A DNA stretch of 64,000 nucleotides from Deltaproteobacteria bacterium (GTDB lineage: Bacteria > Desulfobacterota > Binatia > UTPRO1). Under the pieces are notes generated by a model. That model saw only the letters and a list, made by a program, of their open reading frames with translations. It did no database searches and was not told the origin of the DNA. The stretch spans positions 21,449 to 85,448 of the forward strand of contig JAJCZP010000108.1 in NCBI GenBank assembly GCA_029262315.1, in the 5' to 3' direction. Position 1 is the stretch's first letter; each line of letters opens with the position of its first letter. The position numbers and the translations under genes are program-made. Positions 1 through 64,000 of this stretch are shown piece after piece.

Positions 1-1
1 C

Positions 2-382
2 ATCGACCGCGAGCACGTGGCGCAGTGGTTCGGGCCCACAGGAGTCACGTGCACGGACGTCGCGATCGATGCTCGCCCAGGCGGTCAGTACCGCATCGCG
101 ATGGCTAATGCGGCCGGAAACCCCGTCGTCGTCCTTGGCCGTTTTCTCGAGCTCGATCCGCCCCGGAAGATTTGCATGACCTGGGCGTGGGAGAGTCAAC
201 CGCAGGCCGAGACGCGCGTCACGGTACGCTTCGATCCAGTCGGAGACGGATCGCTTCTTACCCTGAGGCACGAACAATTCGAGACTGCCTCTGCGAGCCG
301 CGCACACACCGAGGGCTGGGAGAGTTCGTTCGATTGTCTCGCCGCGCACCTCGGCGCAGCGAGCGGGGCCGACGGCGCATGA
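2..382 (+). CDS. SRPBCC/AHSA1-domain protein (5' truncated by window edge)
   Basis: Frame is open from position 2. Motifs QWFGP, D.RPGG.Y, G.FLELDPP.KI.MTW.W, T.VTV.F and H.EGW are typical of AHSA1-like SRPBCC proteins. Confidence 0.85.
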   Translation: MDREHVAQWFGPTGVTCTDVAIDARPGGQYRIAMANAAGNPVVVLGRFLELDPPRKICMTWAWESQPQAETRVTVRFDPVGDGSLLTLRHEQFETASASRAHTEGWESSFDCLAAHLGAASGADGA

Positions 383-996
383 AGCTCTACGAGATCGGGG
401 CGCCGAATCCCCGGCGCGTGCGCATCTTTCTCTCGGAGAAGAACGCCGACATCGAGTGCAGCACGGTCGACGTCATGGCGGGCGAGAACAGGAGCGCGGA
501 TTTCCTCGCGAAGAATTCGCTCGGGCTGCTGCCCGTGCTCGAGTTGGATGATGGTACGTGTATCGCCGAGAGCGTCGCCATCTGTCGGTTCCTCGAAGCG
601 CAGTACCCGGAGCCGCCGTTGCTCGGTGTCGGGCCGCTCCAGCAAGCCATCGTCGAAATGTGGAATCGCCGCGTGGAACTCGGTTTGTTCCGCAGCACGG
701 CTGACTATTTCCAGCACACGATTCCCTTCTTCAAAGAGAGGATCGTGCAGATCCCAGCCTACGCCGAAACCGCGAAGGCGAGCGCGCGGAATCACCTCGA
801 CTGGCTGAACGGTGCCCTCGCCGACCGGAAGTTTCTCGCCGGCGACGACTACACGATCGCCGACATCACGGCCCAGGTCGCCCTCGATCTCGGTACACCC
901 TCGGTGTTCGCCGTGGAGCCACGGCACGAGCACCTGTCGCGCTGGTTCGCGGAGGTTTCAGCCCGCCCAAGCGCGAGCGTGCTCGGAAAGTCGTAG
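379..996 (+). CDS. glutathione S-transferase family protein
   Basis: ATGA overlap with upstream stop. MKLYE..APNPRRVRIFL, LPVLELDDG, ESVAICRFLE, FLAGD.YTIADI. Confidence 0.93.
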   Translation: MKLYEIGAPNPRRVRIFLSEKNADIECSTVDVMAGENRSADFLAKNSLGLLPVLELDDGTCIAESVAICRFLEAQYPEPPLLGVGPLQQAIVEMWNRRVELGLFRSTADYFQHTIPFFKERIVQIPAYAETAKASARNHLDWLNGALADRKFLAGDDYTIADITAQVALDLGTPSVFAVEPRHEHLSRWFAEVSARPSASVLGKS

Positions 997-1343
997 GGTC
1001 GCATCCAACTTGACTCGCCAGCAATACGATCACGGGAATGCTCGAGGTCGAGCTCTTCGATGCCGACGGAAGCGGCACCAGCACGCGCTCGTGCATGATC
1101 CCGCTGTCGTTCCAGCTTGGCGCGATCGACTGCGATCTGCTCGACGACGGCAACGCGAACGGGTCCTGCTCCGTCTGGTAGCCGGACTCGCGGGTTCAGC
1201 CGAGGAAGTCGATGTCACGACCTACGCTGCGTGCCCCCGCGGCGGTTTCCGGCGATCTCATTGGCTCGATCGGAATTCCGAACTCGCGCGCCATGCGTTC
1301 GGAGAAGGCAGCCGGATCCTTGGGGCCCGAACGCATACGGTGT

Positions 1344-2294
1344 TTACCGCGGTGATGGATCTTGCTTGGAATCGCTCGCCACGATGTAGAGCGGGCGACC
1401 TTTTACCTCGTCGAAGATGCGCGTGACGTAGGCACCGAGAATGCCGATAGCGACGAGTTGCACTCCCGCGAGAAACGCGACCGCGACGAAGACCGAGGTC
1501 CAGCCGGCTGGGGCTTGACCGCCCGCGAGTCGGCTGATGAGGGCGAAGCCTACGAGCCCCAGACTGAGCGCCGAGACGGCGAAGCCGAGATAGGTGACGA
1601 GTTGCAGCGGGACGGCGGAGAAGCTCGTCATGCCGTCGAGCGCGAGTTGGATGAGCTTCGTGTACGGATACTTCGTCTGGCCGGCAAAGCGCCCAGCACG
1701 TCGGTAGCGTACCTCGCTGTGTTTGAAGCCAACCCAGCGGACCAGTCCGCGGACGTAGCGGTTCCGCTCCGGGAGCCGGTTCAGGGCATCGGCCACGCGA
1801 CGATCGATCAATCGGAAGTCACCGACGTCTGGTGTGAGGTCGACCGACGACATGCGGCGAATCAGCTGGTAGAAGATCCGGATCAAGGCCAGGCGAATCG
1901 GGCTTTCGCCCTCGCGCACGCTACGGACCGCGGACACGACTTGAGAGCCGGCGCGCCACTCGGCCAGGAGATCGGGAATCACTTCCGGGGGGTCTTGCAG
2001 GTCGGCATCGATGATGACGATCGCGGCGCCCGCGGCATGCTCGATGCCGGCTGTCACCGCGGCCTGATGTCCGAAATTTCTACTGAAGCGGAGCACGCGG
2101 ATCTTGGGATCGGCGTCGGAGGCGGCTAGGAGGATGGCCGGCGACTCGTCGCTCGAGCCGTCATCGACGAAAACTATCTCATGCGCAGGCGCACACTCGG
2201 CCAGTACGGTCGACAGGCGTCGCTGCAGTTCCGGGAGGACAGCGGCCTCGTTGAAGACCGGTACGACGACTGACAGTTCCGGTGTCTCAGCCAT
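1344..2294 (-). CDS. GT2 glycosyltransferase, GtrB/polyprenol-phosphate glycosyltransferase-like
   Basis: LSVVVPVFNE, VDDGSSD, SRNFGHQAA, DADLQDPP, GDFRL and two C-terminal TM helices. Start placed at MAETPEL. Confidence 0.93.
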   Translation of the reverse strand: MAETPELSVVVPVFNEAAVLPELQRRLSTVLAECAPAHEIVFVDDGSSDESPAILLAASDADPKIRVLRFSRNFGHQAAVTAGIEHAAGAAIVIIDADLQDPPEVIPDLLAEWRAGSQVVSAVRSVREGESPIRLALIRIFYQLIRRMSSVDLTPDVGDFRLIDRRVADALNRLPERNRYVRGLVRWVGFKHSEVRYRRAGRFAGQTKYPYTKLIQLALDGMTSFSAVPLQLVTYLGFAVSALSLGLVGFALISRLAGGQAPAGWTSVFVAVAFLAGVQLVAIGILGAYVTRIFDEVKGRPLYIVASDSKQDPSPR

Positions 2295-2299
2295 GTTTC

Positions 2300-3046
2300 T
2301 CAAGTCCGCTCGGCGAGGCAGAGCAGTGAGACCCCGACGGGCAACCGCCAGCGGGTGAGCAGCCGTCCTTCGGCGCCGAACACATGGGTGAGCGTATCGT
2401 TGACGAGGCCGGGTTTGGTCATGGTGAAGTCCGACTTTGGCATCTCGCCGTCGTGCGATTCGCCGCGCAGACGCCGCGCGACACGCACGGCTGCGACGAT
2501 CGGAAACAGCAGCGAATTGAAGTAGCTGAGCGTGACGATGCGGAGCCCGACGCCCTCCACGCTGCGTTGCAGTTGGCCGAGGCGGTAGCGGCGCTTGTGG
2601 TGGCTGACGACGTCCTGATTCCCCCAGAGGAGTTGGAAGGCGGGCACCGTGAGGAGTACGTGACCCCCGGGTTTGCACACCCGGGCCAACTCGGCGAGCG
2701 CGCCCTGTTCGTCGTCCACATGCTCCACGATATCGAACGCGGTCACCAGGTCGAGGGTGCCGTCAGCGAGGGGCACTTTCGTGATGTCGCCGAGCAGCAT
2801 CGGGCGGTCGCAGCGTGTGCGCGCGAAGCGAATCGCCTCCGCCGACATGTCCATGCCGATGACCGCGCCATAGCGAGCGAGGAACGTCAGCATTGCCCCC
2901 GTGCCAAAGCCGATGTCGAGAATGCGCATCGGCTCGTCACGCGCCGCCATCGGGGCCAGCACCCGCTCGAAGATCTTCCGGCGCCCACGGAACCACCAAT
3001 GGGTGTCCTCGATGACGGCGTATTCAGCGAAGAAGTCCTGATCCAT
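2300..3046 (-). CDS. class I SAM-dependent methyltransferase
   Basis: EDTHWWF, ILDIGFGTG, DIVEHVDD, TVPA..LW..D..SHH.RRY. Confidence 0.9.
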   Translation of the reverse strand: MDQDFFAEYAVIEDTHWWFRGRRKIFERVLAPMAARDEPMRILDIGFGTGAMLTFLARYGAVIGMDMSAEAIRFARTRCDRPMLLGDITKVPLADGTLDLVTAFDIVEHVDDEQGALAELARVCKPGGHVLLTVPAFQLLWGNQDVVSHHKRRYRLGQLQRSVEGVGLRIVTLSYFNSLLFPIVAAVRVARRLRGESHDGEMPKSDFTMTKPGLVNDTLTHVFGAEGRLLTRWRLPVGVSLLCLAERT

Positions 3047-3060
3047 GGTGTCGTGTGGTG

Positions 3061-4299
3061 CTACTGCGTTGCGCGATCCATTACTGTATCGGATGCCGCG
3101 TCGACGAGTTCGATCGTGCGCTCCTCCGCGATTTCGAACTGCTCCTTGGCATCGTAGATGATTGTCTCGAGGCGCCCGCGGAAGAGATTGCGAACCGAAT
3201 CCGGCATCTTGTCCATCGGGAACTTCTCGACAAGGACGCGCACGCGGGTATCGTCCGGCCACTCGAAACGGGTGATCTTGAGCCCTAGGATGGGATGGGC
3301 GCGGAGCCCCTGCTCCACTGCGGCGCGGTAGTTCTCGGCTGCTGCGTTCGGTGCGCCGTCAGTCGCGGCGGCTGGCGCCCCACCCGGTCCTCCGCCGGGC
3401 GCTCCACCTGGCGTTCCGGCGGGCGGGCTCCCTGGTTGTGCGCCCGGGGCGCGGTTCTCCAACTCCTCGACCACGCGGTCGATGCGCACTCGGGTTTTGT
3501 CGTCCGTGGCGAGTTCTCGCGCTTTGCCGATTGCTGCGAGTGCCTGCTCGCGATCGCCCTTGGCCTCGTAGGCTAGGCCGAGGTTGAACTGTGCCTGCAA
3601 GAAATCGGGGCGGGCGGCGATGATGTCCTTGTACGCGGCAATCGCGCGGTCGATTTCCTGACGATAGAGATACGTCGTCGCGAGATCGGTGCGCACGTTC
3701 GTGTCGTCGGGTCGAAGCTCGAGGTAGCGCTCGTACTGGGCTGAGGCTTCCGCGTACAGCTTCTGATCGTAGAAGACGTTGGCCAGGGCACGAATCGTGT
3801 CGGCGTCGTCGGGCCTGAGATTCAGCACGTGGCGGAACGATTCCGCCGCGCGCACGCCGTACGAGGGATCGAGCGCCGCGGCACGTGCTTGCACTTGGGC
3901 GAGATTCGTCCACGCGGCTGGATCGGACGGCGCGGCTTCAGCCTTGGCCGTCAGTTGCTCGAGAAACTGTTTCGCCTCGTCGGTGAGGCCGACAGGCGGG
4001 TGGTCGGACGGCATACTCCCGTCGCCAGCGCCCGCAGGGGGTCCGGGTGGTCGGGGTGCTGTCGCCGACCTGGGTCCTGTATCTTGGAGCACGCCGATCC
4101 AGAGGACGAGTCCCGCAACCAGAAACGTCGTCAGCACGGCCAATCCGGGCAGCTGCTCGCGCCACGAACGCGGGACCGTGTCGCTCGGAGTGCTCGATGC
4201 GCCGACGGCCGTGCCGCAGGCGGAGCAAAAACGCGCTCCTGTGCCGAGGGCCGCGCCGCACTTGGAGCAGAACTTCGCGGTTGTGGGTTCGCTGGTCAT
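3061..4299 (-). CDS. zinc-ribbon / TM / TPR protein
   Basis: CSKC..CSAC ribbon, one TM helix, MPSDHPPV motif, several TPR repeats, Gly/Pro linker. ATGA overlap with upstream gene. Confidence 0.8.
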   Translation of the reverse strand: MTSEPTTAKFCSKCGAALGTGARFCSACGTAVGASSTPSDTVPRSWREQLPGLAVLTTFLVAGLVLWIGVLQDTGPRSATAPRPPGPPAGAGDGSMPSDHPPVGLTDEAKQFLEQLTAKAEAAPSDPAAWTNLAQVQARAAALDPSYGVRAAESFRHVLNLRPDDADTIRALANVFYDQKLYAEASAQYERYLELRPDDTNVRTDLATTYLYRQEIDRAIAAYKDIIAARPDFLQAQFNLGLAYEAKGDREQALAAIGKARELATDDKTRVRIDRVVEELENRAPGAQPGSPPAGTPGGAPGGGPGGAPAAATDGAPNAAAENYRAAVEQGLRAHPILGLKITRFEWPDDTRVRVLVEKFPMDKMPDSVRNLFRGRLETIIYDAKEQFEIAEERTIELVDAASDTVMDRATQ

Positions 4300-5282
4300 T
4301 TGTAGGCCACCACCAAACTGGACGCGAGCCCAGGCGGGAGCGCGTCGACTTCTACGCGTTCGAAGCCAGCCTCGACGAGCCAATCGCGAACTTCCGGGAA
4401 GCTGTAATCGCGTCCGCGCGTGAAGAGCAACATGGTGATGCTGAAGATCGCGGCCACGGCCGGACTGGTCCCGGACTCGTCGGTGATATGGTCCTTGATC
4501 AAGATGCGTCCCCCCGGGTTAAGTGCGTCGAAAACGCGCCGCATGAGGGCACGGTTGGTGGCGTCGTCCTCGCCATGGATCACGTTCGACAGCAAAGCGA
4601 CGTCGCAGTTCGATGGTAGCGGATCGCGCCGATAGTCGCACGGCACGAGGGTGATGCGATCTTCGAGCCCGCTGGCGGCCACGTACCGCTGCGTGACTGC
4701 GAGGGTGCCCGGTAGGTCCGCGATCGTCGCTTTCAGGTTGGGGTGGCGCCGGCAAAGCTCGATCGGGTACGTCCCCGGTCCCGAGCCGACGTCGAGGATG
4801 TGTGTGGCCCCAGCGAGGTCGAGATGTTCGGCCAGAATACTCGCATCGCCGCGCGCGCGTACGAGGCTGTCCATGGCGCCGATGAATCGAGCAGTGTCGT
4901 CCGTATTCGACTGAAATGCGTCAGGTTCGCGTGCCGGAGTGCCTCTGCGTATGGTGTCGGGCAAACGGTCCCACAACGGCCACAACGCGGAATCGAAGCG
5001 CACCATGTTGGCGTACGACGTCGGGGCCTCGCTCGTGAGCATCGTTCGCGAAACGTCGGTCTCGCGAAATGTGTCACGACTCTTACGGACCAGGCGCATC
5101 GCGACTAGCGCGTTCAGCAGTAGTTCGGTGGCGCCGGAGTCGGTGTCGAGTCGCGTGGCGAGCTCGGGAGCGGTATGGCCGGATGCGTCGAGCGCGTCGA
5201 AGATCCCGAGTTCCACGGCAGTGTGTAGAATTCGGGCCTCGGCGTAGCCGCCGTTGATGCGCGCAAGCTCGCGAAATTCCAT
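4296..5282 (-). CDS. O-methyltransferase (dimerisation + Methyltransf_2 domains)
   Basis: AVELGIFD.L, LDVGSGPG, DLP, SNVIH, LNPGG. Alternative start at 5315. Confidence 0.9.
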   Translation of the reverse strand: MEFRELARINGGYAEARILHTAVELGIFDALDASGHTAPELATRLDTDSGATELLLNALVAMRLVRKSRDTFRETDVSRTMLTSEAPTSYANMVRFDSALWPLWDRLPDTIRRGTPAREPDAFQSNTDDTARFIGAMDSLVRARGDASILAEHLDLAGATHILDVGSGPGTYPIELCRRHPNLKATIADLPGTLAVTQRYVAASGLEDRITLVPCDYRRDPLPSNCDVALLSNVIHGEDDATNRALMRRVFDALNPGGRILIKDHITDESGTSPAVAAIFSITMLLFTRGRDYSFPEVRDWLVEAGFERVEVDALPPGLASSLVVAYK

Positions 5283-5470
5283 CCAAAGGGTACTTATCAA
5301 CTCGTTTTGGGGCACGCCAGGCTGCTTCCCGCGGCGTGGTGTCGGATCCTTGACACACGACCGAGCTGGGCAGGGCGATTTCGTGGCTAGACGGTCCGCG
5401 ATGCCTGCCTGACAATTCGCGTACGTACCTGAGGCGCCGCAATCCGGTTCGCGGTAGGGGAGGAGAAGTC

Positions 5471-6751
5471 ATGGACCACATGCTCCGCATTGCGAGCATC
5501 GTGATGCTGTTTGGGCTCGCCCCCGGAGTCCACGCGGATGTCGTTCCAGGCGACACCGTCGATGCGCGCAACATCGAGAAGGTCGCTGATCTCGTGTCAC
5601 CGGCCATCAAGTGGTGCGTGCGCAACGGCATGACGATGAAGATCATCGAGCCGAAGCGCATCACCTGGCCGCAGGCCTACGTTGCCGCCACCGAGAAGTA
5701 CGCGGGGCAGGTCAGTCTTTCCGAGAACGGCCTGGCGCTCGAGAATCACGTCGCCGGCGCGCCGTTCCCGAACATCGATACCAAAGACCCCGCAGCGGCC
5801 GTCAAGATCATGTGGAACTATGAGTATCGTCCGTTCCCTGGCACGGACGATTTCGTCGAATACGACTTCCCGGCAGATACGGGTGCCGTCGGTCAGGGAA
5901 AGCCGATGGACGTCGAGCGTCGCTATTGGATCGGTGAGTCGCGGCGCCTGTACTACAACGCGCGTTTGCGCATCGATCCGAAGCCCGAGCTTCCCAACCC
6001 CGACGGCATTCGATTCAAAGAAGTGCTCGGCCCGTTGGTCGCACCCTTCGACCTCAAGGGCATCGGCGCGCTCTCGTATCGGTACATCGATGCGGAGAAA
6101 CAGGACGACACGTGGCTGTACGTGCCCACGCTCCGCCGGGTACGTCGGCTATCGACCGCGCAGCGTTCCGACGCGTTGTTCGGCCAGGACACCGATCCGG
6201 ATTCCTACTGGGGCTACAACGGGCACATCGCCTGGTCCGACTGGAAGTTTCTTGGTGAGAGGGAGATGCTCGGTGTGTTGCACGGCGAGCACTACCCGAT
6301 GCAGCGGTGTCCCGGCGCGGCGAACTTCCTCTTCTGTGACGCCTGGGAGAAACGCACGATGTATGTGATCGAGGGCGTGTCCAAGCTGCCGCAGTACGCG
6401 TATGGCAAGCGTGTGATCTTCATTGACAAAGAGTCGATGGTCGTGTCGTATTCGGACATCTACGATCGCAACCACGAGCTCTGGAAGGTGTGGATCGACA
6501 ACCACCAGTTCAAGCGCTCGGCGTTTCCCGGGGCGACCGTGTATGAGGAAGAGAAGGACTTCTACGCAGGATTGGCGATGGTAGACATGCAGCTCCTGCA
6601 CGCCACTTACGTGCCGCATCCCGGCCCCAAGCCCGCTCGACACGAGGGGTGGTACTTCGATTCTGGCGCGGGCTCTGCGACACAATACAAGCCGTCGGGT
6701 GGGATGCCCGCGTCGTTCAGCGTCGCCAAACTCATCGAGCAAGGGCGGTAA
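5471..6751 (+). CDS. DUF1329 domain exported protein
   Basis: GGAG SD, signal peptide, AGAPFP.ID, KIMWN, DDTWLYVPTLRRVRRL, Y.KRVIFIDKE, ELWK. Confidence 0.88.
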   Translation: MDHMLRIASIVMLFGLAPGVHADVVPGDTVDARNIEKVADLVSPAIKWCVRNGMTMKIIEPKRITWPQAYVAATEKYAGQVSLSENGLALENHVAGAPFPNIDTKDPAAAVKIMWNYEYRPFPGTDDFVEYDFPADTGAVGQGKPMDVERRYWIGESRRLYYNARLRIDPKPELPNPDGIRFKEVLGPLVAPFDLKGIGALSYRYIDAEKQDDTWLYVPTLRRVRRLSTAQRSDALFGQDTDPDSYWGYNGHIAWSDWKFLGEREMLGVLHGEHYPMQRCPGAANFLFCDAWEKRTMYVIEGVSKLPQYAYGKRVIFIDKESMVVSYSDIYDRNHELWKVWIDNHQFKRSAFPGATVYEEEKDFYAGLAMVDMQLLHATYVPHPGPKPARHEGWYFDSGAGSATQYKPSGGMPASFSVAKLIEQGR

Positions 6752-6753
6752 GC

Positions 6754-7515
6754 GTGGCCGAGCCCCTCGTTCTGTATGAGCGGCGGGGTGCCGCGGCGCT
6801 CATGACGATCAATCGTCCCGAGGTGCGAAACTGCGTCAACGGCGATACCGCGCGCGGACTGCTTGAAAGCTATCGACAGTTCGAGAGCGATGCGGATGCG
6901 AAGGTGCTCGTGCTCACGGGTGCGGGCGAGCAGGCATTTTGTGCGGGCGCCGACCTCAAAGCCGTCGAGACGTTGAAAGACCGCGCCGAGGGGCCGCTCG
7001 GCATTTCACGCCTCATTCCGTCGAAGCCGACGATCGCCGCCGTCTCGGGGTACTGCGTGGCAGGTGGGATCGAGCTCGCGCTCTGGTGTGATCTCCGGAT
7101 CGTCGCGCGTGGGGCGACTTTCGGCTGCTTCGAGCGTCGCTTCGGCGTCCCCCTCGTCGATGGTGGCACGCAGCGCTTGCCGCGCGTCGTCGGTCTCGGG
7201 CGTGCCCTCGAGATGATCCTCACCGGACGTCCCGTCGATGCCGAGGAAGCTCATCACATCGGTCTCGCCAACGAGGTTGTCGAGCCCGGCACGCACGTCA
7301 CACGTGCGCTCGAACTCGCGGAGACCCTGGCGCGCTTTCCATGGCCGACGCTTCTGTCCGATCGCGCCGCGGTTTACGAGGGTCTCGGCGCCTCGCTCGA
7401 GCATGGCCTCACCATCGAGGCCCGCCACGGTCGTGCGGTTTTCGACGAAGCGAGTCGTGGTGCGGCGCGCTTTACCGGCGGCGAAGGCCGCTCCGGCGCC
7501 GGCGTCAAGCGCTGA
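6754..7515 (+). CDS. enoyl-CoA hydratase/isomerase (crotonase) family
   Basis: INRPEVRN, AFCAGADL, KPTIAAV.G..VAGG.EL, ALEMILTGR. GTG start 2 nt after the upstream stop. Confidence 0.92.
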   Translation: MAEPLVLYERRGAAALMTINRPEVRNCVNGDTARGLLESYRQFESDADAKVLVLTGAGEQAFCAGADLKAVETLKDRAEGPLGISRLIPSKPTIAAVSGYCVAGGIELALWCDLRIVARGATFGCFERRFGVPLVDGGTQRLPRVVGLGRALEMILTGRPVDAEEAHHIGLANEVVEPGTHVTRALELAETLARFPWPTLLSDRAAVYEGLGASLEHGLTIEARHGRAVFDEASRGAARFTGGEGRSGAGVKR

Positions 7516-7564
7516 ATCCTCCCGTCGACGCCGGGTCCCGTGACCCGCGCCCATCTGTGACTGA

Positions 7565-7580
7565 TTCCGAGTCTTGAGAA
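7565..7580. promoter_or_regulatory. palindromic operator TTCCGA-N4-TGAGAA
   Basis: Member of the recurring TTCNCA-N4-TGNGAA motif, ~40 bp upstream of a sigma-54 match. Confidence 0.6.
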
Positions 7581-7620
7581 TACGAAGTCTCAATGGCCCC
7601 GAACGTGGGTTGCGACGAGT

Positions 7621-7636
7621 GGGCACGTCGTTTGCT
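7621..7636 (+). promoter_or_regulatory. sigma-54 -24/-12 promoter (GGGCACG-TCGT-TTGCT)
   Basis: Near-perfect match to TGGCACG-N4-TTGCW, 29 nt before the CBS gene ATG. Confidence 0.75.
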
Positions 7637-7664
7637 GTTGTCCTAGCAGGAACGGGAGACGCCA

Positions 7665-8162
7665 ATGGACGACGCAATCCGCACCGCACGCGACGTGATG
7701 CAAACCAACTTGCTGACAATCTCGGCCGACGCGTCGCTCGTCGAGCTAGAACGGTTTCTGCTCCAACATCAGGTGGGAGGTGCTCCCGTCGTTGACGACC
7801 AGCAGCTCGTTGGGGTCGTCTCGCGCTCGGACATCGTCCGCCAGCTCGATCTCGATCGGGGTCTCGCGGACATCCTGGTGGACTATCAACACGATGGCGC
7901 ACTGCACGCGCCGCGCGCCGCGCTCCGTGAGGACGAATGGATCACGAGCGCCGCAACCGACCACTTCCGTGGCCTGCGGGTGCGCGATGTCATGATCCGG
8001 GACGTGATCACGGCGAGCCCAGATGCGTCCGTGCAGCAGGTCACGCGCACGATGCTCGACAATGGCGTGCATCGTGTCCTCATCACCGAAGATGAATTCC
8101 TCGTTGGCATCGTGACCAGCACCGACCTGATGCGCCTCGTCGTCGAGTACACATCCCGATAG
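7665..8162 (+). CDS. CBS-domain pair protein
   Basis: ARDVMQ..., GAPVVD..LVGVVSRSD, VRDVM, HRVLI..LVGIVTSTD. Confidence 0.92.
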   Translation: MDDAIRTARDVMQTNLLTISADASLVELERFLLQHQVGGAPVVDDQQLVGVVSRSDIVRQLDLDRGLADILVDYQHDGALHAPRAALREDEWITSAATDHFRGLRVRDVMIRDVITASPDASVQQVTRTMLDNGVHRVLITEDEFLVGIVTSTDLMRLVVEYTSR

Positions 8163-8220
8163 CGGGTTGCTGCCCGCCGTCGGTCTCGTCGACGCGATCG
8201 GGGGACGTCGTGTGTACGCC

Positions 8221-10167
8221 TCAGCCGGCGGAGAATGCGAGCTGCACGGCAACCCACCCGAGATGGGCGTCGTAGTCGCGGCCATCGTACAGCCCCTGGT
8301 CGAAGCTGAGGTATGCGTAGCCGCCGGTAAAGCTCAGGCGGTCGTTGACCCGATAGCCGCCGTCGAGGAACAGCCGGTGCGTCAGGTTGTCGAGCGAGCC
8401 GCCCGCGTCGACCAGCGTATAGCGTCCGCCGAGCGTCGTCTGGTCGTTCACGCGATATCGTGCCGCCAGCGCCGTGCTCAACGACCGTCCGCGAAACTCG
8501 ATCGGTGCAAAGGCGCCCAGATCGCGCCGTGGCGTGCCGACCTCGTACTTCCGGTTCACGAACGAGAGCATGCTGGTCACGACCAGGCCCGGTGCGGGGA
8601 CGGTCACGGCACGCAACTGGCCAATCTGCACATTCACGGAGGTCGTGGAATCCCCACCAATGTCCGTCCGCTCGTAGTCCTCGTGCGCGAACTCGCCGCG
8701 CGCTTCGAAAGTCGTGATTCGGCCCCATCGATACCGTCCCCCGAGGAATCCGGTGTGGGTCTCGCGGTGTCGATCCCCCAACGTATACTCGTTCAGGAGT
8801 TCGTCACGGTCCTCGTCGATGTCCTCGCGGCGGTACCGGTACCCGGCCTTGACGAGCAGCGAGCGGTCGGCCCGGATACGCGCCTCGAGCAACAACCGGT
8901 GCACGTCGCGCTTCTGGTCCGTTTCCTGAATTCGATCGATCCCGCTCAGGGGATCGGTGGCAGCCCCGAGCATCGACACGTCGAGATCACGATGTGCGTG
9001 TTCGTACCGATACATCCCGCGAAGCCGGGTCCGCGTCAGGCCCGTATAGCTCACATCCAGACGTGCGCGCTGCCGAGTCAGTTGCTTGTCCGTATCGCTC
9101 TCGACCACGCTCGTTCCACGCCGCCTCGTTTCCGACCCGTCGCCATCGCGATGCTGATCGACGATGGTATAGGTCGTACGAACGCGCAGGTGGCGCGCTG
9201 GTGAGAACGCCAGGCCGCTGTGACCGGCGTGGCTCTGTTGCGTCACGGAGATGCCGTTTGCCGTCCGCTCGAGGACGGAATCTGACTGCTGCGACGCATC
9301 GGCGTCCGCGTCCACCCAATAGTACCGGTAGCCCGCATGTCCGAGCACGTTCCACGTCGTCGGGGTGGCGATGTCGGCCCCCGCGTGCACCGTGGTCGTG
9401 TCGATATCGTCCGTGAAGCGCACGGCCTCCTGCGTCAGGTCGGTACGTACGTTCGTTTGATGCGTGGTGCTGCGACTCGACGCGTCGGTCCAGCCGGCCA
9501 GCAATCGCACATCAAACGGACCGGCCGGAAACACCCCCTCGAAATCGAGGGTATCGGAGCGAGTGTCGATGGCCTGGAACGCCGGAAACCGGAAGGCATA
9601 CGGACTCAAGCTCTCGACGACCGAGGCCTTGAGCAGATTTTCGTCGCCGTCGCTCGCGCGATGCGCGTAGGTGAGGCGCAGGTTGCTACGGGGGCCGAGT
9701 CGCACATCCGCGGCCACATCGGCGTTCGTCCGCACCAGCTCGAACTCCCGCCCCAGCTGCCCGGGCGCCGCTCTGCCAGCACCCGGACGGCGCAGATGAT
9801 CGTCGAAGAAGCTTTGCGAACGGCTGAACGCGCCCGTCAGGGTGTAGAGGCCCCGGCGGCCCCCACGCACATGGATCGTGGCGCCGCCGACGCCGCGGGC
9901 ATCCTCGATACCTTGGATGCTCGCGGCACCCTCGAAGTAGTTGCCACGCTCGTCGTGCCCGTCGAAACGGGTTTCGGCGCCGCCCCCGCTGCCGAGGGTG
10001 TCGTAGTCCTCACGGAATGCGCCCTCGCTCCCATCGACGCCGGTACCGCGCCCGACGGCGCGCCCGGTCATACTCATCGTCCACGTCGACCCATCCGTCC
10101 CGTCGGGCTCCGCGACCACGGAAGCTGGAAGCCCGAGCACCAGGACGACGAGCAGGATCCACATCAT
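8221..10167 (-). CDS. outer-membrane beta-barrel, MtrB/PioB-like porin partner of decaheme cytochrome
   Basis: Signal peptide MMWILLVVLVLGLPASVVA, ~648 aa, alternating amphipathic strands (GYRY, YTIVD, GYAY), near-terminal Phe. ATGA-coupled to the decaheme gene. Confidence 0.78.
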   Translation of the reverse strand: MMWILLVVLVLGLPASVVAEPDGTDGSTWTMSMTGRAVGRGTGVDGSEGAFREDYDTLGSGGGAETRFDGHDERGNYFEGAASIQGIEDARGVGGATIHVRGGRRGLYTLTGAFSRSQSFFDDHLRRPGAGRAAPGQLGREFELVRTNADVAADVRLGPRSNLRLTYAHRASDGDENLLKASVVESLSPYAFRFPAFQAIDTRSDTLDFEGVFPAGPFDVRLLAGWTDASSRSTTHQTNVRTDLTQEAVRFTDDIDTTTVHAGADIATPTTWNVLGHAGYRYYWVDADADASQQSDSVLERTANGISVTQQSHAGHSGLAFSPARHLRVRTTYTIVDQHRDGDGSETRRRGTSVVESDTDKQLTRQRARLDVSYTGLTRTRLRGMYRYEHAHRDLDVSMLGAATDPLSGIDRIQETDQKRDVHRLLLEARIRADRSLLVKAGYRYRREDIDEDRDELLNEYTLGDRHRETHTGFLGGRYRWGRITTFEARGEFAHEDYERTDIGGDSTTSVNVQIGQLRAVTVPAPGLVVTSMLSFVNRKYEVGTPRRDLGAFAPIEFRGRSLSTALAARYRVNDQTTLGGRYTLVDAGGSLDNLTHRLFLDGGYRVNDRLSFTGGYAYLSFDQGLYDGRDYDAHLGWVAVQLAFSAG

Positions 10168-11189
10168 GGGTGCCGTCCCCCGCGGAGGAGCTCCTCGATC
10201 CCGAGCGGACTGAAGTTCTCGTTCGTGTTCGAGCCGTGCACCTCGAAGTGGCAGTCGAAACATCGGGCGCCTGCGGACAAGAAGCCGGTGTGATCGACAG
10301 CGCCGATCAGCGGGAAGTTCGCATCGAAATGGCACTGCTCGCACAGGCCGTTGTCGGCCTGGACCAGGAGCTTCTCGACGACCGAGCCGTGCGGATTGTG
10401 ACAGACCACGCACCCCTCCTCGAGCGCGAAATGCTCGAAGAGGAAGGGCCCGCGGACCTCCTGATGACACTCGAAGCAACGGGCATCATCACCCTCGAGC
10501 TGCCCCCAGCGCGCGGAGGCATGGATGTCGTGGCAATCCGTGCAGCGCATCGTCCCTTCGGCGACGGGATGGTGGTACTGCAAGGCGAAATCGGCGGCGA
10601 CCTCTCCGTGGCACTGCACGCAGAACTCCATCTCGCGTGGGCCCTCCCCCACCGTCACGTGCGGGTCCGCATCGCGATGCGCTGACATCGCCCGCCAGCT
10701 GTACTCGACCACGGGCACGAGTTCCGTCGCCGGGGGACGGGTGTGGAGGGCATCGGCGTGGCAGTCCCAGCACGAGACGCCGGCATCGCCGTGCGCACTG
10801 GCTTCGAACGACCCGGCCTGCCCGCGGTGACAGTCGAGACAGAGTGTCGAGCGCTGCATCGGATCGAGTCCTCGCAAGACGTCGTTCCCAAGAATGTCGG
10901 CGATCTCGAGCGTGTCGACGTGGCGACTTCCCGCCCCGTGACAGACTTCGCAGGAGTGCTCGCGCGTCTGCATGACATGGGCGTGCGGGGTGCCAGCGTA
11001 GGCCTCGAGCGTTTCCTCGTGACACTCGAGGCACGCCGCCGTCCCGGCCATGGTTGCGTTCTCGATGACGGGGATCGGCTGCGGCGCGTCGTCTCGCAGC
11101 AACGGGCACGCGCACAAGGTCGCGAGGCCGAACGCCACACCGACACGTCGGAGACGCCTCCCCATGACCAGCTGGATCAGCTGCCGCAT
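10164..11189 (-). CDS. decaheme c-type cytochrome, MtrA/DmsE family
   Basis: 10 CXXCH (CLECH, CEVCH, CLDCH, CWDCH, CVQCH, CTDCH, CFECH, CVVCH, CEQCH, CFDCH), HHPV.EG.M.C, GPFLFEH, terminal HGSN. Confidence 0.9.
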   Translation of the reverse strand: MRQLIQLVMGRRLRRVGVAFGLATLCACPLLRDDAPQPIPVIENATMAGTAACLECHEETLEAYAGTPHAHVMQTREHSCEVCHGAGSRHVDTLEIADILGNDVLRGLDPMQRSTLCLDCHRGQAGSFEASAHGDAGVSCWDCHADALHTRPPATELVPVVEYSWRAMSAHRDADPHVTVGEGPREMEFCVQCHGEVAADFALQYHHPVAEGTMRCTDCHDIHASARWGQLEGDDARCFECHQEVRGPFLFEHFALEEGCVVCHNPHGSVVEKLLVQADNGLCEQCHFDANFPLIGAVDHTGFLSAGARCFDCHFEVHGSNTNENFSPLGIEELLRGGRHP

Positions 11190-11204
11190 CCGCGCCCGTC
11201 GATC

Positions 11205-12491
11205 CTACAACTCGCTCAACTTCTCCAACGACGCCTCGAGCAGCCGACGCATCCGACTCGGGTTGTGCACGCCGTGACTCTTGTCATTCTCGAAGGTCTC
11301 GAGATTGAAGAGTGCGCCCTGGTACTCTTCGCTACCCCGTTTCGCTTCCGGCACGGCGTCGAGCGCGGTACCTAGTTCGGCCGCCAGCGGATCGATCTCC
11401 GCTCGAAAGGCCGTGAAGATCGTCGCAGTATCGGCGTGACAGTCCGCGCAGTTCGAGAAGTCGCGCTCCTCCGTCGCCTCGTCGATCACCGGAATCGGCT
11501 CGAAGGTGTGTCCGACCTGGGCCGGAATCGGGAACTCGCCTCCCTGAAACGGACGCGTCACGACGTGGCAGGTGACGCAGATATCGGGATTCAGCGTCAG
11601 GTCGCCGTGCGTCGAGGCGCCGGGGAATACCTCGCCCGGGAACTCGAAGCCGGCCTCGCCCAGCAGCACATCACGCTGGGGATGGTGTGGCGTCTCGCCG
11701 ATCATCGTCGGGCCCTGATTGTGGCACTGCCCGCACACGATGGGCTCGTCGCCGACGACGCGTACCTGGTGCTCGTTGCCGTTCCCGTGTGGGTCGTGAC
11801 AGGCGACGCAGTTGATCGGTTCGGGATTGGTGGTGATGATCTGCTCGTCGCCGTCAGTCTCGACGAATCGAATGAACGACTGCGTCACGTGGCAGTACGC
11901 ACACGCGGGGTCGCCGGCGACGTTCAAGCCGAACGCCTGGCCCGAAAGATGGGACTCGGAATGTGCCGACTCCATCCATTCTTCCACAAACGGATGATGC
12001 GCGGCTTGGTGACACTCGCCGCAGCCATCGTTGAGCGACACGGTAATGCTGGCGTCGGGATGATCCTTCACATCGGCGACATGCATCGCCCCCGGGCCAT
12101 GACAGTTCTCGCACTGCACGTTGTGGAGCTCGGCAACGGGAGTTCCGACGAAGCCCGCCATCGGGTCCATGAGTGTGTTCCCGTTCTCGCTGATGTTGTG
12201 ACACGGGGCGCAGGAAAGCTCGGAACTCTCGCGGCCGATCGCGGCCAGCGTGTCGAAAGCTACGGCGTGCCCGGTCAGCGCCCAGCGCCCCTGCTCGTTC
12301 GCATGACACTCCCCGCACTGGGTGACGTTTTGGCTGACGTTCACCAACCCGAGGAAGCCGTCCGGGAACGGACCCGTCTCGGGGCTGCCGTCGCCACTAC
12401 CACCCCCACACTGCCACATCGCCGACGTCATCGTTGCAACGCAGGCAACCACCAACACGCGTCGCCACCACCCAGTCGCTTGCTCGCTCAT
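11205..12491 (-). CDS. nonaheme c-type cytochrome, probable lipoprotein (c554-like N-terminus, GVHNP C-terminus)
   Basis: 9 CXXCH (CGECH, CAPCH, CENCH, CGECH, CAYCH, CVACH, CGQCH, CVTCH, CADCH), signal ending AMWQC-GGGSG, GGAGG SD. Confidence 0.87.
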   Translation of the reverse strand: MSEQATGWWRRVLVVACVATMTSAMWQCGGGSGDGSPETGPFPDGFLGLVNVSQNVTQCGECHANEQGRWALTGHAVAFDTLAAIGRESSELSCAPCHNISENGNTLMDPMAGFVGTPVAELHNVQCENCHGPGAMHVADVKDHPDASITVSLNDGCGECHQAAHHPFVEEWMESAHSESHLSGQAFGLNVAGDPACAYCHVTQSFIRFVETDGDEQIITTNPEPINCVACHDPHGNGNEHQVRVVGDEPIVCGQCHNQGPTMIGETPHHPQRDVLLGEAGFEFPGEVFPGASTHGDLTLNPDICVTCHVVTRPFQGGEFPIPAQVGHTFEPIPVIDEATEERDFSNCADCHADTATIFTAFRAEIDPLAAELGTALDAVPEAKRGSEEYQGALFNLETFENDKSHGVHNPSRMRRLLEASLEKLSEL

Positions 12492-12634
12492 CGTGCGCGT
12501 CCTCCACCTTGCATCCTGAGGGATGTTGCTGCCGACGCATCAGCGTCACTGGCAGTATTCTCTCACATAGATTGTGACACGGCTCGAGTGCAAGAAGAAC
12601 CTGCTCTGAAAAACGAAGTTCTTACTCTTTGGAA

Positions 12635-12650
12635 TTCTCGATCATGGGAA
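12635..12650. promoter_or_regulatory. palindromic operator TTCTCG-N4-TGGGAA
   Basis: Recurring motif, in the AT-richer gap upstream of the nonaheme-decaheme-porin genes. Confidence 0.55.
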
Positions 12651-12665
12651 TTCCGCGCGTCTCCG

Positions 12666-12860
12666 CTACGCTCGCGTGGCAACGGCGTACAGGTAGAGGG
12701 CGATTCCCGCACCCGCGAGCAACGCACCCGCGCCGCCGAACACGATGAACGACAAGGCACCATTCCAGTACAGCGAACCGAGCTCCACGATGAGACCCGC
12801 TCCAACGAGAGTAGCCGCTCCGCGCACACGCCCTGCCAGCATGCGCAACGTCGGACTCAC
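12666..12860 (-). CDS. small two-TM membrane protein coupled to NapC/NirT gene
   Basis: GTGA overlap with the NapC stop; two hydrophobic helices. Confidence 0.7.
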   Translation of the reverse strand: MSPTLRMLAGRVRGAATLVGAGLIVELGSLYWNGALSFIVFGGAGALLAGAGIALYLYAVATRA

Positions 12861-13450
12861 GCTCCTGCTCCATCCGAACTCGCCTCGCCGAGCAGGTGCC
12901 CGACGTCGTGGCAGTCGAGGCAGGACGTCTCATTGGCGGTCAACGCCTCGCGCTCATCGACATGCATGTCGTTCTCCTCGAACGACTTGGCCCCGGTATG
13001 ACAATGGAGACACTCCCGATTGTTGTACGGCCGGTAGAGTTCCAGCTCGTCCGGAATGGTACCGAGATAGTTCACGTACAGATGTAGGAGCCCGCCGAGC
13101 TTCGCCTGGAAATCGCCGAACATGGCGTATGTCGTATGGCACGAGTAGCAGGCCTCATCCGCGTCGATGCGGCGATTCTGGAAATGCTGGGCTGGGAGCG
13201 AGTCGGCATCGTCGACATGCAAACTCTCGCCGTACGGCGTCATCACGTGGCAGGACAGACAGAAGCTGGTCGTCTTCGACTCCTCCAAATGCAGCGAAAA
13301 GCCCCGCGAAAGGGCGATTCCGGGCAGGAGGAACAGGGCGACGAACGCCACTACGCGGCCCGCGACCCTGCCCAGATGGCTCGGCCGCGCAAGCACGAAC
13401 GCAATGAGTCCGAGGTTGAGCAGAATCAGCGCTGTGAGCGTATACTTCAC
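12857..13450 (-). CDS. NapC/NirT (CymA/NrfH-like) membrane tetraheme quinol dehydrogenase
   Basis: N-terminal TM helices, FCLSCHVM (CXXCHXM), CYSCH, CLHCH, CLDCH. Confidence 0.88.
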   Translation of the reverse strand: MKYTLTALILLNLGLIAFVLARPSHLGRVAGRVVAFVALFLLPGIALSRGFSLHLEESKTTSFCLSCHVMTPYGESLHVDDADSLPAQHFQNRRIDADEACYSCHTTYAMFGDFQAKLGGLLHLYVNYLGTIPDELELYRPYNNRECLHCHTGAKSFEENDMHVDEREALTANETSCLDCHDVGHLLGEASSDGAGA

Positions 13451-13469
13451 GGGTCGACCGCCTTCGCCG

Positions 13470-13796
13470 TCAGTTTCCCTTCAATCCGGCAACCCACTCG
13501 GCGATCGCCCCGAGCTCCTCGTCGCTGCCCTTGAAGCTCCCCTTGTGCTTCTTGCCATCGAGCAGCTCCTGCTTGGTCACGAGCCGAACGATCCAAGCGG
13601 CATCATGCTTCGGACTCGCCTCTGCGAGATCGGGTCCCCGCATCTTCTCGGATTTGGCCGTCGCTGTGATACCGTGCGTCGACACGGCATGACATTTGTC
13701 GCAGCCGTACGACACGAAGAGCGCCTGGCCGTCGGCAGCACGAGCGTACCCCGACGACAGGACGATGAAGAGCATGCTTGCAGCGAGGCGTCTCAT
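13470..13796 (-). CDS. monoheme cytochrome c
   Basis: Signal peptide, GQALF..YGCDKCH, GPDL. Confidence 0.85.
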   Translation of the reverse strand: MRRLAASMLFIVLSSGYARAADGQALFVSYGCDKCHAVSTHGITATAKSEKMRGPDLAEASPKHDAAWIVRLVTKQELLDGKKHKGSFKGSDEELGAIAEWVAGLKGN

Positions 13797-13879
13797 CCAT
13801 TGCTCCTTTGCCTGTCGTGCGACCCGATGTCGCCTTCGCCCAGATAGCGAGTCGTGACCATGCAGGCAACCGGCGCAGC

Positions 13880-14905
13880 TCAGCCCGCGCGATCACGGAC
13901 GACGTAGAAGAGGCAATCCTGGACCGCGATGCGAATATCGGTCGTCATCATGATTGGTACGAGCGCGGCGCGGGTCCTCAAACGATCATCGACGATCTCG
14001 AACAGATCGGAGGCGCGATCGTCGCCAGCAGCACCGCGCGCCTCGATTGGTAGCTGGATTGATGGTCGTACCCACCCGAGCACCGTTCCGGCCTCGAGGA
14101 GGGAGAAATTGTGCTGGTCGACACCTGACGTGAGCGTGAGGTCGGCATCGACAGCCGGCGCCTCGGCAAACGCGAGGCGCACGCCCGGTCGCACACCGAC
14201 GCGCATTGGCTCCTCGAACACCTGAAACCCCGAGGGAACCGCATCGAGCGGTAGCCGGACGGCCTCGACGAACCGCGTGAGTCCCGCGAGCGCAATCGCG
14301 TCCGACGCAGGATCACCGGCGCGTCCGCATTCAATGGTCACCGCAGGGAGTTCATCGGCCAAGACCTCGGTCAGGGCGCCAAGGGTCAGATCGCTCAGGA
14401 CCACGCGTTCAGCGAAGAGGGTGACGAGGCCCAACTCGGGGGCGCCAGCGCGCATCGCGACGCCATACGCTGGATTGTGCCCGGTGTTGTTGTGCAGATC
14501 GACCAGCGCCTCCGGGCGTGAACTCCGCACCATGCGGACGATGGCTTCGGCGAGGACGCCCCCGGTACCGACGAATGGCGGACGGAAGCAGCGGTTCAGG
14601 TCGCGCTCTTCTGGCAGCATGCGGTGCGAGAACGCGGGCGGCCGCCGCGCGGCGGCGACAGCTGCAACCACGCAGAGAACATCCACGGCGGGTGTGGGGC
14701 CAGAGCGGAGCCACGAGTGCAGGGCACGCAGACCCGACGGCTCGTTGCCGTGTAGCAGCGTTACGAGCGCGCGCGTGCGTGTTCTGTCACGGCCCGGAAT
14801 CCTGAACACTGTCGGGCCGTCGAGCATGGCGAGAAAGTCCTCGGCGGACGCTCCGACGTCCTCGCGCCTCGGGGCGTCCCTGTATCGAAGCGGCCCCCCA
14901 CTCAC
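13880..14905 (-). CDS. succinylglutamate desuccinylase/aspartoacylase (M14) family hydrolase
   Basis: LHGNEPSG, DLNR, DLHN, IECG. GTGA overlap with the ligase gene. Confidence 0.85.
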   Translation of the reverse strand: MSGGPLRYRDAPRREDVGASAEDFLAMLDGPTVFRIPGRDRTRTRALVTLLHGNEPSGLRALHSWLRSGPTPAVDVLCVVAAVAAARRPPAFSHRMLPEERDLNRCFRPPFVGTGGVLAEAIVRMVRSSRPEALVDLHNNTGHNPAYGVAMRAGAPELGLVTLFAERVVLSDLTLGALTEVLADELPAVTIECGRAGDPASDAIALAGLTRFVEAVRLPLDAVPSGFQVFEEPMRVGVRPGVRLAFAEAPAVDADLTLTSGVDQHNFSLLEAGTVLGWVRPSIQLPIEARGAAGDDRASDLFEIVDDRLRTRAALVPIMMTTDIRIAVQDCLFYVVRDRAG

Positions 14906-16398
14906 GTCGTATACTTTCCGGGCTCCCATAGATGGACGGGGACGTTCGAGGCCGCGTTCTGTCGGTACCGTGCAAGCATCGCTCTCGTCGCCTCGCGCCG
15001 ACTGGTCCCCGCCTCGAGCGCTGCCAGCGCGCGTTGCTGCCAGCGCGCACCGGTGACGCCCGCAGCGACGCGGCGGGCGATCGTATCGAGCAAGCCATCG
15101 GCTTCGTCGGCATCCACGCCGGCGGCGACGAGTCCGCGTCGTGCAACCGGCAACAGCTCCTCCACGACCGCGATGGCAGTCCGGGGGTGCGGTGAGTCCC
15201 CGGCCGCGGACGGCCAGAGCAGCTCCGCATCGAGGCCGTGGCGTGCGGCCGCGTAGAAGTTCCGCCGCGCGTGGCCGAAGGTCATGCCGCGTAGCCAGCG
15301 CTCGATGTCGGGCGCCATCCCGAGAGTCGCGCCGAGCAGAAACGCGGCGTTCGCCGTCATGTCAGCAACGGTCGGTCCGGCGGGCAACGCACGCAACTCG
15401 ATCCGGAGGTGGCCGCCGGCGGCGGCGTCGTAGACCGCGCGGTTCCAGTGCCACACCGTGCCATGGTGGAGGCGCAGCTCGTCCAGCGTTGGAATCTCGC
15501 CCCGACGGACGCAGGCCTCGGGATCCTCGGGGCCGATCGCCGGTAGGACCGGGGCATGAAACGCGACGCTCTCGGCGAACAGCTCGAGCGCACCCGCACG
15601 CACCCAGCCGTGTCCGAACGAGACACGCGCCGGCCGCCAATCGTCGTCTGTGGGCCCACGGCGATCGTCCACCGACTGGCGAAAAAGTGCGATGCGCGTC
15701 TCTTCCCACAGCCGTTGCCCCAGAAAGATCGGCGAGTTCGTCGCAACGGCCAAGGCCGGCGCGGTCGCGATCTGTGCCGCATTGAAGGTTGCCGCAAACT
15801 GCGCTGGTGCCACCCGCAAATGGAGCTGCAGCGAGGTGTTCGCCCCCTGCAGCGTGACGTCATCGTAGGCCACCGCCAATCGATCGAGACCCTCGATATG
15901 GACATCGAACGGCGCACGACGGAGCGCGCGCAGGCCCGCCGACAACGCACGGAAGCGCCGTGAATCGGTGAGCGCCGCCGACGTCAGGTCGCTCGCCGCC
16001 AACGTCGGGACGATCCCGATGGTGACGACACGGCCCCCATGGTCGGCCGCTGCGCGGCCGATGGCATTGATCCCACGAGTCAGTTCCTCGCCAAGGGCCG
16101 TGAACGGCTTGCCAGCAAGCGCCACCGGCTGCGTATTGATCTCGAGATTGAAACGGTCGACCTCGAGCGTCACGTTCGGATCGAGCGTCGCGGCGAGGAC
16201 CGTCCGATTGATGGGCAGTGGAGCACCCGCCTCATCCACCAGCGAGACCTCGAGCTCGGCGCCGATGGACGCCGGGCCGACTCCGAAGTCCGACCGGCGG
16301 AGTAGTGCCTCCAGGGCGCTCAACCCCTGCGCGAGCTTCGCTTGGAAGCGCGAGCGGTCGCTGGCGTCGAAGTGCTCGCGATCGATGTCGAGTCCCAT
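14902..16398 (-). CDS. glutamate--cysteine ligase (GCS2)-like carboxylate-amine ligase
   Basis: IGAELE, E.DRFNLEIN, SLQLHL, NSPIF.G.RLW.ETRI, WNR..YD, LRIELRALPAGPT. Confidence 0.85.
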   Translation of the reverse strand: MGLDIDREHFDASDRSRFQAKLAQGLSALEALLRRSDFGVGPASIGAELEVSLVDEAGAPLPINRTVLAATLDPNVTLEVDRFNLEINTQPVALAGKPFTALGEELTRGINAIGRAAADHGGRVVTIGIVPTLAASDLTSAALTDSRRFRALSAGLRALRRAPFDVHIEGLDRLAVAYDDVTLQGANTSLQLHLRVAPAQFAATFNAAQIATAPALAVATNSPIFLGQRLWEETRIALFRQSVDDRRGPTDDDWRPARVSFGHGWVRAGALELFAESVAFHAPVLPAIGPEDPEACVRRGEIPTLDELRLHHGTVWHWNRAVYDAAAGGHLRIELRALPAGPTVADMTANAAFLLGATLGMAPDIERWLRGMTFGHARRNFYAAARHGLDAELLWPSAAGDSPHPRTAIAVVEELLPVARRGLVAAGVDADEADGLLDTIARRVAAGVTGARWQQRALAALEAGTSRREATRAMLARYRQNAASNVPVHLWEPGKYTT

Positions 16399-16443
16399 AA
16401 GGCCGCTTCAACCTCAGCATGCGCCGTCGTGGCCCGCAAGCGG

Positions 16444-16490
16444 CTCTCAGCCCTGGGAACGGCACTCGAAGGCTTTCTCACCCGTGAGAA
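16444..16490. promoter_or_regulatory. tandem palindromic operators CTCTCA-N4-TGGGAA (16444-16459) and TTCTCA-N4-TGAGAA (16475-16490)
   Basis: The second copy is a perfect inverted repeat. Both lie in the divergent gap. Confidence 0.7.
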
Positions 16491-16519
16491 CCGACGGCCT
16501 GATTGTGAGCACGGAGGCC

Positions 16520-16535
16520 CGGCGCGGCTCTTGCT
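16520..16535 (+). promoter_or_regulatory. sigma-54 promoter (CGGCGCG-GCTC-TTGCT)
   Basis: GG-N10-GC with TTGC, just upstream of the CBS ATG at 16548. Confidence 0.7.
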
Positions 16536-16547
16536 CTGCCTGAAGGT

Positions 16548-16970
16548 ATGAATGCCAAGATCGACGATGTCATGATCGCGAACGCGATCGTCGCCACACC
16601 CGACGTCACCGTTGGAGAGATCCGCCGGCGAATGTTGGGCGAAGAGATTCACGCGCTCCCGGTCGTCAGTCCAGAGGGCGAGCCCATCGGCATCGTTACC
16701 TCCACCGACCTCGTCGCGGAGCCACCCGCCGATACGCCCGTTGCGCACATCATGAGCACGGGCGTGTTCACCGTGCCGCGCTACGCCGACGTGCACATCG
16801 CGGCCCGCATCATGCGGAACCACGGGTTGCACCATGTTGTCGTAACGCACGAGAAGCAGGTCGTCGGCATCGTGAGTTCGTTCGATCTCATCAAACTCGT
16901 CGAGGATCACCGCTTCGTCATGAAGAACGGGCCGACCGAGCCTCGTCGCCGTTCGCCGCAGCGATCCTAG
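16548..16970 (+). CDS. CBS-domain pair protein
   Basis: IHALPVV..GEPIGIVTSTD, HHVVV..VVGIVSSFD. Confidence 0.92.
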   Translation: MNAKIDDVMIANAIVATPDVTVGEIRRRMLGEEIHALPVVSPEGEPIGIVTSTDLVAEPPADTPVAHIMSTGVFTVPRYADVHIAARIMRNHGLHHVVVTHEKQVVGIVSSFDLIKLVEDHRFVMKNGPTEPRRRSPQRS

Positions 16971-16976
16971 ACGCGC

Positions 16977-19085
16977 GTGATTCCTACGGTCGAGGACCTG
17001 ACGAGTGCGCCGCTGACGCACCGGTTCGGGGACCTCTTCAATCCACCCGCGCTCACCAATTTTCGCGGCAGCGTGCAGGCTGCGATCGACATCACCGCCA
17101 TCCGGTGTCTGAACTTCCCGCCGTTCGCCACTTCCGACACGTTTCCACCCGTGACGTGGTCCGATTCGGTGACGGGCGCGCTCTTCGTCGACGGTCGGTA
17201 CTTCGCGTCCACCGGCCAGCCGGTCACTTTCGTCTGGCGTCCGGACCGCATCGTGCGCCGATCCACGTACGACGGCCTCCGGCTACGCTCCGACACGGTG
17301 CTTCCCATGGGGAGGACCGCGGCGATCGTTCGCTTACGGGTGAGAAACGTTAGCGGCGCGTCACGCCGCGTGCATCTGCGGTTCGGGTTCAAGGCGACGA
17401 TCACGATGAACACGTCGGACTGGGACCGCCCGATCGCACCCGCCGAGTTCGACAACGAGGTGAGTGCCGATGCGACGCGCAAGGCACTGCTGTTCGAGGC
17501 GCGCCATAGCACGGCGGTCAGTCTCCAAGGATGCGTGCCACTGGCGGACGCGGTGCGGGCGCACGGCGTCGAGGTCTCCCGCACCCTGCGATCGGGCGCC
17601 GTCTGGGAGCTGTACTACCTGAACGTCATCGCCGAAGACGGCGACGAGGCGCGTGCGACCTACGACGCACTGGCACAGGCGCCAGAGCACGCCTTCGCGC
17701 GCGCACGCGACGACTGGAATGCCGAACTCGCGGCGGCGTTCACGCCGGGCAACGATCGCTACTCTGGCGCCCTGCCTCGCCTCGAGACCGCCGACGAGGA
17801 CCTGCAGCACCTCTACCATCAAGGCATGCTCGGGGTCGTCTACTTCAAGCGTGAGACCCCGCGCGCCGTGACGTCACGTACGTATACGACGCTGATGCCG
17901 CGCTACTGGCAAACAATCAGCTGGCTCTGGGACCATCAGCTCTCGTCCATCGCCCACGTCATGCTCGACCCGTCCGTGACACGAGCAATGTGCGAGCAGT
18001 GGATGGCGCTCGACATCCACCAGATCATGGGAACCAACTGGATGACGGGACAGGGGCTCGGCTCGGCTTACGCGATCAACGACTACGCGATCATCAAGAT
18101 CGCCCACGACTACGTGCGATGGTCTGGCGACGAGGGCTGGCTCGGCCGCGACGTAACGACGGCCGCCGGCACCTCGCACGCCATCATCGACCGGTTGCAG
18201 AGCTACGCTGAGCACTGGCAGACACTCCGCACTCCTGCCGGGCTCGCCGACTACGGTGGTTTGAGCAACCTGCTCGAGTGCGTGGCCGCCTACACCCACG
18301 AGGTGGCGGGTCTGAACGCCGCAAACGTGTACGGACTCCGGGCCGTGGCGGCCATGCTCGCCGCGACGGGTCGCTCCGCCGACGCGCGTCGACTCGTGGA
18401 CGAGGCCGAGCGACTCCTCCCGCGAATCCAGACCCTGTACCGGGAGGGTGAGGGATTCTGGTGCGCACGCCACCGCGACGGCCGCCTCGAGCCGGTGCGA
18501 CACTGCTTCGATTTCCACACGATCCTGAACACCATCGGCGGTGATCTCAGCGCCCGCCAGCGAGACGAGATGGTCCGCTTCTTCCGCGAAGACCTGCAAA
18601 CCCCCACCTGGATGCACGCGCTCTCCCCGCGCGATGCCGACGCCATCTTCGACATCCGGCCTGACCATCAGTGGACCGGTGCCTACGTCGCATGGCCCGC
18701 CGAGGCGGCCACGGCACTGTTGGGCGCAGGCGAGGTCACCCTCGCACGAGACTGGATCCGTGGCCTCGCTCGTACTGCGCGACAGGGCCCGTTCGGCCAG
18801 GCGCACTTCGTCGAGGCCGCTGTCGCCCCTGAGGCGGACGGGGCTCGCAAGGCTCCATCCGAGTTCCCGTTTCTCACTGATTGGGCATGCGTCGCGGGAG
18901 GCTCCTGGGTACGTCTCATCGTCGAGGGCATCTTCGGCGTCGACGCCAGCCTGCGTGAGGGGCTCTCGGCACAGCCACGCATCAAAGCCTTCGATCCCGC
19001 GGCCCGCCTGCGAAACGTCCCCTATCAGGGGCGGCTCTACACGATCGATGCCTCGGGCGTGCACGCACAGGAGCGCGCCGTGTGA
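16977..19085 (+). CDS. six-hairpin (alpha/alpha)6 glycosidase-like protein
   Basis: 702 aa: beta-rich N-terminus then a helical catalytic-like region (WLWD, NLLEC, NAANV, FW, HQW.GAY.AWP). Operon with ROK kinase and PMI. Family not resolved. Confidence 0.6.
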   Translation: MIPTVEDLTSAPLTHRFGDLFNPPALTNFRGSVQAAIDITAIRCLNFPPFATSDTFPPVTWSDSVTGALFVDGRYFASTGQPVTFVWRPDRIVRRSTYDGLRLRSDTVLPMGRTAAIVRLRVRNVSGASRRVHLRFGFKATITMNTSDWDRPIAPAEFDNEVSADATRKALLFEARHSTAVSLQGCVPLADAVRAHGVEVSRTLRSGAVWELYYLNVIAEDGDEARATYDALAQAPEHAFARARDDWNAELAAAFTPGNDRYSGALPRLETADEDLQHLYHQGMLGVVYFKRETPRAVTSRTYTTLMPRYWQTISWLWDHQLSSIAHVMLDPSVTRAMCEQWMALDIHQIMGTNWMTGQGLGSAYAINDYAIIKIAHDYVRWSGDEGWLGRDVTTAAGTSHAIIDRLQSYAEHWQTLRTPAGLADYGGLSNLLECVAAYTHEVAGLNAANVYGLRAVAAMLAATGRSADARRLVDEAERLLPRIQTLYREGEGFWCARHRDGRLEPVRHCFDFHTILNTIGGDLSARQRDEMVRFFREDLQTPTWMHALSPRDADAIFDIRPDHQWTGAYVAWPAEAATALLGAGEVTLARDWIRGLARTARQGPFGQAHFVEAAVAPEADGARKAPSEFPFLTDWACVAGGSWVRLIVEGIFGVDASLREGLSAQPRIKAFDPAARLRNVPYQGRLYTIDASGVHAQERAV

Positions 19086-20032
19086 CCGAGTCAGCAGCCT
19101 CACGTGTCCTCACCTTCGATCTCGGGGGCACACGTCTCAAGAGCGGTATCGTCGAAGGCGGAACGGGAGTCGTGACTGGCTTCGAAGTGACGGAATCGGC
19201 ACCCGACGTCGAGTCGGCGCTGGCCGCGGTCGGCACCGTGGGCGACCGCCTACGCACGGCGACGACGGTCGACGCCGTCGGCCTCTGCCTCCCGGGCCTG
19301 CTGGCCGACGACGGCCGCGTCCTCGCTCTGCCCGGCAAGCTCGCTGGTATCGAGGGACGGAACATCTCCGACTGGCTCCGCCAGCGTTTCGGTCTGACAC
19401 CGACGGTGCGCAATGACGCGATCGCGTTCGGGGTTGGCGAGGCACGCTACGGCGCCGCCTGCGGACACGAGCGTGCCGTGGTGGTGACGATCGGAACCGG
19501 TATCGGCTGCTGCGTGCTTCAGCACGGCACGCCGATTGGTTCAGGGGCACTCGGTGGCGGCCTTCTCGGGGGACAGATTCCAATCGCGCCGGCCACGGGC
19601 GGGCCAGCAGATACGAGCGGGAGGCATGGTACGATCGAGGCGTTGTGTGCCGCGGCGCGCATCGTCGACCATGTACGCGCAGCGGGGGGATCCGCAACGT
19701 CCGTACCCGCCGTGTACACTGCCTGGCAAGCCGGGGAAGAGGCGGCGCGTCGTGGCATCGCCGCGTATCAGCGTGATCTCGCACGCGCGCTCGTGGCGCT
19801 CGCACACGCGCACACACCGTCGGTAGTCGTGCTCGGTGGTGGTCCAGCCCTCCCAGAGGCACCGCTTCTGGTCGGTCTCGAGGCGCAGGTGAACGCCGCA
19901 CTCTGGCCCGGGTACTCCGTCGCAGTCGTGCCGGCGATCCTCGGTGATCGCGCCGCGTTGGTGGGTCTCGCCGCGCTGGCCTGTTTGCCCGACGCACGCG
20001 ATCGGCCAGGCGCGACCGCACCCATCCAATGA
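19082..20032 (+). CDS. ROK family sugar kinase
   Basis: FDLGGT, G...PG, NDA.AF.VGE..YGA, TIGTGIG, GTIEA. Confidence 0.9.
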   Translation: MTESAASRVLTFDLGGTRLKSGIVEGGTGVVTGFEVTESAPDVESALAAVGTVGDRLRTATTVDAVGLCLPGLLADDGRVLALPGKLAGIEGRNISDWLRQRFGLTPTVRNDAIAFGVGEARYGAACGHERAVVVTIGTGIGCCVLQHGTPIGSGALGGGLLGGQIPIAPATGGPADTSGRHGTIEALCAAARIVDHVRAAGGSATSVPAVYTAWQAGEEAARRGIAAYQRDLARALVALAHAHTPSVVVLGGGPALPEAPLLVGLEAQVNAALWPGYSVAVVPAILGDRAALVGLAALACLPDARDRPGATAPIQ

Positions 20033-21786
20033 CGGCGCCAGCACATCGGACAGGACGGGCATCGAACTACGACAAGCACCCCGTTCTTCCCGGCGGCCCC
20101 GCCAGTGCGTGCACGGTTGGGTGGCCGGCGATTGCGGCGCGCCTCCTGGCCACCCAAGCTCGGGTCATCACGATCGAGGCGTACGACGGAATACGAGACG
20201 CCGACCTGCGGCAACTCGCGGGCATGTTGCAGGCTGCTCTCGTCGTTCGCGCCAGCGACGCCTTTCGTTCGGAAGACGCCATCGACAAGATGCTCCAAAA
20301 TACTCTCACCGACGATCCGGTCTTTGGGCGCATGACCGATCGCACGCTCGACGACCTGTTCGACCCCGCTTCCTTGGCCGTGATGCGAACGCGCGTGGCA
20401 GCAAGCTCTGGGCGAGTGGTTGTCTACGGCGTGGGCGCCACCTTGATCACTCCCGGCGACGTGTTGGTATACGCCGACCTTGCACGGTGGGAGATCCAAC
20501 AGCGCCAGCGGCGCGGTGAGGCAGCCAGCCTTGGAAGCACCCGCGTCGACGCGCGACCGGCCACCAAGTACAAGCGCGGCTACTTCGTCGACTGGCGCCT
20601 CTGCGACCGCCAGAAGCAGGCGCTGTTCGATCGCATCGACTTCCTGCTCGATACGACCTTGGACGGAGAACCACACCTCGTCGGCTGGAGCACGATCCGT
20701 CGCGCTCTACGAGTGGCGGCTCGTCGACCCCTACGCGTCGTCCCGTTCTTCGATCCCGCGCCGTGGGGTGGTCAGTGGATGAAGGAAGTGTGCGACCTCC
20801 CTCGCGCGACCGCGAACTATGGCTGGTGTTTCGACTGCGTCCCGGAGGAGAATGCCCTTCTGCTCGCGTTCGGCCGTCACCGCGTTGAGATTCCCGCCAT
20901 CGACCTGGTCTTCGCCGAGCCGGAAGCGCTCTTGGGGGCGCGAACGCGCGCGCGCTTTGGTGACGAGTTCCCCATTCGCTTCGACCTTCTCGACACCATG
21001 GGCGGTGGCAATCTGTCGCTACAGGTCCATCCAGAAGCGTCCTACATGCATACGCACTTCGGCGTGCCCTATACCCAGGACGAGTCGTACTATCTTCTCG
21101 ACGCGGAAAAGGACGCGAGCGTGTTCCTCGGCCTGCGTCCGCAGGTCGACCCCGCGGCGATGCTCTCCGATCTCCGCGCCGCTCAGGATGGCGGGCCAGC
21201 CTTCCCCGTGGAGCGATACGCCAACCGATTTCCAGCCGCCCGCCACGACCACTTCCTGATTCCCGCGGGCACTGTTCATGGCTCCGGTGCCGGCAGTCTG
21301 GTCCTCGAGATCAGCGCGACCCCGTTCATCTTTACGTTCAAGCTCTGGGATTGGAATCGGCTCGGCCTCGACGGTCGACCGCGGCCCGTCCATCTGGACC
21401 ACGGAGCGCGCAACATTCGGTTCGAACGTGACACTGCCTACGCTCGTCTCCAACTCATCAACAGGATCGTGCCCTTGGACGCGGGCGACGGTTGGACAGC
21501 GGAACGAACCGGCCTGCACGAAGCGGAGTTCATCGAGACGCACCGCCACTGGTTCCGGAAACGCGTCACACACGACACGCACGGTGAGGTGCAGGTACTG
21601 AATCTCGTCGCAGGCGATGAGGCCACTGTCGAATCGCCCGACGGAGCGTTCGCCCCTTTCGTCGTGCACTACGCCGAGACCTTCATCATCCCGGGCGCGG
21701 TGGGACCCTACACGCTGCGCCCCTCCGGCCCGCGATCCGGGACGCGTCACGGAACGATCAAAGCATTCGTTCGGTTCCCGTCCTGA
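20029..21786 (+). CDS. long-form class I mannose-6-phosphate isomerase-like protein
   Basis: PWGGQW, FPIRFDLLD, LSLQVHP, QDESYY, IPAGTVH, EIS, with a ~230-aa N-terminal extension. Confidence 0.85.
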   Translation: MTAPAHRTGRASNYDKHPVLPGGPASACTVGWPAIAARLLATQARVITIEAYDGIRDADLRQLAGMLQAALVVRASDAFRSEDAIDKMLQNTLTDDPVFGRMTDRTLDDLFDPASLAVMRTRVAASSGRVVVYGVGATLITPGDVLVYADLARWEIQQRQRRGEAASLGSTRVDARPATKYKRGYFVDWRLCDRQKQALFDRIDFLLDTTLDGEPHLVGWSTIRRALRVAARRPLRVVPFFDPAPWGGQWMKEVCDLPRATANYGWCFDCVPEENALLLAFGRHRVEIPAIDLVFAEPEALLGARTRARFGDEFPIRFDLLDTMGGGNLSLQVHPEASYMHTHFGVPYTQDESYYLLDAEKDASVFLGLRPQVDPAAMLSDLRAAQDGGPAFPVERYANRFPAARHDHFLIPAGTVHGSGAGSLVLEISATPFIFTFKLWDWNRLGLDGRPRPVHLDHGARNIRFERDTAYARLQLINRIVPLDAGDGWTAERTGLHEAEFIETHRHWFRKRVTHDTHGEVQVLNLVAGDEATVESPDGAFAPFVVHYAETFIIPGAVGPYTLRPSGPRSGTRHGTIKAFVRFPS

Positions 21787-21848
21787 GATCCCGCGCGGCA
21801 CCCCGCCGGAACATGCTCGCAGGTTCGGAATGTCAGCCCTACGGGGAT

Positions 21849-21864
21849 CTCGCAGTTCTGCGAA
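21849..21864. promoter_or_regulatory. palindromic operator CTCGCA-N4-TGCGAA
   Basis: Recurring motif ~40 bp upstream of a sigma-54 match. Confidence 0.6.
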
Positions 21865-21902
21865 AATCGGCGATCTTTCCCATGGCGGTCCGGCTTTCAA
21901 CG

Positions 21903-21918
21903 TGGCGCGCCTCTTGCA
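21903..21918 (+). promoter_or_regulatory. sigma-54 promoter (TGGCGCG-CCTC-TTGCA)
   Basis: One mismatch to consensus; followed by GGAGG SD and ATG 21944. Confidence 0.8.
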
Positions 21919-21943
21919 GCTTACCGTACAGGGAGGCCGTACG

Positions 21944-22948
21944 ATGATTGCAGTCGCTCGCAATGTAGACGTGGATTTCCAATCGACACCGGCCGCACCC
22001 CTCCCAGAGAACGAGTTGGTTGCCCGAGTGCTCGACGAGGTTGCGGATCTCCTCGCGACCCAGGAGGCGAAGCCCTACCGTTCCCAAGCCTTTCGCCGCG
22101 GCGCCGCCACGGTGCGTTCGCTCGACATGCCCGTCGCCGACGTGCTCGAGGCGCGTGGTAGCGAGGGGTTGGCGCGCCTCCCACACATCGGTGCGGGTTT
22201 GGCCCGCGCCATTGCCGAGTTCGTTTCGACCGGACGTCTACGCCGGCTCGAGTGGCTTCGGGGACACGTCGACACCGAGGCCCTGCTTACGACCATTCCT
22301 GGCGTCGGCCCGGCGCTGGCTCATCGCATCCACGAACACCTCGGAGTGCATAGTCTCGAGGAACTCGAGAGCGCGGCCCACGATGGCAGGCTCGCTCACC
22401 TCGCCGGCCTCGGCCCGCGACGGGTGCAGAGCCTCAAAGATTCGCTCGCACAACGCCTGCGGCGAGCACGCCTGCACGGACTCCGCCCCAGCGCGGCGCT
22501 GCCGATCGCGGAACTGCTCGACGTCGACCGCGAGTATCGCAGTCGTGCCGCAGCGGGCAACCTACACCTCGTCACACCTCGGCGATTCAATCCTCAGCAT
22601 CGGGCATGGCTACCGATACTCCACACCGAGCGCGGTGACCGTCGCTATACCGCCTTGTTCTCGAACACCGCGCGTGCGCACACGCTCAACAAGACGCACG
22701 ACTGGGTCATCATCTACGCCGAGGACGAGGGTGCGGACCGCCAGGCGACTGTGGTCACGGAGCGTAGCGGCCCACTCGAGGGTTCGCGTGTCGTCCGTGG
22801 CCGGGAGCGCGAATCGTTGCAGTACTATCGCACGGACGCAGCCGTGGCGGCCGAAACCGCACGCGCGCGGAAGGCCGCGGAGGCCATGCGGGCACAGCTC
22901 GAGCCAATGTTCCGCGCACACGCCGAGCGGGAGTCAGGTCTGCACTGA
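21944..22948 (+). CDS. helix-hairpin-helix protein with PolX-like N-terminus, no polymerase domain
   Basis: NE.VA..L.EVADLL..Q.A.PYR..AFR, HhH motifs LPHIG, IPGVGP, LAGLGP; C-terminal PRRFNP/ALFSNTARAH/VVRGRE domain. Confidence 0.82.
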   Translation: MIAVARNVDVDFQSTPAAPLPENELVARVLDEVADLLATQEAKPYRSQAFRRGAATVRSLDMPVADVLEARGSEGLARLPHIGAGLARAIAEFVSTGRLRRLEWLRGHVDTEALLTTIPGVGPALAHRIHEHLGVHSLEELESAAHDGRLAHLAGLGPRRVQSLKDSLAQRLRRARLHGLRPSAALPIAELLDVDREYRSRAAAGNLHLVTPRRFNPQHRAWLPILHTERGDRRYTALFSNTARAHTLNKTHDWVIIYAEDEGADRQATVVTERSGPLEGSRVVRGRERESLQYYRTDAAVAAETARARKAAEAMRAQLEPMFRAHAERESGLH

Positions 22949-23012
22949 GCAGCGCGCGTTGAACCTGCGCACGCCTTTCTCGTTGGCGGGATCGGCGTGA
23001 TAGCCTCGGGCC

Positions 23013-23636
23013 ATGTTCTCTATCTGGGGAGTAGGGACAGCCGCCAGCCCCTACCTGCCAAAGAGTCCCGAGCGCCGACTGCGCGTCGCCCCGGCCAGCC
23101 GAAGCCTTCCTGCCAGACAACACGTCGCCGGAGATGCGACCTCGGAGACGTCACAGCGTGGGGCCTCCGCCGGTGCGCCGCGTCACTCCAAGCACGCCGC
23201 AGCCTATGAAGCAGCAAGCGAGACGCATCCGAAGCGGCGTCCAGCAGCGACCGCCGCCGATTTGATGTCGGCTCCGGTCATCACCTTGGCATCCGAAGCG
23301 TCTCTCCGAACCGCCGTAGCGCTGTTCCGCGAGCATCGTTTCCGCCACGTGCCGGTATGCGAACCCTCCGGCATGCTCGTCGGTATCCTCTCGGATCGTG
23401 ACCTTCTGCGCGACGGCGTGCTAGCCGATTCCGCGCTGATTGCCGAGGTCATGACGACGCCGGTTCTTACTGCTCATCCCGAGACGGTGGTGCGGGAGAT
23501 CGCACGGGTGATGTTCGAAGAGCATCTCGGTGCGATTCCGATCGTTGACGTTGCTGGAGCCTTGGTGGGGATCATCACGCGAAGCGACATCCTCCGCGCG
23601 TTGATCAACCGCGCTCCGCTCGAACTCTGGGTGTAG
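23013..23636 (+). CDS. CBS-domain pair protein with N-terminal extension
   Basis: AADLMS.PV, FRHVPV..LVGILSDRD, GAIPIVD..LVGIITRSD. Confidence 0.88.
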   Translation: MFSIWGVGTAASPYLPKSPERRLRVAPASRSLPARQHVAGDATSETSQRGASAGAPRHSKHAAAYEAASETHPKRRPAATAADLMSAPVITLASEASLRTAVALFREHRFRHVPVCEPSGMLVGILSDRDLLRDGVLADSALIAEVMTTPVLTAHPETVVREIARVMFEEHLGAIPIVDVAGALVGIITRSDILRALINRAPLELWV

Positions 23637-23683
23637 CGATTCGAAAACGGAGGAATGAGCGATCACGACCCCGCGCGAGCACG

Positions 23684-25147
23684 CTAGCGACGGCCTGACC
23701 CAGTTCCGCCGCCCCCGGGGGTAGGCACTGGCGACGGTGACACGTTTTGCAACTGCGCGAACTCCTCCTCGACGGCGCCGACGAGATCGTGCAAGTCCGG
23801 CATCGCCTCCCAGTCGGCGTTCAGGCCCCAGTGCAATCCGCCATCGTAGCTGAACAGCGCGATACCGAGCGCCTGGCCGCCAAACAGCGGTACCAGAGGA
23901 TAGATTTCGACCATACGCGCCCCGAGCAGATACAGCGGGCACGGGGGGCCGGGAACGTTGGTCACGACCAGGTTGTAGGCGCGCTGATTGGCCGCGAACC
24001 GGACGAGCTGCACAATGAGTCCGGTGGCGACGCGATCGCCGATTTCCTCGATCAGTTCCGCTCCGTGCGCGACCCGCGAATGCTTCAAGCGCGCCGTCAC
24101 TTCGATCGTACGTTGCAATCGTCTCACAGGGGACGACTCCCCGATGGGAATTGGCGCCAGAAAGTTTACGACGCGATTGCCGGGCATGCCGCGTTCCTCG
24201 GACCCTCGAATGCTGACCGGCACCATGACGCGAAAGACGCTCTCGGGAGTCGCCCGGTGTCCCCGCCAGCCAAGAAAGCGGCGCACCGCCCCAGCGACGG
24301 TCGCCAGCACGACATCGTTCAAGGTTCCTCCAGCCGCCTTGCCGAGCGCGCGCGCTTCCGCGATGTCGAACCGTGTCCAGTCGTAGCGCCGATAGGGACC
24401 GATGTCCGCGTTGAGCGGCGTATCGGTCGTACCCGAGAAGCCGGCGGCCATGGTTTCGCCCACGCTGAGGACGGATTCCCGAACCGAGTTCGCGACTTCG
24501 ATCGGCCGACTGAGTGCTCGGGGCACCGCGCAGGCCACGTCGAACGGTAGCGACGCGCGACGCCAGATCTCGTCGCCAAGTAGACGACTCCGACTGGGTT
24601 GCGGCTGCGGAATCCAGGGATGCTTCGGCGGCATTGCGGTCCCGGGTTCCAGTCGGAGGATGGCGGCCAGGATGTCGATGCCCGCGATGCCGTCGACCAT
24701 GCAGTGGTGCGCCTTCAAGACGAGCGCGAAGCGTCCGTTTCGCAGTCCTTCGACGACCCACATCTCCCAGAGGGGCTTGCCGCGATCGAGTTTCTGCGAG
24801 AAGAGTCGCGCCGCCATGCGCTTCAACTGACGGACGTCTCCAGGCGGCGGCAGTGCGGTATGGCGCACGTGGTAGCGCAGGTTGAACCGGGGATCGTCGA
24901 CCCAGACCGGGTGTTCGAAGCGCGGAATCCACGCGAGCTTCTGACGGAACCGCGGGGCATCATGCAGCGCGAGATCGATGAACGTCCGAATGCGTTCGGT
25001 GTCGATTGCGCCCGCCTCGGTCCGCAACGACTCGCCTTCGAAGATCGCCACGGCACCGACATGCATGTGCACGCTCGCGTCCTCGATCGCTAGGAACGCC
25101 GCATCGGTTGCCGATAGTCGGTCGTATCTCCGGTAGGCCATTGCCAT
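23684..25147 (-). CDS. wax ester synthase/diacylglycerol acyltransferase (WS/DGAT)
   Basis: LS.TDAAFL, MHVG, LDR.KPLWE, catalytic HHCMVDG, TLNDVVLA, TNVPGP. Confidence 0.93.
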   Translation of the reverse strand: MAMAYRRYDRLSATDAAFLAIEDASVHMHVGAVAIFEGESLRTEAGAIDTERIRTFIDLALHDAPRFRQKLAWIPRFEHPVWVDDPRFNLRYHVRHTALPPPGDVRQLKRMAARLFSQKLDRGKPLWEMWVVEGLRNGRFALVLKAHHCMVDGIAGIDILAAILRLEPGTAMPPKHPWIPQPQPSRSRLLGDEIWRRASLPFDVACAVPRALSRPIEVANSVRESVLSVGETMAAGFSGTTDTPLNADIGPYRRYDWTRFDIAEARALGKAAGGTLNDVVLATVAGAVRRFLGWRGHRATPESVFRVMVPVSIRGSEERGMPGNRVVNFLAPIPIGESSPVRRLQRTIEVTARLKHSRVAHGAELIEEIGDRVATGLIVQLVRFAANQRAYNLVVTNVPGPPCPLYLLGARMVEIYPLVPLFGGQALGIALFSYDGGLHWGLNADWEAMPDLHDLVGAVEEEFAQLQNVSPSPVPTPGGGGTGSGRR

Positions 25148-25227
25148 CCGCTCGATCGCGCGTGTTCAGCGCGTGATGTGCGACTTCCTTCCGGAACGCG
25201 AGCGACGCCTCCCCGAAGGTCGGGCGA

Positions 25228-26085
25228 TCATCGACGGGGTTCCGTGGGCGAGTCCGACTCGCGACTTCCCGACAGCCAACGGGAGAACGACATGCCCCAG
25301 TGCAGGACCGAGTCTGTGAGGCCGGGCGTCAGGGCCGCTAGCTTTTCGAGCGTGGCCGCGCCGGGCGGCACGGCTAGCTCGACGAGACGGAAGCGCACCG
25401 CGGCGAAAATCGCCCAGACTACCCAGGCCGGCGACATGTCGAACATCGCAGGCCAAAGGGAGCGCACGACCTCGCTCTGGGTTGCCTGTTCGGCCATCGG
25501 GGTATCGACGACTCCCGGCATGATGAGCGCGACGTGCACGCGGCTATCGTGCAACTCGGTGCGCAGCGCCTCGGTCAAGCCCACGAGTGCGAACTTCGTC
25601 GCCGCGTAGCCGCCGAGGGGGCTGACCCCACGGCGCCCCGCGAGTGAGTCGACGTTTACGACGACACCGCCGTCGGGCTGCGTTTGCATGATGGCGACCG
25701 CGTCCTGCATGACCGCCAGCGCGCCGAAGACGTTTACCGCCAACATCGCGTGCAGGTCTCCGGCCTCGAGATCGAGCACGGTCGCGGGAATCAGGACGCC
25801 AGCGTTGTTGACGACGATGTCGATACGCCCATAGTGGCGTTGCACTTCGTGAAGCGCGGCCCGTACCTCGGCACGGTCGGTTACATCGACGGGAACGACC
25901 AACGCATCGCCGCCGCGTTCTCTGATCGTCGTCGCAACGTCATCGAGTACTTCACGTCGGCGTGCGAGCAGGGCCACCCGTGCACCGGCGGCACCGAACG
26001 CCTGTGCCGTCTCACGCCCGATTCCACTGGAGGCGCCTGTGACAGCAACCACCTTTCCGGCGAAGAATCCATCGAGCCATGCCAT
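25228..26085 (-). CDS. short-chain dehydrogenase/reductase
   Basis: TGASSGIG, NNAG, YAATK. Alternative start at 26121. Confidence 0.9.
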   Translation of the reverse strand: MAWLDGFFAGKVVAVTGASSGIGRETAQAFGAAGARVALLARRREVLDDVATTIRERGGDALVVPVDVTDRAEVRAALHEVQRHYGRIDIVVNNAGVLIPATVLDLEAGDLHAMLAVNVFGALAVMQDAVAIMQTQPDGGVVVNVDSLAGRRGVSPLGGYAATKFALVGLTEALRTELHDSRVHVALIMPGVVDTPMAEQATQSEVVRSLWPAMFDMSPAWVVWAIFAAVRFRLVELAVPPGAATLEKLAALTPGLTDSVLHWGMSFSRWLSGSRESDSPTEPRR

Positions 26086-26159
26086 CGTAGGATCGGTCCC
26101 TTCAGCCGTTGTCGATCTCATTCGGTGGTGGTCGGACGCGCGTGTCGAGAGTCGCCAGT

Positions 26160-26179
26160 ATGATCGCCGCGGCGATCAT
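26160..26179. repeat. perfect 20-bp palindrome ATGATCGCCG-CGGCGATCAT overlapping CBS stop
   Basis: Read directly; possible hairpin or terminator, but no U-tract. Confidence 0.35.
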
Positions 26180-26649
26180 TCCGGGCTCGTGTCGTCGCCC
26201 GGTGTCCGCTCGACGAGCGCTAGCGCGATAAAGTCACTTTCGGTCACGATGCCCACGAGTTTTCCCGCGTCGACCACCGGGAGGCAGCCGATCTGGTGCT
26301 GCAACATGAGGGCGGCCGCCGTTGCAACAGGAGCGTCGGGGCGGATCGTGGTCACGTCGGTCGTCATGACCTCCTTGATCGCGAGGCTCGCCATCATCTT
26401 GTCCTGCGCAACCGTTCCGTAGCCGAGAGCCTTGGCGAGCGCCCCCCGAAACATGTCGCGTTGACTGAGGATGCCGACGACCGCACCGTCCTCGTCCAAG
26501 ACGGGCAGGTGCCGAAAACGCTTCTGTGTCATAACCTGGTCGGCAAGCGAGAGTTCGTCGTTTCGTCCGAGCGTCTGGACCGCAGGAGCCATGAGGTCAC
26601 GCACACGCATCCCGATCTTCTGTTCGTTCATCGCCGCATGGGCAGTCAT
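26176..26649 (-). CDS. CBS-domain pair protein
   Basis: VRDLM, FRHLPVLD..VVGILSQRD, IGCLPVVD..LVGIVTESD. ATGA overlap with the hemerythrin gene. Confidence 0.92.
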   Translation of the reverse strand: MTAHAAMNEQKIGMRVRDLMAPAVQTLGRNDELSLADQVMTQKRFRHLPVLDEDGAVVGILSQRDMFRGALAKALGYGTVAQDKMMASLAIKEVMTTDVTTIRPDAPVATAAALMLQHQIGCLPVVDAGKLVGIVTESDFIALALVERTPGDDTSPE

Positions 26650-27227
26650 GCTTCCCTCCTGAGGTGGCTCGCGAGCGCGAGCAAGCGGTCGTACCCGTCT
26701 TCGCCGTCCGCGGCGTGTCGATGCAGCAAGAAGCGATGCACGACATCGCGTTCGTCTTCCTCCGAAAGCTCCCTTTCGACCATCGGAAACAAGTAGCGAG
26801 CCTCCTGCTCCATGTGCGCGTTGAGATGCGCACAATAGGCCCGGGCAGCTTGCCGAAAGCGGGCGGCAACGTCCGGATCGTCTGAGGCGAGTTCGGGCAG
26901 AAGGTTGGCAATCGCGTCGAGCAACGCTGCCTCCTCCCGATGTTCCTCGATAGTGTTCTGGAGCGACGGCTCCGACGATGCTAGTCCCTGGCGCTCGAGG
27001 GCCGCGAGCAGGACGATGTTCTCCTTGGCATGGTGCTGAGCTGCGAACGACCGCAAAAACACGAGGGCGTCTCGCCAGACGTCTCGATCGACCTGGGCGG
27101 TCTTGTCGAGTCCATGCTCGAGGGTCTTGACGACATCCAGGATCAAGTCGTGCTCTGCGCTGAGGATCTCTGTAGGGGTCGCGCTCGCGCGACGGGGGCG
27201 TCGTCCCAGCGACTTTCCGGTCTCCAT
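26646..27227 (-). CDS. hemerythrin HHE-domain protein
   Basis: LSAEH, HHAKEN, EEH, HLNAHMEQE..LFP. Confidence 0.85.
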   Translation of the reverse strand: METGKSLGRRPRRASATPTEILSAEHDLILDVVKTLEHGLDKTAQVDRDVWRDALVFLRSFAAQHHAKENIVLLAALERQGLASSEPSLQNTIEEHREEAALLDAIANLLPELASDDPDVAARFRQAARAYCAHLNAHMEQEARYLFPMVERELSEEDERDVVHRFLLHRHAADGEDGYDRLLALASHLRREA

Positions 27228-27241
27228 AGCCGTCTAGCCAG

Positions 27242-27257
27242 TGCAGGAACCGTTCCA
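27242..27257 (-). promoter_or_regulatory. sigma-54 promoter (TGGAACG-GTTC-CTGCA)
   Basis: GG-N10-GC on the minus strand, 15 nt from the hemerythrin ATG. Confidence 0.68.
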
Positions 27258-27310
27258 CCGGCCGCTAACTACGGGTTGTCGCGGAAATGCGGAGGCGTCG
27301 ACACTCCACT

Positions 27311-27326
27311 CTCCCATTTCTGGGAA
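27311..27326. promoter_or_regulatory. palindromic operator CTCCCA-N4-TGGGAA
   Basis: Recurring motif ~54 bp upstream of a sigma-54 match. Confidence 0.65.
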
Positions 27327-27361
27327 TCGTGACTTCGGGGCGCGCTCGCGACTATGCGACG

Positions 27362-27718
27362 CTAGCGCACCAGCCGGTGGATTTGCTGGTGCAGGTGATC
27401 GTAGTCGATGGGCTTGCTGAGCGTGTGCACGAAGTCGCGCCCTCGGTCGTCCGGCTCGGCGAAGCGCCCCCCGAGGTAGACACTCACCAGCAGAACGGGG
27501 AGCCGTGGATGTACGCGGTGGAAGCGATTGGCGAGTGCGATGCCGTGCTCCCCCGGCAGCAGATACTCGACAATGACCATTTCGACGTGGCGCAGATCTT
27601 CGAGCGGCGGTACATCTGCAGGCCTTGCGAAATCGAGAACCTGGTGCCCGTCGTCGCGCAGCATCTGAGCTAGACCAGTTCGGAACGGATCGTCGAAGTC
27701 GACGAGGACAATCGGCAT
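27362..27718 (-). CDS. single-domain response regulator, atypical (Asp acceptor replaced by Glu)
   Basis: IVLVDFDD, MVIVEYLLPGEHG, PVLLVS, LSKPID. Confidence 0.8.
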   Translation of the reverse strand: MPIVLVDFDDPFRTGLAQMLRDDGHQVLDFARPADVPPLEDLRHVEMVIVEYLLPGEHGIALANRFHRVHPRLPVLLVSVYLGGRFAEPDDRGRDFVHTLSKPIDYDHLHQQIHRLVR

Positions 27719-27722
27719 CTTG

Positions 27723-29444
27723 CTACAGGGTCGGACCATTCCGTGGCAACTCAACAGTGAAGACTGCTCCATTCGGCCTTACCGCAGCAAATTCGATGCC
27801 TCCGCCGTGTGCCACCGCGATTTCTTTGGCAATCGCAAGGCCGAGGCCGGTTCCGTCTGGCTTCGTCGTCTCGAACAGGTCGAAGACGTTCGCACCTTCG
27901 GGAATACCGGGCCCCGTGTCTTCCACAGAAATGCGAACGCGGTCCGGCGTCGATACCGCGGCAGCCACCCCGATCCGTCCCGGCCCCTCGCCGATCGCTT
28001 CGAGGGCGTTCTTTGCCAGGTTGTCGAGCAGCCTCCGGAGCTGCGCGCGGTCGGCTTGGATGATCTGACCGTCGCCGGCCTGTCCAAGATCGAGTTCGAT
28101 GCCGTGCGCCCGGGCTTCTGGCTGCCAGACCGACACCAGTTCTCGCAGGAGGTCGCCAAGATCCAAGTCCCGGATGTCGAGTCGCTGGTCGCGGACGAAT
28201 GTCTTGAAATCTTCAATCAGCGTATCCAGTCGGCGCACCGTCGCGACCAGATGCTCTGCCGGCGGCCGCACCGTTTCGAGAGGATCGTTCGGCGCTCGCG
28301 CCAGCCGACGTGCGATCTGCTGTGCGGACATGGAAAGGCCCGCCAACGGGTTTCCGAGATCGTGGACGATCTTGGACGTAAGAGCGCCCACGTCGGCCAA
28401 GCGCTCTTGCTGGTGCGCGGTGCGTTGCGCCTCCCTGAGCGCGCCTTCCGTCCGTTTTCGCTCCGAGATATCGCTCACGAAGGCAAGACCCAGCGGTCCA
28501 TCGTCCGCCTCGATCGTGCTCAAGCTGACCTCGATCGGAAACTCCGTCCCGTCCTTCTTCTGGGCGACGAGATCGAGGCCCTGCCCCATCGGACGCACGC
28601 GAGGTGCGGCGAAGTAGCCGCTCCGATGGCGCTTGTGATTGCCGCGAAGGCGCTCGGGCAACAGCATTTCGAGTGGCTGGCCGAGGACCTCCTCGCGGTG
28701 GTAGCCGAACATCTCCTCCAGCCGCTGATTCACCTGGACGATGCGCCCGTCGCGAGCGATGGCCACTACCGTCTCGCCGACGCTCTCGAGAAACGCGCGC
28801 GCCTGCGCCTCGCTCTTGCGGAGCCCCTCCTCCGCACGCCGTCGCGCGGTCACGTCGAGCATCGAGCCGACCGCCTTCGCCACCCGGCCGCTCCGATCCC
28901 GAACCGGCTGCCCAACGCTTTGCACGTAACGGACGCTCCCGTCCGGGCGTCGGATTCGGAAGGAGAAATCGAACGCGGTTCCGTCGCGTAGGCCGGCGCC
29001 GACATGCTCTTCGAAATGAGCGCGATCACCGGCATGGACGAGTTCCTGCGCGAACGCCTCGAGCGATAGTGGCGGCCGCGACGGATCCACTCCGACGATG
29101 CGATACATCTCGTCGGACCAGTAGTCGTCGGATGATGGTGGAATGCTGATCTCGAAGCCTCCGAGATGCGCAAGCTCTTGCGCGGTCTTGAGATTCGCCT
29201 CGCTCCGCTCGAGGGTTCTGTCGACGAAGCGCCGATTGAGCGTTCGCTGGTAGCGCAGGACGAAGTAGCCGGCGACAGTCACGAACGCAGACGTGAAGCA
29301 GATCGTCATCGCGTGCGAGCCCCATGCGCTCATCCCGGGAAACAGGCTTTCTTTGGTCATCTCGAACGCCACCATGACCCCGACCGTGGCGTAGGCCACG
29401 AGCGCCACAGGGCCGAGCAGGCGTTCGATCGAGGATCGAGGCAC
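27723..29444 (-). CDS. membrane PAS-PAS sensor histidine kinase (NtrB-like)
   Basis: 2 TM, two PAS/PAC domains (WSDEMYRI; NQRLEEMFGY..KDGTEFPIEVSL), HDLGNPL, NALEA, DTGPG, GTGLGL. Start uncertain (29444 or 29558). Confidence 0.9.
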   Translation of the reverse strand: MPRSSIERLLGPVALVAYATVGVMVAFEMTKESLFPGMSAWGSHAMTICFTSAFVTVAGYFVLRYQRTLNRRFVDRTLERSEANLKTAQELAHLGGFEISIPPSSDDYWSDEMYRIVGVDPSRPPLSLEAFAQELVHAGDRAHFEEHVGAGLRDGTAFDFSFRIRRPDGSVRYVQSVGQPVRDRSGRVAKAVGSMLDVTARRRAEEGLRKSEAQARAFLESVGETVVAIARDGRIVQVNQRLEEMFGYHREEVLGQPLEMLLPERLRGNHKRHRSGYFAAPRVRPMGQGLDLVAQKKDGTEFPIEVSLSTIEADDGPLGLAFVSDISERKRTEGALREAQRTAHQQERLADVGALTSKIVHDLGNPLAGLSMSAQQIARRLARAPNDPLETVRPPAEHLVATVRRLDTLIEDFKTFVRDQRLDIRDLDLGDLLRELVSVWQPEARAHGIELDLGQAGDGQIIQADRAQLRRLLDNLAKNALEAIGEGPGRIGVAAAVSTPDRVRISVEDTGPGIPEGANVFDLFETTKPDGTGLGLAIAKEIAVAHGGGIEFAAVRPNGAVFTVELPRNGPTL

Positions 29445-29502
29445 GCGCAAGAGTGTGCGGATAGGGTCCCCGACGTCAAGCACACGTACGGGAGCGCGAC
29501 TC

Positions 29503-29518
29503 TTCCCAAGATCGCGAA
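29503..29518. promoter_or_regulatory. palindromic operator TTCCCA-N4-CGCGAA
   Basis: Recurring motif in the divergent HK / WS-DGAT region. Confidence 0.5.
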
Positions 29519-29590
29519 TCGCCTCCTGCGAGCTTCTCGAATCTCGGAGGAAGCCCACCGAACAATAAGGGATCTTACCATCCGCCGCGG

Positions 29591-29606
29591 CGGCATTCTC
29601 CGTGCT
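29591..29606 (+). promoter_or_regulatory. sigma-54-like promoter (CGGCATT-CTCC-GTGCT)
   Basis: GG-N10-GC spacing; weaker match. Confidence 0.5.
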
Positions 29607-29616
29607 TAAGGTTTAC

Positions 29617-31524
29617 GTGCTCGGCAATCTTCAGGCTCTGGATCCGCGTAAGGAGCGCTTGTCCCCGCTCGACGCGGCCTTTCTCTATCTCGAGCAGCAG
29701 CGACAGCCGATGCACGTCGGGTGTCTGGCGGTCCTCGACGGTTGCGTGCCGTTCGAGTCGTTCAGAGAGACGCAGGGGCAGCGCCTCGGCCGACTACGTC
29801 GCTACCGTCAGCGACCGATTCGACCACCGTTCGATCTGATCTTGCCTATCTGGGAAGCCGATCCAGCGTTCGATCCCAGCTACCACATTCGGCACGTGAG
29901 GCTACCGACGCCCGGGGGCGAGACCGAACTCCATCGGGTTGTCGACGAACTATTCGCCGCTCCGTTCGATGCGCGGCGTCCCCTTTGGGAGATCTACTTG
30001 ATCGACGGCTACGAGGGCGGTCGATCCGCGATGCTGATGAAGGTGCATCACTGCATGATCGACGGCGTCAGCGGCGCGCAGGTCTTGGAAGTGATGACCG
30101 ACGCCACGCCGGACGCGTCTACGGCTCCGTCGCCGGTTCGAGGCAACGGTCGGGGGCATAGCAGCGGATTGGTGTCGTCGAGTGTCTCGACGTTGTCGCG
30201 GTGGCAGAGCGCTGCGGCCGCTGCCCCGGCAGACGTTCTCCACTTCGCACGCAGCGCCCTGGGGGCCGTCGGCGTCGTAGGGGAATTTGCGCGCCAGCCC
30301 ATCTCGCGTCTTCCGATCAACGGTCCGCTTTCGCACGGCCGGCGAGTCGTCTGGGCGACCTTTCCCCTCGACGACTTCCTGGCCATGCGCGGGGCCGCCA
30401 CCTGCAAGGTGAACGACATCGTGCTGACGGTGATCGCCGGCGCCCTGCGGAGCTACCTGGGGCGCCACGGCGCAACGATCGACGAGCGCGGCGTACGTGC
30501 GCTCGTGCCGGTCAGCGTTCGCAGCGCGGGCGAGCACCTCACGCTCGGCAACCGGGTGAGCGCGATGATCACCACCCTGCCTCTCGATATCGCGGATCCC
30601 CTCGAACGCTTGCAGGCGATCGCCCGTGAAACGCGCGCACTGAAGGACCGCGGACAGCGGGAAGCGTTCGACTTTTTACTCGCCGCGGCCGGGGTGTTCC
30701 CAGCTCCCGTCGGGGCATCGCTGGCGCGCCTCGCCGAATCCTGGCCGGTCGTGCACACCGTGTGCACGAATGTGCCAGGGTCTCCGCACGTTCGCTACGT
30801 CCTGGGGTGCCCCGTGCGCGAGATGCACCCCATCGTCCCCCTGGGCGTCGGCGTCGGCCTCGGTTTCGCGATCTTGAGCTACGGCGGCACGCTCTCGATC
30901 TGCGCGACCGCGGATGCCGGACTCGTCCCTGACGCCGACGCGATTGCAGATGCCCTCGCGTACTCCGCGGCCGAACTGCGCGCACGTCTCGACGTCGAGC
31001 CCGCGAACGCTCCGGCTCCCACGCTTGCTGACCTGACTCCAACGATCGCCGCTCTGATGACGCGGGATACGGTTACGCTCGAACCCGAAGATCCGGTGTC
31101 CTGGGCCTGGGAGACGATGAACCGTCATCGGATCCGTCACCTCCCGGTGATCGACCACACGAGACGCCTCGTCGGCGTCGTCACGCATCGAGACTTGCTG
31201 GCGGCGGCCGACAGCACGCTCTCTTCTCCCGAGGGCTCGGCACGTCCGAGGCTGCGGCCCTGGGTGCGCGTGGAGGACGTCATGGAGGCCCACGTGAGTA
31301 CCGTCACGGCTGACGACTCGGCGGCCGAGGCCGGGCGTCGCATGGTCCGCCACAAAATTGGTTGTCTCCCCGTCGTCGGAGCTGGCGGGGAACTGAAGGG
31401 CATCATCACCGAGGAAGACTTCATGCGCTGGGCGACTGAACACATGGGCGGCCCTCTCCCGGCGGCGAACGCGCGCAATGCCCATGGCGAAGGAGTGAGC
31501 ACATGTCGATCGAAACCTACATGA
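29617..31524 (+). CDS. WS/DGAT acyltransferase fused to C-terminal CBS pair
   Basis: LSPLDAAFL, PMHVG, HHCMIDG, TNVPG, then in frame LMTRDTVTL..IRHLPVID..VGVVTHRD..IGCLPVV..GIITEED. Start 29617 or 29602. Confidence 0.9.
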   Translation: MLGNLQALDPRKERLSPLDAAFLYLEQQRQPMHVGCLAVLDGCVPFESFRETQGQRLGRLRRYRQRPIRPPFDLILPIWEADPAFDPSYHIRHVRLPTPGGETELHRVVDELFAAPFDARRPLWEIYLIDGYEGGRSAMLMKVHHCMIDGVSGAQVLEVMTDATPDASTAPSPVRGNGRGHSSGLVSSSVSTLSRWQSAAAAAPADVLHFARSALGAVGVVGEFARQPISRLPINGPLSHGRRVVWATFPLDDFLAMRGAATCKVNDIVLTVIAGALRSYLGRHGATIDERGVRALVPVSVRSAGEHLTLGNRVSAMITTLPLDIADPLERLQAIARETRALKDRGQREAFDFLLAAAGVFPAPVGASLARLAESWPVVHTVCTNVPGSPHVRYVLGCPVREMHPIVPLGVGVGLGFAILSYGGTLSICATADAGLVPDADAIADALAYSAAELRARLDVEPANAPAPTLADLTPTIAALMTRDTVTLEPEDPVSWAWETMNRHRIRHLPVIDHTRRLVGVVTHRDLLAAADSTLSSPEGSARPRLRPWVRVEDVMEAHVSTVTADDSAAEAGRRMVRHKIGCLPVVGAGGELKGIITEEDFMRWATEHMGGPLPAANARNAHGEGVSTCRSKPT

Positions 31525-31940
31525 CGCACCCAGTACATGGCGTAAAGCCGCTGGATACGATCCAGCATGCACGTGAGTTGATGGTGCAGCACCGGGTCAA
31601 CCAACTACCCGTGCTCGTCGATCAGCGACTCGTCGGTATCGTGACCGATCGTGATCTGCGGGATGCCTTTCCGTCAGTATTCCGGGATGGGAAGCCACCG
31701 GGAGCCGATGCCGACCCGAGTCGGATCAGCGTCGAGACCGTGATGACGGCGAACGTCCTCACCCTGACGCTCGAAGACTCGATGGCGGATGCCGCACGTC
31801 TCATGCGCAGGGAGCGCGTCGGCGCTATTCCCATCGTTGCCGACGGGCGGCTCGTGGGCATGGTGGCGCGCAGCGACGTCCTGGACGCATACGTAGGATT
31901 GGCGCAATTGGCCGCGAGCACGCAGGCCGCCGCCTCGTAG
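31503..31940 (+). CDS. CBS-domain pair protein (AcuB-like)
   Basis: AGGAG SD; VNQLPVL..LVGIVTDRDLR, GAIPIV..LVGMV.RSD. Confidence 0.92.
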   Translation: MSIETYMTHPVHGVKPLDTIQHARELMVQHRVNQLPVLVDQRLVGIVTDRDLRDAFPSVFRDGKPPGADADPSRISVETVMTANVLTLTLEDSMADAARLMRRERVGAIPIVADGRLVGMVARSDVLDAYVGLAQLAASTQAAAS

Positions 31941-31962
31941 ATAGCCGGCGTCGTGACCTGTC

Positions 31963-32475
31963 GTGCGCGCGACCTCGGATCCGCATATTCGTTCGCTCGC
32001 TCGACTCTTCCGTGAGCATCCCGCCTGGCGTGCGGCCGCGCAGCACATCGCGGAAGGCGCGTCGAGCAAGGTGTTCTTCAGTCATCGGCCCGACGACCAC
32101 TGGCATCTCGTGCGTCGAGACGGCCAGAGCCTGATCCTGCCCGGCGCGGCGCATGATCCCGATCTCGCTTTTCGCTTCACGCCGATCGCGATTCAGCGCC
32201 TGGCCGAGGCGCAGGGAGACCTGGCCGACATCGCCGTCGTGCTGTTTGATCTGATCGCCAACGATGATGAGGACGTACGTATCGGTTTTCGCGTGGTGGC
32301 TCCGTTCTGGCGTCTGGCCCGACACGGCTACCTAGGCCTACTCGTGATCGCCGGACCGAAGCTCGTCGCCTACGGGGTCCGGCACGGCCTACGCACGCTT
32401 GCCGACTTGCAACGGCTGATCGCAGCCTCCCAGGCCTCCGCGCCCGCGGAGTGGGAGCGCGAGGCACCGTCCTAG
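31963..32475 (+). CDS. hypothetical protein, possible SCP2-like lipid-binding fold
   Basis: Coding-like composition. W.L....G....PG.A.DPD..F pattern resembles SCP2 (weak). Confidence 0.6.
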   Translation: MRATSDPHIRSLARLFREHPAWRAAAQHIAEGASSKVFFSHRPDDHWHLVRRDGQSLILPGAAHDPDLAFRFTPIAIQRLAEAQGDLADIAVVLFDLIANDDEDVRIGFRVVAPFWRLARHGYLGLLVIAGPKLVAYGVRHGLRTLADLQRLIAASQASAPAEWEREAPS

Positions 32476-32554
32476 TTTGGCGCTTGGCGTTCCGTGCTTG
32501 CAGTCGTTCGTTCATACGGGGACACTCAGGTGGGATGCGAACGGGGATTGGCCG

Positions 32555-32989
32555 GTGAATTCAGGGAAGCAGCGAATGCTAGTGATTGCAGTGGCCTTGC
32601 TCGCGCTCGGCGCCGGCGCCAACCCCGAGACCGTGACGCTCAAGTATCTCGAGGGCAAACGCGCGCCGGTCGTATTGCCGCACCAGGCCCACGTGGTCGA
32701 CTACAAGGGTCCCGGTGGAGCCACCATCGCGTGCCGGGATTGTCACCACACGCTCACCGCCGACGATGCCGAGGTCAAACCGTGCGTTAGCTGCCATGCC
32801 CTACCGAATCAGCCGATGGCGACGCACGGGGGCGTCGAGCCGCCACGATACGCCGTCGAGAAGAAGCCCGGCGTCTTCGACATCAAGACACTGGTTGCGC
32901 ACACCCAATGTTTCGAAGGATGCCACAAGCAGCTCCCCGCTCGCCAAGCCAAAGCGTTGAAGAAGTGCGCGGCGTGCCATCCCAAGTAG
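32555..32989 (+). CDS. class III (c3-type) tetraheme cytochrome c
   Basis: Signal peptide, PV.LPH.AH, CRDCHH, CVSCH, H..CFEGCH (CX3CH), CAACH. Alternative ATG at 32576. Confidence 0.85.
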   Translation: MNSGKQRMLVIAVALLALGAGANPETVTLKYLEGKRAPVVLPHQAHVVDYKGPGGATIACRDCHHTLTADDAEVKPCVSCHALPNQPMATHGGVEPPRYAVEKKPGVFDIKTLVAHTQCFEGCHKQLPARQAKALKKCAACHPK

Positions 32990-33016
32990 CCACGTAGCAC
33001 CGACCCGATGTCGTGC

Positions 33017-34036
33017 TCACCGTGCACGCGGATCCGTCGTTCTCACGCGCTCCAACAATGTCGCGGCGCCCCGCACCTCGAAGGTGCCATCTAGGGTGAT
33101 CATCGCCGCCAGGTCCTCGCGCGCCTGCGCGAGCGCCAGTCCCTTTCGTGGGCCGGCCACAAACACCGCGGTCGCGTAGGCGTCGGCAAGCATACAGCTC
33201 GAGGCGCGCACCGTGACCGATGCCAGACCACGAGCAGGGAGGCCGGTCCCGGGGTCCAACAGATGATGGTAGCGCTTGCCGTCCCTGATGAAGAAGCGCT
33301 CGTAGTTGCCGCTCGTGGCCAGGGCCTCGTCTTCGATCTCGATACTCCCGTACAGGTTGTCGCCGCGTGGATCCCTAATGCCCACGCGCCACCGCTCTTT
33401 CCCGTTGCGTCCCGAGGCGTACACGTCACCACCGGCTTCGATGAGGTGGTCTCGATAGCCCGACCCACGCAGGCTCGCACTCGCGCGGTCGATCGCGTAC
33501 CCCTTGGCGATCCCCCCCAGCGCAAGCTTCATCCCCTCGCGAGCCAGGCGCACGGTTCGCGCCTGGGCATCCAGTTCCACCCATCGGTAGTTGATCAGCG
33601 CGACGCGCTCCGCGAGCTCGGCGGCGGTGGGGATCCGCGCATCCTGCCACCGGAAATCCCAGGCGCCCCACAGCGCGCCGATCGTCACGTCGAAGGAGCC
33701 ACCAGAATCCACAGACACACGCTGGGCGACTCGGAGGACGTCGAAGACGTCGGGCCCCACGCTGACGGCCTGTCCCCCAGCCTGCGCGTTGATCCTGGCG
33801 ACGTCCGTGCCGGGTTTCCACTCCGACAGCGCCGCCTCCACACGCGCGATCTCGCCAAAGGCACCGTCGATCGCGCGCAGTACCTCTGACGTCCGAGGCG
33901 CGGTTACAGTGATGGTGACCCATGTCGCCATGTGCTCCTGGCGACGTACGACACTGGCAAAGTCGCCCCACGCCGGCGCATCGGCGAGCGTAAGGGCGAC
34001 CAGCAGCATCAACGACGCTTGTGCTCGGGTACCCAT
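33017..34036 (-). CDS. apbE: FAD:protein FMN transferase
   Basis: MATW..I, FDVTIG, LGGIAKGY..D, AGGD, ATSGNYERF, YHHLLDP.TG, ADAYATA. Alternative start at 34009. Confidence 0.93.
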   Translation of the reverse strand: MGTRAQASLMLLVALTLADAPAWGDFASVVRRQEHMATWVTITVTAPRTSEVLRAIDGAFGEIARVEAALSEWKPGTDVARINAQAGGQAVSVGPDVFDVLRVAQRVSVDSGGSFDVTIGALWGAWDFRWQDARIPTAAELAERVALINYRWVELDAQARTVRLAREGMKLALGGIAKGYAIDRASASLRGSGYRDHLIEAGGDVYASGRNGKERWRVGIRDPRGDNLYGSIEIEDEALATSGNYERFFIRDGKRYHHLLDPGTGLPARGLASVTVRASSCMLADAYATAVFVAGPRKGLALAQAREDLAAMITLDGTFEVRGAATLLERVRTTDPRAR

Positions 34037-34422
34037 TGATCGACGAGGGCTTGCAGCACGTCGGTACGGCAGATCAGCCCCACGAGCTGCCCATCGCGCA
34101 GGACTGGAAAACGTCGGTACGGGCCGGCCAGGAATTTCTCGATCGCTTCGATCAGGGTGGCATCGGGATGCAGGGTCTCCACATCTTTCGTCATGTACTC
34201 GGCGACCGTGCCGCCCCAGTCGCGATGATAGCTCGCGTTGAAGGCGACCCGCAGACAATCCTTCTTGGAGAGCACGCCCACCAGCCGCGCCCGATCGTCT
34301 ACGACAGGCGCACCCGAGATGTGCTCGGCGAGCAACACCCCCATGGCCTTGTTGATCTCCATGTCCGCCGTCAGTGTGACGAGATCGGTCGCCATGCAAT
34401 CGGCGACGGTCGGTGTCTCCAT
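34009..34422 (-). CDS. CBS-domain pair protein inside nqr operon
   Basis: ISGAPVVD..LVGVLSKKD, RRFPV..LVGLICRTD. Confidence 0.9.
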   Translation of the reverse strand: METPTVADCMATDLVTLTADMEINKAMGVLLAEHISGAPVVDDRARLVGVLSKKDCLRVAFNASYHRDWGGTVAEYMTKDVETLHPDATLIEAIEKFLAGPYRRFPVLRDGQLVGLICRTDVLQALVDQWVPEHKRR

Positions 34423-34584
34423 CTATCCGTGCTCCTTGCAGGGCTTGGGGCAGGCCTCACAGGCCCCCAAGACCGCCAGCCCGCCGCACGTACCCCGAAG
34501 GGGGGCACGCCCGAACAACACCCCGATGCTCAGGCCGCCCACGGAGAGCAGCACGATGATGAGCGCGAAAAAAACCGTCGTCAT
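34423..34584 (-). CDS. nqrM: NQR maturation factor NqrM (DUF539), 53 aa, missed by ORF track
   Basis: Hand translation MTTVFFALIIVLLSVGGLSIGVLFGRAPLRGTCGGLAVLGACEACPKPCKEHG: TM helix, GxCGG and further Cys, AGGAGG SD, directly after nqrF. Confidence 0.85.
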   Translation of the reverse strand: MTTVFFALIIVLLSVGGLSIGVLFGRAPLRGTCGGLAVLGACEACPKPCKEHG

Positions 34585-34602
34585 GTCCTTCCTCCTGATC
34601 TT

Positions 34603-35820
34603 CTAGTTGCCAAAGTCATCGAAGTAGATCTGCTCGCGCTCCACACCAAGATCATCCAACATGGCCAGCACGGCCTTGGCCATCAACGGGGGCCCGCAGA
34701 GGTAGTACTCGCAGTCTTCCGGAGCAGGGTGATCGTCGAGGTGCTGTGCCAGCACGACTTCGTGGATGAACCCCGTGGCCCCCTCCCATCCGTCCTCGGG
34801 CTTTGGCTCGGACAGGGCGACCGTCCAGCTGAAGTTCTCGTGCCGGCGCTGCAGCGCGTCGAACTCCTCGATGTAGAAGAGCTCTACTCGGCTACGGGCA
34901 CCGTACCAGTACGTCATTTTTCGTCGTGTGCCGACGCTTTCGAGTTGCTCGTGAACGATCGCCCGCAGCGGCGCCATGCCGGCCCCGCCTCCGATCAGCA
35001 CCATCTCGCGCTCCGTCGGCTGCACGTGAAACGTCCCGAACGGTCCCGATGCCGTTACTGCGTCGCCAACATGCAGGCTGAACAAGAAGGATGAAACGAC
35101 GCCGGGGGGTGCACTGCTTCCGGGCGGCGGCAGGGCCAGGCGAACGTCGAGCACAAGGGCTCCTTCGTCCGCGGGGCGGTTGGCCAAAGAGTAGGCGCGG
35201 GTCGTCGGCGTTGGATTGTCGATCGCCAACTCCCGCAATCCGTAGCGCTGCCAGACGGCTTCGTGCTCGGGGGACACCTCAAAGCTCGCGAATGACGCGG
35301 CGTACGGTGGCGCCGCGATTTCCACGAAGGCCCCGGCGCGAAAGGTCATCTCGGCGTCTGGTGGAAGCTCGAGCACGAGCTCTCGAATGAACGGCGCGAC
35401 AGTATACGCCGAACGAATCACGCATTCCCAGGACGCCACTCCGAACAACTCTTCGGGCACGCGCACCGCCAGCGCACTGTGGACGGACACCTGGCACGCC
35501 AGCCGACAGCCCGCTCTGGCTTCCGCGTGCGTGATACGCGAGCGCTCGATGGGCGCCAGCTCGCCACCGCCGCCGGGGATCGTCACGCGACAGAGCCCGC
35601 ACGTGCCCGCGCCACCACAGGCCGAAGGCACGCGTATCCCGCCGTCGTTCAGTACCGCCAGCAGCTTCTGACCGACCTCGGCTGGTAGCGCAGTGTCATC
35701 GTTGACCGTCACCGTGACGGACCCCTGCGGCCGCAACACGCGGCGCGCACCTCGCACGAGCAACACCAGCACGATGACGATGCTGGTAAACAGCACGCTC
35801 CCCGACACGATAGCGGTCAC
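34603..35820 (-). CDS. nqrF: Na+-NQR subunit F
   Basis: [62 protein letters not shown] overlap. Confidence 0.95.
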
Positions 35821-36419
35821 GGCAATGCGATCCCTGCGAACGCCGCGAATCCCAATGACATGAGCCCTGCCAGGATGAACGACATGCCCAGCCCTTGCAG
35901 GCCCCCTGGGATGTCGGCGTAGCGAATGCGCTCGCGGATTGCGGCCAGGGCGATCACCGCCAGGGCCCAGCCCGCACCGGTCCCCGCGCCGTACACCACG
36001 CTCTGTCCGAACGTGTAGTTGCGCTCCACCATGAACAGGCTGCCGCCTAGCACGGCGCAGTTGACGGTGATCAGCGGCAGGAAGATTCCCAGTGCGCGAT
36101 GCAGGCGCGGCACGTACGACTCGAGGAGCATCTCGAGGATCTGCACCATAGCCGCGATTACACCGATGAAGCTGATGAGCTTGAGGAACCGAAGATCGAG
36201 GTCTGGAAGCCCGGCCCACGCCCACGCCCCCTGGTCGAGCAGATGCGTGTAGATCAGATTGTTCACGGGCACGGTCAGCGCTTGCACGACGATGACGGCT
36301 GCTCCAAGCCCCAAGGCCGTATCGACGCGATTGGACACCGCGAGGAACGTGCACATACCCAGGAAGAGCGACAGCGCGAGGTTCTCCGCGAACGCGGCCT
36401 GCAGGAAGAGTTCGATCAT
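35817..36419 (-). CDS. nqrE: Na+-NQR subunit E
   Basis: [38 protein letters not shown]. Confidence 0.95.
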
Positions 36420-37075
36420 CGCTCTTCCCGACGTCCGCCGGTCCGCAGGACGAATTCGGTCGCCTCGATCTGCTCGGGTCGCCGGCTCCGCACCGCCCAC
36501 ACGATCAAGCCCAGCAGGAAGAACGCGCTCGAGGGCAGGAGCATCAGATCGAGAGGCCGATACCACCCGCCGTTTCCCGCGGCCGGTAGCACCGTCAACC
36601 CGAGTAGGGTTCCCGCACCGAGCAGCTCGCGGGTCGCCGCCACGGCGGCCAGGATGGCGCTGTACCCCAGGCCGTTGCCGAGGCCGTCGAGAAAGCTGGG
36701 CCAGGGTGGATTCTGCATCGCGAACGCCTCGGCCCGTCCCAAGACGATGCAGTTGGTGATGATCAGGCCCACGAACACCGACAGGCGCTTGCTCATGCCG
36801 AATGCGTAGGCCTGCAGCACCTGGTCGACGACGATCACGAGGGAGGCGATGATCGTGATCTGCAGAATCAAGCGGATGGAGCGGGGAAGGTGGTGACGGA
36901 TCGCACTGATGAGTGCGTTGGACGTGGCCAGCACCACCGTGAGCGCGACGCACATCACGAGGGCGGTCGAGAGCGACGTGGTTACCGCCAAGGCCGAGCA
37001 GATGCCGAGGATCTGCATCGTGATGGGGTTGTTGCCGACGATCGGCTCGGTGAGGTGGCGCAGGTTGCCCGACAT
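36416..37075 (-). CDS. nqrD: Na+-NQR subunit D
   Basis: [42 protein letters not shown]. Confidence 0.95.
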
Positions 37076-37878
37076 CACGACACGCCCCTCAGTCGCACCA
37101 GGAGCGGACCGAACCCGTGCGGCCCCAGCCAGTAGCGCAGCAGATGCGTCACCCCCAGGCTGGTCCGGGTCGCTCCCGTGATTCCATCCACTCGATGCGG
37201 TCCCTGTCCCGCCCCCTCGGCAACCGCGATCGCCACGTCCCCCTCCGCGTCGAAGACGCGTTTTCCAGACCACAGGGCCTGCCACTTCGGTTCGGTAACG
37301 CGGGTGCCGACTCCAGGGGTTTCCTTCTGCTCGTAGAAGGTGAGGGCAGCAATCGTATTCAGATCCCCTTCGAGGGCGAGGTAGCCGCGGAGCACCGATT
37401 GATAGCCCTTGCCGTAGACCGGGAGCACCACGGAGGCGAGCCTCTCGTCGTCGCGAATCAGATAGACGGTCGCGAACTTGGCGCGCCGGCCCAGTCTGGC
37501 CACGTCGAGTTCGGGGGGGATGGCGATGCTCGTCTGCTCATTTTCCGCGGCCCGGCGGGCGTCATAGGCGGTCGGATCCTGATCGGGGGCTAAGGCACCC
37601 GAAGCAAGGTCGACGACGCTCACCTCCAGCGCCTCGGCGCCGACTCCTTGCAACAACTGTCCGATGCCGGGAGCCCCGCGCAGCATCTGCATCATGCGTG
37701 CACTGTTCTCCGCTTGCAGGTTCGCGTCCTGCCTGGGCTTCAGTAGTACCGCGCTCGCCGACACGACCACCGCACAGATCGCGGACACGAGGAGCGCCAT
37801 ACCGAACGTCTTCTCGGGGCTCTCGTTCGGCAGGGACAGGAACCGTCGCCACCATGACGGTACGGGAATGCTAGGCAT
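37075..37878 (-). CDS. nqrC: Na+-NQR subunit C
   Basis: [26 protein letters not shown], flavinylation motif [11 protein letters not shown]. Confidence 0.93.
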
Positions 37879-39949
37879 GGCGTTGGCGCCTCCACGCGCC
37901 GTGGCCTAGCACCACGAGGTGGTCGATGAGGGGCGCGAAGATTCCGCCCAACAGCAACGCGGACACGACCGGAATGTCTCCCTGGGAGACCCCCAATCCC
38001 CACAAGACGCCGACCAGAAGGCCGTAGAGTACGCGCCCGATCCGCGTGACCGGAGAGGCGACGGGGTCGGTGCCCACGAAGACCGCGGCAAAGGTCAGCA
38101 TATTGATGTCGAAGATGTCAGGAAGAAGTTCGATGGTTCCATAGGAGACGGCCACGGTCGCGGCGGCCATCGCGCCGAGCGTTCGCCAGGAGATGATCCC
38201 CGCCGCCACCAGCAGCACGGCTCCGGGTAGTGTCGCCGCCCACACCACATCGCCTCCGGCGCCATAGCCCAGATCCGGAAAGGAGAACGCCAAGAAGGCG
38301 AGGGCCACGACGGTGGGATGCAGGAAGTTGTACCCCCGGCCGCCGAAGATCTGTTCCCCCATCACGACGCCGAAGCTCGTTCCCAACGCCACCTGCCAGA
38401 GGGGCGCTTCGGGTGGCAGCATGAGCGCGATCGTCGCGGCGGTCGTGATCTGCGGCGCGACCGCGCCCACCGAGAACGGTCGGCGGCGTGCCCAGGTGAA
38501 CAACAGCTGCCAACTTATGCTCGTGATGGCACTGACACCGAGGGCCGCCGCCAACGGGATGCCGGCTTGGCCGAATGCCCAGCCCAGCGGGGGCAGGAGG
38601 GCCAGCAGATAGAGCAACGTGACCCGCGCGTCGCTGTGGGCGGAGCGCACGTGGGGCGCCGCCGTCGTAGCGGGAAGCTTCTCGACGGTTGGCCTGGAAA
38701 CGTCACGACCTGTACGGCTTTGCTCGAGCACTCCGCGCAGGAGTTGGCCGTAGTCGGTCTTGCTCGGACACAGATAGCTGAGCAGAGCGACGTCCTCTTC
38801 GACCATCTCCGACGAGCCCAAGCGCGCGGCCGACTCGGCATCGCCCACACTCAACGCCCGCAGCAGCGGAACCCCCGGAGCACGTAGACTCGGAGCGCGG
38901 TCGTGCGCCCGCAGGGGAACGATAGGACCGGGTGTCCCCCCAAGGGCTGTAGAGCTGGCCCGCCGACGGAACGACACCGCGACCGCCCGTTCCTCTTCGG
39001 GTAGGACGGTGACCTGTCGGTGGTAGCGACCGAGATGGGTCTGACGGCGCCCGTCCAGAACGGATCCCGACAGGATGCGGCTGGGCCCCGCCAGCAACTC
39101 GCCATCGACCAAGGCGTCGATGCTCGCGCCAAGACAGGTGCGCACGAGGCGGGGTGCGCGCACCGAAGGCCCCGCCAGGGACACCACGCGTTCGTTCCAC
39201 ACCGTGCCAGTCGAGATCAAATATCCGATCGCGATCGTGTCCTGGTAACCGAGATGCCACACCACCTGGCCCCCGCCCACGGGATGGAGATAGTGGATGT
39301 GGGTGCCGGGCAAGCCGGCGGGATGCGGCCCGGCGAATGCGACCGCGTTGTCACCGAGGGCAGGGCCCGGTGCCTGGCAGATGTAGACGATACCATCGGT
39401 GAGGTGTTGGAGTGCGCGTGCGCCCGCACGAAACGCCTCGGCGTGCTCGGCAATCACCACGGTTGGGTCTGCCGCGAGCGGCTGGGTGTCGAGGGCGGTG
39501 ATGAAGATCGCGTCGGGGACGGCGTCCGGGTCGGGGATGTAGCCGAAGGGTCGGGCCTGGAAGGCCGGCCACAGGCCGTTCGCACAGAGAAGCTCTCGTA
39601 GTCCGCCCCGGGTCAGTGTACGTGGCGGTCTCGTGCCGCTCCGACCGTTGTTTCCCTCGACAGCGATCGTCACGCATTCAAGCGCGCGCCTCGGTCCGCG
39701 CTTGATCTCGTGAATTCGTCCGGACGCGGGAGCGGCGAACACGATCGCCGGACGGCGACGATCGACGAAGATCGCCGTGCCGGTCTCGACCCAATCCCCC
39801 TGCCGCACGCGCAGGGCCGCGCGAATCCCAGGATAGTCCGCCCCCGTCAACCCGACGGTACCCACCTCCGGTCCACGATGGATTTGCTGACGAGGCGCGC
39901 CGTCGATCGGGACGTCGAAACCTCGGACTTTGATGGTGGTGCGTCTCAC
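37871..39949 (-). CDS. fused NqrA + shortened NqrB/RnfD-like protein (692 aa)
   Basis: NqrA motifs G.D.PI.GAP, APASG, GPHPAGL.GTHIH, SGSVLDG, LGRYH.QV, CPSK.DYG run in frame into APHVRS and NqrB motifs EQIFGG.G.NF, SWR, TDPV.S, FAPLIDH. GTGA overlap with the ATPase stop. Confidence 0.85.
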   Translation of the reverse strand: MRRTTIKVRGFDVPIDGAPRQQIHRGPEVGTVGLTGADYPGIRAALRVRQGDWVETGTAIFVDRRRPAIVFAAPASGRIHEIKRGPRRALECVTIAVEGNNGRSGTRPPRTLTRGGLRELLCANGLWPAFQARPFGYIPDPDAVPDAIFITALDTQPLAADPTVVIAEHAEAFRAGARALQHLTDGIVYICQAPGPALGDNAVAFAGPHPAGLPGTHIHYLHPVGGGQVVWHLGYQDTIAIGYLISTGTVWNERVVSLAGPSVRAPRLVRTCLGASIDALVDGELLAGPSRILSGSVLDGRRQTHLGRYHRQVTVLPEEERAVAVSFRRRASSTALGGTPGPIVPLRAHDRAPSLRAPGVPLLRALSVGDAESAARLGSSEMVEEDVALLSYLCPSKTDYGQLLRGVLEQSRTGRDVSRPTVEKLPATTAAPHVRSAHSDARVTLLYLLALLPPLGWAFGQAGIPLAAALGVSAITSISWQLLFTWARRRPFSVGAVAPQITTAATIALMLPPEAPLWQVALGTSFGVVMGEQIFGGRGYNFLHPTVVALAFLAFSFPDLGYGAGGDVVWAATLPGAVLLVAAGIISWRTLGAMAAATVAVSYGTIELLPDIFDINMLTFAAVFVGTDPVASPVTRIGRVLYGLLVGVLWGLGVSQGDIPVVSALLLGGIFAPLIDHLVVLGHGAWRRQRHA

Positions 39950-42792
39950 GGCTCGGATGGTGTCACAGATCTGCTCGCACCCTCTCCTCTCGTGTCGGAA
40001 CCCGCATTCTGTGCTGGTGTCGGCACTAGTCTTACCAGCTGCCCGATCAAGAGCGGCGTCCAGCTGAGACCTGCGATCACCGCCCACCCAGCGGCATCGG
40101 GGGGCTCGATGTCGAGCACGGCGGCGACGGGCGGGATGTACACCGCCGCGACGAGCAGTGCGGTGCACAACGCCAGCGCTCCCCACACGTACGGGTTCCG
40201 TACGACATCATTCCGAAGGACACCGGATCGTCGTCCCCGCATGTTGAACACGTGCCAGAGTTGCGCGAAGGCCAGGGTGAGAAACGAGACGGTGACGGCG
40301 CCGCTGGGGCCGAGGTCGAGCACCCAGAGCGCGATCAGCATTGCCCCGAGCGTACAGAGTGTCAGGACGAGCGCGTAGCTGGCGATCGTGAGCCAGTGCC
40401 GACGGGCGAGAATCGGCTCTCTGGGATCACGCGGCGGCCGGCGGGCGATCGCAGGATCGCCCTCGCCGGCACCGAGCGCGAGCGCCGGAAACACGTCGGT
40501 GACGAGATTGAGGAACAGTATCTGCAACGGCGTAATGGGGAGCGGCATCTGTGCAACCGACGCGACGGCTATCACCATGACCTCGCTGACGTTACAGGAG
40601 AGAAGATAGAGCACGAACTTGCGGATGTTGTCGAAGATCACGCGCCCCTGCTCGATGGCCATGACGATCGTCGAGAAGGCGTCGTCAAGCAGCACGACGT
40701 CGGCCGCTTCGGCCGCGACCTGGGTCCCGCGCTTGCCCATGGCCACGCCCACGTCCGCCTTCTTGAGTGCTGGAGCATCGTTCACTCCGTCGCCCGTCAT
40801 CGCCACGATCGCCCCCTGCTCTTGGTGGGCGGCGATCAGATTCAGCTTCTGCTCGGGACTGACGCGGGCGAAGATGGCCGCGCCGAGAATGCGCCTCACC
40901 CCCTCGGGCGAGTGCCGGCTCAGCGTCTCGAGTTCGTCCCCGTGGACGACCGGAGCGCCGCCCTCGGCGACGAGGCCCAGAGCCCGCCCGATGGCCCGTG
41001 CCGTTCCCGCCTGATCGCCGGTGACCATGACGATGCGAATGCCCGCCGTCCGGCATGCGTCGATGGCGCCTCGCACGTCGTGGCGCGGGGGATCGAGCAA
41101 ACCGACCAAGCCCACGAACACGAGATCCTCGTACGGCGCCTCGTCCGGCGACGCGACCGTCTTGGTTGCCAGCGCGAGCACGCGGAGCCCGTCGTCGGCT
41201 AAGCGCGCATTGTGCTCGAGCCACTGCGCGCGTGCCCTCTGGTCGAGCGGGCGTTCCCCGTCGCCCGTCAGCACGCGCGACGACGATGAGAGGACGGCTT
41301 CGGGAGCGCCCTTGACCGCTACCCGGAAGGCACCGTCCTCGGCGTGAAAGGTCGCCATCTTTTTCGACTCGGGAAGGAAGGCCTCCTCGCGGACCTCCGG
41401 AGTGCGCTCGAGAAGCGTCGGCCGACGCACCCCTGCGCGGAGGCCCGCGACGAGGAGCGCCACTTCCATCGGGTCACCGGTGCCGCGGCTGTCGGCCGCG
41501 TCATCGGCTGCATCATCGGCCGCGTCGGGCACCTCGGCGTTGTTGCAGAGCACTGCGATTTCCAACGTCCGCCGCAACAACGCTGACGCCCCGGCGTCGA
41601 GCGCCGCCCCAGCGCTCTCGAAGCGACCCCCCACAGCGGCGGTGTCATCGCGAACATCGATCTGGTGTTCGTCGACAATCACACGCGTTACCGTCATCCG
41701 ATTCTCGGTGAGCGTCCCCGTCTTGTCTGTGCAGATGACCGTCGTCGCGCCGAGTGCCTCGACTGCTGATAGGCGATTGACGAGGGCGTTTCGCCGAGCC
41801 ATGCGCCACATGCCACGCGCCAGAGCCAGCGTCGCCACGATCGGCAATCCTTCGGGAACCGTCGCCACGGCCAGCGCGATTCCCGTCTCGATCATCAACA
41901 GGATGTCCTTGCCGGCGAGGACGCCACTGCCGGCGACGATGACGGTCACTGCGAGAGTTACCCAGACGAGGCGCGCCCCCAGATGATCGAGGCGTCGCTC
42001 GAGCGGCGTCCGTTCGGTCTCTGCCTCCTCGACCAACGCCGCGATGCGTCCGATTTCGGCCTGCATGCCGGTCGCGACGACGATTCCCTCTGCTGATCCG
42101 CGCGTGAGCGCCGTTCCCCGGTAGAGCATGTTGCTGCGCTCGGCGAGCGGGGTTTTCGAATCGAGCGCCTCCATCGCTTTGCTCACCGGCGCCGACTCGC
42201 CGGTGAGCATGGACTCATCCGCCTGGAGCTTCGACGCCGTGGCGAGTCGTACGTCGGCCGGCACGAGATCGCCGGCCTCGAGGACTACGATATCGCCCGG
42301 AACCAGTTCCCAAGCGGCACGCTGAACAACCACACCCGCACGGCGCGTCCGCGCTTGCACCTCGCCAAGCCCCCGCAAGGCCTCCATCGACCGCACGGCT
42401 CTCAATTCTGTGACGAACCCGATCGCCGTATTGATCACGACGACGGCGGCGATGGCTACGGCCTCGCGCGCCTCTCCGAACGCCAACGCCAACCCACCGG
42501 CGGCGAGCAATAACAGCACGATGAGGCTTTCGAGCTGGCGCACGAAGACCCGCCAGGCCCGTTCCGGTCGGGCGGTGCGCAGGCGGTTCTCACCGTAGCG
42601 GGTGCGCCGCGACGATACCTCCTCGTCGTCCAGCCCTCTCTCGAGGCCGACGCCGAACGACGCGGCGATCTCCTTCCACCCCAGCGCCCATGGTGCCAAC
42701 GGGTTTCCAGGAGGCTGTGGGGCCGTCGCTGCTATGTCCTGGCCGCGCGCGCACTCGTGCGACGCGTCGAGGGCGGACCCGCGATGATTCAA
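39946..42792 (-). CDS. cation-transporting P-type ATPase, type II (Ca2+/Na+, CtpF/PacL-like)
   Basis: LTGES, PEGL, DKTGTLT, KGAPE, DPPR, TGD, GDGVNDAPAL, NLVTD. TTG start chosen from AGGAG SD. Confidence 0.93.
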   Translation of the reverse strand: MNHRGSALDASHECARGQDIAATAPQPPGNPLAPWALGWKEIAASFGVGLERGLDDEEVSSRRTRYGENRLRTARPERAWRVFVRQLESLIVLLLLAAGGLALAFGEAREAVAIAAVVVINTAIGFVTELRAVRSMEALRGLGEVQARTRRAGVVVQRAAWELVPGDIVVLEAGDLVPADVRLATASKLQADESMLTGESAPVSKAMEALDSKTPLAERSNMLYRGTALTRGSAEGIVVATGMQAEIGRIAALVEEAETERTPLERRLDHLGARLVWVTLAVTVIVAGSGVLAGKDILLMIETGIALAVATVPEGLPIVATLALARGMWRMARRNALVNRLSAVEALGATTVICTDKTGTLTENRMTVTRVIVDEHQIDVRDDTAAVGGRFESAGAALDAGASALLRRTLEIAVLCNNAEVPDAADDAADDAADSRGTGDPMEVALLVAGLRAGVRRPTLLERTPEVREEAFLPESKKMATFHAEDGAFRVAVKGAPEAVLSSSSRVLTGDGERPLDQRARAQWLEHNARLADDGLRVLALATKTVASPDEAPYEDLVFVGLVGLLDPPRHDVRGAIDACRTAGIRIVMVTGDQAGTARAIGRALGLVAEGGAPVVHGDELETLSRHSPEGVRRILGAAIFARVSPEQKLNLIAAHQEQGAIVAMTGDGVNDAPALKKADVGVAMGKRGTQVAAEAADVVLLDDAFSTIVMAIEQGRVIFDNIRKFVLYLLSCNVSEVMVIAVASVAQMPLPITPLQILFLNLVTDVFPALALGAGEGDPAIARRPPRDPREPILARRHWLTIASYALVLTLCTLGAMLIALWVLDLGPSGAVTVSFLTLAFAQLWHVFNMRGRRSGVLRNDVVRNPYVWGALALCTALLVAAVYIPPVAAVLDIEPPDAAGWAVIAGLSWTPLLIGQLVRLVPTPAQNAGSDTRGEGASRSVTPSEP

Positions 42793-42823
42793 GCCAGGTC
42801 TCTCCTGACCGGCAAGCGTCCTG

Positions 42824-43087
42824 TTACAACAGCTTCCGAATGCGTGCGTATCCGGCCGTGAGCTCCTCGCCAACGAGCTTCAGGGCCTCGGCGACCTCGT
42901 GTGCAACCTGGCCAGCCTCCTTCCCCACGACTTTCATTCGTCCCTCCAGGTGCTCCCACTGTTGCTCGAGTTCGCCCCACTCGTCCCGCACGTCCGATTT
43001 GAGTAGGTGCAGCTTGAGTTTGAGCTCGTCTCGCTGTTGGCGCACATCATCGGTCAACCCTTGAAGCTGCTGGCGCGTATCCGTCAT
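42824..43087 (-). CDS. small coiled-coil hypothetical protein (87 aa)
   Basis: GGAGG SD; QQRDELKLKLHL...DEW.ELE..W pattern. First gene of the ATPase-nqr unit. Confidence 0.8.
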   Translation of the reverse strand: MTDTRQQLQGLTDDVRQQRDELKLKLHLLKSDVRDEWGELEQQWEHLEGRMKVVGKEAGQVAHEVAEALKLVGEELTAGYARIRKLL

Positions 43088-43149
43088 TGTTTCCTCCGTC
43101 TCGTGCTCCGGGATTACAGCCCATGCTGGCTGAACATCCTCCAGACCAT

Positions 43150-43165
43150 CGCAACTCTCGTACCA
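43150..43165 (-). promoter_or_regulatory. sigma-54 promoter (TGGTACG-AGAG-TTGCG) of the ATPase-nqr operon
   Basis: Strong consensus match. Confidence 0.8.
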
Positions 43166-43286
43166 ACAACCAGGGGCGATCCGCGAGCCCCGGACGCCGG
43201 CCAACAATCTCGCCGAAACCCAAGGGACAACCGGCGATGAGCGACCCGCCTCCTCCTCGATCGGCGAGCCGCCCATCCTTTGCGCA

Positions 43287-43302
43287 TTCTCAGGAATAGG
43301 AA
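43287..43302. promoter_or_regulatory. palindromic operator variant TTCTCA-N4-TAGGAA
   Basis: Recurring motif ~120 bp upstream of a sigma-54 match. Confidence 0.5.
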
Positions 43303-43356
43303 ATCCGAGCTGCGAGTCGCAAGAACGACAGCGCCCCGATCGCTGGCGCATTCGCG

Positions 43357-44361
43357 CTACGATGTCCGTCTACGATGTACTTCGTTCTCGAGGATTCCTT
43401 GCTCGAATGCGGTGATGTTTCTCAGCGTTGTCGTAGCGATGTTGTGGAGGGCCTCGTGGGTCAAGAACGCCTGGTGGGACGTGATGAGGACGTTGGGGAA
43501 GGTCAGGAGCCGCGCCAGTACATCGTCCTGGAGGACCTCGCTGGACAGGTCCTCGAAGAAGATGCCCTCCTCTTCCTCGTATACGTCGAGTCCCGCAGCG
43601 CCGAGATGGCCGGCTTTGAGCGCCGAGACGAGGGCGCGGCTGTCGATGAGTGCGCCGCGCCCGGTGTTGATGATCATGGCACCGCGCTTCATGACGGCCA
43701 GCGCTTCCCGGTTGACCATGTGTCTGGTTTTGGGCGTGAGCGGTACGTGGAGGGAGATGATGTCGGACTCGCGATAAAGGTCACGGAGCGACGTGTAGGC
43801 GCCCCCGAGCTCCGACACGATAGATGGATTCTCCAGCACATCATGTGCGAGCACCCGGCAGCCGAATCCCCGGAAGATGCGGGCCGCGACATAGCCGATG
43901 CGCCCGGTGCCGATGATACCGACGGTCTTTCCGAACAGGTCGAAGCCCACGAGACCCTCGAGAGAAAAATTCCAGTCGCGCACCCGTGCGTAGGCGCGGT
44001 GGACCTTTCGATTTAGCGCGAGCACCAGGGCCACCGCGTGTTCCGCGACCGCATGCGGGGAATACTCGGGGACGCGCAGCACCGAGATGCCGAGCCGCTC
44101 TGCAGCCGCTAGGTCGACATGGTTGTAACCGGCCGAGCGAAGGGCGACGACGCGGACCCCGCTCTCTTTGAGAATCCGGAGTGTGGCATCATCGAGCTGG
44201 CCGTTGACGAACGGGCAGACAGCTTCATGCCCGAGCGCGAGCGCCGCGGTTTTCTCGGTCAAGCGCGGCTCGAGAAACGAGAGCTCGTGATGGAACTCCT
44301 CGTTCGCCTCGGCTAGAGCCGCCTGGTCGTAGTTGTGCGTATCAAAAACAGCGACTTTCAC
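43357..44361 (-). CDS. ldhA: D-lactate dehydrogenase (D-2-hydroxyacid dehydrogenase)
   Basis: LRSAGYNHVD, VPEYSPHAVAEH, GTGRIG, NTGRG, LDVYEEE, TSHQAFLT. Confidence 0.88.
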   Translation of the reverse strand: MKVAVFDTHNYDQAALAEANEEFHHELSFLEPRLTEKTAALALGHEAVCPFVNGQLDDATLRILKESGVRVVALRSAGYNHVDLAAAERLGISVLRVPEYSPHAVAEHAVALVLALNRKVHRAYARVRDWNFSLEGLVGFDLFGKTVGIIGTGRIGYVAARIFRGFGCRVLAHDVLENPSIVSELGGAYTSLRDLYRESDIISLHVPLTPKTRHMVNREALAVMKRGAMIINTGRGALIDSRALVSALKAGHLGAAGLDVYEEEEGIFFEDLSSEVLQDDVLARLLTFPNVLITSHQAFLTHEALHNIATTTLRNITAFEQGILENEVHRRRTS

Positions 44362-44424
44362 GCGGACTCCTGGCTGAGGGTGAGGTCAGACGTGAATCTT
44401 CATTCGAGGCGAGTCGCGCCAACG

Positions 44425-45768
44425 TCAGGGCCAGACGCCACGCTCGAGGGTCACGTTGGCGACGCGCGAGATGGCGAGGACGTACGCTGCCGTCCGGAGG
44501 TCGGCAGGCTCGAGCGGGGTGGCGTCGACAGGCTGCTCGGTGGGCGTTGCATCGAGCGCCCCTTCGATTTTCGGCATGACCGAGTTCAACTCCTGCTGTT
44601 TCGCGATCACCGCGTCCGTGGCGCGCTCCATCCGCCGCCGGAGCCTGCGATTGACGTCGTCTAGATCCCACTGCTCGTTCTCGAAGTTCTGCACCCACTC
44701 GAAGTAGCTCACGGTCACTCCTCCCGCGTTCGCCAGGATGTCCGGAAGAACCGGGATGCCGCGCGCGAAAAGGATGCGGTCCGCCGCCGGTGTGGTGGGC
44801 CCGTTGGCCGCCTCCACGACCAATTGGGTCGCGATCCGGGGTGCGTTCGAGGCGCGGATCTGACACTCGAGCGCCGCCGGGATCAAAATGTCGCACGGGA
44901 CCTCGAGAAGCTCGTCGTTGCTGATCGTCGTCGTATCGGTCACGCCGACTACGGAGCCGGTCTCCCTTTTATGTCGCTCGACAGCGGCAAGGTCCAATCC
45001 GTCGGGCGCCATGATGCCACCGCTGCTATCGCTGACGGCCACGACATGTGCTCCGGCTTCAACGAACAGCCTCGCGGCGATCCCGCCGACGTTGCCGAAC
45101 CCCTGGATCGCGATGCGCGACCCCCGGATGCCGGAGAGCCCTGGCGCCACTCCCTGGGCCAGGGCGTGGCGGGTCACCGTCAGAACGCCCCGTGCGGTCG
45201 CCTCGCGCCGCCCCCACGAGCCACCCATGTCGAGCGGCTTCCCGGTGACGACCGGGAGGTTATTCTGGCCGGGATGAAGCATCGCGTAGGTGTCGTAGAT
45301 CCACGCCATGGTGCGCTCGTCGGTGTTGACATCGGGCGCCGGCACATCGGTGGCCGGACCGATCGCATCGCCGAGTTCCGTCACGTAGCGTCGTGTAATC
45401 CGACGACGCACGCCCTCGCTCATCGCTTTCGGATCACAGATTACGCCACCCTTCGCCCCGCCGAAGGGCACGTCGAGGACCGCGCACTTCCAGGTCATCC
45501 AACTCGCAAGCGCACGTACTTCGTCCTCGGTGACCTCGGGATGAAAGCGGATGCCCCCCTTCCCCGGACCCCGTGCTTGGTTGTGCAGCACGCGATAACC
45601 GATGAATGTCCGAACAGTGCCGTCGTCCATCTCGATGGGAAACTCAACCGTGACCACGCGCCGCGGATGCTTGAGGGAATCCATCATCCCACCGGGAAGC
45701 CCGAGAATGTAGCGGCTGGCATGATCGAACTGCTCCTGCGCGATCGCAAAGGGATTCAGCGTTTCCAT
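44425..45768 (-). CDS. gdhA: Glu/Leu/Phe/Val dehydrogenase (glutamate dehydrogenase)
   Basis: GPGKGGIRF, MTWKC, GGAKGG, DVPAPD, QGFGNVG, NAGGVTVSYFEWVQN. Confidence 0.9.
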   Translation of the reverse strand: METLNPFAIAQEQFDHASRYILGLPGGMMDSLKHPRRVVTVEFPIEMDDGTVRTFIGYRVLHNQARGPGKGGIRFHPEVTEDEVRALASWMTWKCAVLDVPFGGAKGGVICDPKAMSEGVRRRITRRYVTELGDAIGPATDVPAPDVNTDERTMAWIYDTYAMLHPGQNNLPVVTGKPLDMGGSWGRREATARGVLTVTRHALAQGVAPGLSGIRGSRIAIQGFGNVGGIAARLFVEAGAHVVAVSDSSGGIMAPDGLDLAAVERHKRETGSVVGVTDTTTISNDELLEVPCDILIPAALECQIRASNAPRIATQLVVEAANGPTTPAADRILFARGIPVLPDILANAGGVTVSYFEWVQNFENEQWDLDDVNRRLRRRMERATDAVIAKQQELNSVMPKIEGALDATPTEQPVDATPLEPADLRTAAYVLAISRVANVTLERGVWP

Positions 45769-45796
45769 TCCGTCACCTCGGTTCGTAACTTACCCG

Positions 45797-46975
45797 TCAA
45801 TGCGCCTTCGCCTCTCCCTCACGCACTAGTGCCCAGCGCGTGAGGATCGGCCCGGCGATCTCGAATACTATCGTGCCGGCAACGGTCGCCGTGAGAATCG
45901 TACCTCCCACTTCGGGCAAGCGTTGAGACACGACGAGAGCCAGCCCGATCGCAACGCCCGCCTGCGGGAGCAGCGCCGCGCCGATCGCGGGCGCTGACGA
46001 CACGCGCTCGGAGAGAACAGCACCGAGCCATCCACCTGCGACACGGCCAACTACGCGCAGAAGAACGTACCCGCATACAAGCGTGGCGGTCGCGCCAAGG
46101 TCCGTGACCCGGAACGTTGCGCCGGAGAGCACAAAGAAGAGCACCATGAAGGGCCACTCGATGCCCTCGATCGCCCGGAACGGCCGGAGGTGGTGGCGTG
46201 CAACGTTCGCGACGACCATACCCATGGTCATCGCGGCCAAGAGGAATGAGACCTCGAGGAGCAGCGCGACGCCAGCGCACAAGAAGACACACCCGAGCGC
46301 CTCGGCTTGGGTCGGCTCGCCGGCCCGCACACGACCGGTGAGAAACGCCATCGGGACACCCAGCGCACCGCCAACCAGGATCGCCCCTCCAATCTCGATG
46401 GCGCCGTCCATCACGGCGTGACTCGCTGCATCCGGACTCTGGGTCCCAAGGACCCAGGCCAACACGATGCTCACCATCACGATGCCCCACGCGTCATCGA
46501 TCGCGACGATTCCGAGCAACATCTTCGTGAAGGGTCCCCGCGCGCCGGTTTCGTGCACGACGTCGCTCACGGCGGCCGGAGCAGTCGACGTCCCAATGGC
46601 ACCGAGCAGGAGCGCAACGGGTGCCGGCCACCCGAGCGCAAGCAGTCCGGCGGCGACGACGACGGTCGTCACGATCACGACCACGAGGGAGATCACGAGG
46701 ATCGCGCGGCCCTGCTTCCGCAGCAGCGTCCACGTGAGCTCACCTCCAAGCAGAAAGGCGACCATGACGAGCGCCAGGTCGGTGATGAAGGGGTACCATT
46801 CCGCACTCGATGCCGGAATTGCGCCCAAGCCCAGCGGCCCGACACACACACCCAGCAGCAGCAGCAGAGTCACCCGAGGCAAGCGCGTACGCCGGCCGAG
46901 GACATCCGCGGTGAGGCCCGCGAGGAAGATGAGTCCTAGCGTGAGGAGAATGGTGGCGGTCGAATCGGCGCTCAT
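45797..46975 (-). CDS. cation:proton antiporter (CPA family)
   Basis: ~12 TM, TAPAA, AIDDA, FFVLSGA, PQAGVAIG. Confidence 0.9.
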   Translation of the reverse strand: MSADSTATILLTLGLIFLAGLTADVLGRRTRLPRVTLLLLLGVCVGPLGLGAIPASSAEWYPFITDLALVMVAFLLGGELTWTLLRKQGRAILVISLVVVIVTTVVVAAGLLALGWPAPVALLLGAIGTSTAPAAVSDVVHETGARGPFTKMLLGIVAIDDAWGIVMVSIVLAWVLGTQSPDAASHAVMDGAIEIGGAILVGGALGVPMAFLTGRVRAGEPTQAEALGCVFLCAGVALLLEVSFLLAAMTMGMVVANVARHHLRPFRAIEGIEWPFMVLFFVLSGATFRVTDLGATATLVCGYVLLRVVGRVAGGWLGAVLSERVSSAPAIGAALLPQAGVAIGLALVVSQRLPEVGGTILTATVAGTIVFEIAGPILTRWALVREGEAKAH

Positions 46976-47112
46976 GCGCGAATAGTCGTACGGGTTGGCA
47001 CTACGTGTGTCCTCCGCGCCCAGATGGCGGGTTGGCGCGATCTACTCGCAGCCAGGTTGGCAATGCAAGGAATCACAGCAATGCTCGTGCTCAGCGTATC
47101 CGTAGCCCTCGA

Positions 47113-47574
47113 TCAGGACCGCGGTGTCGGAATCGCAAGCACGGACCGGCCCGCGTGTCGCACCACGCGCTCGGCCACACTACCGATCAGGACGTGGCGC
47201 AGGCCCGTGCGCCCGTGCGTCCCGACAATGACCAGATCCGCCTCGAGCTTCGCAGCGACCTTGCAGATCTGCGCATGCGCCGAGCCCAAGGGAACGAGCA
47301 TCTGCACCTTAGCCGTGGGCGCGAAGTGCTTGGCTATTTGCCGCGCCAGACGCTCGAGTGCGACGCGAGCCTCGTGCGTTCGCTGCTCTTCATAGCCGGC
47401 CAAGTACGACGCCGGCACCGGCGTCGTGGCGACGATGATCGGCTCGATCACGTGCACCAGGTGAATGCGCACACGTGCGCCCTTCGGCCACAATGCCTCG
47501 AACCCTCGCAGTGCCGCGTCGCTTCCAGGTGAGAAGTCCGTTGCGATCAGCACGACCGGTGTCATCTTGCTCAC
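47113..47574 (-). CDS. universal stress protein
   Basis: ATDFS..S, DLVIVGTHGRTGL.HVLIGSVAERVVRHA. Confidence 0.93.
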   Translation of the reverse strand: MSKMTPVVLIATDFSPGSDAALRGFEALWPKGARVRIHLVHVIEPIIVATTPVPASYLAGYEEQRTHEARVALERLARQIAKHFAPTAKVQMLVPLGSAHAQICKVAAKLEADLVIVGTHGRTGLRHVLIGSVAERVVRHAGRSVLAIPTPRS

Positions 47575-47587
47575 GTTGCACTCTCCT

Positions 47588-48508
47588 CTATTTCGCGTGT
47601 TGCCTGCGCGCGTCGGTGTCGTCCAAACTCACTGTGATGGGCTCACGATCGTACTGCTCCCAGAAGAGGCTTCCAGGAACGCTCTCGGCAAAGCCGAGCG
47701 CGCTCCGGAGGCGCCGGTCGCCTGGAATGAAGCCCCGTGTCAGGAGTCGGCGTAGGACCTGCTCGACTGTCCCGCGCAACCCGCATACGTAGACGACCGC
47801 CTCGCGGGGCCCGAGCGCGCCGTCCCGCAGTCCCAACAGGTGTTCGGTAGCGCCGATGCGCTGCGGTCGAAAGAAGTCATCGACCCGCCCTGTGTCGCCG
47901 TGCCATTGGTCATCTGGCCGACTCACCGTCGGGAGGTAGCGCAGGCCGCGAGATCTCGAGAGCTCCTCGAGTTCTTCTCGATAGCCGAGTTCGTGCGCGA
48001 AGCTGGCGCCGTGCAGGACAGCGTAGCGCTCGAGGGTCTGCTCCGCCGAATAGGCCGCACTCCTCACCATGCTCATGAACGGCGCGAGACCGGTTCCGGC
48101 CGCCACCAGCACACGCATGCGTCGATCGTCGCGATCGACCGTATCGTCGATCGTGAAGCGTCCCTTGGGGCGAAGCCGGACGAAGAGGCGGTTTCCGACC
48201 GGACACCCCCAGAGCAGGCGGGTCAGCGGATTCGCCGAGACGGGATCCGTGATGCGCCGGATGTAGAACTCGAGGAAGCGGTGCTCGTGAGGCGCCGAGG
48301 CTATGGACATCGGACGCTCGACTCCACCAAGCTCGGGTCGGGCATCGTTGTTGATCCCGACCGTCACGTACTGCCCAGGCGTGAACCAGGCGTCTCCGAC
48401 TGGAACGCCGTCGTCCGGGCGAACACGAAAGATCGCAAGGGTCGGACTCAGATCGACACGCGCGCTCAGTACGGCGTTGTCGTCCAGGCGGGTGGGCGCC
48501 ACCATCAC
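47588..48508 (-). CDS. ferredoxin--NAD(P)+ reductase-like FAD oxidoreductase
   Basis: F.PGQY, RPMSIAS, AGTGLAPF, YLPTVSR, YVCG, WEQY. GTGA overlap. Confidence 0.85.
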   Translation of the reverse strand: MMVAPTRLDDNAVLSARVDLSPTLAIFRVRPDDGVPVGDAWFTPGQYVTVGINNDARPELGGVERPMSIASAPHEHRFLEFYIRRITDPVSANPLTRLLWGCPVGNRLFVRLRPKGRFTIDDTVDRDDRRMRVLVAAGTGLAPFMSMVRSAAYSAEQTLERYAVLHGASFAHELGYREELEELSRSRGLRYLPTVSRPDDQWHGDTGRVDDFFRPQRIGATEHLLGLRDGALGPREAVVYVCGLRGTVEQVLRRLLTRGFIPGDRRLRSALGFAESVPGSLFWEQYDREPITVSLDDTDARRQHAK

Positions 48509-50181
48509 AGGCACTCACTTCGATGCGGCAACGTCCGCCTGCCGTCCTTCCCGCGTGTCGCCACCTTCTCCGGTCGGCGTCCTCGCCGCCACGGCCAGAG
48601 CGCCCGGAGCGCGGCCGCGCGGGCTCGTGCCAACTCACCGCCGGTATCGACTTCGATCGTCGGCTCGTCCGTGGCCAGCGGCTGGACCACCGCACGCTGA
48701 CCGACGTAGGTCTCCCACCGCGCATCCGAGACGGACGCGGCGGTCCGCGCGTCGAGGCGACGACGGGTCGTGACCTCATCCGCTTGGCAGTGCAGGAAGA
48801 GATGACGACGTCGAGATTGCCGTGCCACGCGTGCGAGGCCATCGCGGTGCGCCCGTTCCGCGAATGTAGCGTCGGCTATCACGCTGCGGCCCGCGGCGAG
48901 TGTGCGGGCGATTTCGTCCAGCAATTGCGCGTAGGTCGCATCACGGGCCCCCCTCGAGTAGCCACCGGTGTCGTACGCGCCGGGCGCTGGGGTGGCGGAC
49001 GCTCGCCGGCGAATGTCGTCCGTACTCACGAGCGCGAAGCCGGATGCCGCGGCCACGGCTTCGGCAAGCGCCGTCTTCCCCGAGCCACTGAGCCCGCAAC
49101 ACGCGATGACGACCGGCTCGCCATCCTGCCATGCATAGCGCCCCGCCAAGCCGAAATAGTCGCGGGCACGTGCCGCGGCTGCGGTGCGCTGGTCGGCGGT
49201 AACCTCTGCCTCCGCGCTCTTCAGCGATGCGACCTTGCCGCGGACGCAGGCACGGTACCAGGCATAGAACGGTACGAGGAGTTCGAGGTCTTGATCGCCG
49301 GACGCGGCGACGTAGGAGGCGGTGAAATGCTCCGCCAGGTCGTGGTGGCCAAGCCGCTCGAGATCCATCGCCAGGAAGGCCACCTCGGACGCAACGTCGT
49401 TGGCTCTGAGAGCCGGAGAGAACTCGATACAGTCGAACACGTAGAGTCCGGGCTCGAGTGGCGGCAAGCCGTCGATCGCCGGCAGTGCCACCTCGAGATC
49501 GCACACGTGCTCGGCGTGCAGGTCGCCGTGCCCCTCACGGATGTGCCCGCCCGCCTGACGGGTACGCAGAAGAGTTTCGTGTCGGGCGATGAAGCTCGGC
49601 CCGAAGTCGGCGAAGATCTCGTAATCCTCAGCGGACAGGGTTCGACCTACGAACGGAGCCTCGACGAGGGCGTTCTCCTCGCACAGCGCGCGCAAGGCTT
49701 CTGGATCCGCATACGCGGCGATGGTGGAATCGCGTGTCGTCTCGGCATGAAAGGCCGCCAGGCGTTCGGCCAAACGCGCGAGGAGTGCTGGCCCGACCGC
49801 TCCCCGCTCCAGCAGCGACTCGAGCATGCGTTCGGCTGGCAGGCGGCGCATCCACACGACGTGGGCGACCGGCGTCCCCGCGCCTCCTAGTACTACCTGC
49901 CCAGCGGAATTCTCAGTGATTGGTACAACGCCCAGATACACGCCCGGTGCGAGCCTCGAGTTCAGGCGGACTTCCTCCTCGCAGAAGTAGCGCCGCCGCT
50001 CTGCCGTTCCAAAGTCGAGAAACGAGAAGCACACCGCCTTTTTGAGTTTGTACACGTATTGGCCGGCCAAGAAGACGTGCGAGATATGCGTTTGCACGTG
50101 CTCCACCCGCTCCGGGCGGTGCGGATAAAAGCTCGGATCCGCCAAGGCGGCGACGATCCTCTCCTGTGCTAGGGAGTCCAC
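48505..50181 (-). CDS. bifunctional aminoglycoside-phosphotransferase-like / AAA_33 kinase (COG2187-COG0645, Rv2004c-like)
   Basis: QTHIS.VFL, KLKK, EEVRLN.RLAP, EGHGDLH, DCIEF, AFLAMDL, GLSGSGKT, DATF. Confidence 0.9.
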   Translation of the reverse strand: MDSLAQERIVAALADPSFYPHRPERVEHVQTHISHVFLAGQYVYKLKKAVCFSFLDFGTAERRRYFCEEEVRLNSRLAPGVYLGVVPITENSAGQVVLGGAGTPVAHVVWMRRLPAERMLESLLERGAVGPALLARLAERLAAFHAETTRDSTIAAYADPEALRALCEENALVEAPFVGRTLSAEDYEIFADFGPSFIARHETLLRTRQAGGHIREGHGDLHAEHVCDLEVALPAIDGLPPLEPGLYVFDCIEFSPALRANDVASEVAFLAMDLERLGHHDLAEHFTASYVAASGDQDLELLVPFYAWYRACVRGKVASLKSAEAEVTADQRTAAAARARDYFGLAGRYAWQDGEPVVIACCGLSGSGKTALAEAVAAASGFALVSTDDIRRRASATPAPGAYDTGGYSRGARDATYAQLLDEIARTLAAGRSVIADATFAERAHRDGLARVARQSRRRHLFLHCQADEVTTRRRLDARTAASVSDARWETYVGQRAVVQPLATDEPTIEVDTGGELARARAAALRALWPWRRGRRPEKVATRGKDGRRTLPHRSECL

Positions 50182-50184
50182 TGC

Positions 50185-50541
50185 TCAGGAGGCCTTGACC
50201 TCGTGTGTTTTGACCTCACCACGCCGGCGTCTGGCGTAGTCTTCCAACTGGCGTCGTGCCGCGTGGAAGGCGTCGCGAATCGCGATGAAGACATCCCGGT
50301 GCGACTGCTGGTCTGCCGGATCGCGACTGACGACGAGCTCTGCGTCCGGGACGGCCAGGTCGATGCGTACATGGTACAGCTTGCCACGCTGCTGGTGACG
50401 ATGTGGGGTCTCGATGACGACCCGACAGCTCGTTATCCCCGCATAGCACGCTTCGAGTCTCTCGACCTTTTCATGAATCTTCGCCTCGACGGCGGCCGAC
50501 GGCTCCACGCCGCGAAAGGTAATCTGGACGGGTACTTTCAT
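50185..50541 (-). CDS. ribosome hibernation factor HPF/RaiA family
   Basis: VQITFR.V..S.A, ITSCRVVIE.PH, VRIDL.VP, AIRDAF..ARRQL. Confidence 0.88.
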   Translation of the reverse strand: MKVPVQITFRGVEPSAAVEAKIHEKVERLEACYAGITSCRVVIETPHRHQQRGKLYHVRIDLAVPDAELVVSRDPADQQSHRDVFIAIRDAFHAARRQLEDYARRRRGEVKTHEVKAS

Positions 50542-50601
50542 GGTGCCTCCTCCACTCCAGGACATTCGGTTCGCATGCCACGGCTGCCGTGCCGACCCGG
50601 A

Positions 50602-51300
50602 CTACCCGGTCTCGCGCACGGAGGAGGCAGTACCATATTGGTCGATGACGAGCGCGTCATGGACCTCGCGCACTCCAGCAGCATGGCGTACGACACCCAG
50701 AACGGCCTGCTTCTCGGACCAGGAGTCGATCCTTCCCGACAGGGTCACGTCCGTGTCATCGACCCGGATCACGAGGCCCGCGGCTTCCTGCTGCGCGTGG
50801 AGCTCGAGTGCATCGACGATCTCCTGACGGATGGCATCCGGATCAACGCGCTGCATGCCGATCTCGATGTTGTTGAGCACCCCTCGCACGCCCTCCAGAC
50901 TGCACACGGCGCGCTCGGCATCGTCGCTCTCCCGCAGCAGCGCAACGCGGCCGCCGAGGGTGACCCAGCCGTCAGCCACAGTGCACTGGATACGTTCGTC
51001 CGGAACACGTGTATTCCACTCGAGCGTGGCGCGTACTGCGTTCGCGATCTCGGCGTCGGGATGCCGACGGCCCCCGGGAACGACGACCTCGACCTGATCG
51101 GCCACATCGAGAACTCCCGGTACTCGGTGTGCCGCCTCTTCGGCGGCGAGCTTCTTGGCGTAGCTGCTCGTCGCCCCGAATAGGGTCACGATACCGTCGC
51201 GCACACGAACGCCGAGGGCGTCCTCTTCGACGCGCGAGTCCCAGCTCAGCGCTTGCCATACCAGATCCTCAAGGCCTCGATCACTTTTCTCTTGCGACAT
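50602..51300 (-). CDS. triple BON-domain protein (OsmY-like)
   Basis: V.DG.VTL.G ...A..V.GV..V repeats x3; AAGGAG SD. Confidence 0.9.
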   Translation of the reverse strand: MSQEKSDRGLEDLVWQALSWDSRVEEDALGVRVRDGIVTLFGATSSYAKKLAAEEAAHRVPGVLDVADQVEVVVPGGRRHPDAEIANAVRATLEWNTRVPDERIQCTVADGWVTLGGRVALLRESDDAERAVCSLEGVRGVLNNIEIGMQRVDPDAIRQEIVDALELHAQQEAAGLVIRVDDTDVTLSGRIDSWSEKQAVLGVVRHAAGVREVHDALVIDQYGTASSVRETG

Positions 51301-51345
51301 CCCACCACGCTCCTTTGCTAGTCCACGCAACTCAACCAATAGATC

Positions 51346-51361
51346 AGCAAGGGTCCTGCCA
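51346..51361 (-). promoter_or_regulatory. sigma-54 promoter (TGGCAGG-ACCC-TTGCT)
   Basis: Strong match; heads the BON-HPF-kinase-Fpr-USP unit. Confidence 0.8.
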
Positions 51362-51442
51362 TCGCGAGACCGCGGCGAATGACACGAATCAGGCAGGCCG
51401 AAGGGCGACGTTGCCACAACTGCAAATCGAGACGCTCGGGGT

Positions 51443-51458
51443 TTCCCAAAAACGGGAA
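51443..51458. promoter_or_regulatory. palindromic operator TTCCCA-N4-CGGGAA between divergent sigma-54 promoters
   Basis: TTTCCC..GGGAAA inverted repeat. Confidence 0.68.
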
Positions 51459-51487
51459 ACACTCACCGTCGTGCGTACCCGCAAGCA

Positions 51488-51503
51488 TGGTGCGACCTTT
51501 GCT
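51488..51503 (+). promoter_or_regulatory. sigma-54 promoter (TGGTGCG-ACCT-TTGCT)
   Basis: Strong match; heads the USP-PFOR unit. Confidence 0.78.
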
Positions 51504-51516
51504 TCTCAAGAATGAC

Positions 51517-51993
51517 ATGAGCCAAACGAGTCCAGTCATCGTCGTTGCAACCGACTTCTCCCCGGGGAGCGAGGCCGCGCTTCGTGCGGCGGCACGCTTG
51601 TGGTCGAAGGACACCCGCCTGACGATTCACTTGGTGCATGCCCTCGAGCCCCTGACCTTCGTCGCGCCTCCGGGTGCGTACTGGTCCGCCTACGATAAGG
51701 ACCGGACTCGCGAAGTGCGTCAGACGTTGAGTACGGCCGCGACGCGTCTGCGGAAGCGCCTTGGTCCGCGGGTCAAGATTGCGCAGCACCTGCTAGCTGG
51801 ACCCGTCGACGTGGAGATCTGCCGGCTCGCCAAACGAGAACGCGCCGATCTGATCGTCGTCGGCACACACGGCCGCACCGGCCTGGCTCATGTGCTCATT
51901 GGAAGCGTCGCCGAGCGGGTCGTACGACACGCCGGCCGGCCCGTTCTGACGGTCCCGCTGCCGAAGCGTCGCGCGAGTACCGCTCGCAGATGA
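51517..51993 (+). CDS. universal stress protein
   Basis: ATDFSPGS, DLIVVGTHGRTGL.HVLIGSVAERVVRHA. Confidence 0.93.
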   Translation: MSQTSPVIVVATDFSPGSEAALRAAARLWSKDTRLTIHLVHALEPLTFVAPPGAYWSAYDKDRTREVRQTLSTAATRLRKRLGPRVKIAQHLLAGPVDVEICRLAKRERADLIVVGTHGRTGLAHVLIGSVAERVVRHAGRPVLTVPLPKRRASTARR

Positions 51994-54900
51994 TCGCGCG
52001 ACGTGTCGTCGCGCTCGACGGCAACGAGGCGACGGCCTTGGTGGCTCATCGAGCGAGCGAGGTCATCGCCATCTATCCCATCACGCCATCGTCACCCATG
52101 GGTGAGTTGGCGGACGAATGGTCGACGCAGGGGCGGACGAATCTCTGGGGCACGATCCCGCAGGTCGTCGAGATGCAATCCGAAGGAGGCGCCGCTGGAG
52201 CCGTCCACGGCTCACTTCAGGCCGGCGCCATGACCACGACGTTTACGGCCTCGCAGGGCCTGCTGCTCATGATCCCCAACATGTACAAGATTGCGGGTGA
52301 GCTGACTGCCTACTGCATGCACGTAGCGGCGCGCACCATCGCGACGCATGCCCTGTCGATCTTCGGCGACCATTCGGACGTCATGGCGTGTCGTCAGACC
52401 GGCTTCGCGATGTTGGCATCGTGCTCCGTCCAGGAGGCGCACGACAGCGCCGCGATCGCACACGCCGCGACGCTCCGCGCCCGCGTGCCGTTTCTGCACT
52501 TCTTCGACGGGTTCCGCACTTCCCACGAAGTCGCGCCGATCGAGGCCCTGAGCGAGGACGACCTCTCCAGCCTCATCGACGAGCCGTCCGTTCGCGCCCA
52601 TCGCGAGCGCGCGCTCACGCCCGACAAACCCGTCTTGCGAGGGACGGCCCAGAATCCGGATGTCTTCTTTCAGGCACGCGAGGCTGCCAACTGCTTCTAC
52701 GACGCCTGCCCCGCCATCGTACAAGAAATGATGGACCGTTTCGCAGAGCTCACCGGCCGCCGCTATCAGCTCTTCGACTACGCGGGTCACCCCGACGCCG
52801 ACCGGATCGTCGTCGTCATGGGATCCGGCGCCGACACAGTCCGAGAAACCGTGGAGTGGTTGGTCGCGGCGGGCGAACGAGTGGGCGTCGTTACCGTACG
52901 CCTCTACCGCCCCTTCTCGGTGGCGGCCTTCACGGAAGCGCTCCCCTGCTCGGCGCGTAGCATCGCGGTCCTCGACCGCACTAAAGAGCCTGGTGCTGTT
53001 GGCGAGCCATTGTATCAGGACGTTGTTGCCGCGCTGGTGGCAAGCGGACGGTTTCGCGACACGGCAGACCTGCGCGTCGTTGGCGGGCGCTACGGCCTGT
53101 CCTCGAAGGAGTTCACGCCGGCGATGGCCAAGGCGGTCTTCGACGAGTTGGCGTCCAGCGCACCACGCACCGGGTTCACCGTCGGCATCGTCGACGACGT
53201 CACCCACACCTCGCTTCCGGTCGACGCTGACTTCGCCATCGAGTCGGACGACACCGTGCGCGCCGTATTCTTTGGCCTTGGCTCCGACGGGACGGTCGGT
53301 GCGAACAAGAACTCGATCAAGATCATTGCCGAAGAGACCGATCACTACGCGCAAGGGTACTTCGTGTACGATTCCAAGAAGGCGGGGGCGATGACGATTT
53401 CGCATCTCCGCTTCGGTCCGCGCCCGATCGGATGCCATTACCTGATTCGTGAGGCGAGTTTCGTCGCCTGCCATCAGTTCGGCTTCTTGGAGCGCTACGA
53501 TGTGCTGGCGTACGCCGCGCCAGGCGCAACACTGCTGTTGAACGCGCCACACCCGCCCGATCAGCTTTGGGATCACCTTCCACGTGAGGTCCAGGAACAG
53601 ATTCTCGAGAAGAAGCTCGACGTCTATACGATCGACGCGTATCGCGTGGCCGGCGAGGCGGGCATGGGACGTCGCATCAATACCGTCATGCAAACATGCT
53701 TCTTCGCGATCTCGGGTGTACTTCCACCTGACGACGCAATCGCCAAGATCAAACAGACCATCGCGAAGACCTACGGCAAGAAGGGCGAGGCGGTCGTCGC
53801 ACGTAACTTCGCGGTCGTTGACACCACGCTCGCTCATCTGCATCGCCTCGCCCCCGGCACAGAGATTACCGCCTCACATGACCGCCCTCCGATGGTAGCC
53901 GAGGAGGCGCCGGACTTCGTGCAACGCGTGACGGCCGTGATGCTGGCCAATCAGGGCGATCTCCTTCCGGTCAGCGCCTTCCCGGTGGACGGTACGTGGC
54001 CGACGGGAACGAGCAAGTGGGAGAAGCGCAATATCGCGCTCGAGATCCCCGTGTGGGACGACGCGGTCTGCATCCAATGCAACAAGTGTGTCCTGGCCTG
54101 CCCGCACGCGGCCATCCGGGCGAAAGTCTATGACGTTCCCGCGCTCGAGGGTGCTCCCTCGACCTTCGCAACGACCGACTATCGAGCCTCCGACTTCAAG
54201 GGAGCCCAGTATACCTTGCAGGTCGCGCCCGAGGACTGCACCGGCTGCGAGCTTTGTGTCGCCGTCTGCCCGGCCAAGGACAAGGCGAACCCGAGGCACA
54301 AGGCCATCAACATGGCGCCCCAGGGGCCTCTGCGGGAGCAAGAGCGCGAGAACTACGCATTCTTCCTGTCCATCCCCGAGGTCGACCGTAGCGTGGTGAA
54401 GCTCGACAACAAGGGCACGCAGTTCCTGGAGCCTCTCTTCGAGTACTCGGGTGCATGCGCGGGGTGTGGTGAAACCCCCTACCTCAAACTCCTCAGCCAA
54501 TTGTTCGGCGATCGACTGCTGATCGCCAACGCGACCGGCTGCTCTTCGATCTACGGTGGGAATCTTCCCACGACACCATATACGACCAATCGCGATGGGC
54601 GCGGCCCGGCCTGGTCCAACTCGCTCTTCGAGGACAACGCCGAGTTCGGCCTCGGCATGCGGCTCGCGCTCGATGCCCACATTGATCACGACACGATCCT
54701 GCTTCGTACGCTGGCGGGCCAGGTCGGTGAGACCCTCGCCGAGGCCTTGCTCACCGCCGATCAATCGAGCGAGGCCGGGATCGCCGCACAGCGGGAGCGG
54801 GTGGCAGCCCTCCGTGTGAAGCTCCGCGACCTCGAAGGCGTCGACGCACGTCGCCTCGAACACCTCGCCGACTACCTCGTTCGCAAGAGCGTGTGGCTCG

Positions 54901-55580
54901 TCGGTGGCGATGGATGGGCCTACGACATCGGCTTCGGCGGGCTCGACCACGTCCTCAGTCTGCGCCGCGACGTGAACGTTCTGGTCCTCGACACCGAGGC
55001 CTACTCGAACACGGGAGGCCAACAATCGAAGGCGACCCCGCTCGGCGCCGCGGCGAAATTTGCCGCGGCCGGCAAGAGCATCGCCAAGAAGGATCTCGGA
55101 CTCGAAGCCATGAGCTACGGCCACGTCTATGTCGCTCGCATTGCCTTTGGCGCCCGCGACATCCAGACGGTCAACGCGCTCCGTGAAGCGGAGGCCTTTC
55201 CAGGACCGTCGCTCGTGATCGCGTACAGCCACTGCATCGCTCACGGCTACGATATGGCGCATGGCGCTGAGCAACAGAAGCTCGCGGTCGACTCCGGAAT
55301 CTGGCCGCTCTACCGCTTTGATCCACGGCGCGTCGAAGATGGAGAGCCGCCACTCCATCTCGACTCAGGCGCACCCAAGGTCTCCGTCGAACGCTACATG
55401 CGCAACGAGGCACGCTTTCGGATGGTCGAGAAGCAGGACCCTGCACGTTTCAAGTTGCTTCAGGCGCTGGCCTCACGTGACGCGGAGAGACGGATCGCCA
55501 TCTACCAGCAGCTGGCGGGCTTGAAAGTACCGCGGAGCGACGACCGGACGAAGGAGGATGCGGATCAGTCAGCCGCGTAG
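51990..55580 (+). CDS. nifJ: pyruvate:ferredoxin (flavodoxin) oxidoreductase
   Basis: YPITPS, MQSEGGAAG, two 4Fe-4S motifs, ACAGCGE, ATGCSSI, GGDGWAYDIG, YSNTGGQ; 1196 aa. Confidence 0.96.
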   Translation: MIARRVVALDGNEATALVAHRASEVIAIYPITPSSPMGELADEWSTQGRTNLWGTIPQVVEMQSEGGAAGAVHGSLQAGAMTTTFTASQGLLLMIPNMYKIAGELTAYCMHVAARTIATHALSIFGDHSDVMACRQTGFAMLASCSVQEAHDSAAIAHAATLRARVPFLHFFDGFRTSHEVAPIEALSEDDLSSLIDEPSVRAHRERALTPDKPVLRGTAQNPDVFFQAREAANCFYDACPAIVQEMMDRFAELTGRRYQLFDYAGHPDADRIVVVMGSGADTVRETVEWLVAAGERVGVVTVRLYRPFSVAAFTEALPCSARSIAVLDRTKEPGAVGEPLYQDVVAALVASGRFRDTADLRVVGGRYGLSSKEFTPAMAKAVFDELASSAPRTGFTVGIVDDVTHTSLPVDADFAIESDDTVRAVFFGLGSDGTVGANKNSIKIIAEETDHYAQGYFVYDSKKAGAMTISHLRFGPRPIGCHYLIREASFVACHQFGFLERYDVLAYAAPGATLLLNAPHPPDQLWDHLPREVQEQILEKKLDVYTIDAYRVAGEAGMGRRINTVMQTCFFAISGVLPPDDAIAKIKQTIAKTYGKKGEAVVARNFAVVDTTLAHLHRLAPGTEITASHDRPPMVAEEAPDFVQRVTAVMLANQGDLLPVSAFPVDGTWPTGTSKWEKRNIALEIPVWDDAVCIQCNKCVLACPHAAIRAKVYDVPALEGAPSTFATTDYRASDFKGAQYTLQVAPEDCTGCELCVAVCPAKDKANPRHKAINMAPQGPLREQERENYAFFLSIPEVDRSVVKLDNKGTQFLEPLFEYSGACAGCGETPYLKLLSQLFGDRLLIANATGCSSIYGGNLPTTPYTTNRDGRGPAWSNSLFEDNAEFGLGMRLALDAHIDHDTILLRTLAGQVGETLAEALLTADQSSEAGIAAQRERVAALRVKLRDLEGVDARRLEHLADYLVRKSVWLVGGDGWAYDIGFGGLDHVLSLRRDVNVLVLDTEAYSNTGGQQSKATPLGAAAKFAAAGKSIAKKDLGLEAMSYGHVYVARIAFGARDIQTVNALREAEAFPGPSLVIAYSHCIAHGYDMAHGAEQQKLAVDSGIWPLYRFDPRRVEDGEPPLHLDSGAPKVSVERYMRNEARFRMVEKQDPARFKLLQALASRDAERRIAIYQQLAGLKVPRSDDRTKEDADQSAA

Positions 55581-55586
55581 AACCCT

Positions 55587-56576
55587 ATGGATCTTGCGAC
55601 GACCTATCTCGGCTTCCAGCTCCCGCATCCACTGATGCCCGGGGCATCGCCGCTGATCGAGAATCTCGACACGGTCCGAGAACTCGAGGACGCCGGCGCG
55701 GCGGCGATTGTGATGCGTTCGCTGTTCGAGGAGCAGATCACGGCCGAGCAACTCGGGGCCTTCCACAGCATGGAGTTGCATGCGGGCTCCCATCCCGAGG
55801 CACAGTCGTATTTCCCCGACACCGACGTTTTCGCGCTCGGCCCCGATGAGTACCTCGAGAAGATTCGCCGTATCAAAGAGGCGGTCGCGGTGCCGGTCAT
55901 CGCCTCGCTGAACGGTACGAGCATGGGGGGGTGGTTGGATTTCTCCCGGCGCATGGTCGAGGCGGGGGCCGACGCGCTCGAGCTGAACGTCTACTACCTG
56001 GCGACGGACCCCGACGAGAACGCCGCCATGGTGGAGGGGCGCATCGTCGAGATGCTCCGCGCCGTCAAGGCGCAGGTGCCAGTTCCCGTCGCGGTCAAAC
56101 TCTCGCCCTTCTACTCCGCGCTCGCGCATCTGGCGCGCGAGCTCGATCGTGCCGGTGCCGACGGCCTCGTGCTCTTCAATCGATTTTATCAGCCCGATAT
56201 CGACGTCGAGGCTCTCGAGGTCGATCGTCGGCTGCATCTCTCGGACTCGAGCGAGCTACCACTGCGATTGCGCTGGCTCGCGATCCTCGACGGCCACGTG
56301 CGTGCGTCCCTCGCGTGCTCGGGCGGAGTGCATTCCAGCCTTGACGCCATCAAGGCCGTCATGTGCGGCGCCCATGCCGTGCAGATGGTGTCCGGCCTCC
56401 TCCGGCGCGGGCCGGATCAACTGCGCACGATACGCCAGGAGATCGCGGAGTGGTTGGAGACCCACGAATACGATTCCTTGCAGCAGATGCAGGGCAGCAT
56501 GAGCCTCATTCATTGCCCCGATCCGAGCGCGTACGAACGCACCAATTACACCGAGATCCTTCATACTTGGCGCTAA
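55587..56576 (+). CDS. dihydroorotate dehydrogenase-like FMN protein (nifJ-associated type)
   Basis: MDL.TTYLG, SLFEEQ, IASLNG, VKLSP, FNRFYQPD. Lacks the class-1 catalytic SCP. Confidence 0.88.
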   Translation: MDLATTYLGFQLPHPLMPGASPLIENLDTVRELEDAGAAAIVMRSLFEEQITAEQLGAFHSMELHAGSHPEAQSYFPDTDVFALGPDEYLEKIRRIKEAVAVPVIASLNGTSMGGWLDFSRRMVEAGADALELNVYYLATDPDENAAMVEGRIVEMLRAVKAQVPVPVAVKLSPFYSALAHLARELDRAGADGLVLFNRFYQPDIDVEALEVDRRLHLSDSSELPLRLRWLAILDGHVRASLACSGGVHSSLDAIKAVMCGAHAVQMVSGLLRRGPDQLRTIRQEIAEWLETHEYDSLQQMQGSMSLIHCPDPSAYERTNYTEILHTWR

Positions 56577-56598
56577 GCCGCCCCGCGGAGAGCCTTCC

Positions 56599-58077
56599 AT
56601 GACCGAAGTCGATATCCGATCCGACCAACTGTCCCGGTTCCGCCCGATCGTCGGCCGGCACCGCCACTATCGCGCCGCCAAAATCGCCGAGCTGATTCGG
56701 ACGCGCCTCGAGGGCCGCGCCCTCTGGAACGTCAATACGACTGCCGCCGGTGGCGGTGTCGCCGAGATGCTCCATGTGCTCCTGCCCTACGTTCGCGGCG
56801 CCGGTGCCGATGCCCGTTGGCTCGTGATGGACGGCGATCCGGACTTCTTTCGAGTCACGAAGCGCCTGCACCACGCATTGCATGGCTCGCTCGGTGACGG
56901 CTCGCCTCTGGACGACGACGCGCACGCGATCTACGACGCGTGCGCCCGCGCCAACCTTCCCTACCTCGACCGGGTGCGCCCGCGAGACATCGTCCTGCTC
57001 CACGACCCGCAGACGGCGGGCCTCGCCGCGCCGCTCATGGAGGCCGGTGCGCAGGTGATCTGGCGATGTCATATCGGCCACGACGGGAGGGACGCCGAGG
57101 TGGAGGCGGGATGGCATTTCCTCGACCGCTACCTCCGTGACGTTCCGGCCTTCGTGTTCTCGCGCCGTGCCTACGTGCCGCGACAGTACCAGTCGCGAAC
57201 GACGATCATCACGCCGAGTATCGACGCGTTCTGTCCGAAGAACCAAGAGCTCGACGACGATACCGCGCGCGCGATTCTCGTGCACACCGGGCTCGTCGAG
57301 GGGCCCATGGGTCCCGGATCGCCAACCTTCACACGCAACGACGGCACGTCCGCCGACGTCAATCGCCGTGCCGAGGTCGTCCGGTCCGGGCGAGCCCCGA
57401 GCTGGGACACCCCGCTCGTCGTACAGGTGTCGCGGTGGGACCCCTTGAAGGACATGGCCGGCGTCATGCACGGCTTCGCGCGACTGGCGGAGACCGATGC
57501 TTCGCTCGGGGCGCATCTCGTGCTCGCCGGCCCGAACGTGAGCGCGGTCACCGATGATCCCGAGGGTGCTGTGACCTTCAAAGAGGTCGTCGCCGCCTGG
57601 GGGGCATTGCCCGCCGAGATCAGGGAGCGCGTACACTTGGCGTCGCTTCCCATGGCAGACATCCAGGAAAACGCCGCCATGGTGAACGCACTGCAACGAC
57701 ATGCGGCCATCATCGTGCAGAAGAGCTTGCACGAGGGATTCGGTCTGACCGTGACGGAGGCGATGTGGAAGAGACGCCCGGTCGTCGCCAGCGCCGTTGG
57801 GGGCATTCAGGACCAGATCGTCGACGGGGTGCACGGCGTGCTCCTGCGCGATCCGACCGACCTCCAGGCCTTCTCGGACGCCATGGCCGGTATCCTAGAC
57901 AACGACGAGCTCGCCGCCCACCTCGGCAAGAACGCCGAGGAACGTGTGCGTGAGCGCTTCCTCGGACTCGGGCACCTGGTCAAGTACGCTCGCTTGATCG
58001 ATCGGCTCGACCGCGAACGTGGCGCCAAGCGCCGCGCGCCCGCCCGTCAGACCGACCCGAGCCGTGCCCGTCGGTAG
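56599..58077 (+). CDS. GT4 glycosyltransferase, TreT-like trehalose synthase
   Basis: NTTA.GGGVAEML, HDPQ, WRCH, VSRWDPLKD, QKS..EGFGLTVTEAMWK. Confidence 0.87.
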   Translation: MTEVDIRSDQLSRFRPIVGRHRHYRAAKIAELIRTRLEGRALWNVNTTAAGGGVAEMLHVLLPYVRGAGADARWLVMDGDPDFFRVTKRLHHALHGSLGDGSPLDDDAHAIYDACARANLPYLDRVRPRDIVLLHDPQTAGLAAPLMEAGAQVIWRCHIGHDGRDAEVEAGWHFLDRYLRDVPAFVFSRRAYVPRQYQSRTTIITPSIDAFCPKNQELDDDTARAILVHTGLVEGPMGPGSPTFTRNDGTSADVNRRAEVVRSGRAPSWDTPLVVQVSRWDPLKDMAGVMHGFARLAETDASLGAHLVLAGPNVSAVTDDPEGAVTFKEVVAAWGALPAEIRERVHLASLPMADIQENAAMVNALQRHAAIIVQKSLHEGFGLTVTEAMWKRRPVVASAVGGIQDQIVDGVHGVLLRDPTDLQAFSDAMAGILDNDELAAHLGKNAEERVRERFLGLGHLVKYARLIDRLDRERGAKRRAPARQTDPSRARR

Positions 58078-58092
58078 GGAGCCCGAGGATTC

Positions 58093-58141
58093 TTCGCGGA
58101 ACTGGGAGGCGTGCGTTCGCGGCAGTTCCTGGAATTGAGAT
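58093..58141. promoter_or_regulatory. palindromic operator variants TTCGCG-N4-TGGGAG (58093) and TTCCTG-N4-TGAGAT (58126)
   Basis: Degenerate copies of the recurring motif upstream of a sigma-54 match. Confidence 0.45.
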
Positions 58142-58200
58142 TCCGGGAGTTCCCACGCCCGCATCTCGCGCAACCACGAGCGTCGAGCAGCGGACGATAC

Positions 58201-58216
58201 GGGTACGCTAGTTGCA
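58201..58216 (+). promoter_or_regulatory. sigma-54 promoter (GGGTACG-CTAG-TTGCA)
   Basis: Strong match, 15 nt before ATG 58231. Confidence 0.75.
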
Positions 58217-58230
58217 GTCTCATAGAAGCC

Positions 58231-59127
58231 ATGAGCGATCTTGCGTACACCCCGAGTCCCCGCGTGGCACAGATCGGCTCGATCATCCGTGAGTCGGCAA
58301 GCACCCACACGCTTGTGTTGGTGCTGCAGTCGCCCGCCCCCGAGCTTGACGCAGCGCGTCCTGGTCAGTTCATCGTGGTGTCCGTCTTTGGACACGGCGA
58401 GGCGGCGTTCGTGCTCTCGAGCCTGCCGGGTCCGGGGAGTCTCCCCGGAACGGTGGGATGCGTGCCTGGAAGCGTCGTCGTGACAGTTCGCCGCGCCGGT
58501 GACCTCAGCGCGGCGCTGCTCGACCTCCCCGTGGGAGCGACGGTCGGCGTCCGGGGCCCGTACGGGTGCGGCTTTCCGCGCAGCGATCTCGCGCAGCCGA
58601 CGATCTACGTCGCGGGGGGCTGCGGATTGGCGGCGCTCAAGGCCGCGATCGACCTTCACATCGCGACGCGACCGTTCGCGACCGACATCGCCGTGGTGTA
58701 CGGCGCACGCACCCCGGATGCCCGCGTGCTCCGATCGGCCCTCGAGGCGTGGAGCTACGCCGAGAACGTACTCGTGCTCGAATGCGTGGAGGAGGCTGAT
58801 GACGCGTGGCAAGGCCGACGCGGCACGGTCGTCGACCACCTACCCGACGCGCTCGCCCGGGCCCGGCCGACCCGCGCGGCGATTAGTGGCCCTGCCGCGA
58901 TGCTACGGCCGATTGCGGAGACGCTGATCCGCGCCGGGATCGACGCCTCCCAGGTGCATCTCGCCGTCGAGCACTCCATGGAGTGCGCCACCGGAGCGGG
59001 TGGGCACGACGATCTGAACCACCGCCGCCTGTGTACTGACGGCCCGGTGTTCTCGTATGCCGAGCTACGCGGGCGGCCGGATGCTTTCGGGCCGCCGCCC
59101 GGTCCCAGCACCGCTCTCGCGCGCTGA
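58231..59127 (+). CDS. AsrB/PyrK/hydrogenase-gamma-like FAD/NAD-binding protein with degenerate 2Fe-2S motif
   Basis: PGQF..VSV.G.GE, RGPYG.GF, AGGCGLA, YGARTP, C-terminal MECATGAGGHD..LCTDGPVF. Confidence 0.8.
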   Translation: MSDLAYTPSPRVAQIGSIIRESASTHTLVLVLQSPAPELDAARPGQFIVVSVFGHGEAAFVLSSLPGPGSLPGTVGCVPGSVVVTVRRAGDLSAALLDLPVGATVGVRGPYGCGFPRSDLAQPTIYVAGGCGLAALKAAIDLHIATRPFATDIAVVYGARTPDARVLRSALEAWSYAENVLVLECVEEADDAWQGRRGTVVDHLPDALARARPTRAAISGPAAMLRPIAETLIRAGIDASQVHLAVEHSMECATGAGGHDDLNHRRLCTDGPVFSYAELRGRPDAFGPPPGPSTALAR

Positions 59128-59179
59128 GGGCTCTCGCATCAAGCAGAAATCCGCTACATAGTGCGACGGGGGCTCAGTC

Positions 59180-60475
59180 ATGGCGAATCGTAAAAAGCTC
59201 GCGATCCTCGTGGGTGGCGGGCCGGCGCCCGGCATCAACGCAGTCATTAGTGCCGCGACAATTCGCGCCGTGCTCGGGGGCGTCGACGTTCTCGGCATAC
59301 GCGATGGGTTCGAGTGGATTATGCACGGTGACATCGATCACGTGCGCCCGCTCACCATTCGTGACGTGAGTCGCATCCATGTTCGCGGTGGATCGTACAT
59401 CGGCATCTCGCGCGCGAACCCGACGCGAGACCCGGAGCATCTCGAGAACGTCGTGACGTCCCTGCTCCGACTGAACGTGTCACAGCTGATCACGATCGGT
59501 GGCGACGACACGGCCTTCTCGGCGATGAAGCTCGCGGAGCGCTCCGCCGGGCGCATTCGGGTCGTGCACGTTCCCAAGACGATCGACAACGATCTGGATC
59601 TCCCGCCGGACATCGACACGTTCGGGTATCGGACCGCCCGCCACTTCGGTTCCGAGATCGTGAAGAACATCATGGTCGACGCCCAGACGACGTCGCGCTG
59701 GTATTTCATCATCGCGATGGGGCGCAAAACCGGCCACCTCGCCCTCGGCATTGGCAAAGCAGCCGGAGCGACCGTCACCCTGATTCCAGAAGAGTTCGGG
59801 CCGGATGGCATTCGCCTGAAAGCGATCGTGGACACTCTGGTGGGCGCGATCATCAAGCGTCTCAGCTATGGCCGGCGCGACGGCGTAGCGGTCGTCGCCG
59901 AGGGTGTCGTCCTCGGGATGCACCCCGAGGACATGGCCTACCTCCCCGACGTCGAACGCGATGCGCACGGCAACCTGCGCATCGCCGAGGTCGATATCGG
60001 CGAAACGCTCAAGAAGGCCGTGCAGGTCCGGCTCCGTGAGCTGGAAGTCAAAAGCACCATCGTAGCCAAGAACATCGGCTACGAGCTGCGCTGCGCCGAC
60101 CCCATTCCGGACGATCTCGAGTACACCCGCGACCTCGGGTACTGCGCCGCCAAGCATCTCCTCGACGGCGGCAATGCGTCGATGGTGTCTCTGCAAGGAG
60201 GTCGCTTCGTCGCCGTGTCGTTCGCTTCCATGCTCGATGCAGAGACCGGCCGTGCGCGGATCCGCGCAGTGGATGTCTCGTCCGTCCGCTACGCGATCGG
60301 TCGGCGCTTCATGATCCGACTTCGGCGTGATGACTTCGAGGATCCACACGAGCTTGCGAAGTTCGCCGCAACCGCACGGATGTCCCTCGAGAAGTTTCGC
60401 GAGGAGTTCGAATACCTGATGTCGCTGGAGCCCCCGCAGCTCCAGCTCGAGCCCCCGGAGGCCGCTACCACCTGA
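59180..60475 (+). CDS. pfp: pyrophosphate-dependent 6-phosphofructokinase
   Basis: GGGPAPGIN, GGDDT and PKTIDND (PPi signature), MGR, GYELRC. Confidence 0.88.
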   Translation: MANRKKLAILVGGGPAPGINAVISAATIRAVLGGVDVLGIRDGFEWIMHGDIDHVRPLTIRDVSRIHVRGGSYIGISRANPTRDPEHLENVVTSLLRLNVSQLITIGGDDTAFSAMKLAERSAGRIRVVHVPKTIDNDLDLPPDIDTFGYRTARHFGSEIVKNIMVDAQTTSRWYFIIAMGRKTGHLALGIGKAAGATVTLIPEEFGPDGIRLKAIVDTLVGAIIKRLSYGRRDGVAVVAEGVVLGMHPEDMAYLPDVERDAHGNLRIAEVDIGETLKKAVQVRLRELEVKSTIVAKNIGYELRCADPIPDDLEYTRDLGYCAAKHLLDGGNASMVSLQGGRFVAVSFASMLDAETGRARIRAVDVSSVRYAIGRRFMIRLRRDDFEDPHELAKFAATARMSLEKFREEFEYLMSLEPPQLQLEPPEAATT

Positions 60476-60484
60476 CGGCGAGCG

Positions 60485-60859
60485 TCAGCCTATGGCCGCC
60501 GCCTTGTCCATGATGCAGATGTAGACGCAATCCTGGCGCACCTCGTTGATGTCAACGCCGAAATTTATGATGTTGTGGTTCTGGAGATCTACGAGAATCG
60601 CATGGTTCGGGCAGTGGTAGGTAAACCTAAAGAAAAACTTGTCACCTATCCGATCCAAGATCTGCTCCATGATCTCCATGTCGGTATGCGCGATCTCGCT
60701 CCGACGTTCCTCGAACTCGAGGAAGGGCATTTGAAAGAGGTGCTCGAATGCGGCCGGTAGCGCCTCGGACCCACGGAAGAATGCGGCGATGCTGTCGACC
60801 TCCCAGATTTCGAAGTTCGAATACTGCGAGCATGTCTCTCGGAAGTCCTGAACCAACAT
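60485..60859 (-). CDS. hypothetical protein (lower GC)
   Basis: 124-aa ORF 3 nt after the hemerythrin-like stop; natural amino-acid composition. Confidence 0.65.
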   Translation of the reverse strand: MLVQDFRETCSQYSNFEIWEVDSIAAFFRGSEALPAAFEHLFQMPFLEFEERRSEIAHTDMEIMEQILDRIGDKFFFRFTYHCPNHAILVDLQNHNIINFGVDINEVRQDCVYICIMDKAAAIG

Positions 60860-60862
60860 CCG

Positions 60863-61570
60863 CTACGACCCCTGCGTCGGCGAGACGGCCCGTGTGGGGT
60901 TGGATGCGTCCGACTCGCGCGCAAGACTCTCGAGCTCATCCTCGCTCAAGAACTCCTGCGCCAACGCAAAGGCAATCCGGTCTTCACGGAACATATGCAG
61001 ACGTAGCATCTTGATAAGCGCTTCGCATCGTTCAACCGCGATCGAGAGGACGATCCCTTTCGAAGCGGGATCCTGTAGTCGGTACGCCAGCGCGGAGAAT
61101 CCCATCGCCAGCGCGCTGATTCGTACCGCTTCGATATGCTCCCCCTCGAGGACAGACACCGGGGTCACCGGGTTGGGGCCGCAGCTGTGCTCGCCGCGTT
61201 CCAGCATCTTGCGTCGCAGTATCGGGAATAGCTCCCGCTCTTCACGTCGATTGTGGCCAACCACGTCGGAGTCGAAGTAGTCGAAGAAGACCTTGATCTC
61301 GGCGAATCGTTGTTCCGAGATCTCGCCTTCACGGCGAATCTCGGCGACGAGGGATTCGAGCCGTGCCAGATGCTCGGAATACTGCGCGTGTTCCTCCACA
61401 AACGTCCGGAGGTACGGATGCATGTTCTCCGGAGTCACACCGTTGTTCACTGGCTGCGCGTACTCATCGGGTGGATCGAAGGGCGAGGACCCCTTCTGGG
61501 CATCGAAATCCACGGTGCCCTGCGGGTGCAGGGGGTCGATCTGCTTCAGGCGCTTTTGATCGAGGTCCAT
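60863..61570 (-). CDS. hemerythrin HHE-domain protein
   Basis: EEH, HNRREE..LFP, EGEH, HMFRED; AAGGA SD. Confidence 0.82.
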   Translation of the reverse strand: MDLDQKRLKQIDPLHPQGTVDFDAQKGSSPFDPPDEYAQPVNNGVTPENMHPYLRTFVEEHAQYSEHLARLESLVAEIRREGEISEQRFAEIKVFFDYFDSDVVGHNRREERELFPILRRKMLERGEHSCGPNPVTPVSVLEGEHIEAVRISALAMGFSALAYRLQDPASKGIVLSIAVERCEALIKMLRLHMFREDRIAFALAQEFLSEDELESLARESDASNPTRAVSPTQGS

Positions 61571-61680
61571 CAGGCCATCCTTCTCAAGTCTCCCGAAGAA
61601 AACGGAGGTTGTCGGCTCACGGTTCCCGTTGCGTGGCCTGACACCTATCTATGAGACACCTCAGGGTCTGGCAACACGCC

Positions 61681-61696
61681 TGCAACGGTCCCACCG
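61681..61696 (-). promoter_or_regulatory. possible sigma-54 promoter (CGGTGGG-ACCG-TTGCA)
   Basis: GG-N10-GC with TTGCA; weak -24 half. Confidence 0.4.
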
Positions 61697-61783
61697 ACGC
61701 GTTCCTGCGCCTGCGGTCGCCGGACGAGGTAGCGACAGAGGCGCTCGAGTCGCTACCTGAAAGGATCCGGTGCAGGCTTCCCA

Positions 61784-62140
61784 TCAGGCATCGCCACCGG
61801 GGCGCAGCCGCACGCGCATGGCGCCGTCCTCGCCGCGCGCGTCGGGATCGGGGCTCGCGCTCTCGACCCAACGGTGCCCTTCCTTCGCGAGCCAACGCGG
61901 TACGACTTCGCGGAGAATCCCGTGCCCGCCCGGACTGCCCCGACCCTTTCCATAGATGATGCGCACGTCGCGATGCCCGTCGGTGGCCGCGTCGCGGACG
62001 AAGCGCTCGGTAGCGGCGAGCGCGTCTTTGACACCGAGACCGTGGAGGTCGAGGACCGGGCTCCCTCGTCCGAGCGCCGGGCTCGCGCGCCGAAGGAGCG
62101 CGGTCAGCAGGCGATCGAGTAGATTTCCGAGAGCCGACAT
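61784..62140 (-). CDS. stand-alone Smr/MutS2-domain protein
   Basis: LDLHG, IIYGKG.GS, GILR..V..WL, G.DGA. Confidence 0.87.
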   Translation of the reverse strand: MSALGNLLDRLLTALLRRASPALGRGSPVLDLHGLGVKDALAATERFVRDAATDGHRDVRIIYGKGRGSPGGHGILREVVPRWLAKEGHRWVESASPDPDARGEDGAMRVRLRPGGDA

Positions 62141-62355
62141 ATCCTTCCTGCGCTTTCTCATGCCTGAGCGATCCGAGGCTGTCGACGACCGCACGCTCGT
62201 ATTGTGGGGGTGTGCCAGGGGTGTGTCGCCGTTGGCATCGTGGTGTGCCATCGCGTTTGCGAGTGGCACACTGTCTCAAAACGGACGCATGGGCATGTGC
62301 CGTGGCGGGAGCGCTATGCTCGGCGATACGGGGGCTTTGGCGGTGTTCCGTCGCC

Positions 62356-62371
62356 TGGCAGCGGATTTGCT
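62356..62371 (+). promoter_or_regulatory. sigma-54 promoter (TGGCAGC-GGAT-TTGCT)
   Basis: Good match upstream of the GAF histidine kinase. Confidence 0.65.
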
Positions 62372-62421
62372 TTTCTAGCGGCAGACGCTGGTTGTTCGAG
62401 ACAATGCCGAACTCATTTCCC

Positions 62422-63936
62422 ATGACAGATGACATTGCCGCGGTTGCGCGCCGCGTCGTGCGCCGCACACGGTATCAGTTGCCGAGTGCACTTCGCGTTG
62501 CGTGTATCCAGGTGCTGGTGGTCGGGACGCTTCTGGCGCCGAGCCTTGTGGTGTACATCGCCGCCGACGGGATGCTCCCCGCCGAGATGGTGGCGGGGCG
62601 CGCCCTGGTCGTGGCGGCACTTCTGGTGCTGGCCGCGTTCGTGTTTCCCGGTGTGCGACAGGCGGCCTACGAGCGCTTGGACCGGGCGATCTTTCCGGAG
62701 CGGAGCGGTCGTCGCCGCGCGCTTGGAACCGCCATCCGTGACGTGGCCGCTCTCCTCGATGTGCAGATTTTGGCGCAGACGCTTCGGCAGCGCTTGCACG
62801 AAGCGCTCGACGTCGACGCGGTCGGCTTGTGGCTTCGCGACGACGCGAGTGGCTCCTATCGTCTGGCCGATGGATCCGGGTCGGAGACGCACGGAGCGAT
62901 CATCGCCATGCCCGACGTTTCCGTCATCGATGCGTGGGTGGCAGACGCGGGTGGCAGCCCCCGCTTCGTCCGGTGCGCGGGGGATGGTGGGGATCGTCTT
63001 GACCAGGCCTTCCGTCGCCTCGGTGGACGGATCTGTTTTCCGCTACAGACCGAGACGGGCCCGCTCGGTGTGCTCGTGATCGGTCCACGTCGGGCCGACA
63101 AGCCGTACGCACGCGATCACATCGAGCTCCTGTCGGTGCTCGCCAACCAGGTGGCGATGGCGATCGACAACACGCGATTGCATCAAGAACTCGACGCGTC
63201 GAATCTCAAGCTCTCCGAGTCGCGCCAGATGCTCCAGCGGGCGAGCCAACTGACGACGGTCGGGACGCTCGCGGCGGGTCTGGTCCACGAGATCCGCAAT
63301 CCCCTTGCTGCCGTGCAGACGTTCCTGCAGGTGCTGCCCGATCGATTGACCGATCCCGAGATCACGGTCGACTTCCGGAAGGTTGCCCTCGGCGAGGTCC
63401 AGCGTGTTTCGAAGCTTCTCACTGAGCTGTTGCACGTGGCTAGGAAGCAAACGGTGACGTTCCAGCCGACGCCGCTCGACGATGTCGTTGAGCAGGTGGT
63501 GCGGCTCCTCCGCGTTGCTGCCGAGCGTCGTCACGTCGAGCTGCGGCGCGTCGGCGACGCTCTTCCCCGCGCGCAGGCGGATCCGGCTCGATTGAAGCAA
63601 GCGCTGCTCAATCTCGTCTTGAACGCCATCGAGGCGTCGACACCGGGCACGACCGTGACGATCGGGACGCGAACCGACGTCGATGCGACCGGTGCGAAGC
63701 TCGCCGAGTTCGCGGTGCGGGATTCCGGGCCCGGCGTGCCCGCCGACCGCCATGAGGTGATCTTCGAGCCGTTCTCCACGACCAAGGAATCCGGCACTGG
63801 GCTCGGGCTCTCCGTGACCCGTCAGATCGTCAACGAACACGGGGGGCGCATTCACGTCCAGAGCGAAGAAGGGCTCGGCGCGACGTTCACCGTGCGGGTG
63901 CCACTCGAACAGCCCGCGGCGCCCAGTGTACACTGA
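62422..63936 (+). CDS. membrane GAF-domain sensor histidine kinase
   Basis: 2 TM, GAF (LLSVLANQVAMAIDN), HEIRNPL, NLVLNAIEA, DSGPG, GTGLGL. Start 62422 or 62404. Confidence 0.9.
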   Translation: MTDDIAAVARRVVRRTRYQLPSALRVACIQVLVVGTLLAPSLVVYIAADGMLPAEMVAGRALVVAALLVLAAFVFPGVRQAAYERLDRAIFPERSGRRRALGTAIRDVAALLDVQILAQTLRQRLHEALDVDAVGLWLRDDASGSYRLADGSGSETHGAIIAMPDVSVIDAWVADAGGSPRFVRCAGDGGDRLDQAFRRLGGRICFPLQTETGPLGVLVIGPRRADKPYARDHIELLSVLANQVAMAIDNTRLHQELDASNLKLSESRQMLQRASQLTTVGTLAAGLVHEIRNPLAAVQTFLQVLPDRLTDPEITVDFRKVALGEVQRVSKLLTELLHVARKQTVTFQPTPLDDVVEQVVRLLRVAAERRHVELRRVGDALPRAQADPARLKQALLNLVLNAIEASTPGTTVTIGTRTDVDATGAKLAEFAVRDSGPGVPADRHEVIFEPFSTTKESGTGLGLSVTRQIVNEHGGRIHVQSEEGLGATFTVRVPLEQPAAPSVH

Positions 63937-64000
63937 GCGCCGCTCGGGAGTTTCCCGGCGTACCGCACGACTGAATGTTGGGTCCCCAGCGTGTCTATCT

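Follow-up and report, generated by a model that had tools for sequence, protein, structure and literature searches.

A conserved palindrome is paired with sigma-54 promoters of hypoxia- or dormancy-type genes in a deltaproteobacterium and its Candidatus Binatia relatives

Introduction

Enteric NtrC (GlnG) acts at glnAp2 from tandem dyads upstream of a -24/-12 promoter, with face-of-helix dependence. DosR (DevR) of Mycobacterium tuberculosis is a NarL/LuxR-type regulator that works at sigma-70-type promoters through a 20-bp box, and its regulon comprises Usp, a CBS-pair protein, a WS/DGAT triacylglycerol synthase and a P-type ATPase, as well as an S30AE-type factor, phosphofructokinase, ferredoxin-linked metabolism and an AAA_33-type kinase-like protein. 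In the FixL-FixJ-FixK system of rhizobia, a haem-PAS histidine kinase stands at the head of cbb3 oxidase control.

The closest known system to the one described here is NmpR of Myxococcus xanthus, from which it differs in operator and sensor. According to the account of that system (PMC11841059), NmpR is an NtrC-like response regulator that acts at sigma-54 promoters through paired dyad sites, S1 and S2, 14-15 nt apart, with the operator GCGCA-N5-TGCGC; its own operon is autoregulated and begins with a CBS-domain gene. The regulon includes Usp, a P-type ATPase with a cbb3 oxidase, and hemerythrin, and oxygen limitation is the proposed signal (PMC11841059).

We analyzed a 64,000-nucleotide stretch of a deltaproteobacterial genome (C108:21449-85448, hereafter the window), which belongs to an uncultured member of the Binatia, together with the rest of that genome and 40 related ones. 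As in the account of NmpR, the operon of the candidate regulator is CBS-led, and Usp, P-type ATPase, cbb3 oxidase and hemerythrin are among the targets; 15-16 nt lie between paired 16-mers, compared with the S1-S2 gap above. Unlike in that account, the operator is TTCYCR-N4-YGRGAA, no protoglobin (NmpU-type) kinase was found in this genome, and about 20-25 promoters are involved rather than seven, with triacylglycerol synthases, pyruvate:ferredoxin oxidoreductase (PFOR), a hibernation factor, trehalose and glycolysis genes and a Crp/Fnr regulator going beyond the NmpR set. The palindrome is distinct from the NmpR box, which occurs in the window at chance level (16 matches with at most one mismatch versus 11.6 expected).

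The gene content is strikingly like that of the DosR regulon, and both systems show islands with a short upstream dyad; this likeness is one of function and content, not membership, whereas the promoters here are of the -24/-12 type, the predicted activator is an AAA+ enhancer-binding protein (EBP) and the box sequence is different. With NtrC the system shares a REC-AAA+-HTH_8 architecture, tandem dyads and helix-face dependence, but the operator differs and nitrogen genes are not among the targets; for the candidate activator, TIGR01818 (ntrC) ranks second among NCBIfam models, with 411.6 bits against an equivalog cut-off of 558.6. As with FixL, oxygen would probably be sensed by a haem-PAS kinase, for which there is a candidate, and cbb3 oxidase belongs to the targets, although the output would be an EBP with sigma-54 rather than FixJ/FixK.

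Results

Palindromes and promoters in the window

The initial annotation listed ten copies of a 16-bp palindrome in the window, and on re-checking all ten were exact in position and letters. Its consensus, TTCNCA-N4-TGNGAA, proved idealized: the palindrome is indeed shared, but only the copy at 16475 matches exactly in the window (0.03 expected; six matches across the 5.92-Mb genome), the others being 1-3 positions off, and the refitted matrix reads TTCYCR-N4-YGRGAA. A matrix scan of the window added two sites, at 29534 and 27889, the former pairing with 29503 at a distance of 31 bp.

Promoters were searched with TGGCAC-N5-TTGC, allowing up to two mismatches. Nine of the promoters named initially match at this threshold, three on the minus strand being shifted by one base (27243, 43151 and 51347 here), and 29591 has three mismatches yet retains GG and GC. 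The weak promoter proposed at 61681(-) (61671-61685) was rejected; it reads TTGCAG and is not credible because it lacks the GG. The retained elements and their genes, the latter from a crude GC3-based caller, are as follows, with site positions preceded by a minus sign given relative to the promoter.

7565..7580: palindrome TTCCGAGTCTTGAGAA, 19.5 bits, its start 56 bp before the first base of the promoter
7621..7635 (+): sigma-54 promoter GGGCACGTCGTTTGC, 1 mismatch
7665..8162 (+): CBS-pair protein gene, the first after promoter 7621
8167-9204: ORF without family, after the CBS-pair gene
12635..12650: orphan palindrome TTCTCGATCATGGGAA within a cytochrome gene cluster; both flanks free of -24/-12 elements for 150 bp, in agreement with the initial annotation
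16444-16459 and 16475-16490: tandem palindromes 31 bp apart, at -76 and -45
16520..16534 (+): sigma-54 promoter CGGCGCGGCTCTTGC, 2 mismatches; GC to ATG 13 nt
16548..21786 (+): operon downstream of promoter 16520, with the next four genes
16548-16970 (+): CBS protein, first in the operon
16977-19085 (+): 702-aa protein, possible MGH1-like six-hairpin glycosidase (a lead only)
19082-20032 (+): ROK kinase
20029-21786 (+): 585-aa protein without family
21849..21864: palindrome CTCGCAGTTCTGCGAA, at -54
21903..21917 (+): sigma-54 promoter TGGCGCGCCTCTTGC, 1 mismatch
21944..22948 (+): helix-hairpin-helix (HHH_8/HHH_5) protein gene, its start placed 26 nt past promoter 21903 and preceded by GGGAGG
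26646..27227 (-): hemerythrin gene; GC of promoter to ATG 15 nt
27243..27257 (-): sigma-54 promoter TGGAACGGTTCCTGC, 2 mismatches
27311..27326: palindrome CTCCCATTTCTGGGAA, at -69
27362..27772 (-): single-domain receiver protein gene
27787-27801 (-): tentative internal promoter AGGCATCGAATTTGC, with a palindrome at 27889-27904 (14.2 bits)
27723..29558 (-): PAS-PAS-HisKA-HATPase histidine kinase; 5' end of the ORF probably over-long
29503-29518 (16.0 bits) and 29534-29549 (11.0 bits): tandem palindromes 31 bp apart, at -88 and -57
29591..29605 (+): sigma-54 promoter CGGCATTCTCCGTGC, 3 mismatches
29602..31940 (+): WS/DGAT-CBS fusion (triacylglycerol or wax-ester synthase) and CBS protein; ORF listed from 29602, true start later, at about 29617 or 29659
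31503-31940: CBS protein, after the WS/DGAT-CBS fusion
39946..42873 (-): P-type cation ATPase gene; promoter 43151 lies about 280 nt before it
43151..43165 (-): sigma-54 promoter TGGTACGAGAGTTGC, 1 mismatch
43287..43302: palindrome TTCTCAGGAATAGGAA, at -137
50185..51340 (-): BON-domain protein, then ribosome hibernation factor; BON-domain ORF listed as 50602-51462, true start below 51347
50185-50565 (-): ribosome hibernation factor (S30AE)
51347..51361 (-): sigma-54 promoter TGGCAGGACCCTTGC, 1 mismatch; shared palindrome at -97
51443..51458: palindrome TTCCCAAAAACGGGAA, common to the two divergent promoters, at -97 for the leftward one and -45 for the rightward one
51488..51502 (+): sigma-54 promoter TGGTGCGACCTTTGC, 2 mismatches
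51517..58077 (+): operon downstream of promoter 51488, with the next four genes
ATG at 51517 (+): Usp, 14 nt after the GC of promoter 51488
51990-55580 (+): PFOR
55587-56576 (+): DHO_dh-like protein
56599-58077 (+): TreT-like trehalose synthase / GT4
58093..58108: palindrome TTCGCGGAACTGGGAG, at -108, with a weak second site (8.8 bits) at -75
58201..58215 (+): sigma-54 promoter GGGTACGCTAGTTGC, 2 mismatches
58231..60475 (+): NAD-binding oxidoreductase (ATG 15 nt past the GC), then phosphofructokinase
59180-60475 (+): phosphofructokinase
62356..62370 (+): sigma-54 promoter-like element TGGCAGCGGATTTGC, 1 mismatch, before the GAF-HisKA-HATPase kinase
ORF 62212-63936 (+): GAF-HisKA-HATPase kinase

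Regulon membership of the element at 62356 is doubtful because the matrix scan found no convincing palindrome for it, the nearest scoring 12.6 bits at -201.

Palindromes are paired with oriented promoters

Taken alone, promoter matches are barely above chance in the window (69 versus 54.6 +/- 7.5 expected, a number reached by 3 of 100 shuffles). Genome-wide, intergenic enrichment was seen for zero-mismatch (14/38) and one-mismatch (70/297) matches, while the intergenic fraction of two-mismatch matches (405/2567) is not above the 15% non-coding share; many window promoters have two or three mismatches, a class at background level genome-wide. The rpoN gene, which the sigma-54 reading of the initial annotation requires, is present.

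The non-random feature is the pairing of the palindrome with an oriented promoter. Outside the window, 9 of the 38 palindromes scoring at least 15 bits have a sigma-54 match with at most one mismatch, pointing away from them, at a distance of 10-200 bp, compared with 1.0% of random positions and 1.9% of random intergenic positions. Among 55 non-window matches of at least 14 bits, nine promoters point away and one points toward the site. When gapped dyads were counted without a seed in the DNA preceding each of the 331 sigma-54 matches that have one mismatch or none, TTC.C-N6-G.GAA came first, with eight occurrences against one in a roughly threefold larger background (p = 3e-7). Site starts form a ladder relative to the promoter (-45, -56 ... 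-118), with 10.5-bp helical phasing in this genome (n=22, R = 0.67, p = 5e-5) and in relatives (n=40, R = 0.77, p = 6e-11, although p-values across relatives overstate because related genomes are not independent samples). Paired sites 31-32 bp apart are frequent, and this tandem spacing gave four matches compared with none at each of five control spacings. The initial proposal that sigma-54 promoters here are served by a common upstream palindrome is supported.

A chance or compositional origin, in which a low-information, GC-poor dyad happens to fall beside weak promoter-like sequences in the AT-richer intergenic DNA, could draw on the background level of two-mismatch promoters, the single exact consensus in the window and the little signal over controls given by simple composite IUPAC patterns. 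It leaves the 9/38 co-occurrence and the nine-to-one orientation unexplained, as well as phasing, tandem spacing and conservation across relatives, all of them separately controlled. We consider this reading refuted by the co-occurrence, orientation, tandem-spacing and strict-tandem controls and by the relatives' phasing, and accord it next to no credence.

Extent of the regulon and conservation in relatives

About ten window promoters carry the motif, and no site was found in the window at the NQR operon, ApbE, the methyltransferases, GST or most cytochrome genes, so that the initial claim of one activator over the whole island was overstated. Nor is the regulon limited to the island: the same architecture occurs on at least a dozen other contigs and is shared by relatives, which are Candidatus Binatia MAGs. 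Family scans identified as targets CBS-pair proteins, Usp, hemerythrins and WS/DGAT triacylglycerol synthases; PFOR, a trehalose-synthase-like glycosyltransferase and phosphofructokinase; and a ribosome hibernation factor with a BON protein, P-type ATPases, cbb3 oxidase, c-type cytochromes and a Crp/Fnr-type regulator.

The strict tandem pattern was present in 16 of 40 relatives (backwards control, 1/40). Within 20 kb around the orthologue of a candidate activator encoded on contig C43, 15 relatives contained 34 sites of at least 13 bits, 31 of them with an oriented promoter-like element; random positions gave 8.5%, and the wrong orientation two sites.

A candidate activator

No EBP is encoded in the window, as had been proposed; the sole PF00158 match on its contig (30 in total) lies outside, at C108:12296-12814. 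Elsewhere in the genome, the best candidate is the protein at C43:5846-7255(-), on contig C43, with REC, Sigma54_activat, AAA_lid and HTH_8 domains and GAFTGA and Walker A motifs; it is somewhat more likely than not the activator. Its gene is second in a CBS-led operon bearing the motif (21.1 and 12.3 bits, 41 bp apart), and this is the only one of 26 EBP loci with the motif upstream. The operon promoter has a conserved, unusual -12 element without the canonical GC. Since the operon carries motif and promoter, the protein would be autoregulated; the motif as such indicates regulon membership only, and binding of the product to the site is predicted.

Orthologues of the C43 protein occur in 28 of 40 relatives (60-81% identity; paralogues at most 47%), and a further one, with broken reading frames, in G006. 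At 15 of 26 orthologue loci the 1 kb upstream contains a motif of at least 14 bits, and a CGGCAYG-N4-TTGR promoter is conserved there. The tandem match is absent in 10 of 11 relatives without the orthologue. Neighboring genes are of the regulon type (CBS, Usp, AAA_33, cytochrome c, ccoN); ccoN was found in 10 of 40 relatives, all with the orthologue. Among 14 activator-bearing relatives, on the other hand, only 6 have the motif at their PFOR orthologue. Longimicrobium homologues, 48% identical, had no match of at least 13 bits at any of seven loci.

It is possible, though we think it unlikely, that the palindrome is the enhancer but that another EBP, a paralogue or one missing from the assembly, acts through it, the C43 operon being a target only. 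The genome offers about 26 EBP loci as alternatives, autoregulation does not prove binding, and a strong site (at least 14 bits within 1 kb upstream) is absent at 11 of 26 orthologue loci. In addition, the CBS, cytochrome c and NapC genes of G033 (rated 100% complete, 350 contigs) have clear tandem sites and sigma-54 promoters, but G033 has no detectable C43 orthologue (best full-length identity 46%, REC 50%, HTH 41%) and no motif upstream of any of its seven detected EBP loci; an absent 8-kb contig is, however, plausible in a 350-contig MAG. Against this account, the other 25 EBP loci lack the motif upstream, and 15 of 16 tandem-positive relatives have the C43 orthologue. Just 6 of 40 relatives have an orthologue of the EBP that lies closest to the window (C108:11831-13228), and the architecture occurs in many where none was found.

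Alternatively, a dimeric regulator other than an EBP, such as the Crp/Fnr protein on contig C46, could bind the palindrome, with the true enhancer elsewhere. The 16-bp dyad shares the geometry of the FNR box (5-6 bp half-sites, N4 spacer), the Crp/Fnr-type gene C46:6402-7115 is itself under the motif, its product has an FNR-like E-x-x-x-R recognition helix (ETAIR), and the palindrome at 12635 lacks a sigma-54 promoter. We regard this as highly improbable: C46 orthologues (at least 52% identity) occur in only 7 of 40 relatives and were not found in G012, G008, G013, G018, G001, G033 or G036, all of which have the architecture; every sigma-54 promoter needs an enhancer, and no other common upstream dyad stands out; and three-turn tandem sites with phasing to about -140 suit EBP enhancers.

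Candidate sensor kinases

The window encodes two candidate sensor kinases absent from the initial annotation. The better lead is the FixL-like PAS kinase at 27723-29558, whose PAS2 domain can be aligned with the haem domains of FixL (E = 6e-16); the proximal His is retained in this alignment, and Leu takes the place of the distal Arg. FixL is its top NCBIfam model, at 207.6 bits (equivalog cut-off, 850), and also the best match among solved haem-PAS domains. Homologues adjoin the C43 orthologue in G021 and lie 2.8-8 kb away in G023, G004 and G031. For the GAF kinase, no close orthologue was found in relatives (best 50% identical).

Discussion

Judging from sequence, TTCYCR-N4-YGRGAA is quite probably the upstream activating sequence of a single EBP that drives sigma-54 promoters. 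As its anatomy suggests, dimers of an NtrC-type response regulator would bind one palindrome or a tandem pair, spaced 31-32 bp, or 41-42 bp at the activator's own operon. The palindromes would share a helix face with the -24/-12 element, their starts moving back by about 10.5 bp at a time, from 45 to about 140 bp upstream. The phosphorylated activator might then assemble an AAA+ ring, whose GAFTGA loop would contact sigma-54, leading to promoter opening, and one palindrome could serve two divergent promoters.

The fixed, helix-phased distances between palindrome and promoter, in this bacterium and in its relatives, point to a conserved regulon. Its target set, which spans stress, storage and respiration genes, is of the hypoxia or dormancy type, and the signal, as judged from gene content alone, is probably low oxygen or energy limitation.

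The palindrome and its pairing with sigma-54 promoters

The initial annotation of this stretch, made from the sequence alone, listed ten palindromes together with -24/-12 promoters and attributed them to one activator. All ten palindromes are present where it placed them. Its consensus, TTCNCA-N4-TGNGAA, captured a dyad that the sites do share, but the exact form has a single match in the window and six across the genome; the fitted motif is the degenerate TTCYCR-N4-YGRGAA. Two palindromes had escaped listing, one at 29534, 31 bp from its partner at 29503, and a 14-bit site at 27889.

The pairing of palindromes and promoters is more than chance: as had been proposed, the motif is commoner near promoters than expected, in five tests independent of the choice of noted sites. 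A matrix was trained on the window sites and then applied only outside the window, where 9 of 38 matches of at least 15 bits had a promoter match with at most one mismatch 10-200 bp away and pointing away from the site; 1.0% of random positions and 1.9% of random intergenic positions did so by the same criterion. In an orientation control on 55 non-window matches, one promoter pointed the wrong way versus nine the right way. For all 331 promoter matches with no more than one mismatch, gapped dyads in the preceding 140 bp were enumerated against a background of 1058 intragenic two-mismatch matches, and the top pattern was TTC.C-N6-G.GAA (8 versus 1, p = 3e-7; about 34,500 patterns tried, of which the 376 with at least 8 occurrences were scored). 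The sites also keep to a positional ladder, with palindrome starts at -45, -56, -67, -78, -88, -98, -109 and -118 from the first base of TGG in the promoter (Rayleigh test at 10.5 bp, own genome, p = 5e-5, n = 22). They are often paired, 31-32 bp apart, and a strict tandem pattern gave four matches at this spacing versus none at each of five other spacings. Composite IUPAC patterns of palindrome plus promoter, including a scan of 41 genomes, rose too little above controls to tell genomes apart, and the strict tandem pattern was adopted instead for per-genome profiling. Perfect 5-mer dyads yielded nothing useful, because the motif is too degenerate. It is very probable, at the least, that the palindrome serves as a sigma-54 enhancer.

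Some palindromes stand apart from any recognized promoter. The initial annotation had noted one such copy at 12635, and no -24/-12 element was found beside 12635-12650. This orphan is flanked by a NapC/NirT-type cytochrome gene on one side and multihaem cytochrome genes on the other. In the related genome G033, cytochrome c and NapC/NirT genes are separated by tandem sites that have sigma-54 promoters (locus L145, G033:C14, 10912-10958), and since these genes carry such sites there, the window cytochrome cluster may belong to the regulon through an unrecognized promoter. Two high-scoring palindromes on other contigs, of 20.4 bits (L095, contig C27, 2778) and 19.4 bits (L096, contig C135, about 4337), lie more than 250 bp from any sigma-54 match; one precedes a patatin-like phospholipase gene and the other is flanked by a gene without family and an ABC-2 permease gene. 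Genome-wide, another dyad, GTCA-N6-TGAC, is also over-represented ahead of sigma-54 matches (9 versus 2, p = 7e-7) and is probably the operator of another enhancer-binding protein.

Sigma-54 promoters and start codons

The genome encodes sigma-54 (RpoN), on which the reading had been made conditional: a PF04552 match of 215 bits lies at C265:96040-96513 in an open frame of 573 aa. Against TGGCAC-N5-TTGC, nine window promoters have at most two mismatches and one (29591) has three. They are correctly oriented, as had been stated, and near gene starts, with start codons mostly 13-29 nt past the GC. The promoter noted as weak at 61681 (minus strand) lacks the GG and was discarded. Promoter look-alikes taken alone are little proof, with 69 in the window versus 54.6 expected. 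Genome-wide, two-mismatch matches are no more intergenic than the sequence overall, and it is the matches with zero or one mismatch that are over-represented between genes. A sigma-54 matrix made from matches with at most one mismatch simply reproduced its own selection rule and was dropped.

The start codon lies 11-16 nt after the -12 GC in 19 of 110 intergenic matches with at most one mismatch, versus 182 of 3000 random intergenic positions, and the genome-wide distance peaks at 13-14 nt. Window examples of GC and ATG are 16534 to 16548, 27243 to 27227, 51502 to 51517 and 58215 to 58231. Such spacing implies that sigma-54 mRNAs, within and beyond the regulon, would be leaderless or nearly so. 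A possible internal promoter, AGGCATCGAATTTGC, lies with a 14-bit palindrome at window 27787-27904, inside the 3' end of a PAS kinase gene and 14 nt ahead of the ATG of a receiver gene.

The candidate activator

The absence of an activator from the window was noted correctly: no enhancer-binding protein is encoded there. Among 26 loci for enhancer-binding proteins in the genome, only one, on contig C43 (5846-7255, minus strand), has the motif upstream, at 21.1 and 12.3 bits, 41 bp apart. Its product combines a REC domain, an AAA+ domain (PF00158, 233 bits) with GAFTGA and a Walker A motif, and HTH_8. The gene follows a CBS gene (7282-7734) in an operon with motif and promoter upstream, and the protein is predicted to bind the palindrome.

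Upstream, within 1 kb, a match of at least 14 bits was present in 15 of 26 orthologue loci and one of at least 10 bits in 19 of 26; three loci were excluded from this count, L033 and L038 as truncated at contig ends and L040 as a 46% paralogue. A conserved CGGCAYG-N4-TTGR follows the site in 14 orthologue loci, with the start codon 13-15 nt later in the loci checked:

L002 (C43), about 7745-7760, minus strand: activator-operon promoter, shared with 13 orthologue loci (L012, L013, L015, L017-L025, L027)

In these 14 loci GGCAY is kept at -24 and the -12 element reads TTGG or TTGA, not TTGC. This conserved non-canonical -12 may set basal expression of the activator.

Other candidates fared less well. 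The initial annotation had suggested looking just beyond the 64 kb, and there is indeed a second REC-AAA+-HTH_8 activator 8 kb upstream of the window (L003, 10329-11852; C108:11831-13228), adjoining a NosD/beta-helix protein and a large VWA protein. Its locus has no palindrome, and it was rejected as the activator, with orthologues in only 6 of 40 relatives. A Crp/Fnr protein on contig C46 was likewise discounted as the conserved binder, since only 7 of 40 relatives have an orthologue of it.

One result, from G033, speaks against the C43 protein. The CBS, cytochrome c and NapC genes of G033 carry textbook tandem sites with promoters. Full-length, REC and HTH queries found no C43-type gene in this genome, and the motif was upstream of none of its seven detected enhancer-binding protein loci. 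The gene may simply be unbinned, since G033 is a 350-contig MAG. Because G033 counts against the assignment, we consider it only somewhat probable that the C43 protein is the activator, and hold this less firmly than the general enhancer reading.

Conservation in related genomes

Orthologues of the C43 activator (60-81% identity, versus at most 47% for paralogues) occur in 28 of 40 related genomes, surrounded by regulon-type genes. Longimicrobium homologues (48% identity) have no motif. In G006 an orthologue is also present with broken reading frames. Its CBS-activator operon (L167, G006:C6:230000-242000, 4796-6779) has the signature promoter, with sites at -86 and -45, and the activator frame is split into at least four pieces. 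As the genome is rated 68% complete in 20 contigs, this fits either assembly indels or a pseudogene.

All site matrices were derived from the genome of the window. Scanned in this way, 20 kb around the orthologue in 15 relatives held 34 sites scoring 13 bits or more. By comparison, the own genome has 82 matches of at least 14 bits in its 5.92 Mb, a density of about 4 per 300 kb. For 31 of the 34 sites, a promoter-like element in the right orientation stands 30-200 bp off, compared with 8.5% of random positions and 2 of 34 in the wrong orientation. The sites fall on the same positional ladder (R = 0.77, p = 6e-11, in related genomes that are not independent samples), and one palindrome is often shared by a divergent pair of promoters, lying at -45 from the first and at -88 from the second. 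Of the 40 relatives, 16 matched the strict tandem pattern and 1 its backwards control. As phyletic tests, PFOR offered only two genomes without the activator for contrast and ccoN none, being confined to genomes with a C43 orthologue.

A dispersed regulon

The genome comprises 5.92 Mb in 298 contigs (65% G+C) and is rated 99.96% complete; the window corresponds to C108:21449-85448. A scan of genome contigs gave matches in Binatia, Longimicrobium and others, and close relatives of one of the proteins of this genome are encoded on contigs of Candidatus Binatia MAGs. The stretch is wholly or partly present in four DNA runs from two studies. Genes were called with a crude GC3-based script, so that starts are approximate, and family scans covered about 60 window ORFs. 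They identified five CBS-pair proteins, two Usp proteins, two hemerythrins, two WS/DGAT acyltransferases (one fused to CBS), pyruvate:ferredoxin oxidoreductase (PFOR), a TreT-like glycosyltransferase, phosphofructokinase, an S30AE hibernation factor adjoining a BON protein, an AAA_33 protein, a 2-hydroxyacid dehydrogenase, glutamate dehydrogenase, an Na/H exchanger, a P-type ATPase, an NQR operon, multihaem cytochromes, one single-domain receiver and two histidine kinases:

27723-29558: PAS-PAS-HisKA histidine kinase
62212-63936: GAF-HisKA histidine kinase

About 24 promoters pass the combined criteria, those on C84, C138 and C212 being doubtful. Loci outside the window are given below.

Regulon loci on other contigs of the genome
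C43: CBS, enhancer-binding protein, cytochrome/Rieske/cytochrome b/molybdoenzyme operon; motif and promoter upstream
C238: DsbD_2, cbb3 oxidase genes, second P-type ATPase, Usp-CBS fusion; motif and promoter
C252: hydrolase and WS/DGAT genes; motif and promoter
C276: MMPL transporter; motif and promoter
C294: SnoaL-like protein; motif and promoter
C177: ATC_hydrolase-domain protein; motif and promoter
C235: TrkA-type K+ channel; motif and promoter
C161: alpha/beta hydrolase; motif and promoter
C46 (L009), 6227-7115: Crp/Fnr-type regulator and divergent 336-aa protein with a weak R2-like ligand-binding oxidase match; one palindrome pair serves both

Since motif promoters lie on many other contigs, the "island" first described is the largest cluster of a dispersed regulon. 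Control of the whole island by one activator was thus right as to the kind of system and overstated in scope, the NQR operon, methyltransferases and large parts of the window lying outside the regulon; the underlying observation is confirmed and extended. The C46 Crp/Fnr-type protein has an N-terminal Cys cluster and an ETAIR helix, and the palindrome pair at its promoter suggests a regulatory cascade below the sigma-54 activator.

A CBS-led operon in the window encodes two long proteins, of 702 aa (16977-19085) and 585 aa (20029-21786), that have no relative in Pfam, NCBIfam or PDB; the 702-aa protein has none among solved structures. In an Atlas search, the 702-aa protein fell close to six-hairpin glycosidases of the MGH1-like, trehalase and rhamnosidase kinds, which offers no more than a lead, and the 585-aa protein had no match. 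As a ROK kinase gene sits between the two, the operon may mobilize a compatible solute or glycan. The 702-aa protein and a 700-aa protein, both of no known family and under the motif, were considered as paralogues and rejected on comparison.

Signal and sensor

From gene content only, we infer that the signal would be oxygen or energy limitation. The genes in question encode a high-affinity oxidase, hemerythrins, PFOR and a lactate-type dehydrogenase, together with storage-lipid enzymes, the hibernation factor and Usp and CBS nucleotide-binding proteins. The best NCBIfam model for the window PAS kinase is FixL, at 207.6 bits and far below the cut-off of 850 (NF041777). An alignment of its second PAS domain to FixL haem domains of solved structure (E = 6e-16) pairs the proximal His and places a Leu at the position of the FixL distal Arg. 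Homologues of this kinase (34-48% identity) adjoin the activator gene or lie within 8 kb of it in four relatives (G021, G023, G004, G031). The GAF kinase, which lacks close orthologues in the relatives, was rejected as the conserved sensor; no palindrome accompanies its promoter. A protoglobin kinase is absent, PF11563 having no match in this nearly complete genome.

Comparison with known systems

DosR/DevR is a NarL/LuxR-type response regulator that acts through the DosR box at sigma-70-type promoters. The likeness to the mycobacterial DosR regulon is one of gene content only, since the promoters in the Binatia genome are of the -24/-12 type. In the literature searched, there is no description of the operator TTCYCR-N4-YGRGAA or of a sigma-54 regulon in Binatia/Binatota.

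Among described systems, NmpRSTU of Myxococcus xanthus (PMC11841059) comes closest. That paper describes an NtrC-like regulator, sigma-54 promoters and paired dyad sites, with a regulator operon that is CBS-gene-led and autoregulated (section 22); regulator type, promoters, paired dyads and CBS-led operon are alike in both systems. NmpR targets include Usp, a P-type ATPase with cbb3 oxidase and hemerythrin, which are among the targets here as well. The two differ in operator, GCGCA-N5-TGCGC in Myxococcus as described there versus the TTC.C-N6-G.GAA dyad enriched in the Binatia genome. With at most one mismatch, the Myxococcus operator occurs 16 times in the window versus 11.6 expected, a chance level that 10 of 100 shuffles reach. 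They also differ in regulon size and in the sensor, the master-sensor kinase NmpU of Myxococcus being protoglobin-coupled, in contrast to a Binatia genome lacking any PF11563 match.

Implications

The system is predicted from sequence in an uncultured lineage, and its anatomy is unusually clean. Tentatively, and with the balance tipping slightly against the reading as a whole, the phylum-level lineage Binatia might run a DosR-like dormancy programme, comprising triacylglycerol storage, ribosome hibernation, Usp/CBS nucleotide sensors, PFOR-based fermentation, trehalose and a high-affinity cbb3 oxidase. It would do so through sigma-54 and one autoregulated NtrC-type response regulator with its own operator, TTCYCR-N4-YGRGAA, fed by a FixL-like haem-PAS kinase rather than by a protoglobin or DosS-type GAF kinase. 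Many messages of the regulon, and many other sigma-54 messages of this genome, would be leaderless, starting at or no more than about 3 nt from the start codon, and the conserved non-canonical -12 (TTGR) of the regulator promoter would allow basal expression.

The operator, the strict 10.5-bp ladder and the single sites that work in two directions are open to direct tests, and the motif can be used for annotating the regulon in other Binatia genomes. Beside Myxococcus NmpR, the system would be a second, independent case of an NtrC-type regulator over a low-oxygen gene set, and it would converge in content with the mycobacterial DosR regulon by a different transcription mechanism. To our knowledge, Binatia are known only from metagenomes, and a regulon read from sequence is therefore one of few windows on their life. 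It predicts that Binatia short of oxygen or energy would make storage lipids, hibernate their ribosomes and switch their respiratory and fermentative enzymes, all through one sigma-54 activator.

Follow-up and report, generated by a model that had tools for sequence, protein, structure and literature searches.

In an uncultured Binatia bacterium, some 45-50 genes for stress, fermentation, fat storage, ribosome hibernation and respiration adjoin one another. What could switch them together, and on which signal? The window (the whole stretch of DNA that was analysed, 64,000 nt) is taken from Deltaproteobacteria bacterium GCA_029262315.1, contig JAJCZP010000108.1, positions 21,449-85,448 of the forward strand. 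All its 283 ORFs of at least 85 aa were scanned with Pfam profiles and 51 chosen genes with NCBIfam. Gene starts are those called in this analysis. The region is read, with moderate confidence, as the largest cluster of a sigma-54-dependent regulon that would answer to low oxygen (or respiratory limitation).

Gene content

All the families that the initial annotation had assigned to a dormancy/hypoxia set are found between 7665 and 62269 (Pfam and NCBIfam). Seven CBS-pair proteins are encoded (7665+, 16548+, 23013+, 26176-, 31503+, 34009- and the C-terminus of a WS/DGAT protein, 29602+) and two USPs (47113-, 51517+). The window makes up 1.08% of the genome, yet it holds 14 of the 57 genomic CBS-domain matches (7 of about 29 proteins), a density far above chance, and 2 of about 8 USP ORFs. 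The two WS/DGAT proteins match TIGR02946 with 420 and 409 bits (cut-off 310), PFOR scores 1745 bits (cut-off 911) and the PPi-dependent PFK, of the PFK-A and not the pfkB family, 620 bits (cut-off 550). The BON protein carries three BON domains; a 558-aa protein, the candidate for the COG2187 kinase, ends in an AAA_33 P-loop domain. Two hemerythrin-domain proteins, one D-2-hydroxyacid/D-lactate dehydrogenase, a type II P-type ATPase, a short HPF, TreT, nqrA-F with ApbE and a cytochrome/porin operon complete the set. The GC content is even (0.62-0.69), and neither tRNA nor integrase was found; the region is therefore called a cluster and not a mobile island.

The first genes of the cytochrome/porin operon (8221..13796, - strand; CXXCH counts 1/4/9/10) are those of a monoheme cytochrome c (13470-13796) and a NapC/CymA-type tetraheme protein (12857-13450). 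A small membrane ORF follows, then the genes of a probable lipoprotein with 9 hemes (11205-12491), an MtrA/DmsE-type decaheme protein (10164-11189; DmsE family, 191.0 versus 192.2 bits) and an MtrB/PioB-like porin (8221-10167). The porin is assigned by its homologues (52-78% identity), four of five of which exceed the MtrB_PioB cut-off, whereas the window porin itself misses the Pfam model. The order of lipoprotein multiheme cytochrome, decaheme protein and porin of about 650 aa is that of MtrCAB/PioAB/MtoAB, here with the tetraheme and monoheme cytochromes upstream; the outer cytochrome differs from that of those systems, being 428 aa long with 9 hemes. Such a conduit would provide an electron outlet. 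AstE/AspA-like and GCS2-like genes (13880..16398, -; weak Pfam matches, 1.9e-6 and 1.3e-6) lie upstream on the same strand.

Sigma-54 promoters and a shared palindrome

The sigma-54 consensus, TGGCAC-N5-TTGCW, was used as search pattern, sites with at most one mismatch being termed near-consensus. The window holds four such sites (1.24 expected), all four on the correct strand and 25-45 nt upstream of in-frame start codons. The genome encodes rpoN and about 25 activators and contains 28 exact-consensus sites. About nine predicted promoters of the window also have a 16-bp palindrome, TTCNCR-N4-YGNGAA, mostly in helical register with the element (29, 40, 50, 61, 71 or 82 nt upstream). Five of the nine have two mismatches to the sigma-54 consensus and one has three; these are individually weak calls.

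Promoter P1 (7565..7636, +) consists of the palindrome TTCCGAGTCTTGAGAA (7565-7580), 40 nt and an element with one mismatch (7621-7636), which lies 28 nt upstream of the ATG of CBS1 (7665..8162, +; Pfam CBS, 7.5e-29). P2 (16475..16535, +), with the palindrome TTCTCACCCGTGAGAA, 29 nt and a sigma-54-like element with two mismatches, precedes an operon (16548..21786, +; Pfam) encoding CBS2, a 702-aa protein with no match in PDB or Pfam, a ROK sugar kinase and a 585-aa mannose-6-P-isomerase-like protein (PDB 1QWR, 7.8e-11). A PolX-N-terminal-like HhH protein (ATG 21944) and CBS3 (23013-23636) follow in 21903..23636 (+; profile scans), headed by an element with one mismatch (21903-21918). P4 (palindrome 27311-27326, 53 nt, element 27242-27257 with two mismatches, -) heads hemerythrin 1, CBS4, an SDR and WS/DGAT 1 (23684..27326 with P4, -; profile scans). 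P9 (palindrome 29503-29518, 72 nt, weak element 29591-29606 with three mismatches, +) belongs to a WS/DGAT-CBS fusion with a probable TTG start at 29659, CBS6, a 170-aa ORF and a c3-type cytochrome (29503..32989 with P9, +; Pfam). The fusion is also found in G035 (48% over 612 aa) and L015.

To the right, P5 (palindrome 43287-43302, 121 nt, element 43150-43165, -) heads a long operon (33017..43302 with P5, -): an 86-aa coiled-coil ORF, a P-type IIA ATPase, a fused nqrA-nqrB ORF, nqrC, D, E and F, an nqrM-like small ORF (34564 downwards), CBS7 and ApbE. P6 (element 51346-51361 with one mismatch, -) lies 45 nt upstream of the BON ATG (51300); HPF, the AAA_33 protein, an FNR-type reductase and USP1 follow and, after a gap of 137 nt, a Na/H exchanger, glutamate dehydrogenase and D-lactate dehydrogenase (43357..51361 for the whole stretch, -). 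P6 shares a control region (51411..51458) with the divergent P7: a second conserved block, TTGC-N7-GCAA (51411-51425), and the perfect palindrome TTCCCAAAAACGGGAA (51443-51458). The P7 element (51488-51503, +), 29 nt after this palindrome, precedes USP2 (ATG 51517), PFOR, a DHODH-like protein, TreT, an FNR-type Fe-S reductase and PPi-PFK (51488..60475, +), with a possible internal promoter at 58093-58216. Hemerythrin/RIC-like protein 2 and a 124-aa ORF lie in 60485..61570 (-; profile scans). At the right edge (62356..63936, +), an element with one mismatch (62356-62371) precedes the gene of a GAF histidine kinase (ATG 62404); the palindrome upstream of it is of another kind, and the kinase probably belongs to a circuit of its own.

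The pairing of palindrome and element was set against decoy motifs. By a strict count the genome has 23 pairs, 6 of them within the window; with nine composition-matched decoys the counts are 3-13 and 0-1. In 759 kb of other Binatia DNA, 59 pairs were counted versus 0-5 for decoys. The spacings peak at 29, 40-41, 50, 61-63, 70-72 and 80-82 nt, with a flat distribution for the decoys, and the unconstrained positions are biased (position 6, R in 84/96 sites; position 11, Y in 92/96). The same architecture precedes a ccoNO (cbb3 oxidase) operon elsewhere in the genome, which includes a P-type ATPase and a USP-CBS gene, and also cbb3 in G012, so that cbb3 falls within the predicted regulon in two genera; this points to low oxygen, in agreement with the low-oxygen module proposed in the initial annotation.

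Most operons thus have predicted sigma-54 promoters, and these are kept in L023, a metagenome contig whose AAA_33 protein is 74% identical. In its alignment, P6, P7, the palindrome and the TTGC-N7-GCAA block are conserved and the flanks diverged. The shared enhancer-like palindrome would join these operons into one predicted regulon, most of them probably co-switched. The promoter scan found no sigma-54 element for the kinase, hemerythrin-2 and cytochrome/porin operons or the GCS2/AstE genes, and no palindrome at two good sigma-54 sites (21903, 62356). The claim that the whole block is sigma-54 driven, supported in silico for most operons, does not extend to the conduit: it holds a 9/10 palindrome (12635-12650) and no element within three mismatches, so its membership rests on adjacency and relatives. 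Nor is the block syntenic across relatives: L023 is the one contig with long synteny to the 55 kb, and elsewhere in Binatia the modules re-assort.

Candidate sensor, activator and signal

A PAS-PAS histidine kinase and a stand-alone receiver are encoded within the cluster (27362..29558, -; Pfam). The second PAS domain is homologous to the FixL heme-PAS, with the proximal His aligned (PDB 1D06, 5.7e-16), and FixL is the best NCBIfam match of the kinase (2.9e-61, below cut-off). Arg220 of FixL is important for O2 discrimination. Its position is Leu here, and the ligand may therefore not be O2. The receiver is single-domain in relatives too.

The likely candidate for the activator of the palindrome promoters lies on another contig (G000:C43:5849-7222): an NtrC-type protein (REC-AAA+-Fis HTH, GAFTGA motif) whose operon is led by a CBS gene, with the palindrome 29 nt before a weak element. 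Activator genes in the equivalent neighbourhoods of relatives are 65-77% identical to it in 9 of 14 cases. An orthologue is present in four of the five genomes searched (66-81% identity; next-best paralogues at most 46%); none was found in G006 (68% complete), which has 7 palindrome-promoter pairs. A PAS kinase lies directly upstream at 14 of the 30 orthologue loci, a CBS gene at 7. From such associations we infer the pairing of kinase with activator and of activator with palindrome. NtrC-type activators do not usually work from a single dimer site so near the promoter (centre about -62).

In the favoured reading, the FixL-type kinase would sense a drop in O2, or some gas or redox signal akin to it, and control the NtrC-type activator, which would bind the single palindrome on one helix face, 29 to about 120 nt upstream, and open the -24/-12 promoters. 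As predicted output, the cbb3 oxidase (another locus) would respire with high affinity, and a variant Na+-NQR would be made with the P-type ATPase. Pyruvate would be fermented (PFOR, D-LDH), glycolysis would run on PPi, triacylglycerol or wax would be stored, trehalose would be synthesised and ribosomes would hibernate (HPF), alongside numerous CBS and USP nucleotide-sensing proteins.

The same regulon could instead be triggered by general energy or growth-arrest stress (adenylate charge, starvation, stationary phase), CBS, USP and HPF then forming a generic dormancy programme. This is unlikely: CBS, USP, HPF, BON, lipid storage and trehalose are general stress/dormancy functions and the activator operon is headed by a CBS gene, but the cbb3 oxidase in the regulon of two genera, the heme-PAS kinase in the cluster, with its counterpart adjoining the activator at nearly half of the loci, and PFOR, D-LDH and the hemerythrins suit O2 limitation. 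Less probable still, the kinase would be a sensor of NO, CO or nitrosative/redox stress and the genes would protect respiration and Fe-S proteins. The Leu at the Arg220 position, the weak match of hemerythrin 2 to RIC proteins of Fe-S repair (2e-8, well under the cut-off), NnrS at the cbb3 regulon locus and the response of DosS/DosT to NO and CO, as stated in PMC3721108, agree with this; against it, Pfam detects neither NO reductase nor detoxifying flavohemoglobin in the window, and the cargo is mostly fermentation, storage and hibernation genes.

It is very doubtful that the palindrome is the operator of an FNR/CRP-family regulator (G000:C46:6402-7112). Its 5-6-5 geometry fits CRP/FNR sites, the regulator has N-terminal cysteines, its own gene has the palindrome and a sigma-54 element in front, and a homologue (51% identity) adjoins TreT-PFK in G023. 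However, an orthologue is found in none of five Binatia genomes with 3-7 palindrome-promoter pairs each (26-34% relatives in two), sigma-54 promoters require an AAA+ activator, and the palindrome is phased relative to the -24/-12 element. That the operons adjoin by chance or lineage-specific rearrangement and the motifs are noise is barely credible: block synteny is not conserved and many elements have two mismatches, but the decoy controls, the helical phasing with its biased positions, the footprint in L023 and the correct placement of all near-consensus sites speak against it.

Comparison with known low-oxygen systems

The rhizobial FixL-FixJ-FixK cascade shares a homologous PAS-heme kinase and the cbb3 target; here the neighbour of the kinase is a bare receiver and not FixJ-type (LuxR HTH), there are no FixK boxes, and output would pass through sigma-54.

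[quoted passage not shown] The parallel drawn with it holds for the USP, CBS-pair (Rv2626c structure in PDB, 1.3e-9), WS/DGAT, ATPase, HPF-like and Rv2004c-like P-loop families and, by sequence, for a heme kinase as sensor. It fails for PFK (PFK-A versus pfkB) and trehalose (TreT versus OtsB), which are analogues and not homologues; the window also lacks alpha-crystallin and nitroreductase. DosR, a regulator of the LuxR type, acts at sigma-70-type promoters, whereas the promoters here are of sigma-54 type and Pfam finds no LuxR-type DosR-like regulator in the window. At least 48 genes form the DosR regulon, induced by hypoxia, NO and CO according to PMC3721108. The same source describes the lxa locus of Burkholderia cenocepacia (Sass et al. 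2013, PMC3721108), a cluster of about 50 genes in which several USPs occur together with a cation ATPase and a sugar kinase; its host is an aerobe that has to persist without O2. Low-oxygen activation is reported there, the likeness here being one of genes. The lxa genes carry an Anr/Fnr-like TGA-N6-TCA motif, whereas sigma-54-type promoters are predicted here, with no canonical FNR box in the window or at the cbb3 locus.

Among known systems, the NmpR regulon of Myxococcus xanthus (McAllister et al. 2025, PMC11841059) comes closest; the combination, unfamiliar to the initial annotation, has in it a described counterpart. NmpR is NtrC-like, encoded behind a CBS gene and autoregulated, and under hypoxia it activates, with sigma-54, promoters of CBS, USP, cbb3 with P-type ATPase and hemerythrin genes. 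Regulator type (likeness by type, not orthology), gene position, autoregulation (here predicted), these targets, a heme-based kinase on top (here a candidate) and a receiver-only protein in the pathway are shared. The NmpR enhancer is GCGCA-N5-TGCGC, two sites 14-15 bp apart being needed; here one TTCNCR-N4-YGNGAA site lies in helical register. The sensor there is the protoglobin kinase NmpU, acting via the hybrid kinase NmpS; here it would be a FixL-type PAS kinase, and no protoglobin was found in this genome. NmpR controls 7 promoters and 23 genes; the present cluster by itself has about 9 promoters and some 45 genes, with PFOR, D-LDH, WS/DGAT, TreT, HPF, NQR and cytochromes as extra cargo relative to the targets described. 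The cluster would thus be a larger, differently wired version of the low-oxygen switch of Myxococcus.

Gene content of the cluster

The window (C108:21449-85448) belongs to an assembly that comprises 5.9 Mb in 298 contigs and is 99.96% complete. All 283 ORFs of at least 85 aa in the window were translated and scanned with Pfam, and 51 chosen genes were then compared with NCBIfam; gene finding relied on Pfam applied to all ORFs, GC3-based calling being too noisy. Every item of the gene list of the initial annotation was recovered by these scans. The window encodes seven CBS-pair proteins (one being the C-terminus of a WS/DGAT), two USPs, two WS/DGATs, a type II P-type ATPase, a short HPF and a triple-BON protein (Pfam/NCBIfam). 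Metabolic genes: PFOR, DHODH-like, TreT, PPi-dependent PFK, D-lactate/2-hydroxyacid dehydrogenase and glutamate dehydrogenase. Other genes encode two hemerythrin-domain proteins, a Na/H exchanger, NqrA-F with ApbE, and the cytochromes and porin of one operon. The AAA_33 protein (558 aa, P-loop domain C-terminal) gave no match in a PDB sequence search. A 702-aa protein gave none in Pfam, NCBIfam or a PDB sequence search; its gene lies in an operon (16548-21786, +) with a CBS gene and genes encoding a ROK kinase and a 585-aa protein with a mannose-6-phosphate-isomerase-like core. This operon may feed sugar or a compatible solute back into glycolysis.

The clustering of stress genes is far above chance. 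The window represents 1.08% of the genome and contains 14 of its 57 CBS-domain matches and two of its approximately 8 USP ORFs. GC content is flat across the window, no tRNA gene was found in it, and no integrase was found in its Pfam scans. The ~55-kb "island" proposed initially is thus a dense cluster and not a mobile element.

One WS/DGAT acyltransferase (29659-31524, +) is fused to a C-terminal CBS pair. The fusion recurs in G035 (48% identity over 612 aa) and L015 (52%), and storage-lipid synthesis by it could be gated by adenylates. For CBS6 (31503-31937, +), the top PDB matches are CBS subunits of recent large complexes (9zni, 9zng, 9znf; 6e-19).

The NQR had been described as modified, which the analysis bears out. 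nqrA and a shortened nqrB (~270 aa vs 415) form a single ORF (37871-40186, -), and the alignment of the NqrB part to Vibrio cholerae NqrB skips the segment carrying the SGAT motif, in the loop whose threonine binds FMN covalently. Metagenome contig L023 has the same fusion (72% identity over 712 aa). Scores above equivalog cut-offs were obtained for nqrA, D, E and F; nqrC passes TIGR01938, and ApbE was identified by Pfam. An nqrM-like small ORF of the operon was read from the sequence.

The cytochrome operon encodes a monoheme cytochrome, a NapC/CymA-type tetraheme cytochrome and a 9-heme probable lipoprotein. The NapC-type and 9-heme cytochrome genes are separated by a small, unannotated membrane ORF (~65 aa; 12500-12856, -). 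The decaheme protein (10 CXXCH in 341 aa) scores 191.0 bits with TIGR03508 (DmsE/MtrA family; cut-off, 192.2). The 648-aa barrel protein has no PF11854 (MtrB_PioB) match at E ≤ 1; four of its five full-length homologues (52-78% identity) score 25-42 bits with this model (cut-off, 23).

Predicted sigma-54 promoters and the associated palindrome

The organism clearly uses sigma-54: its genome contains rpoN, approximately 25 sigma-54 activator genes and 28 exact-consensus sites (approximately 5 expected from base composition). The consensus used is TGGCAC-N5-TTGCW. At one mismatch or fewer, it has four matches in the window (1.24 expected; four are reached in 2 of 100 shuffles). All four are correctly stranded, 25-45 nt 5′ of in-frame start codons, and precede CBS1, the HhH gene, BON and the GAF kinase. 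The HhH gene (21944-22948, +), behind a one-mismatch element, encodes the HhH_8/HhH_5 N-terminal part of PolX, lacking polymerase and PHP domains. Well-placed sites with two mismatches precede CBS2, hemerythrin 1, USP2 and the small ORF heading the P-type ATPase/NQR operon.

Most sigma-54 promoters of the window are preceded by a 16-bp palindrome, TTCNCR-N4-YGNGAA. As first defined (TTCNC-N6-GNGAA) and taken alone, it is only modestly enriched (5 in the window, 127 in the genome); the signal is clear only when palindromes are paired with sigma-54 elements and set against decoys. Under a strict pairing rule, the genome contains 23 pairs, of which six fall in the window, compared with 3-13 and 0-1, respectively, for nine decoy half-sites matched in composition. 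When the rule is relaxed, the totals rise to 31 and eight. Sequence totalling 759 kb was also drawn from other Binatia (ten neighbourhoods in genomes, two TreT regions, eight metagenome contigs); it contains 59 pairs with the real motif, compared with 0-5 for the decoys. Among 96 pooled pairs, palindrome-element distances peak at 29, 40-41, 50, 61-63, 70-72 and 80-82 nt (period ~10.4 nt); those of 124 decoy pairs are evenly spread. Two positions left unconstrained are biased: R at position 6 in 84/96 sites and Y at position 11 in 92/96.

Between 7.6 and 62.3 kb, approximately 12 transcription units are found. Nine promoters combine a palindrome and an element (P1, P2, P4, P5, P6, P7, the weak P9 and two more). 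This combination is found before the WS/DGAT-CBS fusion (P9), at a possible internal promoter (58093-58216) and inside the 3′ end of the kinase gene, before the receiver gene. Two good sigma-54 sites (21903 and 62356) lack the palindrome. The sequence CCGCAC-N5-TTGCG, 42 nt past a palindrome at 29503, was excluded as an element, its -24 GG being missing. No element with up to three mismatches was found 5′ of the cytochrome operon, GCS2/AstE, hemerythrin 2, the Na/H exchanger or the kinase; the cytochrome/porin operon has a 9/10 palindrome at 12635. The description of the cluster as sigma-54 driven is supported in silico for most operons; no element was detected for the cytochrome/porin, GCS2/AstE, kinase and hemerythrin-2 units. 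A near-consensus element of its own precedes the GAF kinase gene, and the dyad upstream of it is a different one (GTGTGCCA ... TGGCACAC; 62230-62371, +), which suggests a separate activator.

Further loci, candidate activator and sensor kinase

The palindrome-promoter architecture precedes three further loci of the same genome, on contigs C238, C46 and C177. The C238 locus encodes a cbb3 oxidase (DsbD_2, ccoN, ccoO, P-type ATPase, USP-CBS fusion, cytochrome c), adjoined by NnrS and a third WS/DGAT. In G012, a relative from another genus, a palindrome-promoter pair heads a cbb3 cluster; genes for CBS, the activator, USP-CBS and AAA_33 all lie no more than 20 kb from this cluster. cbb3 oxidases are classic targets of low-oxygen regulators, and their presence among the targets is the main argument for oxygen limitation as the signal. 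The C46 locus (5323-7112; L096) is a divergent pair of genes behind sigma-54 elements that flank one palindrome; one encodes a di-iron (ferritin-like) protein, the other an FNR/CRP-family regulator with N-terminal cysteines. The pair recurs beside TreT-PFK in the relative G023. In the relative G146 (L119:1693-14037), a palindrome-promoter pair beside AAA_33 precedes genes encoding a decaheme-like cytochrome, an unassigned protein of 655 aa, a Rieske protein, cytochrome b and two large multiheme cytochromes. Such modules are thus associated with the regulon in relatives.

Metatranscriptomes were one check suggested initially; the sequencing runs listed for this DNA were three DNA runs of one study, with no RNA run among them. 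Synteny across relatives, also suggested initially as a check on the cluster, is partial. The block as a whole is not conserved. A long gene order is kept in L023, over 21.6 kb of contig: DHODH-like, PFOR, BON, HPF, AAA_33 (74% identity), reductase, USP, small ORF, nqrAB, C, D, E, F. The BON/PFOR intergenic region of L023 has diverged, yet both outward-facing sigma-54 elements are retained, as is the palindrome with a different spacer sequence. Also conserved in L023 is a second block, TTGC-N7-GCAA (51411-51425), located between the divergent promoters of BON and USP2; it may be the site of another factor. Elsewhere in Binatia, modules re-assort. TreT (E ≤ 1e-30) is found in 8 of 61 genomes, the source genome included; it is full-length in only three relatives, where only fragments of the gene order around it recur. 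The AAA_33 protein is found in 251 of 401 genomes of the class (E ≤ 1e-60; eight unpublished genomes counted; best identity, 61%). Nine of ten 40-kb neighbourhoods of its gene contain CBS or USP genes, and several contain HPF, a kinase and receiver, WS/DGAT or cbb3. These distributions point to a class-wide regulon whose members would be loosely clustered and re-assorting, the largest aggregations seen being those of this genome and L023.

No activator gene was found within the window. The candidate is an NtrC-type protein encoded on contig C43 (5849-7222), with Response_reg, Sigma54_activat (1.3e-69) and HTH_8 domains and GAFTGA present in the translation. Neighbourhoods of relatives contain 14 NtrC-type genes, nine of which are 65-77% identical to it. 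An orthologue is found in four of the five genomes searched (66-81% identity; paralogues, ≤46%) and was not found in G006, which is 68% complete. The best 80 loci comprise Binatia-type orthologues (57-79% identity) and paralogues (≤48%); the closest relatives (73-79%) belong to Candidatus Binatia or bear the older label "Deltaproteobacteria". A CBS gene (C43:7285-7734) lies directly upstream of the activator gene and is preceded by a palindrome 29 nt before a weak element. In the same locus (C43:1597-7734; L124), the activator gene is co-oriented with downstream cytochrome c, Rieske, cytochrome b and multiheme cytochrome genes. The Rieske/cytochrome b/multiheme cluster of G146 resembles this downstream cluster. 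Among 30 orthologue loci from species genomes, the gene directly upstream of the activator encodes a PAS kinase in 14 and a CBS protein in 7.

Two other proteins were considered. The FNR-like protein of C46, encoded behind the palindrome itself, is disfavoured as the palindrome binder: an orthologue was found in none of five genomes, each of which has 3-7 palindrome-promoter pairs. The canonical FNR box TTGAY-N4-RTCAA is absent from the window and the cbb3 locus (16 in the genome). The neighbourhood activators map to C43 and are not orthologous to the NtrC-type activator located on the same contig as the window (C108:11831-13351).

The candidate sensor is a PAS-PAS histidine kinase encoded in the cluster, whose best NCBIfam match is FixL and whose neighbour, likewise in relatives, is a bare receiver. 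In alignments with FixL heme domains (PDB 1D06, 5.7e-16; also 8JS5), the second PAS domain shares the proximal His and has a putative heme site. The residue aligned with BjFixL Arg220, the distal Arg for O2 discrimination, is Leu.

Relation to known regulons and significance

NmpR of Myxococcus xanthus is the closest system. According to PMC11841059, this NtrC-like regulator is encoded behind a CBS gene and activates sigma-54 promoters; the targets given are CBS, USP, P-type ATPase with cbb3, HemN-hemerythrin and its own kinases, hypoxic induction being shown for one promoter. Shared features: an NtrC-family regulator (REC, AAA+ with GAFTGA, Fis-type HTH), here the C43 protein; targets with -24/-12 promoters, here predicted; a CBS-led regulator operon, whose autoregulation is here predicted from the palindrome and weak element. 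The enhancers differ: two GCGCA-N5-TGCGC sites 14-15 bp apart for NmpR (PMC11841059), and a single TTCNCR-N4-YGNGAA here. Sensing differs as well: the protoglobin kinase NmpU, the hybrid kinase NmpS and the REC-REC protein NmpT in M. xanthus (PMC11841059), and a PAS-PAS kinase with a single REC here. Protoglobin (PF11563) has no match in the 99.96%-complete genome. Compared with NmpR as described there, the system would be several-fold larger and would add fermentation, storage, hibernation and respiratory cargo.

The lxa locus has an Anr/Fnr-like motif, whereas no FNR box is found in the window; its overlap with DosR has already been remarked (PMC3721108). DosR is a LuxR/GerE-HTH regulator with GAF-heme kinases; in contrast, no GerE or LuxR HTH is found in the 283 ORFs, and the GAF kinase (62404) has its own sigma-54 promoter. 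As read from sequence, the system is best described as a predicted sigma-54 oxygen regulon of the NmpR type, in which the enhancer is new, the sensor is of FixL type and the DosR-like cargo is very large. The observation made in the initial annotation is confirmed, its interpretation supported in part only.

Binatia have so far been described as aerobic methylotrophs and alkane degraders. A literature search of main texts turned up no account of this regulon in Binatia; in that of the Binatota genomics paper (PMC8262859), cbb3, hypoxi-, universal stress, fermentat- and sigma do not occur. Tentatively, and with real doubt, a sigma-54 "hypoxic persistence" programme of at least 60 genes may operate throughout the class Binatia, by way of one NtrC-type activator that needs only a single helically phased dyad. 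When oxygen fails, the respiratory chain would be rewired to cbb3, an NQR with the NqrA-B fusion lacking the FMN loop, Rieske/cytochrome b modules and an outward conduit of MtrCAB type, while TAG would be stored and ribosomes would hibernate.

The WS/DGAT-CBS fusion and the NqrA-NqrB fusion without the NqrB FMN loop are of biochemical interest; multiheme conduits paired with predicted hypoxia promoters in relatives are also of interest. The system would be an independent solution: a DosR-like dormancy set can operate by way of sigma-54 and an enhancer-binding protein, and neither the enhancer nor the sensor is that of NmpR, the one characterised case. If the "hypoxic persistence" reading is true, extracellular electron transfer belongs to a dormancy regulon. 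For Binatia, a widespread uncultured lineage of soils and sediments, the predicted regulon provides a testable model of survival of oxygen loss, in which the sensor, the activator, the sequence of the enhancer and the targets are all named.

What the first reader, a model, noticed from the sequence alone, without database searches (positions are those of the whole stretch)
8221..13796. Complete porin-cytochrome conduit with a non-MtrC nonaheme lipoprotein in the mtrC position
Seen (minus strand): monoheme c, NapC/NirT tetraheme, 2-TM peptide, 9-heme putative lipoprotein, MtrA-type decaheme and a 648-aa barrel, totalling 24 CXXCH. Established: mtrCAB with CymA links the quinone pool to extracellular acceptors or donors. 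Here the first gene of the trio is a 428-aa c554-like protein with a GVHNP C-terminus rather than a ~670-aa decaheme MtrC, and the barrel lacks the N-terminal CXXC of Shewanella MtrB. Inference: a variant extracellular electron transfer chain spanning both membranes; direction unknown.
Basis: partly seen in the sequence, partly recalled or inferred. Interest (0 to 1): 0.75.

Follow-up and report, generated by a model that had tools for sequence, protein, structure and literature searches.

The report
Electron conduit with OcwA-like outer cytochrome
Six neighbouring genes encode a probable electron wire across the cell envelope in which the usual outer cytochrome (MtrC) is replaced by a relative of a surface cytochrome so far studied only in Gram-positive iron-reducing bacteria.

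Summary
Six minus-strand genes carry 1+4+0+9+10+0 = 24 CXXCH motifs. The decaheme is MtrA/DmsE-type (TIGR03508 191.0 bits, cut-off 192.2; solved MtrA E 7e-30). The 648-aa protein fails the MtrB/PioB models by sequence. It nevertheless folds as a plug-free 26-strand barrel whose best solved match by far is MtrB (Z 24.3; next 16.7).

The nonaheme protein is neither MtrC nor merely c554-like. Its family profile matches the cell-surface reductases OmhA (6QVM, E 6.5e-29) and OcwA (6I5B, E 4.3e-24). All nine heme motifs of OcwA align in order, and both His-His pockets and the GVHN helix motif are kept.

The order nonaheme, decaheme, barrel recurs in five other genomes. A NapC/NirT-like cytochrome with a translationally coupled 2-TM peptide recurs in three of six loci, and a monoheme c in four of six.

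Best reading: an MtrAB-type outer-membrane conduit capped by an OcwA-type lipoprotein, probably exporting electrons. Direction and surface location are not shown.

This is a new variant of a known kind. A 2026 preprint already mentions OcwA-like cytochromes in diderm clusters. This scan's index held no look-alike on other DNA.

The parts
13470..13796 (-). Monoheme class I c-type cytochrome, 108 aa, with a Sec signal peptide; the likely periplasmic carrier
   Evidence: It has one CXXCH. Pfam gives PF13442 at 29.5 bits (cut-off 27) and PF00034 at 27.0 bits (cut-off 21.3). A monoheme c lies beside the trio in 4 of 6 loci: own, G008, G557 and G458. No significant match to any solved structure was found; the best E is 0.047.
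12857..13450 (-). NapC/NirT-type tetraheme cytochrome, 197 aa, with two N-terminal hydrophobic segments; the likely inner-membrane quinol/quinone link
   Evidence: It has 4 CXXCH. PF03264 scores 49.3 bits against a cut-off of 24.1. The TIGR02161, NrfH and TorC models score far below their cut-offs. Two hydrophobic 19-aa stretches separated by a basic loop precede heme 1, here and in the G008 and G557 homologues. Homologues sit beside the trio in G008 (38% identity, E 1.5e-28) and G557 (42%, 127 bits).
12666..12860 (-). 64-aa peptide with two hydrophobic helices, overlapping the stop of the NapC/NirT-like gene by 4 bp
   Evidence: It matches no Pfam or NCBIfam family. A 66-aa ORF (L096, from 5716) and a 71-aa ORF (L109 9921-10136) with two hydrophobic segments follow the NapC/NirT-like gene with the same 4-bp overlap in G008 and G557.
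11205..12491 (-). OcwA/OmhA-type nonaheme c-type cytochrome, 428 aa, probable lipoprotein (Cys28); the proposed outer-face terminal cytochrome
   Evidence: It has 9 CXXCH. The family profile hits 6qvm_A at E 6.5e-29 and 6i5b_A at E 4.3e-24, with nine motifs collinear with OcwA and the GVHN motif aligned. Both HH motifs are kept in the 22 orthologues: H165 22/22, H166 20/22, H269 22/22, H270 22/22. Seven further His are invariant or nearly so. Cys28 is invariant in 24 sequences and at least 90% conserved in 79. It matches no MtrC/OmcA model.
10164..11189 (-). MtrA/DmsE-type decaheme cytochrome, 341 aa, with a lipobox-like Cys28; the proposed wire inside the barrel
   Evidence: It has 10 CXXCH. 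TIGR03508 scores 191.0 bits against a cut-off of 192.2. NF041028 (GSU2203 family) scores 190.8 against 325. The match to 6r2q_A has E 7.3e-30. A Cys directly after the signal-peptide core is present in 14 of 14 orthologues and in 3 of 10 more distant DmsE-family rows.
8221..10167 (-). MtrB-like 26-strand outer-membrane beta-barrel, 648 aa, with a signal peptide, no Cys and no plug
   Evidence: The AF2 model has pLDDT 85.4, pTM 0.79 and 26 strands. Foldseek's top hit is 6r2q_B at E 2e-13 and TM 0.64; the next hits have TM 0.46 or less. VIA-align gives Z 24.3, rmsd 3.6 A and 563 residues aligned, against a next best Z of 16.7. By sequence it is only weakly related: TIGR03509 scores 21.6 bits against a cut-off of 240.05, there is no PDB sequence hit, and PF11854 does not match in this genome.

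Best explanation
The cluster encodes a porin-cytochrome electron conduit of the MtrAB type with a different cap.

A 26-strand MtrB-like barrel sheathes an MtrA/DmsE-type decaheme cytochrome. In this clade the decaheme itself appears to be lipid-anchored. On the outer face, the place of MtrC is taken by a nonaheme lipoprotein of the OcwA/OmhA family. By homology it should carry seven bis-His hemes plus two hemes with open, His-His-lined distal pockets.

A NapC/NirT-type tetraheme cytochrome with two membrane helices, its coupled 2-TM peptide and a periplasmic monoheme c connect the conduit to the quinone pool.

Shown here: gene content, homologies, barrel fold and conserved synteny. Inferred: that the decaheme sits in the barrel, that the nonaheme protein is surface-exposed and docks on it, and that the net flow is outward, from quinol to extracellular Fe(III)/Mn(IV) minerals, humics or another impermeant oxidant. 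I put the outward direction at about 55-60% given a conduit.
For: - Heme counts and gene order are as reported.
- The decaheme is MtrA-like.
- The barrel has 26 strands and no plug, and its best structural match is MtrB by a wide margin.
- The nonaheme family matches the surface reductases OmhA and OcwA along hemes 1-9, the HH motifs and the C-terminal GVHN helices. The model's three C-terminal helices are mostly confident.
- The lipobox Cys is conserved in both cytochromes.
- The trio keeps the same order in 5 other genomes of two families. Nonaheme and decaheme hits share 8 contig lengths, own contig included.
- A quinone-linked inner-membrane module always differs but is often present. It is NapC/NirT-like plus peptide in own, G008 and G557. 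It is an 11-heme/cytochrome b561 fusion beside the barrel in G006.
- No MtrC/OmcA gene reaches its cut-off anywhere in the genome.
- A type II secretin is present.
- For the outward direction: OcwA and OmhA are terminal reductases, and no RuBisCO was found in a 99.96%-complete genome.
Against: - There are no expression or experimental data.
- The barrel fails both curated MtrB/PioB models and lacks the CXXC.
- The decaheme is 1.2 bits under its NCBIfam cut-off.
- The window's own nonaheme has an atypical lipobox (M-W-Q-C) with a possible signal peptidase I site just before it. This is read by eye; no SPII predictor was available.
- The AF2 model of the nonaheme is poor overall (pLDDT 54.3).
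- Outward orientation of the nonaheme is inferred only from homology and gene position.
- The NapC-like gene is beside the trio in only 3 of 6 loci, and the monoheme in 4 of 6.
- A monoheme c plus a NapC/NirT protein next to a decaheme and barrel is also the make-up of the iron-oxidising Mto cluster. The direction is therefore open.
Confidence: 0.6

Rival explanations
1. The same conduit works mainly inward, as electron uptake from Fe(II), reduced minerals or a partner cell. Electrons would pass from the OcwA-like cap through the decaheme to the monoheme c, and then to the NapC/NirT-like protein or to oxidases, as proposed for MtoAB-MtoD-CymA of Sideroxydans.
For: The gene content of decaheme, barrel, monoheme class I c and NapC/NirT cytochrome matches the Mto cluster as described in Baker 2022 and He 2017 (passages). 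Baker 2022 states that direction cannot be inferred from Mtr-type genes. A heme-copper oxidase-like gene exists in the genome.
Against: Mto and Pio systems lack an extracellular cytochrome, whereas this cluster has one. The cap's characterised relatives are reductases. No RuBisCO was found. No true ccoN was found: 186 bits against a cut-off of 583. The monoheme shows no detectable match to a solved MtoD structure.
Confidence: 0.2
2. The nonaheme lipoprotein faces the periplasm. It would be either a relay between the NapC/NirT-like protein and the decaheme, or an NrfA/MccA-like enzyme acting on nitrite, hydroxylamine or a sulfur compound. The outer-membrane conduit would then be two-component, like MtoAB or PioAB.
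For: The family belongs to the NrfA/c554/MccA superfamily. OcwA reduces nitrite and hydroxylamine in vitro. Both HH pockets are strictly kept in the orthologues. The lipoprotein signal alone does not tell which side of the outer membrane is faced. The decaheme is also a putative lipoprotein, so lipidation is not specific to surface proteins here.
Against: The gene sits in the mtrC position, 15 bp upstream of the decaheme, in all 6 loci. The two closest characterised relatives are both cell-surface proteins. Distant paralogues in 54 of 77 loci also sit beside a secreted ~500-aa protein that looks barrel-like. That points to an outer-membrane role for the family.
Confidence: 0.12
3. The genes are neighbours without forming one system, or the barrel is an ordinary porin or transporter.
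For: The barrel fails the MtrB/PioB sequence models. There is a 174-bp gap between the peptide gene and the nonaheme gene.
Against: The trio is syntenic in six genomes. The decaheme and barrel genes overlap by 4 bp. The barrel has 26 strands, no plug, and MtrB as its best match at Z 24.3. The barrel family is tiny: 34 representatives among 1.84 billion proteins. In every locus examined it travels with the decaheme.
Confidence: 0.03

Closest known systems
MtrCAB of Shewanella (PDB 6R2Q)
   Same: The gene order is outer cytochrome, decaheme, barrel. The decaheme is homologous to MtrA (E 7.3e-30). The barrel has 26 strands and MtrB is its best structural match.
   Different: The outer cytochrome is not MtrC/OmcA: it has 9 hemes in 428 aa and no TIGR03507 match. 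The barrel is far below the MtrB/PioB cut-offs and has no Cys. The decaheme carries a lipobox Cys in 14 of 14 orthologues, and an insertion of about 35-40 aa between hemes 4 and 5 relative to other DmsE-family rows. That Shewanella MtrA is not lipidated is recalled.
OcwA of Thermincola potens (6I5B) and OmhA of Carboxydothermus ferrireducens (6QVM)
   Same: The profile matches at E 4.3e-24 and 6.5e-29. Nine heme motifs are collinear with OcwA, both His-His pocket motifs are kept, and the C-terminal helices carry GVHN.
   Different: The protein is shorter (428 aa against chains of 526 and 681 aa). It is a lipoprotein of a diderm and is encoded next to an MtrAB-type module. The characterised proteins sit on monoderm cell walls or S-layers. 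Heme coordination and activity have not been tested here.
MtoAB-MtoD-CymA(MtoC) of Sideroxydans lithotrophicus ES-1
   Same: It combines a DmsE-family decaheme, a barrel, a monoheme class I cytochrome c and a NapC/NirT-type tetraheme in one cluster (passages).
   Different: Mto has no extracellular cytochrome. No sequence link of the monoheme to a solved MtoD was found. The NapC-like protein here has two N-terminal hydrophobic segments and a coupled 2-TM peptide.
DmsEFAB-type wiring (an MtrAB-like module feeding a different extracellular lipoprotein partner)
   Same: This is the principle that an MtrA/MtrB-like pair can serve an outer partner other than MtrC. It is recalled; DmsEFAB is also named in the abstract listed for PMC9732548.
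   Different: The partner here is a multiheme cytochrome of the OcwA family, not a molybdoenzyme.
NCBIfam GSU2203 (decaheme) and GSU2204 (CXXCH-containing protein) families of Geobacter
   Same: The decaheme matches NF041028 over its full length (190.8 bits). Ten of 33 distant barrel relatives match NF041027.
   Different: The scores are below cut-off (325 for NF041028). The window's barrel itself does not match NF041027 at E 0.01 or better and has no CXXCH. I found almost nothing in print on this pair: 3 papers in the listing only.
Peat EET clusters of Acidobacteriota and Verrucomicrobiota (bioRxiv 10.64898/2026.05.27.727921)
   Same: These are porin plus multiheme-cytochrome clusters. Their figure legend lists 'OwcA-like' cytochromes among the modelled components (section 9 read).
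   Different: They come from other phyla. The text I read names no nonaheme, no lipoprotein, and no pairing of an OcwA-like protein with an MtrAB-type pair (find). Its supplements and figures could not be seen.

Membership tests
MtrA/DmsE decaheme family (TIGR03508) | Ten CXXCH motifs in about 300-350 aa | tested here: met
   10 CXXCH in 341 aa.
MtrA/DmsE decaheme family (TIGR03508) | Score at or above the curated NCBIfam cut-off | tested here: inconclusive
   191.0 bits against a cut-off of 192.2, with E 2.6e-56. The match to solved MtrA (6r2q_A) has E 7.3e-30. The next relatives at about 40% identity are named DmsE family by their sources.
MtrB/PioB barrel family (TIGR03509, PF11854) | Score at or above the curated cut-offs | tested here: not met
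   TIGR03509 scores 21.6 bits against 240.05. PF11854 has no match at E 0.001 or better in the genome. Two closer homologues carry precomputed PF11854 hits, and 9 of 33 aligned relatives hit TIGR03509 weakly.
MtrB/PioB barrel family (TIGR03509, PF11854) | Large (26-strand) plug-free barrel resembling solved MtrB | tested here: met
   The model has 26 strands. 6r2q_B is the top hit by Foldseek (TM 0.64) and by VIA-align (Z 24.3, rmsd 3.6 A, 563 residues aligned; next Z 16.7).
MtrB/PioB barrel family (TIGR03509, PF11854) | N-terminal CXXC (Shewanella MtrB; recalled) | tested here: not met
   The 648-aa protein has 0 Cys.
MtrC/OmcA decaheme family (TIGR03507) | Match to the family model; ten hemes in about 650-700 aa | tested here: not met
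   The nonaheme has no TIGR03507 match at E 0.01 or better, and has 9 hemes in 428 aa. Only the generic PF22113 domain matches, at 36.3 bits over residues 51-138; it also matches the decaheme and the NapC-like protein. The best TIGR03507 hit in the whole genome is 19.1 bits against 209.3.
OcwA/OmhA cell-surface multiheme cytochromes | Nine heme motifs collinear with OcwA | tested here: met
   The profile alignment to 6i5b_A covers motifs 1, 2-4 and 5-9 in order.
OcwA/OmhA cell-surface multiheme cytochromes | Two His-His motifs over hemes 2 and 5 (HH281/282 and HH380/381 in OcwA) | tested here: met
   HH165/166 and HH269/270 align to the OcwA HH pairs. In the orthologues they are conserved 22/22, 20/22, 22/22 and 22/22.
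OcwA/OmhA cell-surface multiheme cytochromes | C-terminal three-helix bundle | tested here: met
   The model has helices 355-379, 388-402 and 411-427. Block-mean pLDDT from residue 361 is 82-97, except 60 for residues 401-410. GVHN aligns with GVHN of OcwA and GIHN of OmhA.
OcwA/OmhA cell-surface multiheme cytochromes | Two penta-coordinate hemes; exposure on the cell surface | not testable with these tools
   This needs EPR or spectroscopy and localisation experiments.
NapC/NirT/CymA quinol dehydrogenases (PF03264) | Family model and four CXXCH | tested here: met
   PF03264 scores 49.3 bits against 24.1, and there are 4 CXXCH. The equivalog and subfamily models TIGR02161, NrfH and TorC score far below cut-off.
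NapC/NirT/CymA quinol dehydrogenases (PF03264) | Single N-terminal membrane helix (recalled) | tested here: not met
   Two hydrophobic segments precede heme 1 in all three homologues.
Mto pathway (MtoA, MtoB, MtoD, CymA/MtoC) | No extracellular cytochrome; MtoD-type monoheme | tested here: inconclusive
   An extra nonaheme gene is present, which departs from Mto. The monoheme gave 9 weak PDB hits, the best at E 0.047 and none named MtoD. Absence from that list does not exclude kinship.

The most novel reading that the evidence does not exclude
OcwA/OmhA-type cytochromes have been characterised only on monoderm thermophiles. They may be a third, portable class of diderm outer-surface terminal cytochromes. 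Here one is plugged onto an MtrB-type barrel. In more than 50 Gemmatimonadota and Eisenbacteria loci a paralogue sits beside an unrelated, uncharacterised ~500-aa putative barrel. Because both open His-His heme pockets are strictly kept, the conduit may end in catalytic sites. It would then be an extracellular enzyme for small oxidants rather than a plain electron-egress surface.
Probability: 0.35. Interest if true: 0.7.

Novelty: new variant of a known kind. Interest (0 to 1): 0.55.

Why it matters
Marker-gene surveys such as FeGenie-style HMM screens look for MtrC, MtrB/PioB and OmcB-type genes. This cluster would be missed or called MtoAB-like, because the barrel fails the family models and the cap is not MtrC.

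It shows the MtrAB core recombined with a cap from the NrfA/c554/MccA superfamily. That links the extracellular respiration machinery of Gram-positive and Gram-negative bacteria. It also gives a concrete, small (428-aa) candidate for testing how interchangeable the outer cytochromes of such conduits are.

The large paralogue family in Gemmatimonadota suggests an unrecognised capacity for extracellular electron exchange in a common soil phylum.

Tried and rejected
- Complex prediction of barrel (residues 30-648) with nonaheme (residues 50-428): no verdict. The score was 0.00 in both runs and the controls were not run. It counts neither for nor against binding.
- AF2 of the nonaheme (24-row alignment) gave pLDDT 54.3. 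That is too poor for a fold search, so none was made with it.
- Sequencing runs: 3 DNA rows from one study (biofilm metagenome), and no RNA holder listed.
- Promoter and terminator scan of 7600-14300: 0 promoter-like sites, and 3 terminator-like sites against 3.3 expected. It was uninformative.
- Barrel against PDB by sequence: 0 hits at E 10 or better.
- Taxon naming: cluster look-ups of 7 nonaheme relatives and 4 housekeeping proteins returned no organism names. The 'Binatia' label comes only from earlier notes of this scan and was not verified. The Gemmatimonadota names belong to the ~35%-identity paralogues, not to this lineage.
- Idea rejected: that the broad paralogue family shares the MtrAB context. 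Of 77 paralogue loci, 0 had a barrel hit and 1 had a weak decaheme hit (L046, 43 bits).
- Literature searches for an OcwA-like cap on an MtrAB pair found only the 2026 peat preprint's legend.
- This scan's index held no look-alike of the nonaheme.

Full report
**Observation**

On the minus strand of window 8221-13796 lie six tightly packed ORFs.

| Gene | Coordinates | Length |
|---|---|---|
| monoheme c | 13470-13796 | 108 aa |
| NapC/NirT-like cytochrome | 12857-13450 | 197 aa |
| peptide | 12666-12860 | 64 aa |
| nonaheme protein | 11205-12491 | 428 aa |
| decaheme | 10164-11189 | 341 aa |
| barrel (from the MMWILL start) | 8221-10167 | 648 aa |

- A script counted 1, 4, 0, 9, 10 and 0 CXXCH motifs, 24 in all.
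- The NapC-like/peptide pair and the decaheme/barrel pair each overlap by 4 bp.
- The barrel has no cysteine.

**Decaheme and barrel**

The decaheme:
- It scores 191.0 bits on TIGR03508 (DmsE family; cut-off 192.2).
- It scores 190.8 bits on the GSU2203-family model (cut-off 325).
- It matches chain A of the solved Mtr complex at E 7.3e-30.

The barrel is a sequence outlier:
- TIGR03509 gives 21.6 bits against a cut-off of 240.05.
- PF11854 does not match in the genome.
- It has no PDB sequence hit.
- Only 34 representatives reach E 0.001 or better among 1.84 billion proteins, and 5 reach E 1e-30.

Folded with a 33-row alignment, the barrel gives a confident model (pLDDT 85.4, pTM 0.79) with 26 strands and no plug domain.
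- Foldseek ranks MtrB (6r2q_B) first (E 2e-13, TM 0.64). TonB-dependent receptors follow at TM 0.46 or less.
- VIA-align gives Z 24.3, rmsd 3.6 A and 563 aligned residues, against Z 16.7 for the next entry.

**Nonaheme protein**

Pfam sees only generic multiheme domains, the best being Cytochrome_C554 over residues 58-132. No MtrC/OmcA model matches.

A profile of 24 family members hits two solved structures far above all others: 6qvm_A (E 6.5e-29) and 6i5b_A (E 4.3e-24). Passages of Soares et al. 2022 and Costa et al. 2019 identify these as follows:
- 6QVM is OmhA of Carboxydothermus ferrireducens.
- 6I5B is OcwA of Thermincola potens.
- Both are cell-surface terminal reductases of Gram-positive bacteria.

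The printed alignment covers all nine OcwA heme motifs in order, and the GVHN motif of the C-terminal helices.

Costa et al. report two five-coordinate hemes, each under a His-His motif (HH281/282 and HH380/381). The window protein has HH165/166 and HH269/270 at the aligned places.
- In 22 orthologues these are kept 22/22, 20/22, 22/22 and 22/22.
- Seven further non-motif His are invariant or nearly so: H75, H137, H177, H235, H295, H328 and H409.
- That is the number needed for seven bis-His hemes.

Cys28, at the end of the signal peptide, is invariant in 24 sequences and at least 90% conserved in 79. It is followed by a Gly/Ser/Asp-rich linker. Most relatives have canonical lipoboxes. The window's own M-W-Q-C is atypical.

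**An unexpected extra**

The decaheme also carries a Cys right after its signal-peptide core. This holds in 14 of 14 orthologues, against 3 of 10 more distant DmsE-family rows. The orthologues also have an insertion of about 35-40 residues between hemes 4 and 5.

**Conservation of the cluster**

Close nonaheme orthologues (52-80% identity) number 18 clusters besides the window's own. Identity then drops to 37% or less.

The barrel was found in 7 of 401 genomes sampled from the class:
- the window's own genome
- 2 of 18 genomes in its own family
- 4 of 18 genomes in a second family.

In a 401-genome sample of the phylum it was found in 1 genome, the window's own.

The order nonaheme, decaheme, barrel on one strand is seen in G006, G008, G031, G458 and G557. 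G575's contig holds only the barrel.

The accessory genes move around but recur:
- The NapC/NirT-like gene with a 4-bp-overlapping 2-TM peptide is in own, G008 and G557.
- In all three the cytochrome has two N-terminal hydrophobic segments.
- A monoheme c is in own, G008, G557 and G458.
- G006 instead has an 11-heme/cytochrome b561 fusion next to the barrel.
- G031 has a divergently oriented locus whose end genes match NqrA and the NAD/FAD/2Fe-2S domains expected of NqrF.

Different inner-membrane quinone modules beside the same trio fit a chain that runs from the quinone pool to the outer membrane.

**Wider family**

About 35%-identical paralogues of the nonaheme protein (8-9 hemes, about 470 aa, with a lipobox) are abundant.
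- A scan of species genomes found 610 encoding stretches. The 77 loci kept are mostly named Gemmatimonadota, with a few Eisenbacteria.
- None of the 77 has the MtrB-like barrel. One has a weak decaheme hit.
- 54 of 77 have, on the same strand downstream, a homologous secreted ~500-aa protein without Pfam hits.
- The nearest named Atlas clusters of that protein are outer-membrane barrel families. This is a lead only (score 0.92).
- Large multiheme cytochromes often lie between the two genes.

So the OcwA-like lipoprotein seems to be a portable outer module.

**Direction**

Favouring outward flow:
- The cap's characterised relatives are reductases.
- No RuBisCO was found in a 99.96%-complete genome.
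- G006 has a cytochrome c/b fusion beside the barrel. Its likeness to Geobacter CbcL is recalled.

Against: a monoheme c plus NapC/NirT is also the Mto arrangement. Baker et al. stress that direction cannot be read from such genes.

A type II secretin is present, and no MtrC/OmcA gene.

**Comparison and novelty**

MtrAB cores with variable outer partners are established. Baker 2022 calls the core conserved and MtrC variable (passages). He 2017 describes further PCC types (passages).

An OcwA-type cap on an MtrAB-type pair did not turn up in my searches. One May 2026 preprint on peat Acidobacteriota and Verrucomicrobiota lists 'OwcA-like' cytochromes among modelled components of porin-cytochrome clusters. 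I read its section 9. Its figures and supplements were not visible and may bear on this.

I therefore rate the finding a new variant of a known kind.

Earlier notes of this scan call the genome Binatia, which I did not verify.

Noticed in passing
L017-L093 (e.g. L049 7893-10902, L060 7746-14101, L033 7878-11657): A large family of 8-9-heme OcwA-like lipoproteins exists in Gemmatimonadota and Eisenbacteria: 610 encoding stretches were found. In 54 of the 77 loci kept, a homologous, Pfam-less, secreted ~500-aa protein lies downstream, often with 9- to 18-heme cytochromes between. This may be an undescribed porin-cytochrome type.
   Followed up: partly
window 10164-11189 and the orthologues in alignment A4: The MtrA-type decaheme of this clade has a conserved lipobox-like Cys in 14 of 14 orthologues. 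It also has an insertion of about 35-40 residues between hemes 4 and 5 that is absent from other DmsE-family rows.
   Followed up: partly
window 12666-13450; L096 5144-5916; L109 9319-10136: The NapC/NirT-like tetraheme has two N-terminal hydrophobic segments, not the usual one. It is always followed, with a 4-bp overlap, by a 64-71-aa peptide with two hydrophobic segments. Together they may form a four-helix membrane module.
   Followed up: partly
L094 10599-17440 (G006): Directly upstream of the trio in G006 lies what looks like a second cytochrome module. It comprises an 11-CXXCH protein, a 657-aa Pfam-less protein, and 3- and 4-CXXCH proteins.
   Followed up: no
window 13470-13796 versus L096 10473-10802: The two monoheme cytochromes are only 24% identical. 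Where the G008 protein has K-M-P motifs (the likely Met ligand), the window protein has K-K-H-K and no Met downstream of GPDL. Its sixth heme ligand may therefore differ.
   Followed up: no
window 7665-8162 and 16548-16970: The ORF just downstream of the barrel is a CBS-pair protein (PF00571, 100.3 bits). The ORF at 16548-16970 looks similar by eye but was not scanned. Similar-looking ORFs lie near the trio in L095 (18012-18488) and L096 (4313-5002); these too were judged by eye only.
   Followed up: no
window 5471-6751: A secreted DUF1329/LolA-like protein (PF07044 at 170.5 bits, PF17131 at 57.6 bits) is encoded about 1.5 kb from the barrel gene on the other strand. Any relevance to lipoprotein handling is unknown.
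   Followed up: no
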